Assembly: GCA_964016885.1 (NCBI GenBank)
Contig: OZ024743.1
Location: forward strand, 172,546,001-172,610,000
Length of the DNA stretch: 64,000 nucleotides
Source of the DNA: Eledone cirrhosa
Taxonomy: Eukaryota
Direction: 5' to 3'
Under the pieces are notes generated by a model, which had not been told where the DNA came from, did no database searches, and saw nothing but the letters and a program-made list of their open reading frames with translations. Positions 1-64,000 of this stretch are shown in pieces. The translations under genes were made by a program, and so were the position numbers. Numbering within the stretch: the first letter of the stretch is position 1; the number at the start of each line of letters is the position of its first letter.

Positions 1-3000
1 CATTTTGGTGAGAGTTGGGCTGGGACAAGGGACGACGGTGAGGCGGTAGCAGATGACGGATGCGATGTACGCATTCGACACCTCTGCTGAGCCTTTCAGG
101 GACAGCTTCCTCTCGGCCCATTTCTGGGTGAGGGAGGCCACCTTGCTCGTCACCTCGTTCCAGTTTTTCTCCATCTGGAGGTCCGTCCCGAACCAGACCC
201 CGAGCAATTTAACCGGTCCGTCCGTCCAACGCCTCACGGCGCTGTCGGACGGCATGGACTTGCTTCTCCAGGTGCCGAGCTGCAAGCCCACCGACTTTTC
301 CTGGTTTATCTTTGCTCCTGTCACCGCTTCGTATTCCTTGAGAGCGGTGCTGAGCATCTGGACGTGTCTGGTGCTCGACACCACCACGGCGATATCGTCG
401 GCGTAAGCCGACTCCGATTTCTCGCATCCTAGTTCGCGTGGGACGCCCCTCATCACTCCCAGTTTGTGCAGTAACGGCTCGAGAGCCAATACGTACAAGA
501 GGGACGAGAGGGGACAACCCTGGCGGACCGAGTGCATGATGCTGAACGGCTGCGACAGGTGACCGTTCACCCTCACAACTGAGCAGATGTCGCTGTACAT
601 CGCAGCGATTCAACCCCTGAAAACGGGCCCGAAACCGGCTGCCTCGAGGACAGCCGCCAGGTACCGATGGTCGACCCTATCGAATGCTTTGGATTGATCC
701 AAGTTGATCAGGGCCCCACCCGTGCCAGGTTCCTTAACCACCCTCTCTATGATGTATCGCATAAGGTGTAGGTTGTCGTGTATGGATCTGTCCGGAATGG
801 CGCATGTCTGTGCCTCTCCCACCAGACCCTTGACGACAAGCGCCAACCTCGTTGCTAACACCTTTAACACGTTTAGCAGGGTTATGGGCCTGAAGTTATC
901 GATAACATCCCCCTTGTTCGGGTCTTTTCTCAGCAGCGCCACCGCTCCTCGTCTCACAAAACTAGGAATGCTCCCGTTCTGTTGTCAGTTGCAGTAGACA
1001 TCTGCTAAGAGGTCACCGAACAAGTCTGGCATAAATGCATAAAGCTCGTAGGGCAGATCATCCAAACTTGGCGATTTACCCCTCGTGCAGCTAGCCATCG
1101 CTTCCCGTATTTCACTGGCTGTTATTGGCTTTTCGCAACACTGTGCTGCAGTCGTCGAGAGCCGAGGCAGTCCATCGAGGTATCCACTGAAGTCCCCGAT
1201 CCGGCCCGCCGCTGCTCCCGAATAGTTCAGCAAAGTGCTGCAGAAAAGCTTCACACATCTGCTCGGGTTCAAGCAGCACGCGCCCGTTTTGATCAGACAA
1301 AGACCGAATTGTGGCTTGGTTGCCACGTCGCGCCTCTGCCACCTGGGGCCCATTGGACGGCTTTTGTCCCCTCGTGTTTCAGAGCACGCGCTCTAGCTCT
1401 GACAACGCAGACTTCGTGTTTTGCGTTGAAGAATTGGTCGAGTGCCAATCTCGCCGCAAGCACGTCGGTTGCGATGCCTGTCCTATACGCCTCTTCTAGC
1501 TTTCTGACTAGCTTTCCCTCTACTCTATTTTCCTCTATCACTACTCCTTTGCTAAACCTAATCTACCCTACTTTAATTGCCCTTTTCAGGGCAAACCACC
1601 ACCTGTTGTTGACGATCGCTCCCGTCAACTCCCGCTTAACTAATACGCTAATCCGGTCTCTGTAGGCGTTGCGCGCCCGAAAAGACGCCTTCAGCTTCCA
1701 GTAACCGGGCCCTTGCCTATGAAGTCTGTCTATGTCGATCTCACAGATCACAAATTTGTGGTCTGTGTAGTCGACTAACTAACCTTAAAGAGCGGGACGT
1801 TCCAAGAAAGGTCTCTAGACGTCTGAAGATCTGGCCTTCCTGTCCCTGTCGGAGAATAGACGGCTACTAGCCTGAAAGCGTTGCCTTTGGTGCCGCTTAC
1901 GTCCAGCACCACCAACTTACCTTCTGGGTCCAGGAAGATGGTCCGTATGGCGAGACCCAAGCCTTTCCGAAACAACACAGCCACTTAGTTTCTTGTTGTG
2001 TGTATTTATTGCTGTGCATTTCTTTTTCTGGAGGTGGGGTGTGGTTCTGCTATTTTCTTGTCGTTGTTGCTGGGTGTGTGTGTTTTGTTGTGTTTGCGAT
2101 GTTGCTGCTTGTGGTGGTGGTGTTGAAGGTGTTGTTGTTGTTGGCGGTGGGGTTGCCGCCGGTGGTGATGGTAGTGCTAGTGTGGGTGGGGATGGTGTTG
2201 GTGGTGTTGCTGCTGTAAGTCTCTTTGCAGTAGCCTTCACCCTTTTTTCATTTCTTCCTTCCATTTTCGAAGGCGACGATGCTCTGATTCTGCGTTTGTG
2301 CTTTCTTGCGACCTTTTGCCATCCCTCTCCCACCTCACACTCCATGTCCGATTCTGTGAGGTCGGGGAGGGGGGTACCAGCTCCACTCTTTCACTTGTTC
2401 TTGTTGGTGATGGTTGCAGTGGAGTCTCTGTTGCAGCTGCAGTTGGTATTACTGTTGTTGTTGTTAATACTTCCACTGCTGCTGCTGTTCTTGATTTCCG
2501 TGGCGTTGGTATGGATGCCACGCACCTATCCTTCCTGCTTGCCGCCTGTCCTGTTGCTGGTAGCAATGGAGCCGGTTTCGGAAGGAGGGGGTTTTTCTCC
2601 TTTTTCAGGGTCTTCTCATTGCAGAAGGCCCTGAAGTGAGTCTTCGACCCACAGCGAAAGCATTTCAGGCGTTTGACCTCAACACTTATGGGAAGTTGAG
2701 TGCCGTCATCGAAGTCTATCACATCCAGGATAGCTTCGATACACTCCTCGTTGGTTTGAATTAACATCTCAATGGAGGCGCCGACCTAATCTTCTCATAC
2801 TTTTTTCTGTACTTGCAGTACGGTTGTTTTGTCCTCGATTCCGACGAGGACAGACGTGGCCAGCCAAGAAGGGGCTATCCCTGGGGGGACTTGGGTCAGT
2901 TTGACCCTCACAATTTTTTGCCCGCAGTAGGAGGGCACCAACACCATTTCCTCGCTCCTTAGGGTTACCCCTCTTGGGGTATGGCAAAAAGCACGTCCAC

Positions 3001-3975
3001 GGTGGCATATTTCTTGCCTTGGGTGATATGCGTTTTCTGCTGCAATACAGGCCCTAAGGCTTTTTGTATTTGAGCCTCTGTGGCTCTTTCAACCCTATGT
3101 GATTTTGTGCTTACTGTACGGTACGTGACCGTACAGTGCTGTTGGGTTTCGAAAAATGTTTCGGCTGCCTTGCAGATTGCTCTGTGTCCGGTTTTCGTCA
3201 CCATCTTCTTTGCTTCCTGTAATTCCTCATTTGTTATAAGGATGGTTTCCAGGTTCTTTGCGATACCTGCAAACGAGATTGGTTTTTTTTCTTGTTATTG
3301 CTGCTGGTACTACGACCGACGCCGCCGCTGTTGCTGTGGTTGTTGTTGTTGTTGCTGCTGCTGTTGTTGTTTATGCTGCTGCTGATGTTGTTACGGCTGC
3401 TACTAGTATTTTCCTCGCCACTGTTGCTGCTGCTGTTGTTATTACGGCTGTTGCTGCTATTCTTCATGACGTCAGACGAATGAAATGGCTTTCCGTATTT
3501 AGCGCACACATCTTTCGTCGTTGTCGTCGTCGTGGAGAAATGATCCACGGCACGCGCGTTCTCTTGATGAAGAAAAGTACGAGAAACTACATTTTTCTTT
3601 TTTTTTAATGGCGTCGCTTGCGAAAGAGGCGATAGAGGCGACATCACATTTAGAGAAGGGAGGGAGAGAGACAATCTTTTCTCTGACGTAATGACGATCG
3701 GAGAAGAAGAAGGCGGAAGGAGTGGGAGTGACTTGTGAAAATTCTTTTTTGTAGCCATGTTTTCTTTTTACGGTTTAAAATGGATATGGGGCACAAAACC
3801 CCAATAACTGGTTATTTAACCCCGAAGGGCCAAATAACGGGCAGAAAAACCCCTCTCACGAAGAGGAGGGTGTCTTTATCTACAATTTGGTTCAGTTTTA
3901 AACAATTTACAATTGTTATAACGGTTAAAAATTACAATAACTTACAGAGCCGAGCCTCCGTCAACGATGGCATTC
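1..3975 (-). mobile_element. Tx1-clade non-LTR retrotransposon, copy 1 (divergent subfamily; degenerate; 3' part runs off window)
   Basis: Minus-strand fragments: ORF1 (3758 to ~2237, CCHC knuckle CFRCGSKTHFRAFC), APE remnants (FRLVAVYSP, GPGYWKL) and RT motifs (FRPITLLN, LDQSKAFDRVDH, RQGCPLS, YADD). The 5' end abuts (TAA)n at 3976. Confidence 0.9.
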
Positions 3976-4029
<54 letters not shown>

Positions 4030-4030
<1 letters not shown>

Positions 4031-4283
4031 TGTTCTTTATTAACCACAAGGGTTTACATAAAGTAGACATTAAGGACAGTACAGGACAATACAGGACGGT
4101 ACAAATGGGCATTTCTGCGTGTAAAAAAAACAGAGGATGAAATAAAATAACAAAGAAAAATTCCCCAATAGGGGGGAGACTTCCGAGGGACATTTGTGGA
4201 GAAAGCCCATTAAAAGACCACAGTGGCCCTGACCACCAGGGCAAGTGCCCTCTCCCAGTTTTCCACCTTTAATTTACAGACAC

Positions 4284-4286
<3 letters not shown>
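4030..4286 (-). mobile_element. 5'-truncated Tx1 3'-end fragment flanked on both sides by (TAA)n
   Basis: Near-identical to the 3' UTR of the full Tx1 at 26178-26447; TAA arrays lie at 3976-4029 and 4285-4333. Confidence 0.9.
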
Positions 4287-4331
<45 letters not shown>

Positions 4332-4356
<25 letters not shown>

Positions 4357-7143
4357 TATCCTCAAAGCAACAGCAAATACGGTGAGGAAACTACTTGGTA
4401 TAAAAGCGAGAGGAAACAACAGACAAGAAAGAGCAGAGCCGTGGTGGAAGAAGCGACTGAGTGGGCAAATCGGGGAAATGAGAAATGACATAGGAAAGCT
4501 TGAGTCACTACTGAATGGGACACTAAAAAACATAGGCACTAAAAATAGACTGGAAATAAAATACAAAACTAGGAGTAAAAAGCTAAATATTATCATAGAG
4601 GAATTGAAGCAACGCATTGTAGCAAAGAGTGCCAAAATCAGGCGATACGAGAACAGAGTCAGTCAGTATAAACAGAACCGCATGTTCGACAACAACCAGA
4701 AGATGCTGTTTGGACAGCTTGAGGGGAAAGAAAGAGGCAACGACTTGATCCCTGGGGCGGAACAAGCTAAAACATTCTGGAGAGGAATATGGGAGCAGGA
4801 TGTTAGACACAATGCCCAGGCAGGGTGGATTGAGACAGTACAGAGGGAGATCGGTGAGCAGGCACAGCAACAGACTGATTTGAGTATCACAGTTGAAACT
4901 CTTAAGGGGCAAGCCAAAAAACTAACCAACTGGAAATCACCAGGCCCAGATGGTGTGCAGGGGTATTGGATTAAACATTTAACATCCCTCCACCCGAAGC
5001 TGACGGCCATGTTCAATGACTGCTTGGTGACGGGTGAGGTGCCAGAGTGGTTGACAAAAGGTACCACAGTTCTGATAATGAAAGACCGAATCAAGGGTAA
5101 TGATGTTACCAACTATAGACCTATCACATGTCTGCCCGTAATGTGGAAACTGTTGACGAGCATTGTGTCTGAGGAAATCTACCATCACCTCCACACAAAC
5201 AACTTGTTGCCGGACGAACAGAAAGGATGCCGAAAGAAGTCACGTGGTACAAAGGACCAGCTGCTTATTGATAAGATGGTAATGGGGAATTGCAGGAGGA
5301 GACACACTGATCTTGCCATGGGATGGATAGACTACAGAAAGGCATTTGACATGGTGCCTCATTCCTGGATCACCAAAAGCCTGGAGATCTTCAGGGTGGC
5401 AGATAACATCAGACAGTTGCTGGGCAGGAGTATGGGGTCCTGGGAGACAGAGTTGACATCAACTGGAGTATCCTTGGGAAGCGTGAAGATCAAGTGAGGT
5501 ATCTTCCAGGGAGATAGCCTATCCCCTCTGTTGTTTGTCCTTGCCCTGATGCCCTTGACCATTATGCTGCGAAAAGTGAGAGCAGGATACAAGTTGGGAA
5601 GGGGAGAGCTTACCATCAATCACCTCCTCTTCATGGACGATCTTAAGCTCTTCGGGAAAAGTGAGAAGGAGTTGGATGTGCTTGTTGACACTGTCCGTAT
5701 TTTCAGCAGTGATATATGTATGCAGTTTGGTATTGGTAAATGTGGAGTCATTGTGATGAGGAGGGGTAGGTTGAGCAGAAGTAACGGGATCCAGATACCA
5801 ACAGGTGAGATGATAAAGGAAATTGACTCTGAGGAAGGATACAAGTATTTGGGCGTTCTGGAGGCTGATGGCATAAAGAACAAAAAAATGAAGGAATTGT
5901 TAAGAACTGAATACATTCGGAGAGTAAGGAGCGTATTGAAGTCACATCTGAACAGCAGAAATGCCATAAGCGCAGTAAATTCCCGAGCTGTGTCTATTAT
6001 TAGGTACAGTGCGGGAATTCTGAGATGGAATGTTGCTGAACAAAAAGAAATGGATAGGAAGACTAGGAAGCTATTGACTATCTACAACATGTTCCACAAG
6101 AGGAGTGATGTCGATAGACTCTACCTAAGGAGATCTGAGGGTGGAAGAGGTCTTATCAGCATAGAGGACTGTGTTCAGATGGAGAAAAACAACCTATACA
6201 AATACGTGACCTATAGTAAGGAGCCAATGCTCAGAGCTGTACTGAAGGAGGAGACAGTAGGCCAGGGGATACCCAAGGAGGAAATAACATCAAGGAGGAA
6301 GAGCAGCCTTAAGGGAAAATCCCTTCATAGTACCTTCTTTGAGAAAACTGAATTTAGAGATCCACAGACATGGAACTGGTTGAGAAGAGGAGACCTCAAA
6401 AAGGCTACAGAAGGAATGCTAATGGCTGCGCAGGAGCAGGCCCTCAAAACGAAGTGGTTGAAGCACCATATCTACAAGGAGGAGGCTAGCCCACTGTGCA
6501 GGATCTGTGGAGAGAGAGAGGAGACTGTGGCTCACATTGTGTCCGAGTGTAAACACCTAGCCCAGACCCACTATAAGGGCTGGAGACACGATGTGATGGG
6601 CAGGGTGATCCACTGGCACCTGTGCAAAGTAAACAATCTACCACATTCTGAGAAATGGTATGAGCATAGGCCAGAGGCGGTGATGGAGAACAGTCAGGTG
6701 AAGGTGATGTGGGATTTTAGGATACAGACGGACAAAAAACTGGAACACAATAGACCTGACCTGGTGGTTGTGGACAAAGAAAAAAGATCGTGCCTGATTG
6801 TGGATGTGGCCTGCCCGTTCGACACGAGAGTGCAAGAGAAGGAGAGGGAGAAAATTAACCGATACCAGGACCTAAAGTGGGAGGTGAAAAGGATTTGGAA
6901 CTGCCATGAAGTCAAAGTGATCCCGATTGTCATAGGCGCACTGGGGACTATCTCCAAAGGTTTCCAGGGATGGTTAAAGAAAATCGGCCCCTTCACGCTT
7001 TTTGGAACGCTTCAAAAGGCATGCTTGCTTGGAACGGCAAGAACCCTCCGATACGTCCTGAATATCTGAGGCTGCAGGTAGTGGCTTGATATTCAATCCA
7101 ACGGACTTTCCAGTTAACCAACATCAATGACTGAGATTCAAGG
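4332..7143 (+). mobile_element. R4/Dong-like family A, 5'-truncated copy with one nonsense mutation
   Basis: Nearly identical to 14070-16861. AGA>TGA at 5495 splits the ORF (4223..5497, 5531..7069). AAC/AAT tail at 7144-7187. Confidence 0.95.
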
Positions 7144-7225
7144 AATAACAATAACAATAATAATAATAATAATAACAATAATAATAAGGTTACTGATAAT
7201 AATAGTAGTAGTGGTAGCAGTAATA

Positions 7226-7323
7226 GTTAACTTCGACGGGATTTGAACTCAGACCGTAAAGAGACGTAATTGTGCTGGAAAGCATGGCGTCCGACTCTCT
7301 ACCGATACTGCCAATTCACTGCC
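7226..7323 (-). mobile_element. tRNA-derived SINE, 5' fragment
   Basis: Reverse complement shows A box TGGCAGTATCGG and B box GAGTTCAAATCC; homologous to 7753-7945. Confidence 0.75.
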
Positions 7324-7493
7324 CCTAACAATAACAATAATAACATGGAAAAAGTGGGGAAACTTTACCCATCCTCACTATTATCAACCGTCAGTTGACC
7401 AATCGGACATTAAATCAATCGGCAATCCCTCAACTTTTTCATAGACACATCCTCTCACCCAACGTTACCATTAATCCTCACCCCTATTAACAT

Positions 7494-7672
7494 AATTGTT
7501 TCTACTTTTGGCACACGGCCAGCAATTATCCCAGTGTATTACTGGTACTTTATTTTATCGACCACGCAAGGATGAAAGGCAAAGTTAACCTCGGCGGGAT
7601 TTGAACTCAGACCATAAAGGGGCATAACTCTTTGCTGCAAAGCATAGCGTCCGACCCTCTACCGATACTGCC
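7494..7672 (-). mobile_element. tRNA-derived Nin/Deu-domain SINE
   Basis: Reverse complement of the SINE at 7753; central AACTTTGCCTTTCATCCTT..GGTCGATAAAATAAAGTACC domain. Confidence 0.85.
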
Positions 7673-7752
7673 TTCAACCTTAATCATCCATCTCTTATCA
7701 TTGTCTTTTTACTTTTTATTCTCTATTTATTGGTTTTTATTATTTTTATTTT

Positions 7753-7945
7753 GGCGGTGGATTGGCAGTATCGGTAGACGGTCGGACGCCATGCTTTGAC
7801 GTATAGAGTTGCGGCCCTTTCCATTCTGAATTCAAATCCCGCCGAGGTTAACTTTGCCTTTCATCCTTACGGGGTCGATAAAATAAAGTACCAGTAATAT
7901 ACTGGTTAATTGCTGGTCTTGTGCCAAAATTAGAAACAATTATTA
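7753..7945 (+). mobile_element. tRNA-derived Nin/Deu-domain SINE
   Basis: A box TGGCAGTATCGG, B box TTCAAATCC, Nin-like core, 3' end CTTGTGCCAAAATTAGAAAC followed by (ATT)n. Confidence 0.85.
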
Positions 7946-7999
7946 TTGTTATTGTCATTACCATTTTACGCATCTATCCACTCATCATTACAACTATTA

Positions 8000-10900
8000 C
8001 TAGCAATTTAACCGGTCCGTCCGTCCAGCGCCCGATGACGCTGTTGGGCGGCATGGAGCTGCAGGCCCACCGACTTTTCCTGGTTGATCATTGCTCCTGT
8101 CACCGCTTCGTATTCTCTTACTGTAGTGCCGATCGCCTCGGTGTGTTTGGCGGAAATATCGTCCGCATATGCTGACACGGATCTTCCACATCCTAGTTCG
8201 CGCGAGACCCCTCAACGTCTCCAGTTTGTGCAGTAATGGCTCGAGAGTCAATACATACAAGAGGGGACATCCTTGGCGGACCGAGCGCATGATGTTGAAC
8301 GGTTCCGAAAGGTTACCGTTCACTCTCATCACAGAGCAAATGTCGCTGTGCATGGCCACTGATCTAAATTGATCAAGGACCCACCGGTGCCAGGTTCCCT
8401 AGCAACCCTCTCCACGATATATCGCATGAGGTGGAAGTTGTCGTGGATGGATCTGTCGGGAATGGCACATGTCTGCGCCTCTTCCACCAGACCATCAACG
8501 ACAAGCGCCAACCTCTTTGCTAGCACCTTGGCCAAAATCTTGAACACTGTGTTTAGCAGAGTTATGGGCCTGAAATTATCTATGTTATCCCCCTTGTTCG
8601 GATCCTTTCCCAGCAGCGCCACAGCTCCTCGGCTCACAGAGCTGGGAATACTCCCGTTCTGTTGCAGTAGACGTCCGCCAAAAGGCCTCTGACATCTGGC
8701 ATCTGTACGTAAAGTTCATAGGGCAGACCATCCAAACCAGGCGATTTACCCCTTGTGCAGCCAGTCATTGCCTCCCGTATTTCAGCGGCTGTTATCAGCT
8801 TTGGACAACACTCCGCCTCAGTGGCCGAGAGTTAGACACTAAAGTCCGTCGAGGTAGACACTAAAGTCCATCCCTCGATCCGGCCCGCCGCTGCCCCCGA
8901 ACAGCTGAGCGAAGTGTCGCTGAAAAACTTCATACATTTGCCCGGGATCGAGTAGCATGCGCCCGTCGTGGTCCACCACTCGGGCCCATTGAACGGCTTT
9001 CGTCCCCTCGTGTCTGAGAGTGCGCACCCTAGCTCTGACAACGCAGCCTTCGTGCTTTGCATTGAAGAATTGGTCAAGGGCCAATTTCGGCGCAAGTACG
9101 TCGGTAGCCATGCCTTTGCTAAGCGCCTCGTCTAATTTTCTAACTAGTTCTCCCTCTGCTCTATTTTTCTCTATTGTTAAAGCCTTACTAAAGCTAATGA
9201 ACTCTATTCTAAACGATCTTTTGAGAGCAAACCACCTTTTGTTGTTGACTATGGCCCCCGTCAATGTTCGCTTAACTAGTTCGATAATCCGGTCTCTGTA
9301 GGCCTTGCGCGCTGGTAAGGACGCGTTTAGCTTCCAGTAGCCGGGTCCTCGTCTATGAAGCCTATCTAAGTCAAGCACACAGATCACGAATTTCTGGTCC
9401 GTGTAGCTGACTATCTTGAATTGTGGACAGTCTATGCTAGACATATCTATTTCCCTACAAAATACTCTATCTAGATATGATCTGGATGAACCGATGCTGT
9501 TTGTTCAAGTCCACATTGGCACATTCGGGAAATCCAATCGGTACCTGTCAGATAGTTCAAAACGCCTGAGCAGGTTGGTGAGGCTTTTGCACCCTCCTCC
9601 CCTATCCGCTAATCCCACACAGTCCCAGCGTGCATCTAAGATCCCGTTCCAGTCGCCCACTAACACTAAAGAGCGGGACGTTCCAAGAAAGGTCTCCAGA
9701 CGCCGGAAGAAATCAGGCCGCCCTGCTCCTGTCGGGGCATAGACGGCCACTAACCTGAAAGCTTGCCCGTCTCCGCTGGTCACGTCCAGCACCACCAACT
9801 TACCTTCTGGGTCCAGGAAGATGGCCCGTATGGCGAGATCCAAACCCCTCCGAAAAAGCACATCAACTCCTCCCCCCGATCCCGGACGGCTGGGAGATGC
9901 GTATACATCGTAGCCGCCGAAGATCAGTGCGAAGGCCCGTGCTTCGGAGATGCTGGTCTCGCTGATGGCCACTACATCTATGTTTAGTGACCTGAGGTCG
10001 TTGAGCAGGTGTCCTTGCTTCCATGACGACCCCAAGCCACGCGCATTTATGCTGCTTTTTCTGAGTGAGGTCATGTTGAAATGGAGTGGAAAAGATGGGA
10101 AAGACCACTTACCTTACTTCTCGTAGAGGAAGGATGGTTTGTCCATCCTTTTCACTGCTTGTGGCCTTCTCCGGAAGGATGTCCTTATAAATCCTCCTGG
10201 AGAGTGTTTGTCGGAAGTCTCCGATGTCTTTGGGGAATTTTTGTTTTAGTGTCGTGTACGTTTTCTGTGTGATGCGAGTGATTTGTATGTGTGGAGGTGG
10301 TATGAACTTTTGGGTTGTTGTGTAGTCTTTTTCTGTGATGCTGGTGTTGTGTTGCATGTAGTGTAATAATTGGTTGTTGTTCAAATTTAATTGTTTCTAC
10401 TTTAGGCACAAGGCCAGCAATTACCCAGTGCATTACTGGTACTTTATTTTATCGACCCCGTAAGGATGAAAGGCAAAGTCAACCTCGGCGGGATTTGAAC
10501 TCAGATCGTAAAGGGACGTCACTATGCGTCAAAGCATGGCGTCCGTCCCTCTACCGATACTGCCAATCCACCCCTTGTTGTAATAATTGGTTGTTGTTCA
10601 AATTTAATGCTGTGTAGTGTGTATCGTTTTGGTTGTTTTGTTTTGTTTGCGTTTGTTGTGGGTTTGTTTCTGTTACGCTTTTTGGTGACTTTTGTGGTGT
10701 TGATGATGGTGGTGTTGGGGTTAATGATGGTGATGGTGTTGGTGTTTGTGGTGATGGGGTTGGTGATGCTGGTGTGGATGGTGGCATATCTGTCCTAACT
10801 TTTTTGTATGATAATTTATTTGTTTCCCTCTGTATTTTGTTTTTGGAGGGGGAAGGAAGAGGATTTTTTTCTTTTTTTGGTTTCTTTTTTTCGTTTTTCC

Positions 10901-11956
10901 TGATACCGTTTCCCACTCCTCGTCGTCACAATCTGTCTCCAGTTGCGATAAGCCGGGGAGTGGAAAATCCTCCACATGCGTTGGTTTTGGTTGTGGCGTG
11001 GTGGATGGTGTAGGCGCTAGTGCTAGTTCTGGCGCGTTGGGTGGTGCTGGTGTTGGTTTTGCTACTGTAGCTGGGGTTGTTGCTGTTACAGTTGCTTCTG
11101 TTGTTGCTGCTACAGTTGTTGTTGCCATTTCTGCTGCTGGTGCTGTTGATGGTTGAGTCACTGGGGTTGGTAAGAGAGGTGGCCTCAACCTTTTAGCCTG
11201 AGGGCAGAAAGCCCTCAGGTGGGTTGCTTCACCACAAACGACACACCTAGGTCTTCTGCCCTCGACAATTACCGTGACGTGGCTGCCGTCAGTGAGGTCT
11301 ATTACCTCTGGGATCTCCTCAATGCTTTTATGGTCCGCTTGGATTAGGAGCTCCATCCCAGATCCGGACCAGTTCTCCTGCTTTTCTTTCGCTATTTCTT
11401 GGTGTTAGCCTCGATGCCGGCGAGGACGGCAACCATTAGCCAGGGAATTTCGATGGCCGGTGGAACGTGGGTCACCCTGATCTTCACAAGTCTCTGGCCA
11501 CAATAGCTTGGGGTGAGTGCGAAGTCGTCACTTCTTAATGGGGTCATGGAGTGTTCTCTGGCCTCCTGTGGTATTTCAAAGAACACGTCCACGGTTCCAT
11601 ACTTCTGCCCACGTCTGATGTGGGGGTTTTTTGCCCACACATGTCCCAAAGCTTTCTGTATTTGGGACTCGGATGCCCGTTCCACTCGGCGCGATTTTAT
11701 GTTAATTGTCCGATAAGACACGGTGCATAGGCGACACATGTTTCAATTTGCCTTCGCTGACTTTGTGCTAATAGCTTGATCTGATCAATTCCTAAATCAG
11801 TTAGTAACTATTTTTTAGTGTCCTTTTCAGAAATCAATGTATGTGCAATTATATACAGTTAACAATAACAATTTTCCATAAATGGCAATTTTAAACAACT
11901 GAAAATAACAAACCTTTGCGGAGCTCACGATGATGCGATTTACTACGTAGGTGGCC
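8000..11956 (-). mobile_element. Tx1-clade element, copy 2 (internally deleted, 3' part lost)
   Basis: Homologous to 27600-32094. ORF1 pieces (CVVCGEATHLRAFC), APE start MTSLRKSSINARGL at 10074, RT fragments. The 5' end GGCCACCTACGTAG abuts (TAA)n. Confidence 0.92.
10389..10575 (-). mobile_element. Nin/Deu-domain SINE inserted in Tx1 ORF1 with 30-bp TSD
   Basis: TGTAATAATTGGTTGTTGTTCAAATTTAAT is repeated at 10362-10391 and 10579-10608; it is single-copy in the uninterrupted paralog near 30141-30170. Confidence 0.9.
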
Positions 11957-11962
11957 TATAAC

Positions 11963-12012
<50 letters not shown>

Positions 12013-12178
12013 GGGAAGAAGACGCACGATGTGACGGAGGTCATGAAATCGCTCCCGTAAGTTTTGAATTTTTAACATATTTAAATCATTTGTGAAATAA
12101 CAACTCTTAGTACAAATGCTACGTAAAGCACCCGGCTTGAGCCCCAAAAAAATTCGGACCCAAAATATATTGTTATAA

Positions 12179-12823
12179 GGCTCAAATATTCAAATATTCA
12201 ACTTTGTATTGTACACTGTATATCCAAAAAAAAATGGCTATAAATGGAAGAAGAAGAACCCCCCCCCCCTCCTCTCCTCTGGCTACACTATATAGGACAG
12301 CTAAACTCACCAACACCAGAAACTAGATACACCACCCACCCCATCATCTGTGTACACTGAACACAACAGCATTTTCACCTTCACCGCCACCGCTCACTAC
12401 GGCCATCATTACCACCACTATCCCATCACCGCCGCCACCACCCCTTGACTCCTTCACTGCTGCTGCCACCGCTACAGCACCATCACTACAGTAATACGGC
12501 TCAAATATTCAAATATTCAACTTTGTATTGTACACTGTATATCCAAAAAAAAAATAAAATGGCTATAAATGGAAGAAGAAGAACCCCCCCCCCCCTCCTC
12601 TCCTCTGGCTACACTATATAGGACAGCGAAACTCACCAACACCAGAAACTAGATACACCACCCACCCCATCATCTGTGTACACTAAACACAACAGCATTT
12701 TCACCTTCACCGCCACCGCTCACTACGGCCATCATTACCACCACTATCCCATCACCGCCGCCACCACCCCCTGACTCCTTCACTGCTGCTGCCACCGCTA
12801 CAGCACCATCACTACAGTAATAC
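12179..12823 (+). repeat. Tandem duplication (~320-bp unit x2) in Dong-A 5' region
   Basis: GGCTCAAATATTCAAATATTC starts at 12179 and again at 12498; the units are near-identical. Confidence 0.9.
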
Positions 12824-13394
12824 GGTCGCATCACCGCCACCACTGCCTCGGTATCGACATCACCACCACCACTGTCTCAGTATCGCCAACGCCGCCAGTC
12901 TCTGCTGGCTACCACTTCCACATTATAGAATTCCTACTACTAACAAAGAGGAAGGCATCAAAATATATAGATAGACTCAAAAAAAAAAAGAAAAAACAAA
13001 CAACAAAAGCAGCACAGCAACAACAGTAAAAAACGAGAAAAACAGAGAAAAACAAAAACAAAAAAAGAAACCCCCAAAACGTAAAGAAAATAAGAATGAA
13101 GAGAGAAGCAGGCGGACGGACAGAGAAGAGGGGGGAAAAAGTAAAACTTAAAAAACAAAAACTAAGTCAGACATTCGAATACTACATTACAATGAAACTT
13201 ATGCTTATTCATTTTTGGGGCCCTTTCTGCCCGGGTGTTTGTTTGTTTATGTGTGTCCGTATACAGCGTGGTGATAATGCCACACAAGGGCCAAGTGGGA
13301 TGGCGGATCCACAGATGGCTATGTAAACATACATTCGCCAATCCTCGATAAGAGTGTTTAAATATCGAACATAAACAGTTCGAATAACGGTGAA

Positions 13395-16300
13395 ATGGAG
13401 ACTAGAACGTCATGTGACAGACTCTCACCCAACAGGTGCCTCCTGGCTCAGCAGCAGGAACCTGACTGTCAACCAAATACTGCTGATGTTGGAGGAAGAA
13501 GAAGAAGGAAAGGGGCCAGAACCAACTGGACGAAAGAATTGAATAGAACTGTTATGCAATGCTACCTGAAAAGTAACCCCAAGGAGAGGGGCTACAGGAG
13601 ACGGATGCATAACATCTGGAACGAGATTGGTTTATTTAAATTAGATGAACAAAAATTGGCCGGGCAGGCTCGGGTAATAAGAACTAATGGGTGGATAAGC
13701 GAGCTGGAACTGGAGGAACTGAGCAGAGAGAATGGCTTGGAGATGGCGGGTGTAGTATGCCAGACAAGCGAGCCGGCGGGAAATGAAGGTGAGGAGGTCC
13801 TGAGAACGGAGGAACCACCCGAAGCAGACAATGATCTGAATACTGAGATAAATAATACCTGGAACAGAGAAACGGCCACTGAGGAGATGAATGCTGACGG
13901 GCTAGGACAAGATTCGGTTGACATCCTAAATTTAGTGGTAGATGAGTTGAACAATGATAGTGGGAGACCTATGAACCTAAGATTTGTAGACAGGAAAAAG
14001 TTAAAAGAAACAACAGCTAAGGTAAACAAAGTCATCCCATACCTTGAGGCGAGGAGTCTTCACCAGTGCAACAATATCCTCAAAGCAACAGCAAATACGG
14101 TGAGGAAACTACTTGGTATAAAAGCGAGAGGAAACAACAGACAAGAAAGAGCAGAGCCGTGGTGGAAGAAGCGACTGAGTGGGCAAATCGGGGAAATGAG
14201 AAATGACATAGGAAAGCTTGAGTCACTACTGAATGGGACACTAAAAAACATAGGCACTAAAAATAGACTGGAAATAAAATACAAAACTAGGAGTAAAAAG
14301 CTAAATATTATCATAGAGGAATTGAAGCAACGCATTGTAGCAAAGAGTGCCAAAATCAGGCGATACGAGAACAGAGTCAGTCAGTATAAACAGAACCGCA
14401 TGTTCGACAACAACCAGAAGATGCTGTTTGGACAGCTTGAGGGGAAAGAAAGAGGCAACGACTTGATCCCTGGGGCGGAACAAGCTAAAACATTCTGGAG
14501 AAGAATATGGGAGCAAGATGTTAGACACAATGCCCAGGCAGGGTGGATTGAGACAGTACAGAGGGAGATCGGTGAGCAGGCACAGCAACAGACTGATTTG
14601 AGTATCACAGTTGAAACTCTTAAGGGGCAAGCCAAAAAACTAACCAACTGGAAATCACCAGGCCCAGATGGTGTGCAGGGGTATTGGATTAAACATTTAA
14701 CATCCCTCCACCCGAAGCTGACGGCCATGTTCAATGACTGCTTGGTGTCGGGTGAGGTGCCAGAGTGGTTGACAAAAGGTACCACAGTTCTGATAATGAA
14801 AGACCGAATCAAGGGTAATGATGTTACCAACTATAGACCTATCACATGTCTGCCCGTAAAGTGGAAACTGTTGACGAGCATTGTGTCTGAGGAAATCTAC
14901 CATCACCTCCACACAAACAACTTGTTGCCGGACGAACAGAAAGGATGCCGAAAGAAGTCACGTGGTACAAAGGACCAGTTGCTTATTGATAAGATGGTAA
15001 TGGGGAATTGCAGGAGGAGACACACTGATCTTGCCATGGGATGGATAGACTACAGAAAGGCATTTGACATGGTGCCTCATTCCTGGATCACCAAAAGCCT
15101 GGAGATCTTCAGGGTGGCAGATAACATCAGACAGTTGCTGGGCAGGAGTATGGGGTCCTGGGAGACAGAGTTGACATCAACTGGAGTATCCTTGGGAAGC
15201 GTGAAGATCAAGAGAGGTATCTTCCAGGGAGATAGCCTGTCCCCTCTGTTGTTTGTCCTTGCCCTGATGCCCTTGACCATTATGCTGCGAAAAGTGAGAG
15301 CAGGATACAAGTTGGGAAGGGGAGAGCTTACCATCAATCACCTCCTCTTCATGGACGATCTTAAGCTCTTCGGGAAAAGTGAGAAGGAGTTGGATGTGCT
15401 TGTTGACACTGTCCGTATTTTCAGCAGTGATATATGTATGCAGTTTGGTATTGGTAAATGTGGAGTCATTGTGATGAGGAGGGGTAGGTTGAGCAGAAGT
15501 AACGGGATCCAGATACCAACAGGTGAGATGATAAAGGAAATTGACTCTGAGGAAGGATACAAGTATTTGGGCGTTCTGGAGGCTGATGGCATAAAGAACA
15601 AAAAAATGAAGGAATTGTTAAGAACTGAATACATTCGGAGAGTAAGGAGCGTATTGAAGTCACATCTGAACAGCAGAAATGCCATAAGCGCAGTAAATTC
15701 CCGAGCTGTGTCTATTATTAGGTACAGTGCGGGAATTCTGAGATGGAATGTTGCTGAACAAAAAGAAATGGATAGGAAGACTAGGAAGCTATTGACTATC
15801 TACAACATGTTCCACAAGAGGAGTGATGTCGATAGACTCTACCTAAGGAGATCTGAGGGTGGAAGAGGTCTTATCAGCATAGAGGACTGTGTTCAGATGG
15901 AGAAAAACAACCTATACAAATACGTGACCTATAGTAAGGAGCCAATGCTCAGAGCTGTACTGAAGGAGGGGACAGTAGGCCAGGGGATACCCAAGGAGGA
16001 AATAACATCAAGGAGGAAGAGCAGCCTTAAGGGAAAATCCCTTCATAGTACCTTCTTTGAGAAAACTGAATTTAGAGATCCACAGACATGGAACTGGTTG
16101 AGAAGAGGAGACCTCAAAAAGGCTACAGAAGGAATGCTAATGGCTGCGCAGGAGCAGGCCCTCAAAACGAAGTGGTTGAAGCACCATATCTACAAGGAGG
16201 AGGCTAGCCCACTGTGCAGGATCTGTGGAGAGAGAGAGGAGACTGTGGCTCACATTGTGTCCGAGTGTAAACACCTAGCCCAGACCCACTATAAGGGCTG

Positions 16301-16787
16301 GAGACACGATGTGATGGGCAGGGTGATCCACTGGCACCTGTGCAAAGTAAACAATCTACCACATTCTGAGAAATGGTATGAGCATAGGCCAGAGGCGGTG
16401 ATGGAGAACAGTCAGGTGAAGGTGCTGTGGGATTTTAGGATACAGACGGACAAAAAACTGGAGCACAATAGACCTGACCTGGTGGTTGTGGACAAAGAAA
16501 AAAGATCGTGCCTGATTGTGGATGTGGCCTGCCCGTTCGACACGAGAGTGCAAGAGAAGGAGAGGGAGAAAATTAACCGATACCAGGACCTAAAGTGGGA
16601 GGTGAAAAGGATTTGGAACTGCCATGAAGTCAAAGTGATCCCGATTGTCATAGGCGCACTGGGGACTATCTCCAAAGGTTTCCAGGGATGGTTAAAGAAA
16701 ATCGGCCCCTTCACGCTTTTTGGAACGCTTCAAAAGGCATGCTTGCTTGGAACGGCAAGAACCCTCCGATACGTCCTGAATATCTGA
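13395..16787 (+). CDS. R4/Dong-type polyprotein: N-terminal Myb-like region, RT, CCHC knuckle, restriction-like endonuclease (1130 aa, intact)
   Basis: KSPGPDG, YRPITCL, IDYRKAFD, GIFQGDSLSP, FMDD; CRICGEREETVAHIVSEC; RHD; RPD..D..P..K RLE motif. Confidence 0.95.
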   Translation: METRTSCDRLSPNRCLLAQQQEPDCQPNTADVGGRRRRKGARTNWTKELNRTVMQCYLKSNPKERGYRRRMHNIWNEIGLFKLDEQKLAGQARVIRTNGWISELELEELSRENGLEMAGVVCQTSEPAGNEGEEVLRTEEPPEADNDLNTEINNTWNRETATEEMNADGLGQDSVDILNLVVDELNNDSGRPMNLRFVDRKKLKETTAKVNKVIPYLEARSLHQCNNILKATANTVRKLLGIKARGNNRQERAEPWWKKRLSGQIGEMRNDIGKLESLLNGTLKNIGTKNRLEIKYKTRSKKLNIIIEELKQRIVAKSAKIRRYENRVSQYKQNRMFDNNQKMLFGQLEGKERGNDLIPGAEQAKTFWRRIWEQDVRHNAQAGWIETVQREIGEQAQQQTDLSITVETLKGQAKKLTNWKSPGPDGVQGYWIKHLTSLHPKLTAMFNDCLVSGEVPEWLTKGTTVLIMKDRIKGNDVTNYRPITCLPVKWKLLTSIVSEEIYHHLHTNNLLPDEQKGCRKKSRGTKDQLLIDKMVMGNCRRRHTDLAMGWIDYRKAFDMVPHSWITKSLEIFRVADNIRQLLGRSMGSWETELTSTGVSLGSVKIKRGIFQGDSLSPLLFVLALMPLTIMLRKVRAGYKLGRGELTINHLLFMDDLKLFGKSEKELDVLVDTVRIFSSDICMQFGIGKCGVIVMRRGRLSRSNGIQIPTGEMIKEIDSEEGYKYLGVLEADGIKNKKMKELLRTEYIRRVRSVLKSHLNSRNAISAVNSRAVSIIRYSAGILRWNVAEQKEMDRKTRKLLTIYNMFHKRSDVDRLYLRRSEGGRGLISIEDCVQMEKNNLYKYVTYSKEPMLRAVLKEGTVGQGIPKEEITSRRKSSLKGKSLHSTFFEKTEFRDPQTWNWLRRGDLKKATEGMLMAAQEQALKTKWLKHHIYKEEASPLCRICGEREETVAHIVSECKHLAQTHYKGWRHDVMGRVIHWHLCKVNNLPHSEKWYEHRPEAVMENSQVKVLWDFRIQTDKKLEHNRPDLVVVDKEKRSCLIVDVACPFDTRVQEKEREKINRYQDLKWEVKRIWNCHEVKVIPIVIGALGTISKGFQGWLKKIGPFTLFGTLQKACLLGTARTLRYVLNI

Positions 16788-16860
16788 GGCTGCAGGTAGT
16801 GGCTTGATATTCAATCCAACGGACTTTCCAGTTAACCAACGTCAATGACTGAGATTCAAG

Positions 16861-16943
<83 letters not shown>

Positions 16944-16944
<1 letters not shown>

Positions 16945-18808
16945 GATGGTAATGGGGAATTGCAGGAGGAGACACACTGATCTTGCCATGGGATGGATAG
17001 ACTACAGAAAGGCATTTGACATGGTGCCTCATTCCTGGATCACCAAAAGCCTGGAGGTCTTCAGGGTGGCAGATAACATCAGACAGTTGCTGGGCAGGAG
17101 TATGGGGTCCTGGGAGACAGAGTTGACATCAACTGGAGTATCCTTGGGAAGCGTGAAGATCAAGAGAGGTATCTTCCAGGGAGATAGCCTGTCCCCTCTG
17201 TTGTTTGTCCTTGCCCTGATGCCCTTGACCATTATGCTGCGAAAAGTGAGAGCAGGATACAAGTTGGGAAGGGGAGAGCTTACCATCAATCACCTCCTCT
17301 TCATGGACGATCTTAAGCTCTTCGGGAAAAGTGAGAAGGAGTTGGATATGCTTGTTGACACTGTCCGTATTTTCAGCAGTGATATATGTATGCAGTTTGG
17401 TATTGGTAAATGTGGAGTCATTGTGATGAAGAGGGGTAAGTTGAGTAACGGGATCCAGATACCAACAGGTGAGATGATAAAGGAAATTGACTCTGAGGAA
17501 GGATACAAGTATTTGGGCGTTCTGGAGGCTGATGGCATAAAGAACAAAAAAATGAAGGAATTGTTAAGAACTGAATACATTCGGAGAGTAAGGAGCGTAT
17601 TGAAGTCACATCTGAACAGCAGAAATGCCATAAGCGCAGTAAATTCCCGAGCTGTGTCTATTATTAGGTACAGTGCGGGAATTCTGAGATGGAATGTTGC
17701 TGAACAAAAAGAAATGGATAGGAAGACTAGGAAGCTATTGACTATCTACAACATGTTCCACAAGAGGAGTGATGTCGATAGACTCTACCTAAGGAGATCT
17801 GAGGGTGGAAGAGGTCTTATCAGCATAGAGGACTGTGTTCAGATGGAGAAAAACAACCTATACAAATACGTGACCTATAGTAAGGAGCCAATGCTCAGAA
17901 CTGTACTGAAGGAGGGGACAGTAGGCCAGGGGATGTCCAAGGAGGAAATAACATCAAGGAGGAAGAGCAGCCTTAAGGGAAAATCCCTTCATAGTACCTT
18001 CTTTGAGAAAACTGAATTTAGAGATCCACAGACATGGAACTGGTTGAGAAGAGGAGACCTCAAAAAGGCTACAGAAGGAATGCTAATGGCTGCGCAGGAG
18101 CAGGCCCTCAAAACGAAGTGGTTGAAGCACCATATCTACAAGGAGGAGGCTAGCCCACTGTGCAGGATCTGGTGGAGAGAGAGAGGAGACTGTGGCTCAC
18201 ATTGTGTCCGAGTGTAAACACCTAGCCCAGACCCACTATAAGGGCTGGAGACACGATGTGATGGGCAGGGTGATCCACTGGCACCTGTGCAAAGTAAACA
18301 ATCTACCACATTCTGAGAAATGGTATGAGCATAGGCCAGAGGCGGTGATGGAGAACAGTCAGGTGAAGGTGCTGTGGGATTTTAGGATACAGACGGACAA
18401 AAAACTGGAACACAATAGACCTGACCTGGTGGTTGTGGACAAAGAAAAAAGATCGTGCCTGATTGTGGATGTGGCCTGCCCGTTCGACACGAGAGTGCAA
18501 GAGAAGGAGAGGGAGAAAATTAACCGATACCAGGACCTAAAGTGGGAGGTGAAAAGGATTTGGAACTGCCATGAAGTCAAAGTGATCCCGATTGTCATAG
18601 GCGCACTGGGGACTATCTCCAAAGGTTTCCAGGGATGGTTAAAGAAAATCGGCCCCTTCACGCTTTTTGGAACGCTTCAAAAGGCATGCTTGCTTGGAAC
18701 GGCAAGAACCCTCCGATACGTCCTGAATATCTGAGGCTGCAGGTAGTGGCTTGATATTCAATCCAACGGACTTTCCAGTTAACCAACATCAATGACTGAG
18801 ATTCAAGG
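16944..18808 (+). mobile_element. Dong-A 5'-truncated copy (frameshift near 18171)
   Basis: Starts in the TAA tail of the upstream copy; near-identical to 14991-16861; tail at 18809-18856. Confidence 0.95.
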
Positions 18809-18820
18809 AATAACAATAAC

Positions 18821-18856
<36 letters not shown>

Positions 18857-18858
<2 letters not shown>

Positions 18859-21800
18859 CACATATATTAAACATACGCGACACAAATGCATAGATACTAC
18901 AGATCAAACAAAACTAGTCTATTCAACACAGATATTAAACATACACGACACAAACGCATAGATACTACATATCAAAAAAAAACTAGTCCACTCAACAAAA
19001 CTCAGTAACAACAACGCCACCGCCGCCACCACTCCTTCATTGCTACCACCACTATTCCCCTGTTAACTTAAGAAAGGGGAAGGTGGCGGTATCACTAGAC
19101 AAGGGAGAGGCTAGCAAAAGATATAAATAGATTGACTTAGTGACCAGGCCACCGGCCAAACGTCAACAACTATGACACTGCTGGCTCCCCCCTTCCTCAC
19201 CAACAATATAAAAAGCGCCAGCACCACCACCGACATAGCCAACAACAATAACAGGCAATTCAGCAAAAAGTATATTATATTATTGTAATGCACTGGGTGA
19301 TTGCTGGCCTTGTGCCTGGAGTGGAGACAATTATTATTATTATTAATAATTTCATTCTTAAGCCACGCAATGCTCACATTAAGGAACCATAATAACAATT
19401 TAAAAAAACAACAAAAAAGAAAACTCCGTGACCAAGAAATACCGGGATGGCGGGCGGCCGGCGGGGAATAGCCGTGTCTCTAGGGGAGAACGACCCCTCT
19501 AGTCTTGGTTGACACTCGTTCTAGAAGTGGTAACACGAAATGATTACCCCTTGGCGGATAAGGATAAAACGCGACAAAATAAAGTAAATGTCTAATGATA
19601 AAATCTCATACCGGATCGGCCGTCACCCGGGTAAAAAAGGGCCGCGTCCCTCAGAGAGGAACCAGACTGGGGTCGAAAAATCAGCTAATGGTTCAAACCT
19701 TCCCATCACTTCGGAGCTGGAGACCTCGCATAACCGGAATACTCCTACTGTTGGCCCTCCATGCTCACCACCAATAAATCCAAAGTAAAAGAGAGCAAAA
19801 TGGTCAAGGGAAGATAATAAAGAAGTCCTTGAGGCTTTCTACACTGCCATGTACTACCCATCAAATACATCGAATACAGAACAGACATATATCAACTGCA
19901 AAAAGAAACATCCCGAAAACAGAGGCTATATTGACAGTAACAAACTAGCCAATATACGAAGAAATATTGTAAAAAAAGAGTTACTAACTGATATAGAAAT
20001 TGATCAGATCAAGCTATTAGCACAAAGTCAGCGAAGGGAAAATGAAACATGTGTCAGTGAAAACGAGGTAAATTGTAACACTTCGAATCCCAGAGTTGAA
20101 GCGGAATCACTGGCAACAAAACAAATTAAAGAAAGGATCGAAAAAGTAGAGGGAGTGCATGCTCAAGATGAAACTCCAAATGAAAATAATGAGATCGTAA
20201 ATGATAAAGAAATGAATGAGAATTAACTTGCCAACTTGAAGGATGAAATTATGATCGAATGGATGAAAATGAAAGAATATGACATGGGACAACGAGACAC
20301 CCTCCCTAAGATCCAGAACTCCAAACAGAACCAAAAGATAATACACAAGACTAACATAATTCTCAAAAACATTATCATCACAAACAAACTAAACATTACT
20401 GATTTAAATCATCTCTATTATGCATCGGCTAAAGTCACCACTCACTTATGTGGAGTGAAGATGAAAAAACAAAGGAATTCCCACAAGAAATCTACTTGGC
20501 AAGAGAACATCAATCGCCAAATAAACCTTCTCCGATCTGACATAGAAATTTTAACAAACTATAAAGTAGGTGAACATGTTAAACAAACTAAACTTAGAAA
20601 ATTGAAAAGAAAGTACAGTATAAAATCAACAAGTGACATAGACATGCTGATAGAAATAATCAAGCAAAAAGTGTCGGCCAAAGCTGCTCGTATAAGGCGC
20701 TTTGAAAAACGATCTAGATTCTATAAGGACAATAATATGTTCAAAAACAACCAAAGAAACTTCTACAGAAAAATTGGTAAGTCAACAATAACTGCTAAAT
20801 CAATACCACCCAAGGAAGAAGTGCAAGAATTCTGGGAAAAGATCTGGGCCGAAGAAAAAGTTCATAACATACATGCCCCATGGATAGACAGACAAATGAA
20901 AGATACAGCTCACCTTGAGGAACAAATATGGGAAAATATAACAGTTGAACAGTTGCGCTTGGTTCTAAGAAAAACCAGCAAATGGAAATCCCCAGGAAAA
21001 GACAAAATACAAAATTTTTAGATAAATGCCTTCACAGAGTCTCATGAGCTGTTAGCCCAACTTTACAATGAAATAGTTAAGGAGCCAGAAAAGATACCAT
21101 TATGGCTAGTTAACGGCATTACATTCCTGCTTCCGGAGAATGATGAGACAAACAATCCCAAAAATTACAGACCGATAACTTGCTTGACCACAATGTATAA
21201 CATTTTAACATCAGTCCTAACTGAATACACATATGACCACCTGATAACAAATGACCTATTTCCCATTGAACAGAAAGGGTGTAAACGAGGCTCATATGGC
21301 TGTAAGGATCAGCTTTTGGTTAACAAAATGATACTGGAAGATAATAGACACAAAAATCTATCAATTGCTTGGATAGATTATAAAAAAGCATTCGATAGTT
21401 TGCCACACAGTTGGATTGAAAAATGTTTAGAGATTTTCAAAATATCCCCCGTTGTCAGGAGGTTTTTGTCATTCAGTATGAAGACATGGAAAACGACACT
21501 CCTTTTGAATAGTGAAACAAAATCACTGGAAGCTGGAGAAGTTAATATTAATTGTGGAATTTTTCAGGGTGACTCTTTATCACCGCTTTTATTCTGCATC
21601 GCACTTATACCATTAAGTAAAATGCTCAATGAAACAAAACATGGATATAAAGTCTATGACAAAACCATTAATCGCCTGTTCTACATGGATGACCTGAAAC
21701 TATTTGCAAAAAATGATGAACAATTGCAAGGGCTATTATCCACTGTGGAGCAGTTCAGTGATGACATTAAAATGGAGTTTGGACTAGATAAATGCGCCAA

Positions 21801-23376
21801 AGCAACGTTCACCTGAGGAAAGCTGCTGAAGAGTTCAGACATTAATCTTGATCGGGGGAACGTGATAAGAGAACTTGATCAAGAAAAAACTTACAAATAT
21901 CTAGATGTTTGTGAAGGAGACGGAATCAAGCACTCGACAATGATGGAAAGGATAAGGAAGGAATGTTACCGCAGAGTAAGAGCAATCTTAAGAACGGAAT
22001 AGAATGCAAGGAATAGGATCGATGCCATAAACACGCTTGCCATACCAGTAGTAACCTACAGTTACAATGTCATCAACTGGTCAAGCACAGAGATCCGTAG
22101 GTTCGATACAAAAATTCGAAAATTCTTAACCATGCACAGAATGCATCACCCTAAGGCAGATATAGATAGAATATATCTATCTAGGAAAGAAGGAGGACGT
22201 GGGTTAGTCCAGTTAGACATTGCGTTGAAAACTGCAACAATTGGATTATCTACATATCTAAGGGAATCACATGATTGGATGATCAAACTCGTTTTGAAAC
22301 ACGAAAGCATCAACAGATCATACTCCATTACAAAAGATGCACAAAGATACAGTAATGGACTACAAATTTCAGAAGTCCTATTTACTGCTGAAATGGAAAA
22401 CACAGAAAAAGCAAAGCAGGTAAAAGTAACTGCAAAGAAAGAACTGCTACAGAAACTGGCTAAGAAATGGCAAGAAAAGCCTCTGTATGGAAAATACCCA
22501 GAGCGAGCTAACAATCCTGATGTTGACAAAACCTTAACTCATCAGTGGTTGGCATCCTCTGGACTGAAATCGGAGACTGAAGGACTGATTATATCAGCAC
22601 AAGTTCAATGTCTGCCAACAAAAAATTACCAAGCCAACATAATAAGAAATGGATGCAGCCCATTATGCCGTGTATGCAAAAAACAACCAGAGACCATTGA
22701 TCATATAATTTCAATGTGCAGTCCTATAGCTCCAACCGAATACCTAAACAGGCATGACAGAGCTGCACAATACATACATTGGATAATGTGTAAGCATTTT
22801 GACCTGCCCCATCAAAAGAATTGGTGGGGGCATCAACGACCGCCCATACTTGAAAAAGATCATATCTCAATCTTGTGGAACTTTAGCATCCAAACAGACC
22901 GAAAAATAGATGCGAATAGACCTGATATAATATTGAAGGACTTTAAAAAGAGGGTATGCCTGCTAATTGATATGTCCGTTCCAATAGACAAGAATGTATC
23001 TATAAAAACATTTGAAAAATTGAGCAAGTATAAGGACCTGGAGATAGAAATTGGAAAAATGTGGAAATTGAGAACTAAAACAATACCAGTGGTTGTAGGC
23101 GCTCTGGGAATGATACCTAAGGGGTTTAATGATTACTTATCGCAAATCCCAGGAAACCCGCGTATAGGAGAAATACAAAAGATAGTACTAATGGGAACTG
23201 CCCATATACTAAGGAAGATTCTGTCAATATAAGTACATCACAAGTCTAAACACTAAAGATTCATGTGTGAGTATGTATGTTCTTTCTTGAACATGGCGGA
23301 CCTTGTTGTCTCTTGAGGTCACTGGTTGTGACTTGATGATAACTCGTATGAACATAAAGCAAGATAAATGCAACTG
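18857..23376 (+). mobile_element. R4/Dong-like family B, near-full-length, pseudogenised
   Basis: Homologous to 32710-37156. The ORF is broken by several stops (19588-23232). TAA tail at 23377-23399. Confidence 0.93.
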
Positions 23377-23398
23377 TAATAATAATAATAATAATAAT

Positions 23399-25269
23399 AG
23401 AAAGGATGCCGAAAGAAGTCCCGTGGTACAAAGGACCAGTTATTTATTGATATGATGGTAATGAGGAAAGTCTTGCCATGGGATGGATAGACTACAAAAA
23501 GGCATTTGACATGGTGCCTCATTCTTGGATCACCAAAAGCCTAGAGATCTTTAAGGTGGCAGATAACATCAGACAGTTGTTGGGCAAAAGTATGACGTCC
23601 TGGAAAACAGAGTTAACACCAACTGGAGAATCCTTGGGAGGCGTAAAGATCAAGAGAGGTATCTTCCAGGGAGATAGTCTGTCTCCTCTGTTGTTTGTCC
23701 TTGCCCTGATGCCCCTGACCATTATACTGCGAAAAGTGAGAGCAGGATACAAGTTGGGAAAGGGAGAGCTTATCATCAATCAACTCCTCTTCATGGACGA
23801 TCTTAAGCTCTTCGGGAAGAGTGAGAATGAGTTGGATGTGCTTGTTAAAACTGTCCGTATTTTCAGCAGTGATATATGTATGCAATTTGGTATTAGTAAG
23901 TGTGGAGTCCTTGTGATGAAGAGGGGTAAATTGAGCAGAAGCAACGGAATCCAGGTACCAACAGGTGAGATGATAAAGGAAATTGACACTGAAGAAGGAT
24001 ACAAGTATTTGGGTGTTCTGGAGGCTGATGACATCAAGAACAAAAAAATGAAGGAATTGATAAGATCTGAATACATTCGGAGAGTAATGAGCGTATTAAA
24101 GTCACATCTGAACAGTAGGAATGCCATAAGTGCAGTAAATTCCCGAGCTGTGTCTATTATTAGGTACAGTGCGGGAATTCTGAGATGGAATGTTGCTGAA
24201 CAAAAAGAAATGGATAGGAAGACTAGGAAGCTATTGACTATCTACAACATGTTCCACAAGAGGAGTGATGTCGATTGACTCTACTTAAGGAGATCTGAAG
24301 GTGGATGAGGTCTTATCAGCATAGAGGACTGTGTTCAGATGGGGAAAAAACAACCTACACAAATATGTGACTGGGAGTAAGAAGCCAATGCTCAGAATTG
24401 TACTGAAGGAGAGGACAATAGACCAGGGGATGTCCAAGGAGGAAATAACAAGGAGAAAGAGCAACCTTCATGAAAAATCCCTTCATAGTACCTTCTTTAA
24501 GAAAGCTGAATTTAGAGATCCACAGACATGGTTACAGAAGGAATGCTAATGGCTGCGCAAGAGCAGGCCCTCAAATCGAAGTGGCTGAAACACCATATTT
24601 ACAAGGAGGAGGCTAGCCCACTGTTAAGGATCTGTGTAGAGAGAGAAGAGACTATGGCTCACATTGTATCCGAGTGTAAACACCTAGCCCAGACTCACTA
24701 TAAAGGCTGGAGACATGATGTGATGGGCCGGGTGATGCACTGGCACCTATGCAAAGTAAACAATTTACCACATTCTGAGAAGTGGTATGAGCATAAGCCA
24801 GAGTCGGTGATAGAAAACGATCAGGTGAAGGTGCTGTGGGATTTTAGGATACAGACGGACAAGAAACTGGAACACAATAGACCTGACCTGGTGGTTTTGG
24901 ACAAAGAAAAAAGATCGTGCCTGATTGTCGATGTGTCCTGCCCATTCGACACGAGAGTGCAAGAGAAGGAGAGGGAGAAAATTAACCGATACCAGGACCT
25001 AAATTGGGAGGTAAAAAGGATTTGGAACTGCCATGAAGTCAAAGTGGTCCCGATTGTCATAGGCGCACTAGGTACTATCTCAAAAGGTTTCCAGGGTTGG
25101 TTAAAGAAAATTGGCCCCGCCACGCTTTTTGGAACGCTTCAAAAGGCATGCTTGCTGGAACAGCAAGAACCCTCCGATACGTCCTGAATATCTGAGGTTG
25201 CAGGCAGTGGCTTGATATTCATTTCAACAAACTTTCCAGTTAACTAACATCAATGACTGAGACTCAAAG
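23399..25269 (+). mobile_element. Dong-A older/diverged 5'-truncated copy
   Basis: Homologous to the Dong-A RT-RLE region with many substitutions, deletions and stops; tail at 25270-25290. Confidence 0.92.
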
Positions 25270-25287
25270 AATACTAATAATAATAAT

Positions 25288-26152
25288 AATCCTGATGTTG
25301 ACAAAACTTTAACCCATCAGTGGTTGGCATCCTCTGGACTGAAATCGGAGACTGAAGGACTGATTATATCAGCACAAGATCAGTGTCTGCCAACAAAAAA
25401 TTATCAAGCCAACATAATAAAAAATGGATGCAACCCATTATGCCGTGTATGTAAAAAACAACCAGAGACCATTGATCATATAATTTCAATGTGCAGTCCT
25501 ATAGCCCCAACCGAATACCTAAACAGGCATGACAGAGCTGCACAATACATACATTGGATAATGTGTAAGCATTTTGACCTGCCCCATCAAAAGAATTGGT
25601 GGGAGCATCAACCACCTCCCATACTTGAAAAAGATCACATCTCAATCTTGTGGAACTTTAGCATCCAAACAGACCGAAAAATAGATGCAAATAGACCTGA
25701 TATAATACTGAAGGACTTTAAAAAGAGGGTATGCCTGCTAATTGATATGTCCGTTCCAATAGACAAGAATGTATCTATAAAAACATTTGAAAAATTGAGC
25801 AAGTATAAGGACCTGGAGGTAGAAATTGGAAAAATGTGGAAATTGAGAACTAAAATAATACCAGTGGTTGTAGGCGCTCTAGGAATGATACCTAATGGGT
25901 CTAATGATTACTTATCGCAAATCCCAGGAAACCCGCGTATAGGAGAAATACAAAAGATAGTACTAATGGGAACTGCCCATATACTGAGGAAGATTCTGTC
26001 AATATAAGTACATCACAAGTCTAAACACCTAAAGATACATGTGTGAGTATGTATGTTCTTTCTTGAACATGGCGGACCTTGTTGTCTCTTGAGGTCACTG
26101 GTTGTGACTTGATGATAACTCGTATGAACATAAAGCAAGATAAATGCAGCTG
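25288..26152 (+). mobile_element. Dong-B 5'-truncated copy (CCHC + RLE)
   Basis: ORF 25324..26007 matches the Dong-B C-terminus. The tail at 26153-26177 is shared with the Tx1 3' end. Confidence 0.93.
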
Positions 26153-26434
26153 TAATAATAATAATAATAATAATAATGTTTTCTTTATTAACCACAAGGG
26201 TTTACATAAAGTAGACATTAAGGACAGTACAGGACAATACAGGACGGTACAAATGGGCATTTCTGCGTGTAAAAAAAACAGAGGATGAAATAAAATAACA
26301 AAGAAAAAAAACAAAGAAAAATTCCCCAATAGGGGGGAGACTTCCGAGGGACATTTGTGGAGAAAGCCCATTAAAAGACCACAGTGGCCCTGACCACCAG
26401 GGCAAGTGCCCTCTCCCAGTTTTCCACCTTTAAT

Positions 26435-29400
26435 TTACAGACACATACTCAGAGAAGGCCCATTCATTCGGGCCATACTTGCTTCTCTCACCCATCTTTC
26501 AACAAAATGCTGGGAAGAGAGCACTTCCCTCTCTACCCTGATTTTCCTTTTCAGATGAAATTTGAAAAAGTTAATCAGGCCATCACCGAAGAGGTAAGTG
26601 CTCGTCTTCAGCCCTTTCAAACGTGTCCAGCATACTATCTCTTTCGCCATGGCCACCAGACAGATAAAAACTGCCTCCCCTCCCGGCTAAAGGAAGAGGG
26701 CGGGGCAATCCTCACGATGGACTCAGCTGATAGCTGGATCCGTCCTACACGTGACAGCAGGTGTTCGACATAAACCCACAAGTCAGCAATGCTCGGACAC
26801 TGGACGAGTGCGTGCAGGACGGTTTCGTCGCCCTATGCGCATCTCGGACATGCCCGGCTGACGGCACCTCCATGCCTGTAAAGTTTATCCCGAACTGGCA
26901 AAGCACCCCGGTAGCACTGCCAGGCCAGGGATTTCTGGAAGTTGTCCATAGGCCCCGGCCCGAAAGTCCTTCCGAAGAGATTGGCTAGTTGATTTTCGTC
27001 GACGCCTAGAGTTTCTCCAAGTACGTCGTCGCTCTTCCCCTCCACTAATCCCCTATAGAACGCCAAGGTGTAGTTTCCACCGATCACATTGCCCGATTGG
27101 TCGAGGGCTGTGAGCGCCTGAAGACATTCCAGTCTCCAAGCGCTCCCTCTCGGTCTTCGCTTGACCCAGGACTGCAGCTCCGTCAAGGAGACGAGCTGGG
27201 GAAAAACGTGTCTAGCAAACGGCGACCACACCTGATCACCGTCGAGGAAGAGGTGGAGATGTCGTAGCCTGAGCGCGTGTCTGCGCATCATCAGCCACGG
27301 CATGCCCAGCCCTCCACGTAGCGGGTGTTGACAGCAGATGGACCGCCTGACCATCGGAGCGCGTCCCTTCCACAAGAAGCGAAACAGCAAACGCTCCAGC
27401 GCAGTCAGGCGGGGCTTAGGACAAGGTACGACGGTCAGGCGGTAGTAGATGACGGACGCGATGTACGCGTAAGCCACCTCCGCTCGACCTTTCAGGGATA
27501 GCTTCCTCTCGGCCCATTTCTGGGTGAGAGAAGCCACCCTGCTCGTCACCTCGTCCCAGTTTTTGTCCGTCTGGATGTCTGGACCGAACCAGACCCCTAG
27601 CAATTTAACCGGTCCGTCTGTCCAGCGCCCGACGACGCTGTTGGACGGTATGGACCTGCCTCTCCAGGTGCCGAGCTGCAGGCCCACTGACTTTTCCTGG
27701 TTGATCATTGTTCCTGTCACCGCTTCGTATTCTCTTAGTGTAGGGCCGATCGCCTCGATGTGTTTGGCGTTCGACACCACTACGGTGACATCGTCGGCAT
27801 ATGCTGACACAGATCTTCCGCATCCTAGTTCGCGCGGGATCCCCCTCAACGTCTCCAGTTTGTGCAGTAATGGCTCGAGAGTCAATACGTACAATAGGGA
27901 CGAGAGGGGACATCCTTGGCGGACCGAGCGCATGATGTTGAACGGTTCCGAAAGGTGACCGTTCACTCTCACTACAGAGCAGATGTTGCTGTGCATGGCA
28001 GCGATCCAGCCTCTGAAGACGGGCCCAAAGCCAGCCGCCCTCAGGACTGCCACTAGGTAACGATGGTCGACCCTATCGAAGGCTTTCGACTGATCTAAAT
28101 TGATCAAAGACCCACCCGTGCCAGGTTCCCTAGCTACCCTCTCTACGATGTATCGCATGAGGTGGAGGTTGTCGTGGATGGATCTGTCGGGAATGGCGCA
28201 TGTATGTGCCTCTCCCACCAGACCACCAACGACAAGCGCCAACCTCTTTGCTAACACCTTGGCCAAAATCTTGAACTCTGTGTTTAGCAGAGTTATGGGC
28301 CTAAAATGATCTATGTTATCCCCCTTGTTCGGATCCTTTCTCAGCAGCGCCACTGCTCCTCGGCTCACAGAGCTGGGAATTCTCCCGTTCTGTTGCCAGT
28401 TGCAGTAGACGTCCGCCAAGAGGCCTCCGAACAAGTTTGGCATTTGTACGTAAAGTTCATAGGGCAGACCATCCAAACCAGGCGATTTACCCCTTGTGCA
28501 ACTAGTCATTGCATCCCGTACTTCAGCGGTTGTTATCGGCTTTTCGCAACACTCCGCCTCAGTGACCGAAAGCCGCGGCAGTCCGTCGAGGTAGACACTA
28601 AAGTCCATCCCTCGATCCGGCCCGCCACTGCCCCCGAACAGTTAAGCGAAGTGTCGCCGAAAAGCTTCACACATTTGCCCGGGATCGAGTAGCATGCGCC
28701 CGTCGTGGTCCACCAAAGACCAGATCGTGGCTTTGTTGCCACGACGCGCCTCCGCCACTCGGGCCCATTGAACGGCTTTCGTCCCCTCGTGTCTGAGAGC
28801 ACGCACCCTAGCTCTGACAGCGCAGCCTTCGTGCTTTGCATTGAAGAATTGGTCAAGGGCCAATTTCGCCGCAAGTACGTCGGTCGCGATGCCTTTGCTA
28901 AGCGCCTCATCTAATTTTCTAACTAGTTCTCCCTCTGCTCTATTTTTCTCTATTGCTAAAGTCTTACTAAACCTAATGGACTCTATTCTAATTGCTCTTT
29001 TCAGAGCAAACCACCACTTGTTGTTGACGATGGCCCCCGTCAACGCCCGCTTAACTAGTTCGCTAATCCGGTCTCTGTAGGCCTTGCGCGCTGGTAAGGA
29101 CGTGTTTAGCTTCCAGTAGCCGGGTCCTCGCCTATGAAGCCTATCTAAGTCAAGCACACAGATCACAAATTTGTGGTCCGTGTAGCTGACTATCTTGAAT
29201 TGTGGACAGCCTATGCTATACCTATCTATTTCCCTACAAAATACTCTATCTAGATATGATCTGGATGACCCTATGCGATTTGTCCAAGTCCACATTGGTA
29301 CATTCGGGAAATCCATTCGGTACCTGTCAGACAGTTCAAAACGTCTGAGCAGGTTGGTGAGACTCTTGCACCCTCCTTCCCTATCCACTAATCCCACACA

Positions 29401-29853
29401 ATCCCAGCGTGCATCTAAGATCCCGTTCCAGTCGCCCACTAACACTAAAGAGCGGGACGTTCCAAGAAAGGTCTCCAGACGCCGGAAGAAATCAGGCCGC
29501 CCTGCTCCTGTCGGGGCATAGACGGCCACTAACCTGTAAGCTTGCCCGTCTCCGCTGGTCACGTCCAGCACCACCAACTTACCTTCTGGGTCCAGGAAGA
29601 TGGCCCGTATGGCAAGATCCAAACCTCTCCGAAAAAGCACAGCAACTTCTCCCCCCGATCCCGGACGGCTGGGAGATGCGTACACATCGTAGCCGCCGAA
29701 GATCGGTGCGAAAGCCTGTGCTTCGGAGATTCTCGTCTCGCTGATGGCCACTACATCTATGTTTAGTGACCTGAGGTCGTTGAGCAGGTGGCCCTGCTTC
29801 CATGACGACCCCAAGCCACGCGCATTTATGCTGCCTATTCTGAGTGAGGTCAT
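26435..29853 (-). pseudogene. Tx1 ORF2 (APE endonuclease + RT + C-terminal CCHC), with premature stops
   Basis: SINARGL, AISET, GDWN, YLDR, TDH (APE); KSPGLDG, DQSKAFD, QGCPLS, YADD (RT). In-frame stops at 28642 and 26833; CPRC..ETVLHALVQC follows. Confidence 0.9.
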
Positions 29854-29887
29854 GTTGAAAAGGAGTGGAAAAGATGGGAAAGACCAC

Positions 29888-31881
29888 TTACCTTACTTCT
29901 CGTAGGGGAAGGACGGTTTTTCCATCCTTTTCACTGCTTGTGGCCTCCTCAGGAAGGATGTCCTTATAAATCCTCCTGGAGAGTGCTTGTCGGAAGTCTC
30001 CGATGTCTTTGGGGAATTTTTGTTTTAGTGTCATGTACGTTTTCTGTGTGATGCGAGTGATTTGTATGTGTGGAGGTGGTGTGAATTTTGGGGTTGTTGT
30101 GTAGTCTTTTTCTGTGATGCTGGTGTTGTGTTGGATGTAGTGTAATAATTGCTTGTTGTTCAAATTTAATGCTGTGTAGTGTGTATCGTTTTGGTTGTTT
30201 TGTTTTGTTTGCGTTTGTTGTGGGTTTGTTTGTTTCGCATTTTGGTGACTTTTGTGGTGTAGCTGATGGTGGTTTTGGAGTTAATGATGGTGATGGTGTT
30301 GGTGTTTGGGTTGATGGGGTTGGTGATGCTGGTGTGGATGGTGGCATATCTGTCCTAACTTTTTTGTTTCTTAGTTTATTTGTTTCCCTCTGTATTTTGT
30401 TTTTGGAGGGGGAAGGAAGAGAATTTTTTCTTTTTTGGTTTCTTTTTTTTCCGGATATCGTTTTCCACTCCTCGTCGTCACAATCTGTCTCCAGCTGTGA
30501 TAGGCCGGGGAGTGGAAAATCCTCCACAGGCGTTAGTTTTGGTTGTGGCGTGGTGGATGGTGTAGGCGCTGGTGCTAGTTCTGAAGCGTTGGGTGGTGGT
30601 GGTGTTGGTTTTGCTGGTGGTGGTGGTGGTGGTGTTGGTTTTGCTACTGTTGCTGGGGTTGTTGCTGTTATAGTTGCTTCTGTTGTTGCTGCTACAGTTG
30701 TTGCTGCCATCTCTGCTACTGGTGGTGTTGATGGTTGTGTCACTGGGGTGGGTAGGAGAGGTGGCCTCAACCTTTTAGCCTGAGGGCAGAAAGCCCTTAG
30801 GTGGGTTCCTTCACCACAAACGACACACCTAGGTCTTCTGCCCTCGACAATTACCGTGAGGTGGCTGCCGTCAGTGAGGTCTATTACCTCTGGGATCTCC
30901 TCAAAGCTTTTTTGGTCCGCTTGGATCAGGAGCTCCATCCCAGATCCGGACCAGTTCTCCTGCTTTTCTTTTGCTATTGCTATTATTTTCGTGTTGGCTT
31001 CGATGCCGGCGAGGACGGCCGCTATTAGCCAGGGAATTTCGATGGCCGGTGGAACGTGGGTCACCCTGATCTTTACGAGTCTCTGGCCACAATAGCTTGG
31101 GACGAGTGTGAAGTCGTCACTTCTTAATGGGGCCATGGAGTGTTCTCTAGCCTCCTCTGGTGTTTCAAAGAACACGTCCACAGTTCCATACTTTTGCCCA
31201 CGTCTGATGTGGGTTTTTCTTGCCCACACTTGTTCCAAAGCTTTTTGGATTTGGGACTCGGATGCCCGTTCCACTCGGCGCGATTTTACATTTATTGTTC
31301 TATACGACACGGTGCATAGGCGCCGATGCTCCATTTTATTAGGTGGGGGGGGTGAGGCTGATCCTGTACCCATCTTTTTTTACCATTTGTTTGGCATTTT
31401 CTAAATCCTCCTGAGTTACCGTAAATGCTTCGAACGGTTTTGCTACTCTGGCGAAACTGAGGGTCGGTTTTATAATGTCATTGTTGTTGTTGTTGCTATC
31501 GTTATTTGCATTAATATTAATTTTAGTTTCAGTTGTGGTTGTGGTGACGTCAGTCGTCTTTGGTGGGGAAGAGTCCATTTTGCTTGATTTCATTTCGACA
31601 TCACGAGTTAATTCATTTTTTTCTTCTTTTGTTTCTGTTGTCGCGGTGGTGGTGGGGGTGGTGGTTGTCGCGGTGGTGGTGGTGGTGGAGGCTTTAACAC
31701 CTGCAGTCATTGGTAATGGCGGGAAATGAATGTCTGCCTGAGACAAATTTAAAATATTGCTAGTGCTTATATTTTTTTTAGTGTTGGCAAACGTAGTAAC
31801 ATTTACAATGGTGGTGTCGGTGTGAGGTTTTAATTTGTGAGAAAGGCTTTCAGCTGCTTCGTGCAGAGGTGAATTAGACAT
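29888..31881 (-). pseudogene. Tx1 ORF1 (gag-like, CCHC knuckle, Pro/Thr-rich), frameshifted
   Basis: ORFs 31339..31881, 29964..31373 and 29888..30163; knuckle CVVCGEGTHLRAFC (CX2CX4HX4C). Confidence 0.85.
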
Positions 31882-32094
31882 TTTTTTTTTTCAAAGAAAT
31901 TTTTTGATAATAATAAAAGTTAAAATTTTGGGCACAAGGCCCCAATCTTTTTGGGTGTCCTTTTTTGGAAAACAATGTATGTGCGCTTATATATGGTTAA
32001 CAATAAAAATTTTCCATAAATGGCAATTTTTAACAAACGGAAATAACAAACCTTTGCGGAGCTCACGATGATACGATTTACTACGTAGGTCGCC

Positions 32095-32127
<33 letters not shown>

Positions 32128-32129
<2 letters not shown>

Positions 32130-32206
32130 TTTCTTTATTAACCACAAGGGTTTTATAATAATAATAATAATAATAATAATGATTTCTTTATTAACCACAA
32201 GAGTTT

Positions 32207-32207
<1 letters not shown>
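32128..32207 (-). mobile_element. Two 27-bp Tx1 3'-terminal stubs embedded in (TAA)n
   Basis: GATTTCTTTATTAACCACAAG(G/A)GTTTT at 32128-32154 and 32181-32207 match the Tx1 3' terminus at 26178. Confidence 0.85.
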
Positions 32208-32262
<55 letters not shown>

Positions 32263-35200
32263 GGGAAGAAGACGCACGAGGTGGTTGAACGTCACGAAAT
32301 TGCTCCCGTAAGTTTTTTGATTTTTAACATATTTAAATCAATTGTGAAAGAACAATTCTTAGCACAAATGTTGCATAAAGGCACCGAATGAGGTCCCATA
32401 AAGTTTCGGATCCATATTATATTGTTGTATCGCTCAAATATTCAATTTTGTATTATATATTTTGTATTCAAAAAAAGAAAATGGTTATAAATGGAACAAA
32501 ACACCCTCTGTCTACACTATATAGAACAGCGGCAATTTCAATTTCACCAACACCAGAAACTTGATACACTACCTATCCCATCACACTAAATATAACGGCA
32601 ACTTCACCGGCATCATAATAATAATTACTATTATTATTGTCTCAAATTTTAAAAAATGTTTAATTCAAATTTTACGGGAATATGTCAACACAAAATATAA
32701 TGAAAATATATATTAAACATACGAACACAAACTCATAGATACTATATCAGTAACCACAACACCACCGCTGCCACCTCCCCACCACATCCATCATCGCCGC
32801 CACCACTCATTCAATGCTACTGACACTATTCCCCTGTTAACTTGAGAGAGAAAAGGGAAGGTGGTGGTATCACTAGACAAGAGAGAGGCTAGCAAAAGAT
32901 ATAAATAGATTGACTTGGTGACCTTGCCACGGACAAACGTCTACATCAACAATTATGGGACTGCTGGCTCACCCCTTCCTCACCAACAATATAAAAAGCC
33001 CCGGCACCACCACCGACATAGCCAGCAGCAATAACAGCCAACTACAACAAAAAGTATATTATATTATTGTAATGCACTGGGTGATTGCTGGCCTTGTCCC
33101 TGGAGTGGAGACAATTATTAATAATTTCATTCTTAAGCCACGCAATGCTCACATTAAGGTACCACTCATGATAATAACAATTTAAAAAAAACAACAAAAA
33201 GAAAACCCCGTGACCAAGAAATACCGGGATGGCGGCCGGCGGGGAATAGCCATGTCTCTAGGGGAGAACGACCCCTCTAGTCTTGGTTGACACTCGTTCT
33301 AGAAGTGGTAACACGAAAAGATTACCCCTTGGCGGTTAAGGATAAAACGCGACAAAATAAGGTAGATGTCTAATGATGAAATCTCATACCGGATCGGCCG
33401 TCACCCGGGTAAAAAAGGGCCGCGTCCCTCAGAGAGGAACCAGACTGGGGTCGAAAAATCAGCTAATGGTTCAAACCTTCCCATCACTTCGGAGCTGGAG
33501 ACCTCCCATAACCGGAATACTCCTACTGTTGGCCCTCCATGCTCACCACCAAGAAATCCAAAGAAAAAGAGAGAAAAATGGTCAAGGGAAGATAATAAAG
33601 AAGTCCTTGAGGCTTTCTACACTGCCATGTACTACCCATCAAATACATCGAATACAGAGCAAACATATATCAACTGGAAAAAGAAACATCCCGAAAACAG
33701 AGGCTATATTGACAGTAACAAACTAGCCAATATACGAAGAAATATTGTAAGAAAAAAGTTACTAACTGATATAGAAATTGATCAGATCAAGCTAGTAGCA
33801 CAAAGTCAGCGAAGGGAAAATGAAGCATGTGTCAGTGAAAACGAGGTAAACTGTAACACTTCGAATCCCAGAGTTGGGGCGGAATCACTGGCAACAGAAC
33901 AAATTAAAGAAAGGAGCGAAAAAGTGGAGGGAGTGCATGCTCAGGATGAAACTCCAAATGAAAATAATGAGATCGTAAATGATAAAGAAATGAATGAGAA
34001 TGAACTTGCCAACTTGAAGGATGAAATTATGATCGAATGGATGAAAATGAAAGAATCTGACATGGGGGAACGAGACACCCTCCCTAAGATCCAGAACTCC
34101 AAACAGAACCAAAAGATAATACACAAGACTAACATAATTCTCAAAAACATTATCATCACAAACAAAATAAACATTACTGACTTAAATCATCTCTATTATG
34201 CATCGGCTAAAGTCACCACTCACTTATGTGGAGTGAAGATGAAAAAACAAAGGAATTCCCACAAGAAATCTACTTGGCAAGATAACATCAATCGCCAAAT
34301 AAACCTTCTCCGATCTGACATAGAAATTTTAACAAACTATAAAGTAGGTGAACATGTTAAACAAACTAGACTTAGAAAATTGAAAAAAAAGTACAGTATA
34401 AGATCAACATGTGACATAGACATGCTGATAGAAACAATCAAGCAAAAAGTGTCGGCCAAAGCTGCTCGTATAAGGCGCTTTGAAAAACGATCTAGATTCT
34501 ATAAGGACAATAATATGTTCAAAAACAACCAAAGAAACTTCTACAGAAAAATTGGTAAGTCAACAATAACTGCTAAATCAATACCACCCAAGGAGGAAGT
34601 GCAAGAATTCTGGGAAAAGATCTGGGCCGAAGAAAAAGTTCATAACATACATGCCCCATGGATAGACAGACAAATGAAAGAAACAGCTCACCTTGAAGAA
34701 CAAACATGGGAAAATATAACAGTTGAACAGCTGCGCTTGGCTCTAAGAAAAACCAGCAAATGGAAATCCCCAGGAAAAGACAAAATACAAAACTTTTGGA
34801 TAAATGCCTTCACAGAGTCTCATGAGCTGTTAGCCCAACTTTACAATGAAATAGTTAAGGAGCCAGAAAAGATACCATCATGGCTAGTTAACGGCATTAC
34901 ATTCCTGCTACCGAAGAATGATGAGACAAACAATCCCAAAAATTACAGACCGATAACCTGCTTGACCACAATGTATAAAATTTTAACATCAGTCCTAACT
35001 GAATACACATATGACCACCTGATAACAAATGACCTATTTCCCATTGAGCAGAAAGGGTGTAAACGAGGCTCATATGGCTGTAAGGATCAGCTTCTGGTTA
35101 ACAAAATGATACTGGAAGATTGTCATAATAGACACAAAAATCTATCGATTGCTTGGATAGATTATAAAAAAGCATTTGATAGTTTGCCACACAGTTGGAT

Positions 35201-37156
35201 TGAAAAATGTTTAGAGATTTTCAAAATATCCCCCGTTGTCAGGAGGTTTTTGTCATTCAGTATGAGGACATGGAGAACGACACTCCTTTTGAATAGTGAA
35301 ACAAAATCACTGGAAGCTGGAGAAGTTAACATTAATTGTGGAATTTTTCAGGGTGACTCTTTATCACCGCTTTTATTCTGCATCGCACTTATACCATTAA
35401 GTAAAATGCTCAATGAAACAAAACATGGATATAGAGTCTATGACAAAACCATTAATCACCTGTTCTACATGGATGACCTGAAACTATTTGCAAAAAATGA
35501 TGAACAATTGCAAGGGCTATTATCCACTGTGAAGCAGTTCAGTGATGACATTAAAATGGAGTTTGGACTGGATAAATGCGCCAAAGCAACGTTCACCAGA
35601 GGAAAGCTGCTGAAGAGTTCAGACATTAATCTTGATCGGGGGAACGTGATAAGAGAGCTTGATCAAGAACAAACTTACAAATATCTAGGTGTTTGTGAAG
35701 GAGACGGAATCAAGCACTCGACAATGAGGGAAAGGATAAGGAAGGAATGTTACCGCAGAGTCAGAGCAATCTTAAGAACGGAATTGAATGCAAGGAATAG
35801 GATCGATGCCATAAACACGCTTGCCATACCAGTAGTAACCTACAGTTACAATGTCATCAACTGGTCAAGCACAGAGATCCGTAGGCTCGATACAAAAATC
35901 CGAAAATTCTTAACCATGCACAGAATGCATCACCCTAAGGCAGACATAGATAGAATATATCTCCCTAGGAAAGAAGGAGGACGTGGGTTAATCCAGTTAG
36001 ACATTGCGTTGAAAACTGCAACAATTGGATTATCCACATATCTAAGGGAATCACATGATTGGATGATCAAACTCGTTTTGAAACACGAAAGCACCAAAAG
36101 ATCATATTCCATTACAAAAGATGCACAAAGATACAGTAATGGACTACAAATTTCAGAAGTCCCATTTACTGCTGAAATGGAAAACACAGAAAAAGCAAAG
36201 CAGGTAAAAGTAACTGCAAAGAAAGAACTGCTACAGAAACTGGCTAAGAAATGGCAAGAAAAGCCTCTGTATGGAAAATACCCAGAGCGAGCTAACAATC
36301 CTGATGTTGACAAAACTTTAACCCATCAGTGGTTGGCATCCTCTGGACTGAAATCGGAGACTGAAGGACTGATTATATCCGCACAAGATCAGTGTCTGCC
36401 AACAAAAAATTACCAAGCCAACATAATAAAAAATGGGTGCAGCCCACTATGCCGTGTATGCAAAAAACAACCAGAGACCATTGACCATATAATTTCAATG
36501 TGCAGTCCTATAGCTCCAACCGAATACCTAAACAGGCATGACAGAGCTGCACAATACATACATTGGATAATGTGTAAGCATTTTGACCTGCCCCATCAAA
36601 AGAATTGGTGGGAGCATCAACCACCTCCCATACTTGAAAAAGATCACATCTCAATCTTGTGGAACTTTAGCATCCAAACAGACCGAAAAATAGATGCAAA
36701 TAGACCTGATATAATATTGAAGGACTTTCAAAGGAGGGTATGCCTGCTAATTGATATGTCTGTTCCAATAGACAAGAATGTATCTATAAAAACATTTGAA
36801 AAATTGAGCAAGTATAAGGACCTGGAGATAGAAATTGGAAAAATGTGGAAATTGAGAACTAAAACAATACCAGTGGTTGTAGGCGCTCTGGGAATGATAC
36901 CTAAGGGGTCTAACGACTACTTATCGCAAATCCCAGGAAACCCGCGTATAGGAGAAATACAAAAGATAGTACTAATGGGAACTGCCCATATACTAAGGAA
37001 GATCCTGTCAATATAAGTACATCACAAGTCTAAACACTAAGGATGCATGTGTGAATATGTGTGTTCTTTCTTGAACATGGCGGACCTTGTTGTCTCTTGA
37101 GGTCACTGGTTGTGACTTGGTGATAACTCGTATAAACATAAAGCAAGATAAATGCA
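32263..37156 (+). mobile_element. R4/Dong-like family B, apparently full-length
   Basis: Starts directly after (TAA)n; ~1.1-kb 5' region, intact ORF, 140-bp 3' UTR, TAA tail at 37157-37210. Confidence 0.92.
33366..37016 (+). CDS. R4/Dong-type polyprotein, family B: RT, CCHC, RLE (1216 aa, intact)
   Basis: KSPGKD, YRPITCL, IDYKKAFD, GIFQGDSLSP, YMDD; CRVCKKQPETIDHIISMC; RHD; NRPDIIL..IDMSVP..EKLSKY. Confidence 0.95.
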   Translation: MSNDEISYRIGRHPGKKGPRPSERNQTGVEKSANGSNLPITSELETSHNRNTPTVGPPCSPPRNPKKKREKWSREDNKEVLEAFYTAMYYPSNTSNTEQTYINWKKKHPENRGYIDSNKLANIRRNIVRKKLLTDIEIDQIKLVAQSQRRENEACVSENEVNCNTSNPRVGAESLATEQIKERSEKVEGVHAQDETPNENNEIVNDKEMNENELANLKDEIMIEWMKMKESDMGERDTLPKIQNSKQNQKIIHKTNIILKNIIITNKINITDLNHLYYASAKVTTHLCGVKMKKQRNSHKKSTWQDNINRQINLLRSDIEILTNYKVGEHVKQTRLRKLKKKYSIRSTCDIDMLIETIKQKVSAKAARIRRFEKRSRFYKDNNMFKNNQRNFYRKIGKSTITAKSIPPKEEVQEFWEKIWAEEKVHNIHAPWIDRQMKETAHLEEQTWENITVEQLRLALRKTSKWKSPGKDKIQNFWINAFTESHELLAQLYNEIVKEPEKIPSWLVNGITFLLPKNDETNNPKNYRPITCLTTMYKILTSVLTEYTYDHLITNDLFPIEQKGCKRGSYGCKDQLLVNKMILEDCHNRHKNLSIAWIDYKKAFDSLPHSWIEKCLEIFKISPVVRRFLSFSMRTWRTTLLLNSETKSLEAGEVNINCGIFQGDSLSPLLFCIALIPLSKMLNETKHGYRVYDKTINHLFYMDDLKLFAKNDEQLQGLLSTVKQFSDDIKMEFGLDKCAKATFTRGKLLKSSDINLDRGNVIRELDQEQTYKYLGVCEGDGIKHSTMRERIRKECYRRVRAILRTELNARNRIDAINTLAIPVVTYSYNVINWSSTEIRRLDTKIRKFLTMHRMHHPKADIDRIYLPRKEGGRGLIQLDIALKTATIGLSTYLRESHDWMIKLVLKHESTKRSYSITKDAQRYSNGLQISEVPFTAEMENTEKAKQVKVTAKKELLQKLAKKWQEKPLYGKYPERANNPDVDKTLTHQWLASSGLKSETEGLIISAQDQCLPTKNYQANIIKNGCSPLCRVCKKQPETIDHIISMCSPIAPTEYLNRHDRAAQYIHWIMCKHFDLPHQKNWWEHQPPPILEKDHISILWNFSIQTDRKIDANRPDIILKDFQRRVCLLIDMSVPIDKNVSIKTFEKLSKYKDLEIEIGKMWKLRTKTIPVVVGALGMIPKGSNDYLSQIPGNPRIGEIQKIVLMGTAHILRKILSI

Positions 37157-37209
<53 letters not shown>

Positions 37210-37211
<2 letters not shown>

Positions 37212-37817
37212 TGGCTCACATTGTGTCCGAGTGTAAACACCTAGCCCAGACCCACTATAAGGGCTGGAGACACGATGTGATGGGCAGGGTGATCCACATG
37301 CACCTGTGCAAAGTAAACAATTTACCACATTCTGAGAAATGGTATGAGCATAGGCCAGAGGCGGTGATGGAGAACAATCAGGTGAAGGTGCTGTGGGATT
37401 TTAGGATACAGACGGACAAAAAACTGGAACACAATAGACCTGACCTGGTGGTTGTGGACAAAGAAAAAAGATCGTGTCTGATTGTGGATGTGGCCTGCCC
37501 TTTCGACACGAGAGTGCAAGAGAAGGAGAGGGAGAAAATTAACCGATACCAGGACCTAAAGTGGGAGGTGAAAAGGATTTGGAACTGCCATGAAGTCAAA
37601 GTGATCCCGATTGTCATGGGCGCACTGGGGACTATCTCCAAAAGTTTCCAGGGATGGTTAAAGAAAATCGGCCCCTTCACGCTTTTTGGAACGCTTCAAA
37701 AGGCATGCTTGCAAGAACCCTCCGATACGTCCTGAATATCTGAGGCTGCAGGTAGTGGCTTGATATTCATTCCAACGGACTTTCCAGTTAACCAACATCA
37801 ATGACTGAGATTCAAGG
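37210..37817 (+). mobile_element. Dong-A short 3' fragment
   Basis: RLE region and 3' UTR of Dong-A; tail at 37818-37910. Confidence 0.93.
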
Positions 37818-37826
37818 AATAACAAC

Positions 37827-37910
<84 letters not shown>

Positions 37911-37956
37911 CGCAGTAATGATAATAATAGTGGTAGTAGAATCATCAATAATAATA

Positions 37957-38143
37957 ACTGTTTCTACTTTTGGCACAAAGCCAGCAATTATCCCAGTGCA
38001 TTTCTGGTACTTTATTTTATCGACCTCGTAAGGATGAAAGGCAAAGTTAACCTGGGCGTAGATTTGAAATCAGATCATAAAGGGATGTAACTCTATGCTT
38101 CAAAGCATGGCGTCCTACCCTCTACCGATACTGCCAATCCACC
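37957..38143 (-). mobile_element. Nin/Deu-domain SINE
   Basis: Homologous to 7494-7672 and 10389-10575. Confidence 0.85.
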
Positions 38144-38229
38144 AATGATGGTAATAATGGTAGCAATGTCATTACACCTACTGATGATGTGATCACTACC
38201 ATAACAAATAATGACAATAATAGTTATTA

Positions 38230-38260
38230 CTAGCAGAGTGGCCCGGCGTTGCTTGGGATT
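38230..38260 (-). mobile_element. Non-autonomous Helitron 3' end
   Basis: Reverse complement CCCAAGCAACGCCGGGCCACTCTGCTAG resembles the 3' ends at 49600 and 58653. Confidence 0.6.
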
Positions 38261-38452
38261 TGCTTTAGGATTCTTATATATTTGATATATATTTATCCTT
38301 ATCGAACCTCGTGAGATAGATACGTTTGTTTATATTTTGCTATTGTGTATGCAAAAATATTTGTACACGAATATATAATTATATATATATGTATATAAAA
38401 TTGAAAAAGTGGAGAATAACATGGTCAACAGTACAAAAAAGGGGATTTTTTT

Positions 38453-38564
38453 ACAGTCTAACAATTGTTTCACTGATAAAGTTGTCTAAAAATTGCTGAA
38501 CACTAGAAGCAGTGCCACGCAATTTTACATACGATGTTAGCTCGATCATATCTTCGGAAACTGT
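38453..38564 (-). ncRNA. Variant type I hammerhead ribozyme in PLE pseudo-LTR (partner copy ~42390-42499 on +)
   Basis: Stem I ACAGTTT/AGACTGT, core CCGAAGA...GAAAC, palindromic stem III AACAATTGTT, long stem II. Confidence 0.55.
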
Positions 38565-41500
38565 TATAAAAAATATATATAACCGGAAAATTTACAAATT
38601 CAAATTACATCATCAATAATAATATTAATAATAAAGATAAAGAGAGAAAAGAAGGAAAGGAAAAAGAAGAAGGAAAAAGAAAAAGAAAAAGAGAAAGAAG
38701 AAGAAAAAGGAGAAATGATTACAGAGAAGAAAATATATGGAAAATGATGGTAGGCAGAGGAGAGACAAGCATAAGGAGAAATAACCTAGAATAGAAAGAA
38801 AAATAGAGGGAAAAATAATGATAACACCAATAAATGAATAAACGTTAATATATGAATAAATGTAAATAAAAATAAAAATAAATATATAAAAAATAGATAA
38901 AATAGATAAATAAATAAATAAATAAATAAATTAATTAATTAATAAATTACATCTAATGTGATATAAAATGGTATAAAATGTGAAAAATGAAAAATGAAAA
39001 TAAATATGTAAAAGAAGTAAAAATGTGCGAAGAATATTTAAACATATTAAAATTATTGAGAATGGTTTTTGAGAATTGTTAAATATATGGAGAGATATGA
39101 ATGTAAAAATATGATAATGTTAAATATATTTATGTGCGTATTGGTTATTTTAATAAATAAATAAATTAGTTTTAAGTTATATTATATGATAAAATAAAAT
39201 GTCAGAGATGAAATAACTTTAAGGAGAGAAATATAAAGATAGAGACTGAAAGATAGAGATATATAAAATCAGAATGTCAATATAAGAGGTTTTGATGTTG
39301 TTCTTTGATAGATGATGACAATTATAATTATAATCCTAATTATAATGATGGTGATGATGCTGATAATGTGATATTATAATAGATCTAAGTGGTACAATCT
39401 GGGTTATGTAATAGATAAGATGGGATTAAGCTGTTCTAATGTTCTCAAATTTGGTCGCCGATTTATGTCGACAGAAAATAGTTCTTTCAATTTTACTGTT
39501 AAGAAGCATTTTGTTATAATTTAAAATTTGGAAAAGTTCCATATTACAGAGACCGCAGTGGGATATACCATTTTGATAGGCCGTTGCTTTTGATAGCTTC
39601 GTCCAGCTGATTTTATATTCCATGTTTTTCTATGTACGTACCACCTTTTCTTAAGCTCCCAGATGTGGAACCAATGTAATGCCATGCTAAGCTACCTGAA
39701 TTTATAGTACATAGGTAAACTATATTTGTCTCTAGGCATCAATTTTGTAAAGGGCATTTGTCAGGTAGATGGCATTAAAATCTGGCAACTCTATGCATCT
39801 ATTTTGTAAAGGGCATTTGTCAGGTAGATGCCAATGAAATTGAAATAATACTAGCTGCTAGAAGAACAATCATTAAATTCGACAATAGTTACTGGGAGCG
39901 AAAAAATAGACAATATAACTTCGATATAACTATGGGATCAAATGATTCAGCCCAAGTTACAGACATTGTCGGAATTTATATAGCACATTTCTTACATAGG
40001 GAATTTGATAACCTACAAGGCGGAATCTATAGAGACGATACACTACTTTTAGCTAAAACCCTAAATAATCAAAACTTAGAAAGATTAAGGGAAAAGATTA
40101 GAAAATTATTTAATAATTTAGGCCTTAACATCACTTTTGAACCCAACTCTAAAAAAGCTAACTTCTTAGATATCGCTCAACCTTAACTCAGGACTAATAG
40201 AACCCTTCCATAAAAATAATGGAAATTTAGCTTACATTGATTATAACTCTAATCACCCTCAATCCATAATTAACTCCATAGCTCATAGTATATCCCTTAG
40301 AATCTCGCGCCTATCTTCTAACCTAGAGATTTTTAACGAACACGCTAACTACTACAACATAGCTTTACTTAAGGTAGGCCATAAAGAGAGACTCAAATAC
40401 ATACCAGATACAAAAAATGACAACACACTTAATATTAATAGCACTATCCACCCCTATAGAAACAACAAATCTAGGACTAAACATAGAAATTGGCAACAAG
40501 CAGGTAAATTAAATGAACAGAATACTAATATAAAGACCACTAATAACTATAGAAGATGCAAAAATAGAAACTACTTATGGTTCAATCCAATGTTTAACTC
40601 CTCTATAAAAACAAAACTACCTTACACTTTCTTCAAATTGGTTGACAAACACTTCCCTAAAATTCATAAATATCATAAAATCTTTAATAGAAAATCTATG
40701 AAACTATCATACTCCACTGCCATCAACATAGAATCGCACATACATAAAATTAACTATAAAAGAATTTATAATACAAGTGGCCCGCAAATAAGTACCATAA
40801 CACCAAATACAAAACATAAGCATATAACATCATCACAACCAAACACACGTCAGTACGCATCACTACAATACAGCAACAAACCCAATTCTCAGCCCATACA
40901 TAGCAACCTACAAAACCATATCGAAGAACCGGCGCATAGAAAAGCATCTAAGTGTAACTGCCATCTACCTGACAAATGCCCTTTACAAAATAGATGCCTA
41001 GAGACAAATATAGTATTCCTATGTATTATAAATTCAGGTAGCTTAGTATGGCGTTACATTGGTTCCACAGCAGGGGAGTTTAAGAAAAGGTGGTACGTAC
41101 ATAGACACTTTATGATTAACAAGAATCTCTTAAATACAACGACTCTCGCCAATAAAATCTGGCAACTCAAGGATGCAAACATGGAATATAAAATCAGCTG
41201 GAGGAAGCTATCAAATTGGTATGTACCACTGCGGCCTCTGTAATATGGAACTTTTCCAAATTTTAAATTACAACAAAATGCTTCTTAACAGTAAAATTGA
41301 AAGAACTATTTTCTGTCGACATAAATCGGCAACCAAATTTGAGAACTTTAGACCAGCTTAATTCCATCTTATCTCTTACATAACCCAGATTGTACCACTT
41401 AGATCTATTATAATATCACATTATCAGCATCATCATCATTATGATTATGATTTTAATTATAATTGTCATCATCTATCAAAGAACAACATCAAAACCTCTT

Positions 41501-41597
41501 ATATTTACATTCTTATTTTATATATCTCTATCTTTCACTCTCTATCTTTATATTTCTCTCCCTAAATTTATTTCATCTCTGACAATATATTTTATCA

Positions 41598-41682
41598 TAA
41601 TTGTTTCTACTTTTGGCACAAGGCCAGCAATTACCCAGTGCATTACTGGTACTTTATTATATCGACCCCGTAAGGATGAAAG
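41598..41682 (-). mobile_element. 5'-truncated Nin/Deu SINE in the right PLE arm
   Basis: SINE 3' half; absent from the inverted left arm near 39190. Confidence 0.85.
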
Positions 41683-41930
41683 CATATAATATAACTTAAA
41701 ACTAATTTATTTATTTATTTATTAAAATAACCAATACACACATAAATATATTTAACATTATCATATTTTTACCTTCATATCTATCCACATATTTTAACAA
41801 TTCTCAAAAACCACTCTCAATAATTTTGATAGGTTTAAATATTCTTCGCACATATTTACTTCTTTTACGTATTTATTTTCATTTTTCATTTTTCACATTT
41901 TATACCATTTTATATCACATCAGAGGTAAT

Positions 41931-41969
<39 letters not shown>

Positions 41970-42716
41970 TCTATTTTTATCTATTTTTTATATATTTATT
42001 TTTATTTTTATTTACATTTATTCATATATTAACGTTTATTCATTTATTGCTGTTATCATTATTTTTCCCTCTATTTTTCTTTCTATCCTAGGTTATTTCT
42101 CCTTGTGCTTGTCTCTCCTCTGTCTACCATCATTTTCCATATATTTTCTTCTCTTTATATCTTTCTCTGTAATCATTTCTCCTTTTTCTTCTTCTTTCTC
42201 TTTTTCTTTTTCTTTTTCTTTTTCTTTTTCTTTTTCTTTTTCCTTCTTTTTTCTTTTTCCTTTCCTTTCTTCCTGTACTGTATCTAGCTCCCTTTCTTCC
42301 TTCTTTTCTCTCTTTATCTTTATTATTAATATTATTATCGATGATGTAATTTGAATTTGTAAATTTTCCGGTTATATATATTTTTTATAAGTTTCCGAAG
42401 ATCTGATCGAGCTAACATCGTATTTAAAATTGAGTGGCACTACTTCTAGTGTTCAGCAATTTTTAGACAAGTTTATCAGTGAAACAATTGTTAGACTGTA
42501 AATAAATCCACTTTTTTGTACTGTTGACCATATTATTCTCCACTTTTTCAATTTCATTACTCCAAGATAAACTTACATAGGAATACAAGTGAAATCATAA
42601 ACTCGTCATCTACGTAAACATCGTGTTGAGTCAAACAACGCCGTACGCTAAAACTATCCATAACAAGAAGTATTCACAACCTCTAACTGGATTACCTATA
42701 ACGATATTTTGTTATC

Positions 42717-42757
<41 letters not shown>

Positions 42758-42942
42758 TATCAGATTAAAGTTTAAGCAAATAATCGCTGCTCTCACCCTT
42801 AACGGAATCTTCTGAGACTAAAAAAATCAATCTGTGAACGCCGAGGTAAATATTTCGAAAAACGTTAGACACTATATATATATATACACACACTATATAT
42901 ATATACATATACACACACAAACACACAGCGTCATAATGTCGT

Positions 42943-43145
42943 AATGCAGACAGCCAGACATACAGACAGATATTATAAGGGCGCAACTTTATATCTATGT
43001 CTCTATTTAAAAAGAAAGACTAAGAATTATAGAGACAGATCGCTAAATCGCCTATTGCGGTCCCTAGGGCATTGAAAATTTGACATTTATTTTGCTCAGA
43101 ACACTCAATAGGACCATAAGTATTACATGTGTAAAGTTTGAAAAC
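42943..43145 (-). mobile_element. Helitron-family internal fragment
   Basis: Reverse-complement similarity to 48855-49055. Confidence 0.7.
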
Positions 43146-43543
43146 AATCTCCCGTGGTGGTGGTGTGTGGGGTGGGGGGGTTCTGCCATGTATATGAAGA
43201 AATAGAAGGCAATAAAATGAAGAAAACAGAAAATAAATAATAAATAGAGAATAAATGGAGAATAAATGGAAAATTAATGAAAAGTTAATGAAAAAATAAT
43301 GCCATATACATGGCAGAACCCCACCACCACCACCACCACCAATTCCTTTGACTGAGGAATGTTCTAACAACTGACCAATGAGAGGAGAAGAAGCCCTTTG
43401 ACGCTGAAATTCGTTTGTTTAAATTCATATGATTCCAGTTCCTCAGTGAAATAACAACCCAACCAGGAACTGGGCATATCAGAGTATTGACAAAGTTAAA
43501 CACCTCAACAACATGTGTACTCGTCTCTACCACACTAATTCGG

Positions 43544-43598
43544 ACTGCCGGAAGAGGTCACAGCCAAAGATGGCTGTCACCGAAATATATATCGTAGT
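43544..43598 (+). ncRNA. Minimal type I hammerhead ribozyme (variant core CGGAAGA)
   Basis: ACTGC-CGGAAGA-GGT..ACAGCCA/TGGCTGT..ACC-GAAA-TATATA-TC-GTAGT. Confidence 0.65.
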
Positions 43599-43644
43599 AA
43601 TAAACGAGGCCAAATTTTAAACATTTGACTTATTTATTTTATTT

Positions 43645-43691
<47 letters not shown>

Positions 43692-43695
<4 letters not shown>

Positions 43696-43775
43696 CTTGA
43701 GGTTGTGAGTTCGTTTCCTGGACCGGGCGATGCGTTATGTCCTTGAGCAAGACACTTTATTTCACGTTGCGACCG
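43692..43775 (+). mobile_element. tRNA-derived CORE-like SINE fragment
   Basis: B-box-like GAGTTCGTTTCC followed by TGTCCTTGAGCAAGACACTT. Confidence 0.55.
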
Positions 43776-44674
43776 ATAGATAGTATTAGCAACTAGAAAG
43801 ACCGGCACAAACATTGTTTCCTCGGTCCGATTTGACGAAAGTCGATCGATGTGTATGTATGTAAAAGATAAACAGAAATAACAACACAATCAGTACTGTA
43901 TATGGAAGGAATATATTGAAATAGCAGGGAGAGGGTCTTAAAGTTTCGGACTGAGTGTATACATTTATAAATACATATTTAATTTATTACATATATATAT
44001 ACAAAACATTCATATATTCAGTGGCGCACTGGGTCTAAACACATTGGTTGCCAGGAGATAAAGGAGGCCCACTCATATATAGAATGCTATCATTTAGTTT
44101 TTATAATGAATGAATAACATTTTCAAAAGTGAAAACAAAACATTGCAATCAAATTTTTGCGGGGAAAATGATTATTTGTTTACTAATTATTGTGTATATA
44201 TACTGTATATATTACTGGAAGTATACAGTAATACTAAATGTTAATACAGAATATTATAATTGAATTTTTAAATAATTGTGAATGTATAGTATACTGTTAT
44301 TTAGAGTAGAGTATATCAAGTGACCGCTCTTAACATCTCCAGTAAAAAGTATACACATCTAAAGAATTTCAATAATGACCTTTGGTCTTTCACACTCACT
44401 CAATATATATATCTCTGGGAGTGTGTGTATATGTGTACATGTGTATATATAGATAGATAGATATATATGTATACATACATGTTTTCAAATTGTACAAACA
44501 TTATTTGGCGACTCATTCTCACTAGAGACTTTAGACTGAAGAACTGACCTCTAATTGATTTTACATATGTCTTTTGGCCAACAGCTCGTGTGTATGTGTA
44601 AGCATATATATGTCCCAAGGCTCTGATACAATCAACACCATAAACACAGAGCTGGCATATCTAAGAACTGACTA

Positions 44675-44710
44675 ACTGCCTGATGAGGTCAGCGAAATAT
44701 ATATAGCAGT
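44675..44710 (+). ncRNA. Minimal type I hammerhead ribozyme
   Basis: ACTGC-CTGATGA-GGTCAGC-GAAA-TATATA-TA-GCAGT: perfect stem I, canonical core, palindromic stem III. Confidence 0.8.
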
Positions 44711-45251
44711 AAATAAAGGATTATGAGTTCATGCAATTGATTTATGTTTCGTCACTATATATATATATATGCGTGTGTATGTGTCTATGTATGTATTATG
44801 TATGTATTATGTATGCATGCATGAATGAATACAGTAAGCCAGTGACTCTAACTGTTAGCGCTATCATATATGTAGTGACCTACGTTCCGAGGGCTCATGG
44901 ATACATTCTCCGTGCGTTGTTTGGCTCAGTTCAGCCAATCGCCTCCAGCGTAGGAGAATGTATCTCGACACGCCCTGAGAGAAAAATTGCCGCGGTGATT
45001 CAGAAATATTTCTCTTGCTGCTTGGGACTCTGAGAAATGAACACGCGACCATGTAACGGTGAGATTTGCACTTTGGCCTGTCGGCCTTCCTTGGGCCTGG
45101 TACAATGCCACATCCTTTTTATAACCTTTATATTGTTAACTTTAATTATCCAATTCAACAAACATTTACTTTGTGGATAACTTTGTCTCTTTCTCACTAC
45201 AACAAATAAACTTACATTCATCATAATTATCCGTAGAAACAATTATTATAT

Positions 45252-45433
45252 TGGCAGTATCGGTAGAGGGTCGGACACCATGCTTTGACGCATAGAGTTA
45301 CAGCCCTTCCATACTGAGTTCAAATTCCGCCAAGGTTAACTTTGCCTTTCATCCTTACGGGGTCGATAAAATAAACTACCAGTAATGCACTGGGTAATTG
45401 CTGGCCTTGTGCCAAAAGTAGAAACAATTATTA
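45252..45433 (+). mobile_element. Nin/Deu-domain SINE
   Basis: A and B boxes, Nin core, 3' end CCTTGTGCCAAAAGTAGAAAC AATTATT. Confidence 0.87.
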
Positions 45434-47301
45434 TATCTTTCTGCTAAAATGGTGAGTCTTGGTGATATCTATTATTATAAACTACTGCTAAAAATGGTGC
45501 CTCCGACGGAGGAAAATTAGCAGTATTTAAAAAAACTTTCAACACGAGGAAATTAGTTTCAAAATGGCTATCACCAAGTCCTCCACTACCAACAACAGCA
45601 GCAGCAGCGACAACATTGGTTAACCACTAACCATAAACAACGGAATAACTATGTGGCAACTTCTTCGTTGGAACAAAACGAACACAAAAAAATTCTATTC
45701 CCACCTCACGTGGTGACAACGTTCAAATGCTTCTCACTTGGCTGTTTACACTTTCGCTATATCTTACTACGAACCATTCATTAAATTGGACTCTTTCATT
45801 TTCGAACATGATATTTCTTTTTCTGAAAATTACACCTTGTGTCTTTCTCGTTCAGCCAAGCTTTTGTTTAAGACCAACAACCAATATGGCGACTGTTGCC
45901 TTCCTCTTTCATTTTCGAGCAGCCATCTTGTCTTCTTCGTTTCGTCATTTTCACGCGCGGCGGATTTTACCAACACACTCATTGCTATTCATCTCAAAGA
46001 ATAGTTCGGCCACGAGCTACTTTATTAATGCCAGTAAAAAAATTGCGACACCTTGCGTCGTAAATTGACGTCACTTGCTGGGCATTTTTATGCACGTTCG
46101 TTCTGCGGTCAGCTACTTAAAACTTATCTGGACTCACTCAGATCAACAACCGCTCATCTGGACTTACTCAGATCACAGCTCTCAACTGTTTCTTTTTTTC
46201 AACATTGACCAACACATCTTGGCTGAAATTTCTGGAAAAAAATTTTGCGCGCTCTTCTTTTGGGATCTTCTAACTCTGAACGAGTTGTTTCCCTTGGAAC
46301 AACTTTAAAAGGCTGCGAGAGCGAACAACCACTTAAAAAACAATTCTTTCTTTCTTTTTTTTTTACAGGCAATGTTTGGACATTTATTTCTTTTAAACTG
46401 TATAATATGAAAATTCATTTTTTTTTCTCTATCATTGTATATATGACTGCAGGCACACATTTTATTTGCTGTATTACATGCCTCCATATGCACACACATT
46501 TCTTTGTCACACACCAACATGTTGTTGTCTATAGTATATGATCTTCAAGCGCCGTAATATTCTGCGAGATCCCTTTTCACCTGGTGGAGGTACCAAAACA
46601 TGCTGTCGACACTTGCAGCTTAATTCACCTGCACCGCAACACGAGAATGCTAATTGCAGCGGGATTCAAACAGTTTCGCTTCTCGTTGCACACTCATCGT
46701 CCTATAGCATAACAACCTCCATCTTGTTACTTTACCCGACTAACAGGGAAAACAACAAATGGAACTGGACCAGTCAGCATTTCCACCATTTCTCCTATGG
46801 ATTCACCAGAATTATGGAATTACCGCTTCAACTGCTACCCACCTACAGATTCAACTTACTTTTTTCTTTTCAAAGCAACTAGCTATTTTTTCCTGGCTGC
46901 CTAGCACTTCCGGCAATTCATCTGGGAGGCCGACAATTTCTCGCCTACCCATCATCTTCTTGCAAGCTCTGCTAAAACATTTACCATCACAGCTCCAGCT
47001 ATACAGCTCTGGTATAACATTTACCATAACAGCTCTGGTATAACACTTACCATAACAGATATACAGCTCTGGTAACGCATGAACAGCACCATCATTGACA
47101 ACAGCTACTGGTAAAACAATGTATTTCTAAGCACTCTTTGGTTATTCCTATAACTATATATATATATATATATATGAAGATAGATATAGAATATTCGAAA
47201 ATATTCTGTATGTTTATAATAAACATTTTGAAGACCTAATCGCTATAGAATAGAATACGTCACGTATTACAATTTATAGATTCTCGATAAAAGCAAGGGA
47301 A

Positions 47302-47344
47302 GTAACCTACGCGTTTCATTCTTATTAGAAATCTTCAGGATTAC
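47302..47344 (-). ncRNA. Minimal type I hammerhead ribozyme
   Basis: Minus strand GTAATC-CTGAAGA-TTTCTAATAAGAAT-GAAAC-GC-GTA-GGTTAC. Confidence 0.8.
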
Positions 47345-47611
47345 ATATCCAGTGCTTTTATCGAGAATGACACAGCTAGAGACTTATAGAATACTTAGCT
47401 GTGTAAAGGAACTGGTTTGAAAGAGCGGTTGCCGGTCCGGCAGAAATTAGAAATTGGATTAAATGCTCTGAAATAGCGATATATATGTGAAGATAGATAT
47501 AGAATATTCGAAAATATTCTGTATGTTTATAATAAACATTTTGAAGACCTAATCGCTATAGAATAGAATACGTCACGTATTACAATTAGATTCTCGATAA
47601 AAGCAAGGGAA

Positions 47612-47654
47612 GTAACCTACGCGTTTCATTCTTATTAGAAATCTTCAGGATTAC
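47612..47654 (-). ncRNA. Minimal type I hammerhead ribozyme (second tandem copy)
   Basis: Identical to 47302-47344. Confidence 0.8.
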
Positions 47655-48329
47655 ATATCCAGTGCTTTTATCGAGAATGACACAGCTAGAGACTTATAGA
47701 ATACTTAGCTGTGTAAAGGAACTGGTTTGAAAGAGCGGTTGTCGGTCCGGCAGAAATTAGAAATTGGATTAAATGCTCTGAAATAGCGATATATATGTGA
47801 AGATAGATATAGAATATTCGAAAATATTCTGTATGTTTATAATAAACATTTTGAAGACCTAATCGCTATAGAATAGAATACGTCACGTATTACAATTAGA
47901 TTCTCGATAAAAGCAATCCTCAGATATGCCTCGGTATGTAAGCTTTCTCTGATTTTGTGCAGTAGATTGTTATATTCAGCATATTCTAACAACGTGATAT
48001 TCTGCGTTCCCTCATTAATTTCTCCCACCATTGGTTTATTTCCAAAATAGCGCCTACTCCCATCCGGTCATGTTGTCGTGTGCATTCATGCTTGAAAGGC
48101 TGTCTGTCTGACTTACACAGCCACACTTATTTTAAGTGTTCGTTAGACTATAAGTCTTACTTAGGATGCGTTGTTGTTGACAGGAGGGGGAGCGTCTACT
48201 ACTAACTCTGAGCGTCAAAAAAACTACCCGAAAAGGAGAATTGGTCAACATCATTGGATGCTTCCGAAACCACAGGGGTTTTTTTTCAGAGTTTATCTCT
48301 CCTAGAGAGGTGTTGTTACAACAACTGGG

Positions 48330-48640
48330 GCCTTTCACAATGAAGACCAAGGTCAAAGTGTATACCACATGTACAGCATTACTGTATGTGTGTGAGACAT
48401 GGGTTGCCTACAAACGATCAAATCCAGAAACAGCTTTTGTATGGCGAGCTTTGTAAAGTAAAAAGAAACACCCCAAAGCTCCGAATCAAATATTGTGTAA
48501 AGGACTCATTGAAAAAAACTGGTTTGATGGTGGCTTACTGGGACAAAAATTCTAGTAAGAGGAACTTGGTGTGGAATGGTAAATGATGGGTCCATAATTT
48601 TGAGGACTGACACATAGAGCACAAGAAAATCAAACGGTAT
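48330..48640 (+). mobile_element. RTE-clade LINE 3' remnant
   Basis: TKVKVY...LLYVCETW and KQLLYGEL..KR..PKLR.K motifs. Confidence 0.65.
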
Positions 48641-48769
48641 ATGCGTAAGCAATGCCCTGGTGTATCTCTTGAAACAATCGGTGTATCTTACACTTCATTA
48701 ACCTCCTACCACAACAAACACCAGACGCACACCCAAATTCATCTTTAATATAGAAAATTGTTGAAGTTA

Positions 48770-49600
48770 TCTATATATATAAAACTGAGGATGTTTATCT
48801 GTGTGTATGTGAGTTTGAATCCCTAAAACTCGAGAAGCACCCAACCGACCGTTTTCAAACTTTACACATGTAATACTTATGCTTCAGGGAGTGTTCTGAG
48901 CAAAAGAAATTTTTAATTTTCAATGCCCTAGGGACCGCAATAGGCGATTTAGCGATCTCTCTCTATAATTCTTAGTCTTTCTCTTTTTAGATAGATACAT
49001 ATATATAACGTCGCGTCCTTATAATATCTGTCTGTATGTCTGGCTGTCTGCATTACGTCACTTCCCTGAGGATGTCTGTCTGTGTGTGTGTCTGTGAGTT
49101 CGAATCCCTAAAACTCGAGAAGTACCCAACCGACTTTTTACAAACTTTACATGTGTATTACTTATGTTTCAGGGAGTGTTATGCACATAAAACATTCGTC
49201 AGACCGATTTCCTTGAAATTGTAACTATGTCTCTTCATACTGTGAGCTAAGAAAATCCAACTTTTTTATGGCCTAGGGATTGTATTAGGTGAAAAACTTC
49301 ATTTTTTCAGCTTTTTAGGACTTTTTTGAGGCGTTACGTCTAGTCGATTTTTCCGAAATTTCAAGGCATGTTATGCACATAAAAAAAATTCATTTTCTTG
49401 ATCCCCTATGGCCCGCATTAGGTGAAAACCTGTATGTTTCCTGCTTCATCGAGGAAAATCTTAAAGATTATCCAGCCATCAGAGTATTCGGTTTATTTTC
49501 TTTACATATTGTCGAGGCATGCAGTTTTTCCTGATTAGGTCTGTTGGCGGCCCGCGTTCCAAAATACCTTACCCCGTGCAACGCCAGGTACCACTGCTAG
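48770..49600 (+). mobile_element. Non-autonomous Helitron
   Basis: 5' TCTATATATATAAAA; 3' hairpin-like CCCGTGCAACGCCAGG then CTAG; inserted between A and T. Confidence 0.8.
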
Positions 49601-50103
49601 TTCTTTATAAATTTAGGATAGTTGATTCACTTATAAGAAAAGAATTTGAAAAACATCTTGCCATTATATTTATCAACGGTCATTTATTGAAATGGAACCA
49701 GCAGGAGTGCACTTTTACAACCCCTTTCTCAAATACTCCTTAAATACCCCAAGACCTCCCAACTCCATTCCCAATCAATTATCTTGCTGTTATATACATG
49801 AATGCTTTAATTCCTTTATATGTTCATCAACAGTTCTTCACTCTCACACTCATTAACCACCATGCCCGACACACCGAAATCTCATATATAGTGTCACACA
49901 TCACAAGACAACCTGAGATCAGTTTGACAATCGCCACCGGCGAATGCGAGAAAGTTCTCCAGGAAAGTTAACCAGGAATCTTTAAAAATCTCCCCACCGA
50001 AGTAAACAAAGAACTTACTAGATCTACAAAACCAAATTGTAAAATTATATTATAAAATTAAATTAAATTGTTTAGAACTACAAGTGAAGTCATTCTTTTC
50101 CTT

Positions 50104-50336
<233 letters not shown>

Positions 50337-50373
50337 TTTGTTTTGTGTCCATTTATTAAACTATATATATATA

Positions 50374-50633
50374 TAGTTATGTAATAAACAACATAAGATA
50401 ATTATTTCATTTACCAGTGGTTTCTTGAAAGCAAACAAAATTTGCTTTCAGTCATCAGAATGAAAAAATCCTTGTGTATTTATTGACAGTGGATTTTAAA
50501 AACCTTTTTAAAATCCACTGTCAATAAATACACCAGGATTTTTTCATTCTGATGACTGAAAGCAAATTTTGTTTGCTTTCAAGAAACCACTGGTAAATGA
50601 AATAATTATCTTATGTTGTTTATTACATAACTA
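50374..50633. repeat. Near-perfect 260-bp palindrome (inverted PLE-type pseudo-LTR ends)
   Basis: Arms are reverse-complementary about CC at 50503-50504. Confidence 0.92.
50542..50602 (+). ncRNA. Type I hammerhead ribozyme (mirror copy 50405-50465 on -)
   Basis: TTTCATT-CTGATGA-C-TGAAAGCAAA/TTTGCTTTCA-A-GAAA-CCACTGG-TA-AATGAAA. Confidence 0.8.
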
Positions 50634-50709
50634 ATAAGCTCTGTAACCTACATAGAGCACTCTTTTTTCCTGGACCTTTCCGACGGAATTACTTCATTTA
50701 TATATATAT

Positions 50710-52151
<1,442 letters not shown>

Positions 52152-52292
52152 CAGATTAAAGTTTAAGCAAAGAATCGGTGCTTTCACCCTTAACGGGATC
52201 TTCTTGAAACTCTTATCGAGCCCTCTTTGGATTTTAGTCTTCAAATTTATTATTATTACTGTATATATATATAGTTTAATAAATCAACAGAG

Positions 52293-52349
<57 letters not shown>

Positions 52350-52356
<7 letters not shown>

Positions 52357-52792
52357 TTGGTGCTCTGAAATAGCGATATATATATGAATGTATATATAGT
52401 GTATTTTGCAATACACTGTATGCTTAATTAAAAGCATTTCGAAGACCTTACGCTATTGTTTTAGAGTAGTGACAGTCTCTCTTTAAATTTTCAGCAAACA
52501 TATACATATACATATACGTATACATTCATATATATATCGCTATTTCAGAGCACCAATTCTAATTTTCAATTTCTGCTTGACCGGCAACATTCATGATTTT
52601 CAGCAAACAGGTGGAGTACTTAGCTTTGATAAGTACCAAAAAGTACGAAACAGTGTTCTGTCAGCTTTATCTTCCCTGTTTGCTGAAAATTTAAAGTAAG
52701 TGAGACTGTCATTACTCTAAAACAATAGCGTAAGGTCTTCGAAATGCTTTTAATTAAGCATACAGTCTATTGCAAAATACACTATATATACA

Positions 52793-52800
<8 letters not shown>
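52350..52800. repeat. Inverted fragments of a repeat related to the 47-kb tandem unit
   Basis: TGCTCTGAAATAGCGATATATAT and CATTT(C/T)GAAGACCT are shared with 47464-47550; 52390-52480 is inverted at 52700-52795. Confidence 0.7.
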
Positions 52801-52888
<88 letters not shown>

Positions 52889-52889
<1 letters not shown>

Positions 52890-53777
52890 GAGGTGTGTCA
52901 GAAAAGTTCCAGGACTTATGTCACAAAAGATTTATTTCAAACCCAAACTTCACACATAAGAGTTTTCTCCTTCAAAGTAATCCCCCAGGAGTATGTAACT
53001 GTAATCTCAGCTCTCTGCAGCGATCAAACATTTTTCTTCATAATTTTATATACATGTCCTCTGTTTCAGGTCGTCAAGCAATGAGCAACGAACAAACTTC
53101 AAGTTTCTGGTACGGTTAGGGAAAACTCCGCTGCAGCAAGTCTATGGAGATGAGACGATGTCACGCTCACGTGTTTTTGAGTGGTGCAAAAAGTTTAAAG
53201 AAGGACGCGAGGACGTGGAAGATGACCCCAGGAGCGGAAGGCCCTCAACAACCAGGACTGAGGTCAACGTTGAGCGCGTCAGGCAGATGGTGCGTAGCGA
53301 TCGTCGGCTGACTGTTCGACTGATGGCAAATGAGCTGGGCATGAATCGGGACAGCGTCTGGAAGATTCTCACTGAAGATTTGGACATGCGGAAAGTCTGC
53401 GCGAAGATGGTGCCAAAACTGCTGAACGATGACCAGAAGGATTGACGCATACAAGTGTGCCAGGACATCCTCGGGTGTCTTGAAACCGAACCAGACTTGC
53501 TAGGGACAGTCATCACCGGTGATGAATGGATCTTCGAGTACGACCCGGAGGGGACCCGTTTTGAAGACGTGGACGACATCAAAAAGGCCGTGACGACGGA
53601 ACTGCGGAGGATCCCGGAAGAATCCTTCCAGGAGTTCATGCAAGCGTGGCAGAAAAGGATGGAAAAGTGCATTAGACTCCAGGGGGATTACTTTGAAGGA
53701 GAACACTCTTAGTGTGAAGTTTGGGTTTGAAATAAATCTTTTGTGACATCAGTCCTGGAACTTTTCTGACACACCTC

Positions 53778-53778
<1 letters not shown>
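52889..53778 (+). mobile_element. Internally deleted mariner transposon in (TA)n
   Basis: TIRs CGAGGTGTGTCAGAAAAGTTCCAGGACT; transposase pieces (HTH, DDPRSGRP, KMVPKLL, ITGDE, C-terminal GDYFEG); most of the catalytic domain is deleted. Confidence 0.92.
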
Positions 53779-53868
<90 letters not shown>

Positions 53869-53939
53869 ATACAGAGCTTAGTGTTTTGAAAATTAGCTTT
53901 GCTTACAAACAGCGGAGAATTTGAAAATTATGTAGTGAA

Positions 53940-54185
53940 AGTGAAATAGGGCTTCCGCCGTATTTTTGACTAAGTAAATTACCCTAATAGTTAGAGTTAT
54001 AAAACCCACAGAATGGGTGATGTATTGGTGTAAATGGTTAACACAGTGGGCATGATAGCTAAATATATGGGTTTGTGTCCCATGTACGTCAATGCTCATC
54101 TCTTTTCTATTCTGTGGATTTTTATAACTCTAACTATTAAGCTAATTAACTTAGTAAAAAATATGGTGGTAGCTCTATTTCACTA
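53940..54185. repeat. Imperfect inverted repeat (~75-bp arms), MITE-like
   Basis: AATAGTTAGAGTTATAAAACCCACAGAAT versus ATTCTGTGGATTTTTATAACTCTAACTATT. Confidence 0.6.
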
Positions 54186-54519
54186 TCTAATATATATATA
54201 TATATAGGAGGAAATTGTAGTTTACTTGAAGCATTGCGTAATGAGGTATAAACGTTTGGAGTTGTAAAGCCAAAACAATGCAGGTATGGATATAGAATAT
54301 AAATACAAATGCAAAAGATATTGTTGACAATTATTCTTTTACCTTAAATTTATTTGAATATCCTTAATTTTCGAGATAATATCTCTTCTTCGGAGGGAAG
54401 TAAAGGGGTTAATCCAGTGTTCTAATTAGCTTGCCAAGTCATGCTGACAGGAAATGGTATAGAGATTCCATTCTATTTCTAATGTCAAAGAAATAGCTAC
54501 ATACAAAAATTCTGCCTAA

Positions 54520-57040
54520 GAAAACTCATACAACACCTACACCGCACGCTACAACAACACATACGGTCTATTTCCAGCGTAGTACCACAACTCGCTGAAA
54601 CCCCAAAACCTCTGCTCAGAGTAATTTCCGCCGCTATAGACAGGTCATACCACCATCGCCGCGATTACGAGAAAATACGCCTAAAGCAAACATTTCTCAA
54701 ACTCATCATGGCTGACCGTCTTAACAACAACCCAACTCTAAGCACCAACAGAGGCGAACAAGACGGTACCAACATCGAACCTAGCGGCGCCCCGACCAAC
54801 AACACACCTGACGCAAAACACCTCGTCACAGACTTGACAGGATCCCTCTACCGAGATAAACTAGACCTCCTCAGCCTGGGTCCCAAGTTCATATTGAAAC
54901 AGCGACTGGACGACAAATTTTGGCTCGACATAGAAACGAATTTCTGTCGGGCCGCCTACCAACTAAAATGGATATCGACCCTCGGCAACAACACCACGGA
55001 ATCTAACACACCCAGATTCCCGATATACCAACTGGACCGCCCACTCTGTCCACTGCCTGCCAACCGCGAGCTGGAAGAAAAACTCTCGAGGCTTACGGAA
55101 ACAGAAGATAGCCCCAAACCTCTCCAGGACGCAACAACTCGCCCTGAAGAACCTGCGGAAAAGGGAACTCATATACTTACCATCCGACAAAGGTAAAGAA
55201 TTTTGTATCGTCTCTCAAGCCACATACCTAAGCGTCAACGAACTGTATACAGAGGTCCCGGACATAACTGCAGCCCAGATCGCAAAACAGGCCAACTCCA
55301 TCTGGTTCGACATCTGTAGTAGAAGACAACTCCCAAATAAATTTAAGTTCAACTACACCACTAGAAATATCAGACTGCCCACTTTCTATCACCTCATCAA
55401 GACCCACAAGAATAGTACTAAGATAAATAAGACCCATCGTCTCTAGCATAGAAGGACCCCTATACAAAATCTCCTGGCTCCTCTCCCAGGTCCTCAAGCC
55501 TCTACTCTCCACCTTTCCCGGGCATGTCAGTAGCTCCGACGAGGTCATGCGTAGACTACACCAACTCCAGCCAGAACAACTTAAATTAAATAGATAGCCT
55601 TTAGCCTCGACTTTGTCTCCCTCTACACTACAGTCCCCGCCCATCCAGCTGTCGGTTTATTGACGGACTGCGTGGTCGCAGAGGACATCCACTGTAACGG
55701 CCTCCATCCGACGGACATACACCAGCTTTTGTCCTTCACAGTGGACAACACGTAATTCACCTTCCACCACCACACATACAGACAGACAACAGGATTACCC
55801 ATGGGATCCAGCCTATCGGGCCTGCTGGCCATCACCTATATGAACCAGCTAGAATGCCGGGCCCTCAACACCTGCCATTCCTATACCTTCTTCACCCGAT
55901 ACGTAGATGACATTCTCATCCTTACATCATCCTGTGAGAAAGCGGATAAAATATACACGACATTCTCCAGCATGGACGCCAGTATAAAGTTCAGCATGGA
56001 ACACCCCGATGACCGCAGATCCCTATCCCTACTGGACTTCCAACTCAGGGTAACAGAGGAAGGCAACATCCACACCTGCTTCTATAAAAAAAAAGTCACC
56101 AGCAGGGACCTGCTCGTACATTTCAGATCGGCCCTCCCAGCCAGCGTTAAGTTCGGATACATTAGGAACGAACTAACACATATCCGGAACAAATGCACCG
56201 ACGCAAGAGACCGAGACACACACACCACACATTTCCTGGAAGTACTTAAACTGAACGGATACACGACATCCACCACAAACCGTGCCAGAAACAACAAAGG
56301 ACACTACACCCGAGGCACTAACACCTACTTCCTGAAGCTCCCACACTTCAGTGACGAAACAACAACAGCCATTCGCAGAGTTATCAGACGAGAGGGACTA
56401 GACATCCAGCTAGCTCACTCAGGACCTTCTCTACGCGGACAGCTAACCAAAGGACACTCCACCAGACATGACAGCCGCTGCAGGCTAGCCAACTGCCCCA
56501 TCAACGACACAGACCTATGCCACCAGGCTTACGTGGTATACAGATTAGAGTGCGACAAATGCAGCAATTTCTACATAGGTAGCACCACCAGACCACTTCA
56601 CATAAGAATAAAAGAACACCTCAATACTAACGCTTCCTCATTTAAGAAACACCTAGTGAAATGCAAAAAGACCGACAAAAACATAATAGTTAGGATAGAA
56701 ACTAAGGAAAGAAACCTCGGCAATCTTAGAATTAAAGAAGCACTGATTATAGACAAAACACAACCACCAATCAATAACAGACTAGAACTCAACACCCAGT
56801 TTTTAACATGATAGACACCTAGCCCCACACTTACACACACGCACACACACACATATGTATATACCTCCACTTATTATCTCTCACACACACACACATACAC
56901 ACAAAGACCCGTTTTAACATGATAGAGCATCTAGCCCCCACATTTACATATAGACATATCCTCTCACACTCACACACACACACACGCATACTTACACCTT
57001 CACGTATTCTCTCACACACTTAAACATACATGTACAAAAC
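54520..57040 (+). mobile_element. Penelope-like element (RT + GIY-YIG), degenerate
   Basis: LSLGPKF, PSDKG, RPIVSS, MGSSLSG..RYVDD, VVYRLECDKC..YIGSTTRPL..RIKEH; ORFs 54708..55196 and 55801..56811. Confidence 0.9.
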
Positions 57041-57059
57041 CCCTTTTAAAGGGAGATAA

Positions 57060-57410
57060 TTTATCTATATAAATTACGTTACTGACGTCATCAAGCACAG
57101 CAACATAAGAATCTTTGCAAATGATTCCAAGTTCCAGAAGGTCATCAATGGAGTGGGTGACCTGACATGCGTTTAATCAGTTCTACTTGTTATCCAATGG
57201 GTAGAAAACAACAATATGCTGCTGAACGTGGATAAATTTGAATTAAGCCACTTTGAAAAAGAGGATGCACTGAAACTCCCATATTCGCTTCCTTCAGGTG
57301 AAACTTTCATGATATCCAACAACATCAGACACTTGGGAGTAATTGTCGATAACAACATAAGCTGGACCACTCATGTAGACAGAAAAGTTGAAAATACATA
57401 TGGCCATCAG
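57060..57410 (+). mobile_element. CR1/L2-type LINE RT fragment
   Basis: IYIN...IRIFANDSK, WVENNNMLLNVDK, LGVIVDNNISW..HV. Confidence 0.7.
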
Positions 57411-57628
57411 TAACTCGCTCGGTATGCAAATGAGGCTACTCAGCCGATGTGTACTTAAGAAAATACTATATATTTTCAACCGTTCAACACATTGGCAGAG
57501 CGGTATACAGTCCTGATGAAGGGTAATGACCCAGAAACATGTTGAAATAATGGATGACGATCGGTCACCGGCACGGCACAGCTTTAATCGGGCCGTTTAT
57601 TTACAAACAAAGCGAACATGATTATTAA

Positions 57629-58653
57629 TCTATATATATAAAACTGAGGTTGTCTGTCTGTCTACTAAAACCTTCGGCACACATCTCCTCTTAAACCGTA
57701 CATTCAAATTTCGGTGAAATTGCTACACTTATAGATGAAGGTCCGGCGGAACCATCGGTCAAATAAATTTTCAAATAAGTTCTTGTTTTTGATTATGTCA
57801 TCTATATATATAAAACTGAGGTTGTCTGTCTGTCTACTAAAACCTTCGGCACACATCTCCTCTTAAACCGTACGTTCAAATTTCGGTGAAATTGCTACAC
57901 TTATAGATGAAGGTCCGGCGGAACCATCGGTCAAATAAATTTTCAAATAAGTTCTTGTTTTTGATTATGTCATCTATATATATAAAGCTGTGATTGTCTG
58001 TCTGTCTATCGATTTTTGGCACACATCTCCTCTTAGAATCTCTGACGGATTTGCACCGAAATTGCTATACTTGTACATTGAGCCCTAGCGAAGACATCGG
58101 AAAAAAAATATTTCAAATTGACCCACCCTATGTGACGAAATCGAATCTAATGTATCGATTTTTGAGCGTAAGTGACGAGTTATTTCCCTTTGTTCTGTTT
58201 ACGTCTTACGTTCTGTTTACATTTTCTGCGTGCAAAAATTAAAAAATTACGCTGGCTTTCTCAGCGTTTAAAATGACATTAACACAATACACGAACAGTT
58301 GTCGAGCCAGCAAAATTTTGACCTGCAAAATTCATCAGTTCGAACACTAAGCTTCCGTTTTGCTTCATTTCCATTTAAAAGCCTTTTAAAACAATATTTT
58401 TACTTGAAAACAAGTCTATTTAAAGACTACGTAAAACAAGCAAATATTTCCTCTTTTGTTATAACATTCGGGTTATCGTTATGTTTTCTTAACTTCATAA
58501 GGCATATTGTTGGTTGAGGGAATATTAATCAAAAACACCACATGCAAGTCTGCACAGTAGACACTACAGTTTTTAAGCCAAAAAAGAAACTTAACATTGT
58601 AACTTTAACACAGCTACTGAGCGACCCCGAGCAACGCCGGGCTTTACTGCTAG
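57629..58653 (+). mobile_element. Non-autonomous Helitron with triplicated 5' end
   Basis: TCTATATATATAAA at 57629, 57801 and 57973; 3' CCCGAGCAACGCCGGG..CTAG; A/T target. Confidence 0.82.
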
Positions 58654-58809
58654 TGTTCGATATAACTCATACGTACATATGTGTGTGTGTGTGTGTGTGT
58701 GTGTAAGTTTGGAAGCAAATAAAAATGTTTTTAATAACAAGTAATACTAAATCTATTGACCAGCAACATACATGTAATTATACATAAATATCTTTAGAAT
58801 ATAATGTAC

Positions 58810-59100
58810 AGAGTTTATTCAAAATGAGCCCCTCGTGTAGCAATAACAGCCTATAACCTCCGTTAAACACCCTTCACCGATGTACGCAACATTTCTTGGG
58901 GAATTTCTTTACAAGTGCTCAGTAAAGATACTTTGAAATCATTGACTGTGTTATGGACTTTAGAACAGGCTTTTTCTTCAAGGATAGACCATAGTGAAAA
59001 GTCTATTTGGTTCAAATCAAGCGACCAAGATGGCCACATTGTGTTTACCAGAGCCTCGGAAGATGGTCTTTGCACCAAGCTTGTGTGACATTTGCTATAT
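58810..59100 (-). mobile_element. Tc1/mariner (maT/DD37D-like) transposase C-terminal remnant
   Basis: WPSWSLDLNQIDFSLWSILEEKAC resembles the WPPSSPDLNPLDYSIW motif. Confidence 0.7.
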
Positions 59101-59109
59101 GGGAAGTGG

Positions 59110-61447
59110 TTGCATCTTGTTGGGAGTTTCACAGATAATCATTGCCATAATGATTAGTTGCAGAACCAAGCATAGGCTCCAGAAAAGCGTTTATGTAAGA
59201 TTGGGAGCTGATTTTTGTCCTTTCTTCTAATTTTAAAATCACTCGTTCTTTTCACTCATATCTCTTGGATCATGCAATGCTTCGCAATAAAGTTTCATTC
59301 AATCTTCCAACCAAAAGGCTTCTTCAGAAGCCACCTGTCTCACCCAAGATTGATGTGGGCAAGCTGCGATCAGTTGATGGGAAACTGGAATATTCTGCAA
59401 AGCTTGACTCATCTCTCGACTCTGTCCAGATTTCTGATGACATTGAGGCTTCATGGAAAGCGCTCAAAGATGCCACCCATGCAGCCTCTGTGGAAAGCTT
59501 AGGATTTCCTATGAGAAAACATCAGGACTGGTTTGATAAAGGCAACTCAAATGTGCATAACATTATCAATAGGATTTGGTTTGGAGATAAAAGTTCAGCA
59601 ACAAAAAAGATAGCCTACAAAGATTACAAGAATCAAAGGTCGATGAGGATGTAATACCATCTATTCCACAAAGGCCGGAGGTCCCTGAATTAGCATTACA
59701 CCCAAACTTGAATGAAATAAAAGCTGCTATCAGGCAGATATCATCCAATAAGGCTTCTGGTAAAGATGGCATCCCACCTGAAATCTTCAAATATCGTGGT
59801 AAAAGCAGGTTCGTAGGCTTCTTCAGCTGTTTCTGGAGATCTGGAGAGTTGAAAGTGTCCCCTGGGACTTCAGAGATGCATCGATAATCCACCTGTTCAA
59901 AACCAAAGGTAAAACATTTATCTGCGACAATTCTCGTAGCATCGCCATTCTCTTACTGCTGATAAGATACCATACCGTGTCATTCTCAACAGAATTACAC
60001 CGACTTGTTGACGATATCTACCCTGAAAATCAGTGTGGTTTCCGCTCTGGTCGGAGTACTATTGATATGATTTTCTCTCTTCTCCAGGTCACAGAGAAGG
60101 TTCGTGAAAGGAACCAGAGCTGTTTATGGTTTTTGTTGATCTGACTCAGGCCTTTGACACTGTCAATCGCAAAACTCTTTGGAAAATCCCGAAAAAGCTT
60201 GGCATACCTGATAATGTGCTAAATATCATTATATCTTTCCACAGAGGCATAAAAGCATCAGTTATGTCAGATGGTGAATGCTCTGAACTCTTTGCTGTTG
60301 CAAATGGTGCGGATCAGGGTTGTGTCATGGCTCCTGTCCTCTTTGCTTTGCTATTTTCTGTAATGTTCCAGCATGCATTTAACGATTTGGACACTGGTGT
60401 CAGATTTGAGTCCCGTACACTGGTGTCAGATTTGAGTCCCATCAGCGCTTTAAGGCTAAAACACTCACACGAACAAGTATCATTCACAATTTAATGTTTA
60501 CTGATGATGCTGCACTTGTTGCAACATCCCTCAAAGAGGCACAGGAATTGATGAACTACTTTTCACATGCCTATAAGTGTTTTGGTCTAACAATCAGTAT
60601 CAATAAAACTGAGGTGATACATCAACCAAATTAATCCCTCAGGTATGCAGGAGGCGTTAAACAGGTGCGGTCAGATCAAAGGCATCCTCTTGTACTCATC
60701 ACTATGATGGCAAAGATCTGAAATATGTGAGCTCCTTTACTTATCTTTGCATCCCTGGATGATGAGATTGTTAATCGCATCCCTAAGGCAACTGATACTT
60801 CTGGCAAACTATATCACCACCTATGGAGCGTCAGAGGTATATCCCTGAAAACAAAAGTTGCAGTTTATCGTGCAGAGTCAGGGACACTTTACCGCACTCA
60901 CATACATGAGCTTGATGTCTTCCACAAAGGCTGTCTTCGCTCTGTCTGTGGATATGCACTTTCTAACATTCTTCAATGCCGAACTTTTCACAAGGTGCAA
61001 CACTGGTCGTATTGAGTCATTTCTGATGCAATCCCAACTCAGATGGGCTGGTCATGTCCTACGGATGTCTGAGGACCTCACACCTAACGTTCTGTTGTAC
61101 AGTCAGCTCCAGGATGGTGCACATAGTGTGGGTAGGCCACAACTGAAGTTCAATCTTAAGTCTGTCAATGTGCCTCTTTCTTCGTTTGAAGCGATGACTG
61201 CCAACTGTAAAACATGGAGAACTGTTTGCCACAAAGGTATAAAGAACTTTGAGAAATCTCATTTGGCCCAAAGTCCGGTAAAGGCATTTGAGACTGCTTT
61301 GTTCGAGATCCTGACACCTGCACCGAATGCAGATTGATGTGTAAATCAGCAGCTTGAATGAAGTGCCATTTGAGGCATAAACATAAAACAATGAACTGAA
61401 ATGATGGTTGAACCTTCATACGACGAATCGACGGGAGAGCCCATAAT
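59110..61447 (+). mobile_element. RTE-clade LINE, degenerate
   Basis: RKHQDWFD, KASGKDGIPPE, QCGFRSGRSTIDMIF, FVDLTQAFDTVNR, QGCVMAP, FTDD, QLRWAGHVLRM. Confidence 0.9.
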
Positions 61448-61916
61448 ATGTATATATATATGAACATAGAATTAGAATTTAGCTTCAGGCAACTTCTGGA
61501 CTTTGAAAACAGGCGAGAATATATGGTTTTTTCGTCTGTTTAAGTGAGGAGATTAATCTCATTTGCATATGAAGCTGTATACGTTGGCTCAACGTATAAT
61601 AGAATAGAATTAGAATTTAGCTTCAGGCATAGTTGTATGTATTGCAATTTCGTATTTCTAGCGGTGTCTGGTGGTGTCCATAGGAAGTAAGGGGGACAAT
61701 CGCCGATGCGCATTTCGAACTGAACTGGTTCTCCCCAGGACGATCCCTCCCACTCTTGCAACTGCTGGACGTTGAAAACAGGTGAGAATATATGGTTTTC
61801 TTGCTGCGTAAATGAGGTGATTAATCTCATTTGCATATGAAACTGTATAAGTTGACTTAACTTAATAGAATAGAATTAGGATTTAGAATAATAGAATAGA
61901 ATTAGGATTTAGAATA

Positions 61917-62310
61917 ATAGAATAGAATTAGGATTTAGCTTCCGGCATAGATGTATGTATTGCAATTTCGTATTTCTAAAGAAATACGGTATGTTTAAAA
62001 TAAACACTTAGAGAGCCGTAGCTATGCCAAAACACCAGCGGCTAACGCCGTCTGGCGGTGTCTAGCAGAAGCAACGGGGACAATCGCCGATTCAGATACG
62101 AGAACCAGTCAGTTCGAAATGCGCATCGGCGATAGTTCCCCTTGCTTCCTATGGACACCGCCAGACGGCGTTAGCCCCTGGTATTTTGACATAGCGACGG
62201 CTCTCTAAGTGTTTATTTTAAACATACTGTATTTCTTTAGAAATATGAAATTCCAAATCATATCTGTATACAGCTATACCTGAAGCTAAATTCTAATTCT
62301 ATTCTATTAT
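61917..62310. repeat. Imperfect palindrome (~175-bp arms) of a repeat also present at 61465-61920
   Basis: AATAGAATAGAATTAGGATTTAGCTTC...ATCGCCGAT is mirrored by ATCGGCGAT...GAAGCTAAATTCTAATTCTATTCTATT. Confidence 0.8.
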
Positions 62311-62329
62311 AAGGAGCGGATGGTAGTTC

Positions 62330-63720
62330 GGTCCCCGAGGATGAGGACATCTTTTTAGGGGTCAGCTCTACCTGGAGGAGAATAGACCGCACGTCCAAAA
62401 CGGAGGCTGCAGAGCTCTCAGCGTCGTGGTTGACATTCACCACCTCCGACTTGGACGAGTTGACCTGGAGGCCGATTCCCGCCAGAGCAGGAACCACCGA
62501 TCGTAGATCATGGCAGACAGTCTCCACAAGCCCGTCCAACGTAGCATCATTCAGGTACCAAACTTTGAGAGGGGCAGTGATACTCCGGGCTATGTAGTCT
62601 ATACCAAGAGCAAATAAGAGGGGCCCAAAAGGTCACACCATGTGGGACCCCAGTGACTGAAGGTATGACCTATCAGCCGCAAGGAGCATGCCAGCGGGTA
62701 GGCAGAGGGGGCTCGGCTGGGGCAGGCATCGAGCAGATGGTCACGGCGTAGCCAGTTAAAGGCATTCTTCATGTCAAGCTTGAGAATGAGGTGCCTGGAG
62801 TCCCTGGATACCGGTTCCGGTGGGCAACTATTGAAGAACTGCCTGGTTGCATGTGCGGCCCCCTCACAATCACCGGACATGCTGACACCCAGTTTCATCG
62901 TGCTGAGCTCCTCGCCCAGTTCAGGTGTGATGGACCTGCAGACCACCTAGCCTCCAGAATATATTGCCCACGGCTATGGGGTGTATACCACATTTCTTCC
63001 TGTGAGCGGTCAGGCTAGACGAAAAAAGAGGCCTCGAGCGTGAGGGTCCAGGGCACCATGGATGAACCTATTAGTGAGTCCCACAATTGCACTCAGAAGG
63101 CGGCGCCCAGCCTCAGCGGAGAGGGGAGATAACTCCTTGAGGTGGCCAGGTCGGAGGCCATCAGAACTACCGGTGCTGGGAAGGACTTGGTGGCAGACAT
63201 GATGCCTGCGTTGGAATCTACAAAGAGCAAGTGAGAATCAGGTGGGGGTATGGATCTAAGGTCGGCGGGCGGCTCAGGGTGGTTGAGCAGTAGGACAGCC
63301 AGGACCTCCTCGGTGGGTTGGAGGACAGTGTCCTCCGAGGCATCCACTCTGACTGCAGCCGAGACATCACCCATGATTAGTTTAGAATTTACGTAGTCGC
63401 GTAAACGCTTTGTGCTGGCCTCAGGGATGGAGGATTGGAGACACCCGAGAGCAGAGGCTGTGGTGTCCTTCGGCATATATGGGATGGGCGCTTGCCCAAA
63501 CGACGAAACATTGGCCTTGACAATGGCTACTGTCGACAGGCCGCCTCGGTCAGCGCCAAAGATGAGGAGGCCGAGGGTGAGTGGGGCGAATAAAAAAAGG
63601 CGCTCCCAGTCGCTGGCTCGATTAGAGTCCAGGGCCTTCTCGATTGAGGAAACGATGAAACCGGCTACCGGCACCCGGGCTGCTCTCGGGATCTTGAGCT
63701 AAATCTTCCGGAGCCGCTGA
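62330..63720 (-). mobile_element. CRE-clade-like non-LTR retrotransposon RT remnant
   Basis: GDCEGAAHATRQF, LKLDMKNAFN, WYLNDATL and GDVSAAVR fit CRE-type RTs. Confidence 0.7.
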
Positions 63721-64000
63721 GCCGAGCGATGTTGACAAGCGAGGCTTGAGTATCAGACAAGCTCGGTGTCTCATCTAGTGCTGTAGCAGACGAGGGAATA
63801 GACATTTGCTGCATCTCCACGCTGAGAGGGCACTAGAAACTCGACGTGTCAAGCCAATACAAGTAAGGTGGTGGAAACGGCCGCACCCCGAATAGTTCCG
63901 GTCTCTCTTTAGCCTGTTCGTGGTGCTGCAAGTGCTGTAGGTGTCGATTGGTGGGTATGGAGGATGGGGCGTGGGCCGGCGACTGGAGCACTAAGTGGCA

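Follow-up and report, generated by a model that had tools for sequence, protein, structure and literature searches.

Why do two unrelated families of retrotransposons share one chain of TAA repeats, each on a strand of its own? The question is raised by a window of 64,000 nucleotides from Eledone cirrhosa (contig OZ024743.1, positions 172,546,001 to 172,610,000), in which a sequence-only reading had described positions 1-37910 as a self-feeding (TAA)n landing pad for Dong/R4 and Tx1 elements. Our results indicate, with a probability of about 85%, that Dong-like and Tx1-like elements inserted independently into (TAA)n to form this chain, that the array is one of many, and that it likely grows by tract splitting.

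Organization of the array

Array elements were located by self-BLAST, ORFs and Pfam. Positions 1-37910 contain eight copies of a Dong-like LINE with a restriction-like endonuclease (RLE), all on the + strand, and six pieces of a Tx1-like LINE with an APE-type endonuclease, all on the − strand. There are 12 pure TAA tracts of at least 18 nt, all on the + strand like every tract given below, and no TTA tract longer than 15 nt was found in this interval. As had been noticed earlier for nearly every junction, 12 of the 13 junctions between consecutive elements consist of TAA only.

A further Dong-B copy (L121:7529-8710), 2.5 kb to the left of the window, marks the start of the array; its 5' junction has no TAA. 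A full-length Tx1-like element of subfamily C with decayed ORFs enters the window (1-3975, −; RT Pfam matches 1-984), its 3' end lying 1.25 kb left of the window (L121:8747). It is followed by a (TAA)18 tract (3976-4029), a 254-bp 5'-truncated 3' end of Tx1-like B with TAA on both sides (4030-4283, −), a (TAA)23 tract (4284-4352) and a 5'-truncated Dong-like A (4352-7143, +). The exceptional junction (7144-8000) holds a decayed TAA tract (7144-7210) and three SINE pieces, two in array polarity and one inverted (7225-7942). Beyond this break lies an older Tx1-like B copy without its 3' 1.4 kb (8000-11962, −; APE Pfam match 9505-10113). Within it we find a SINE (10392-10575, −) flanked by a target-site duplication of 30 bp whose last bases are TAAT, and an antisense Dong-B fragment of 82 bp (11733-11814, −) that stands in place of about 625 bp of Tx1 sequence and is not a TAA-junction insertion. 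The earlier claim that every Dong is on the + and every Tx1 on the − strand is thus correct for the array copies but not for this fragment. Because of the SINE break and the incomplete Tx1 copy at 8000, the unbroken run comprises 11 elements (8000-37929). The SINE gap divides the run into 4 and 11 elements, one copy left of the window included, and the array may represent two fused arrays.

The unbroken run continues with a (TAA)16 tract (11963-12010) and a full-length Dong-like A (12011-16861, +) with an open ORF for RT, CCHC and RLE (13362-16787). A (TAA)27 tract (16862-16942), a 5'-truncated Dong-like A (16943-18808, +), a TAA tract (18809-18856) and a Dong-like B whose 5' UTR is truncated and whose ORF contains stops (18857-23372, +) come next. 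They are followed by a (TAA)7 tract (23377-23397), a 5'-truncated older variant of Dong-like A with 90% identity to the full copy (23398-25267, +), a (TAA)5-7 tract (25270-25289), a 5'-truncated Dong-like B (25290-26148, +) and a (TAA)8 tract (26153-26176). The full-length Tx1-like B (26177-32094, −) has ORF1 with one CCHC knuckle (29964-31379, −) and ORF2 with APE in an open frame (28642-29892, −) and RT (26833-28641, −), interrupted by a stop. At 32095-32261, three TAA tracts (+) alternate with two Tx1 3' stubs of 27-29 nt (32128-32154 and 32179-32207, −), forming a 53-bp tandem duplication according to TRF. The full-length Dong-like B (32262-37156, +) has an open ORF of 1216 aa (33366-37016), and its final 500 nt are identical to dispersed copies. 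A (TAA)18 tract (37157-37210), a 5'-truncated Dong-like A of 607 bp (37211-37817, +) and a (TAA)28 tract decaying rightward (37818-37929) lead to the right-hand boundary, a SINE (37955-38143, −). The 14 insertions counted earlier are present as eight Dong-like and six Tx1-like pieces; since the two stubs stem from one tandem duplication, they represent 13 independent LINE events.

The stub duplication, together with three Dong-A copies that are >99% alike, would suit the idea that the array was produced by segmental or tandem duplication or is an assembly artefact. We find this hardly conceivable. No element-to-element junction is repeated in the window array by self-BLAST, truncation points differ, and like arrays are present on several chromosomes. 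Identity of window copies to their nearest relatives ranges from 89 to 100%. Duplication is not the cause because all 11 window copies that have an in-window comparison possess an equal or closer relative outside. Among the short-contig public sets listed, no contig bridges the junction at 25270-25290, which is uninformative either way.

Identity of the elements

The Dong-like elements have a single ORF with RT followed by CCHC and a PD-(D/E)xK restriction-like endonuclease, and no APE. R2 proteins are the only significant PDB hits (E 9e-27). By eye, the N-terminus shows a conserved W-containing block and no C2H2; a Myb/SANT-like domain was sought there, and neither Pfam nor PDB gave a match. 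No named R4/Dong reference occurs among the 120 listed homologues or the Atlas hits; domain architecture and the TAA target fit the R4-clade type. Contigs of two other organisms covered Dong A, Dong B and the Tx1 3' end.

Known Dong elements (R4 clade, RLE; Bombyx, Anopheles, Biomphalaria and an ostracod) likewise combine a single RT/CCHC/RLE ORF with a (TAA)n target, and this target is stated in excerpts of PMC3812793 and PMC7998251. Among molluscs R4-Dong is almost confined to cephalopods (excerpt of PMC10294476) and has recently been active in Octopus vulgaris (excerpt of PMC13282606). The Eledone elements differ in having about 19,000 3' ends in nested arrays that are shared with an APE element. 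While Bombyx Dong carries a 5' HDV-like ribozyme (excerpt of PMC3774820), none was detected at the Dong-like 5' end by Rfam or a strict descriptor, both insensitive to divergent forms.

The Tx1-like elements have two ORFs, ORF1 with a gag-type CCHC knuckle and ORF2 with APE and RT. Close homologues carry PF03372, PF00078 and PF13966, and the top named Atlas cluster is 'Transposon TX1 uncharacterized 149 kDa protein family' (score 0.94, 182 shared features; an automatic name given without alignment). No named Tx1, Kibi, Koshi or L1 reference is among the listed homologues or cluster members. Judged by domain architecture and the Atlas name, the elements fit the Tx1 clade type, and both clade calls of the sequence-only reading are consistent with domain architecture. 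ORF2 is intact neither in the window copy nor in 4 other near-full copies.

Insertion sites and polarity across the genome

Flanks of copies outside the window were sampled from the 30 best-scoring hits per query and are therefore biased to young copies; 5' queries covered TxB, DongB and TxC. As the sequence-only reading had expected, same-strand TAA adjoins 86 of 87 full-length 5' ends (TxB 29/29, DongB 29/29, TxC 28/29). TAA is present at 170 of all 175 sampled ends and TTA is dominant at one. Dong 3' ends lie in sense-strand TAA in 56/59 cases, and 5'-truncated Dong junctions in 70/79. For truncated TxB the figure is only 10/20, with at least 5 of the misses looking like internal breaks by eye. 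The phase of the junction is constant: in at least 70/81 ends, the two final Tx bases are immediately preceded by AATAAT. Copies of both families are embedded in TAA on either side, each family keeping one orientation, opposite to that of the other.

Could the TAA tracts simply be 3' tails made by the elements, with each 5' tract being the tail of a neighbour, and no true target specificity? Dong-A tails do carry heritable AAC variants, common to dispersed copies (21, 15 and 8 of 81 ends), so the Dong tail is likely partly RNA-encoded. This explanation is nevertheless very improbable. It is refuted by the 12 of 29 DongB 5' loci that face a Tx1 head to head with TAA between them, because no tail can supply TAA at such junctions. 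TAA is likewise present 5' of isolated copies, and insertions of a SINE and of a GATA-targeting Tx1 lineage in unique DNA show a target-site duplication without added tail.

Across the tract, the 175 ends are faced by 68 Dong, 49 Tx, 25 SINE and 1 unknown neighbour, and 32 have none; the last class likely includes missed LINEs (L062, L076, L090, L105, L133). Another LINE therefore faces 117 ends (67%, young copies). All 142 neighbours that could be classified are oriented as the polarity rule requires, confirming that orientation is non-random. In C1:0-34.5 Mb, 71 of 176 adjacent element ends are at most 7 kb apart, against a mean of 6.3 and a maximum of 17 over 2000 random trials; polarity is common to 67/71 close pairs versus 44/81 distant pairs. 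Similar clusters do exist: four other regions, picked for close hits and not at random, contain runs of 5-9 LINEs under the same polarity rule.

In a sample of 80 evenly spaced 10-kb stretches (800 kb), 10 of the 22 sides of 11 long TAA tracts (45%) face a LINE; the automatic labels of L328, L333 and of L208 on one side proved to be spurious low-complexity hits, and these were reassigned by eye. This is lower than the 67% at young copies, so something beyond uniform tract use may act. By a rough genome-wide estimate from counts and the model, about 60% of the sides of long tracts would be flanked by a LINE. The 3-Gb genome has 32,154 TAA tracts of at least 10 units (obtained by subtracting one count from another), 12,897 + 6,078 Dong 3' ends (about 19,000) and 30,960 of Tx1 type (about 31,000).

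A sister lineage targeting GATA repeats

In the Tx1-like TAA lineage 57 of 58 5' ends are in TAA; the threshold for a target preference in an excerpt of PMC4494074 is >20% of flanks of one type. A sister lineage targets (GATA)n: by eye, AGATA is at the 3' junction in 14/19 cases and none of the 19 is in a TAA tract. The endonucleases of the two lineages are 55-60% identical, and their hairpin loops read R-I/M-G-S (TAA) against R-S/N-G-T/S (GATA). The tree of copies comprised 35 of 66 rows, near-identical TxB copies being thinned, and had no outgroup. The TAA target of Dong is already known. The GATA-targeting lineage, and the SINE described below with its Tx1-type 3' end, are new beyond the sequence-only reading.

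Kibi (TC), Koshi (TTC) and crocodilian Tx1 (TTCC/TTTC) are, as here, Tx1-type APE elements with microsatellite on both sides, and related lineages use related repeats, according to the excerpt of PMC4494074. The Eledone elements differ in their (TAA)n and (GATA)n targets, the invertebrate host and a target shared with an RLE element. In the literature searched we found no TAA- or GATA-targeting Tx1; a prior record may exist in Repbase or in paper supplements.

A SINE with a shared 3' end

The SINE and Tx1 have a common 3' stem-loop, whose 3-bp stem around CTTGT is intact in 102/106 Tx-type and 95/99 SINE ends and occurs in three variants with compensatory changes. The SINE is inserted after TAAT in 64/70 random copies (background 0.7%), and a perfect duplication ending in TAAT is seen by eye in 22 of 30 top copies, the query itself beginning with TAAT. 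About 70 copies per 800 kb extrapolate to roughly 260,000 copies. In the search for a tRNA-derived head with A and B boxes, a B-box-like motif was seen by eye; ARAGORN gave no hit and Rfam only chance-level ones. The SINE presumably resembles octopus SINEs. Based on the shared 3' end and target, a Tx1-type LINE is a candidate partner of the SINE. In crocodilians SINEU, mobilised by Tx1-Mar, likewise shares its target preference with Tx1 (excerpt of PMC4494074); the SINE described here additionally shares the stem-loop with compensatory changes.

Growth of the arrays

By analogy with target-primed reverse transcription (TPRT), the Tx1 APE would nick the TAA strand 3' of TAAT and prime there, leaving the element antisense to TAA, and the Dong RLE would nick the TTA strand, leaving the element sense to TAA. 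Polarity would then follow simply from the nicking of one particular strand of an asymmetric repeat, with no cooperation involved. A target-site duplication of about 10-30 nt, together with the partly RNA-encoded AAT/AAC tail of Dong, would leave a tract on each side. Duplications of this size are observed for the SINE and the GATA-lineage Tx1; inside pure TAA they are unreadable. Arrays likely grow because an inserted element divides its tract in two, each part being open to further insertion. If all tracts were used uniformly, array sizes would be geometric, with arrays of 10-15 expected. With 39,000 simulated insertions, 20,000 seeds give q = 0.66 and about 91 arrays of at least 13 elements, and 30,000 seeds give about 22, the seed number being fitted in both cases. 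The split-the-target model thus predicts tens to hundreds of arrays like that in the window. This locus is one of the large arrays to be expected from the genome-wide distribution of sizes: the polar TAA array is real, but it is part of a genome-wide process and not a special landing pad. Self-feeding growth, as proposed earlier, is an inference that withstands the refuting conditions named with it: TAA adjoins 5' ends elsewhere, orientations follow the rule and the copies did not arise by local duplication.

It is also possible, if unlikely, that only a short TAAT motif is the target and that LINE clustering results mainly from selection against insertions elsewhere (a safe haven) or from local chromatin. 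The SINE, which has the same nick phase, lies mostly outside long tracts (15/70 random copies in TAA runs of at least 3 units), and the excess of LINE neighbours at young ends over random long tracts points the same way. However, clustering is already seen among Dong-B copies with 100% identity over 227 bp, and TAA adjoins full-length 5' ends (86/87) with or without a neighbour. The rough genome-wide estimate near 60% also speaks against it. Moreover, the GATA sister lineage stays out of TAA arrays, its 'AG' ends being near another end in 4/34 cases versus 32/54. Tract splitting remains our preferred reading.

A wider picture, to which we give about even odds as a whole, is that an undescribed radiation of microsatellite-specific Tx1 split into TAA and GATA lineages through a change of the endonuclease hairpin loop, and that the TAA lineage converged on the target of Dong from the opposite strand. 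Together, the two families would both generate and use up the majority of long TAA tracts, in polar arrays that extend themselves, and the abundant SINE would also be mobilised by this Tx1 machinery via the conserved 3' stem-loop.

Relation to other systems

R1 (APE) and R2 (RLE) also share one repeated locus, 28S rDNA; unlike the elements described here, they use distinct unique sites in the same orientation and do not regenerate the target. TRAS1 and SART1 both belong to the R1 clade. In Bombyx these two families occupy one simple repeat, (TTAGG)n, in opposite directions (excerpt of PMC7265360), as here; they differ in being both APE and telomeric, whereas in Eledone one RLE and one APE element share thousands of interstitial sites. 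That an RLE and an APE enzyme each read a different strand of the same repeat is a clean case of convergence.

In APE-type endonucleases, loop grafts alter specificity and point changes in L1 did not (excerpt of PMC1950540). Two sister lineages that use different microsatellites in one genome, with thousands of insertion sites, make APE target choice directly testable and are likely a natural test of it. TAA arrays may explain part of the unexplained TE hotspots in an octopus genome (excerpt of PMC13282606), and cephalopod genomics would benefit from having a candidate LINE partner for so abundant a SINE. Note that TAA and GATA markers in the Eledone cirrhosa genome often lie on retrotransposon ends and call for caution.

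Results and discussion

In the window (G000:C4:172,546,001-172,610,000; genome of 3.0 Gb) self-comparison, ORFs and Pfam bear out the sequence-only reading's count of eight Dong-like copies (+) and six Tx1-like pieces (-) within 1-37,910. It had described TAA tracts between them, and 12 of 13 junctions indeed consist of TAA only. At the remaining junction (7144-8000) there are SINE pieces as well as a deletion, and therefore the uninterrupted run is 11 elements long. To its left lie four further elements, one of them, a Dong-B copy, 2.5 kb beyond the window. Two Tx1-like stubs of 27-29 nt are one 53-bp tandem duplication. Each of the 11 copies with an in-window comparison has an equally close or closer relative elsewhere among the sampled loci. 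Truncation points differ, and self-comparison found no repeated element-to-element junction in the window. By these sequence comparisons the window copies appear to be independent insertions. An older Tx copy contains an antisense 82-bp Dong-B fragment (11733-11814) in place of ~625 bp of its own sequence, likely a template switch or repair capture.

Six own-genome searches (best 30 loci each, five loci belonging to the window dropped) gave 175 ends from top-scoring loci, i.e. young copies. At 170 of these, same-strand TAA of at least 9 nt lay no more than 45 nt away, and this held for 86 of 87 full-length 5' ends, which bear no tail. TAA made up 70 of 79 5'-truncated Dong junctions and 10 of 20 truncated TxB junctions; at least five of the TxB misses look like internal breaks. 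The neighbour across the tract was Dong in 68 cases, Tx in 49 and SINE in 25; one end faced an unknown repeat, and for 32 ends no neighbour was recognised. Without exception, the 142 neighbours of Dong, Tx or SINE type keep the polarity rule (Dong-like sense, Tx1-like antisense to the TAA strand). In an unbiased list of 177 exact 3'-end matches from C1:0-34.5 Mb, 71 of 176 adjacent pairs are at most 7 kb apart (6.3 at random), 67 of the 71 in one polarity, and three clusters bring together 7-8 ends each. Runs of 5-9 LINEs that obey the polarity rule also occur in four regions chosen for their close hits. Flanks, orientation and similar clusters, among the checks proposed beforehand, agree with the initial proposal, and the polar TAA arrays are real and genome-wide.

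The whole genome has 32,154 TAA tracts of at least 10 units, and 3' ends number 12,897 for Dong-A, 6,078 for Dong-B and 30,960 for Tx-type, the last including GATA-lineage copies (about one-third of the first 100 matches listed). At L004, L029 and L085 the insertions are in the A-rich tails of another repeat family; these tails degenerate into AAT runs and so probably supply seed tracts. At L150, L192, L196 and L205 another repeat ends after short TAA runs, often beside (TA)n.

Both full-length Dong copies of the window have open single ORFs (1141 and 1216 aa) with RT, CCHC and RLE motif, and a PDB search found R2 proteins as their only significant relatives. Dong-A tails have AAC variants common to dispersed copies; therefore it is likely that Dong adds some repeat from its own RNA. 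Between TAA and the Dong 5' end there are often (GAA)n or own-first-base repeats (L062, L081, L083, L043, L073, L086), which suggests re-priming at the 5' end. The full Dong-A copy has a 326-bp tandem duplication in its 5' UTR (12175-12825), and Dong-B one of 68 bp (18858-18997). The Dong-B 5' UTR (33069-33135, 19298-19350) includes the 3' end of a SINE together with a short ATT tail, as it does in dispersed copies. At a distance of 20-55 nt from the 5' end, Dong A/B and three Tx families have in common a short motif of GCTC..GTAAG type (12050-12065, 32300-32315; on the minus strand 3935-3960, 32045-32065), which resembles a splice donor or an element of an internal promoter.

The full Tx copy (26177-32094, -) encodes ORF1 with one CCHC knuckle and ORF2 with APE and RT, the latter interrupted by a stop; in Atlas the nearest named cluster of ORF2 is named after Tx1. 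Tx junction phase is fixed: in at least 70 of 81 ends AATAAT is followed by two bases and these by the terminal motif. Two chimeric Tx cases (L323-L324, G000:C4:41,495,490-41,511,800) join a subfamily C 5' half (ORF1) to a subfamily B ORF2, likely by ORF1 exchange between families. A putative further family, provisionally named TxD, has a different 3' end without the shared stem-loop and lies after TAA tracts that are short (L093, L048, L202, L223, L237, L225).

One SINE of the array shares its junction geometry with Tx. In 800 kb of evenly spaced genome it follows TAAT in 64 of 70 copies (background 0.7%), and by eye 22 of 30 top-scoring copies were seen to have a perfect 8-31 nt duplication with TAAT at its end. 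The SINE ends in a 3-bp stem around CTTGT, as does every Tx family except one; the stem is intact in 102 of 106 Tx and 95 of 99 SINE ends. Since this 3' stem-loop is shared and occurs in three compensatory forms, it points to a Tx1 LINE as the SINE partner. The available text of PMC3747384 and PMC4758252 lists no partner for octopus SINEs.

In TPRT the RNA 3' end is where reverse transcription starts, primed by the first nick, and hence element orientation reports the nicked strand. Accordingly oriented, Tx would nick the TAA strand and Dong the TTA strand. Duplication of 8-31 nt inside TAA would leave a tract on either side, so that each insertion would add one target, and equal use of all targets would give geometric array sizes. 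Simulating 39,000 insertions on 20,000 seeds gave q = 0.66, near the observed 117/175, and ~91 arrays of 13 or more (~22 on 30,000 seeds). Under this model the window array is the expected tail of the size distribution. Against uniform use, however, just 10 of the 22 sides of 11 randomly sampled long TAA tracts face a LINE, and the SINE is mostly at short TAAT sites (15 of 70 sampled copies in tracts). The clustering may therefore owe something to selection or to recognition of a longer site as well.

One Tx 3'-end variant is unclustered (4 of 34 near another end). Of 20 sampled loci with it, 19 belong to sister Tx families, ~70% identical to TxB; 14 of these have AGATA at the junction and none of the 19 a TAA tract. 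Truncated sister copies have GATA on either side, and two loci show TSDs of ~17-20 nt. Sister families lie in (GATA)n at several sites of G000:C1 (L346-L373), with tandem runs of their own at L367, L371 and L372. In a midpoint-rooted tree of 35 of 66 Tx copies, the 21 TAA-flanked rows and the 14 rows flanked by GATA or other sequence part with 100/100 support, and each side comprises three subfamilies; this is one split and hence not independent events. APE domain identity is 55-60% between the lineages and ~71% or more within the TAA lineage. One APE segment aligns to the hairpin loop that was grafted in the L1-EN chimeras 2v0r and 2v0s, the known specificity element of L1-EN (PMC1950540). 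In this segment TAA families have R-I/M-G-S, and four of five GATA-lineage copies have R-S/N-G-T/S. We predict that this loop sets the TAA versus GATA target.

In insects, molluscs and cnidarians TAA is the known target of Dong (PMC3812793, PMC7998251), as it is of the copies here, and a Dong ribozyme is reported (PMC3774820). Among molluscs R4-Dong is almost restricted to cephalopods (PMC10294476). Together with a resemblance of the SINE to octopus SINEs, this may indicate that the host is an octopod. Dong-R4 and L1-Tx1 were recently active in Octopus vulgaris, where the available text notes hotspots without targets (PMC13282606). Reported Tx1 targets are TC, TTC, TTCC and TTTC (PMC4494074), whereas here they are TAA and GATA. 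In TTAGG, TRAS1 and SART1 insertions run in opposite directions (PMC7265360). A literature search of openly accessible main texts returned no Tx1 with a TAA or GATA target and no RLE/APE pair on one microsatellite. The parts appear to be of known kinds, their combination not being found in print. Most of the value lies in the sister lineages with TAA and GATA targets and in the link to the SINE, less in the window locus.

Other elements of the window include a ~4.2-kb element (38395-42557) whose inverted arms of 1.4 kb are 85% alike and whose central ORF (40170-41243, 357 aa) has no match in Pfam; it is likely a foldback-type DNA transposon. A Penelope-like fragment with an RT + GIY-YIG ORF lies at 55756-56811, and MITE-like palindromic elements of 250-400 bp (50374-50633, 61914-62310, 53937-54187) lie amid (TA)n and (TG)n tracts.
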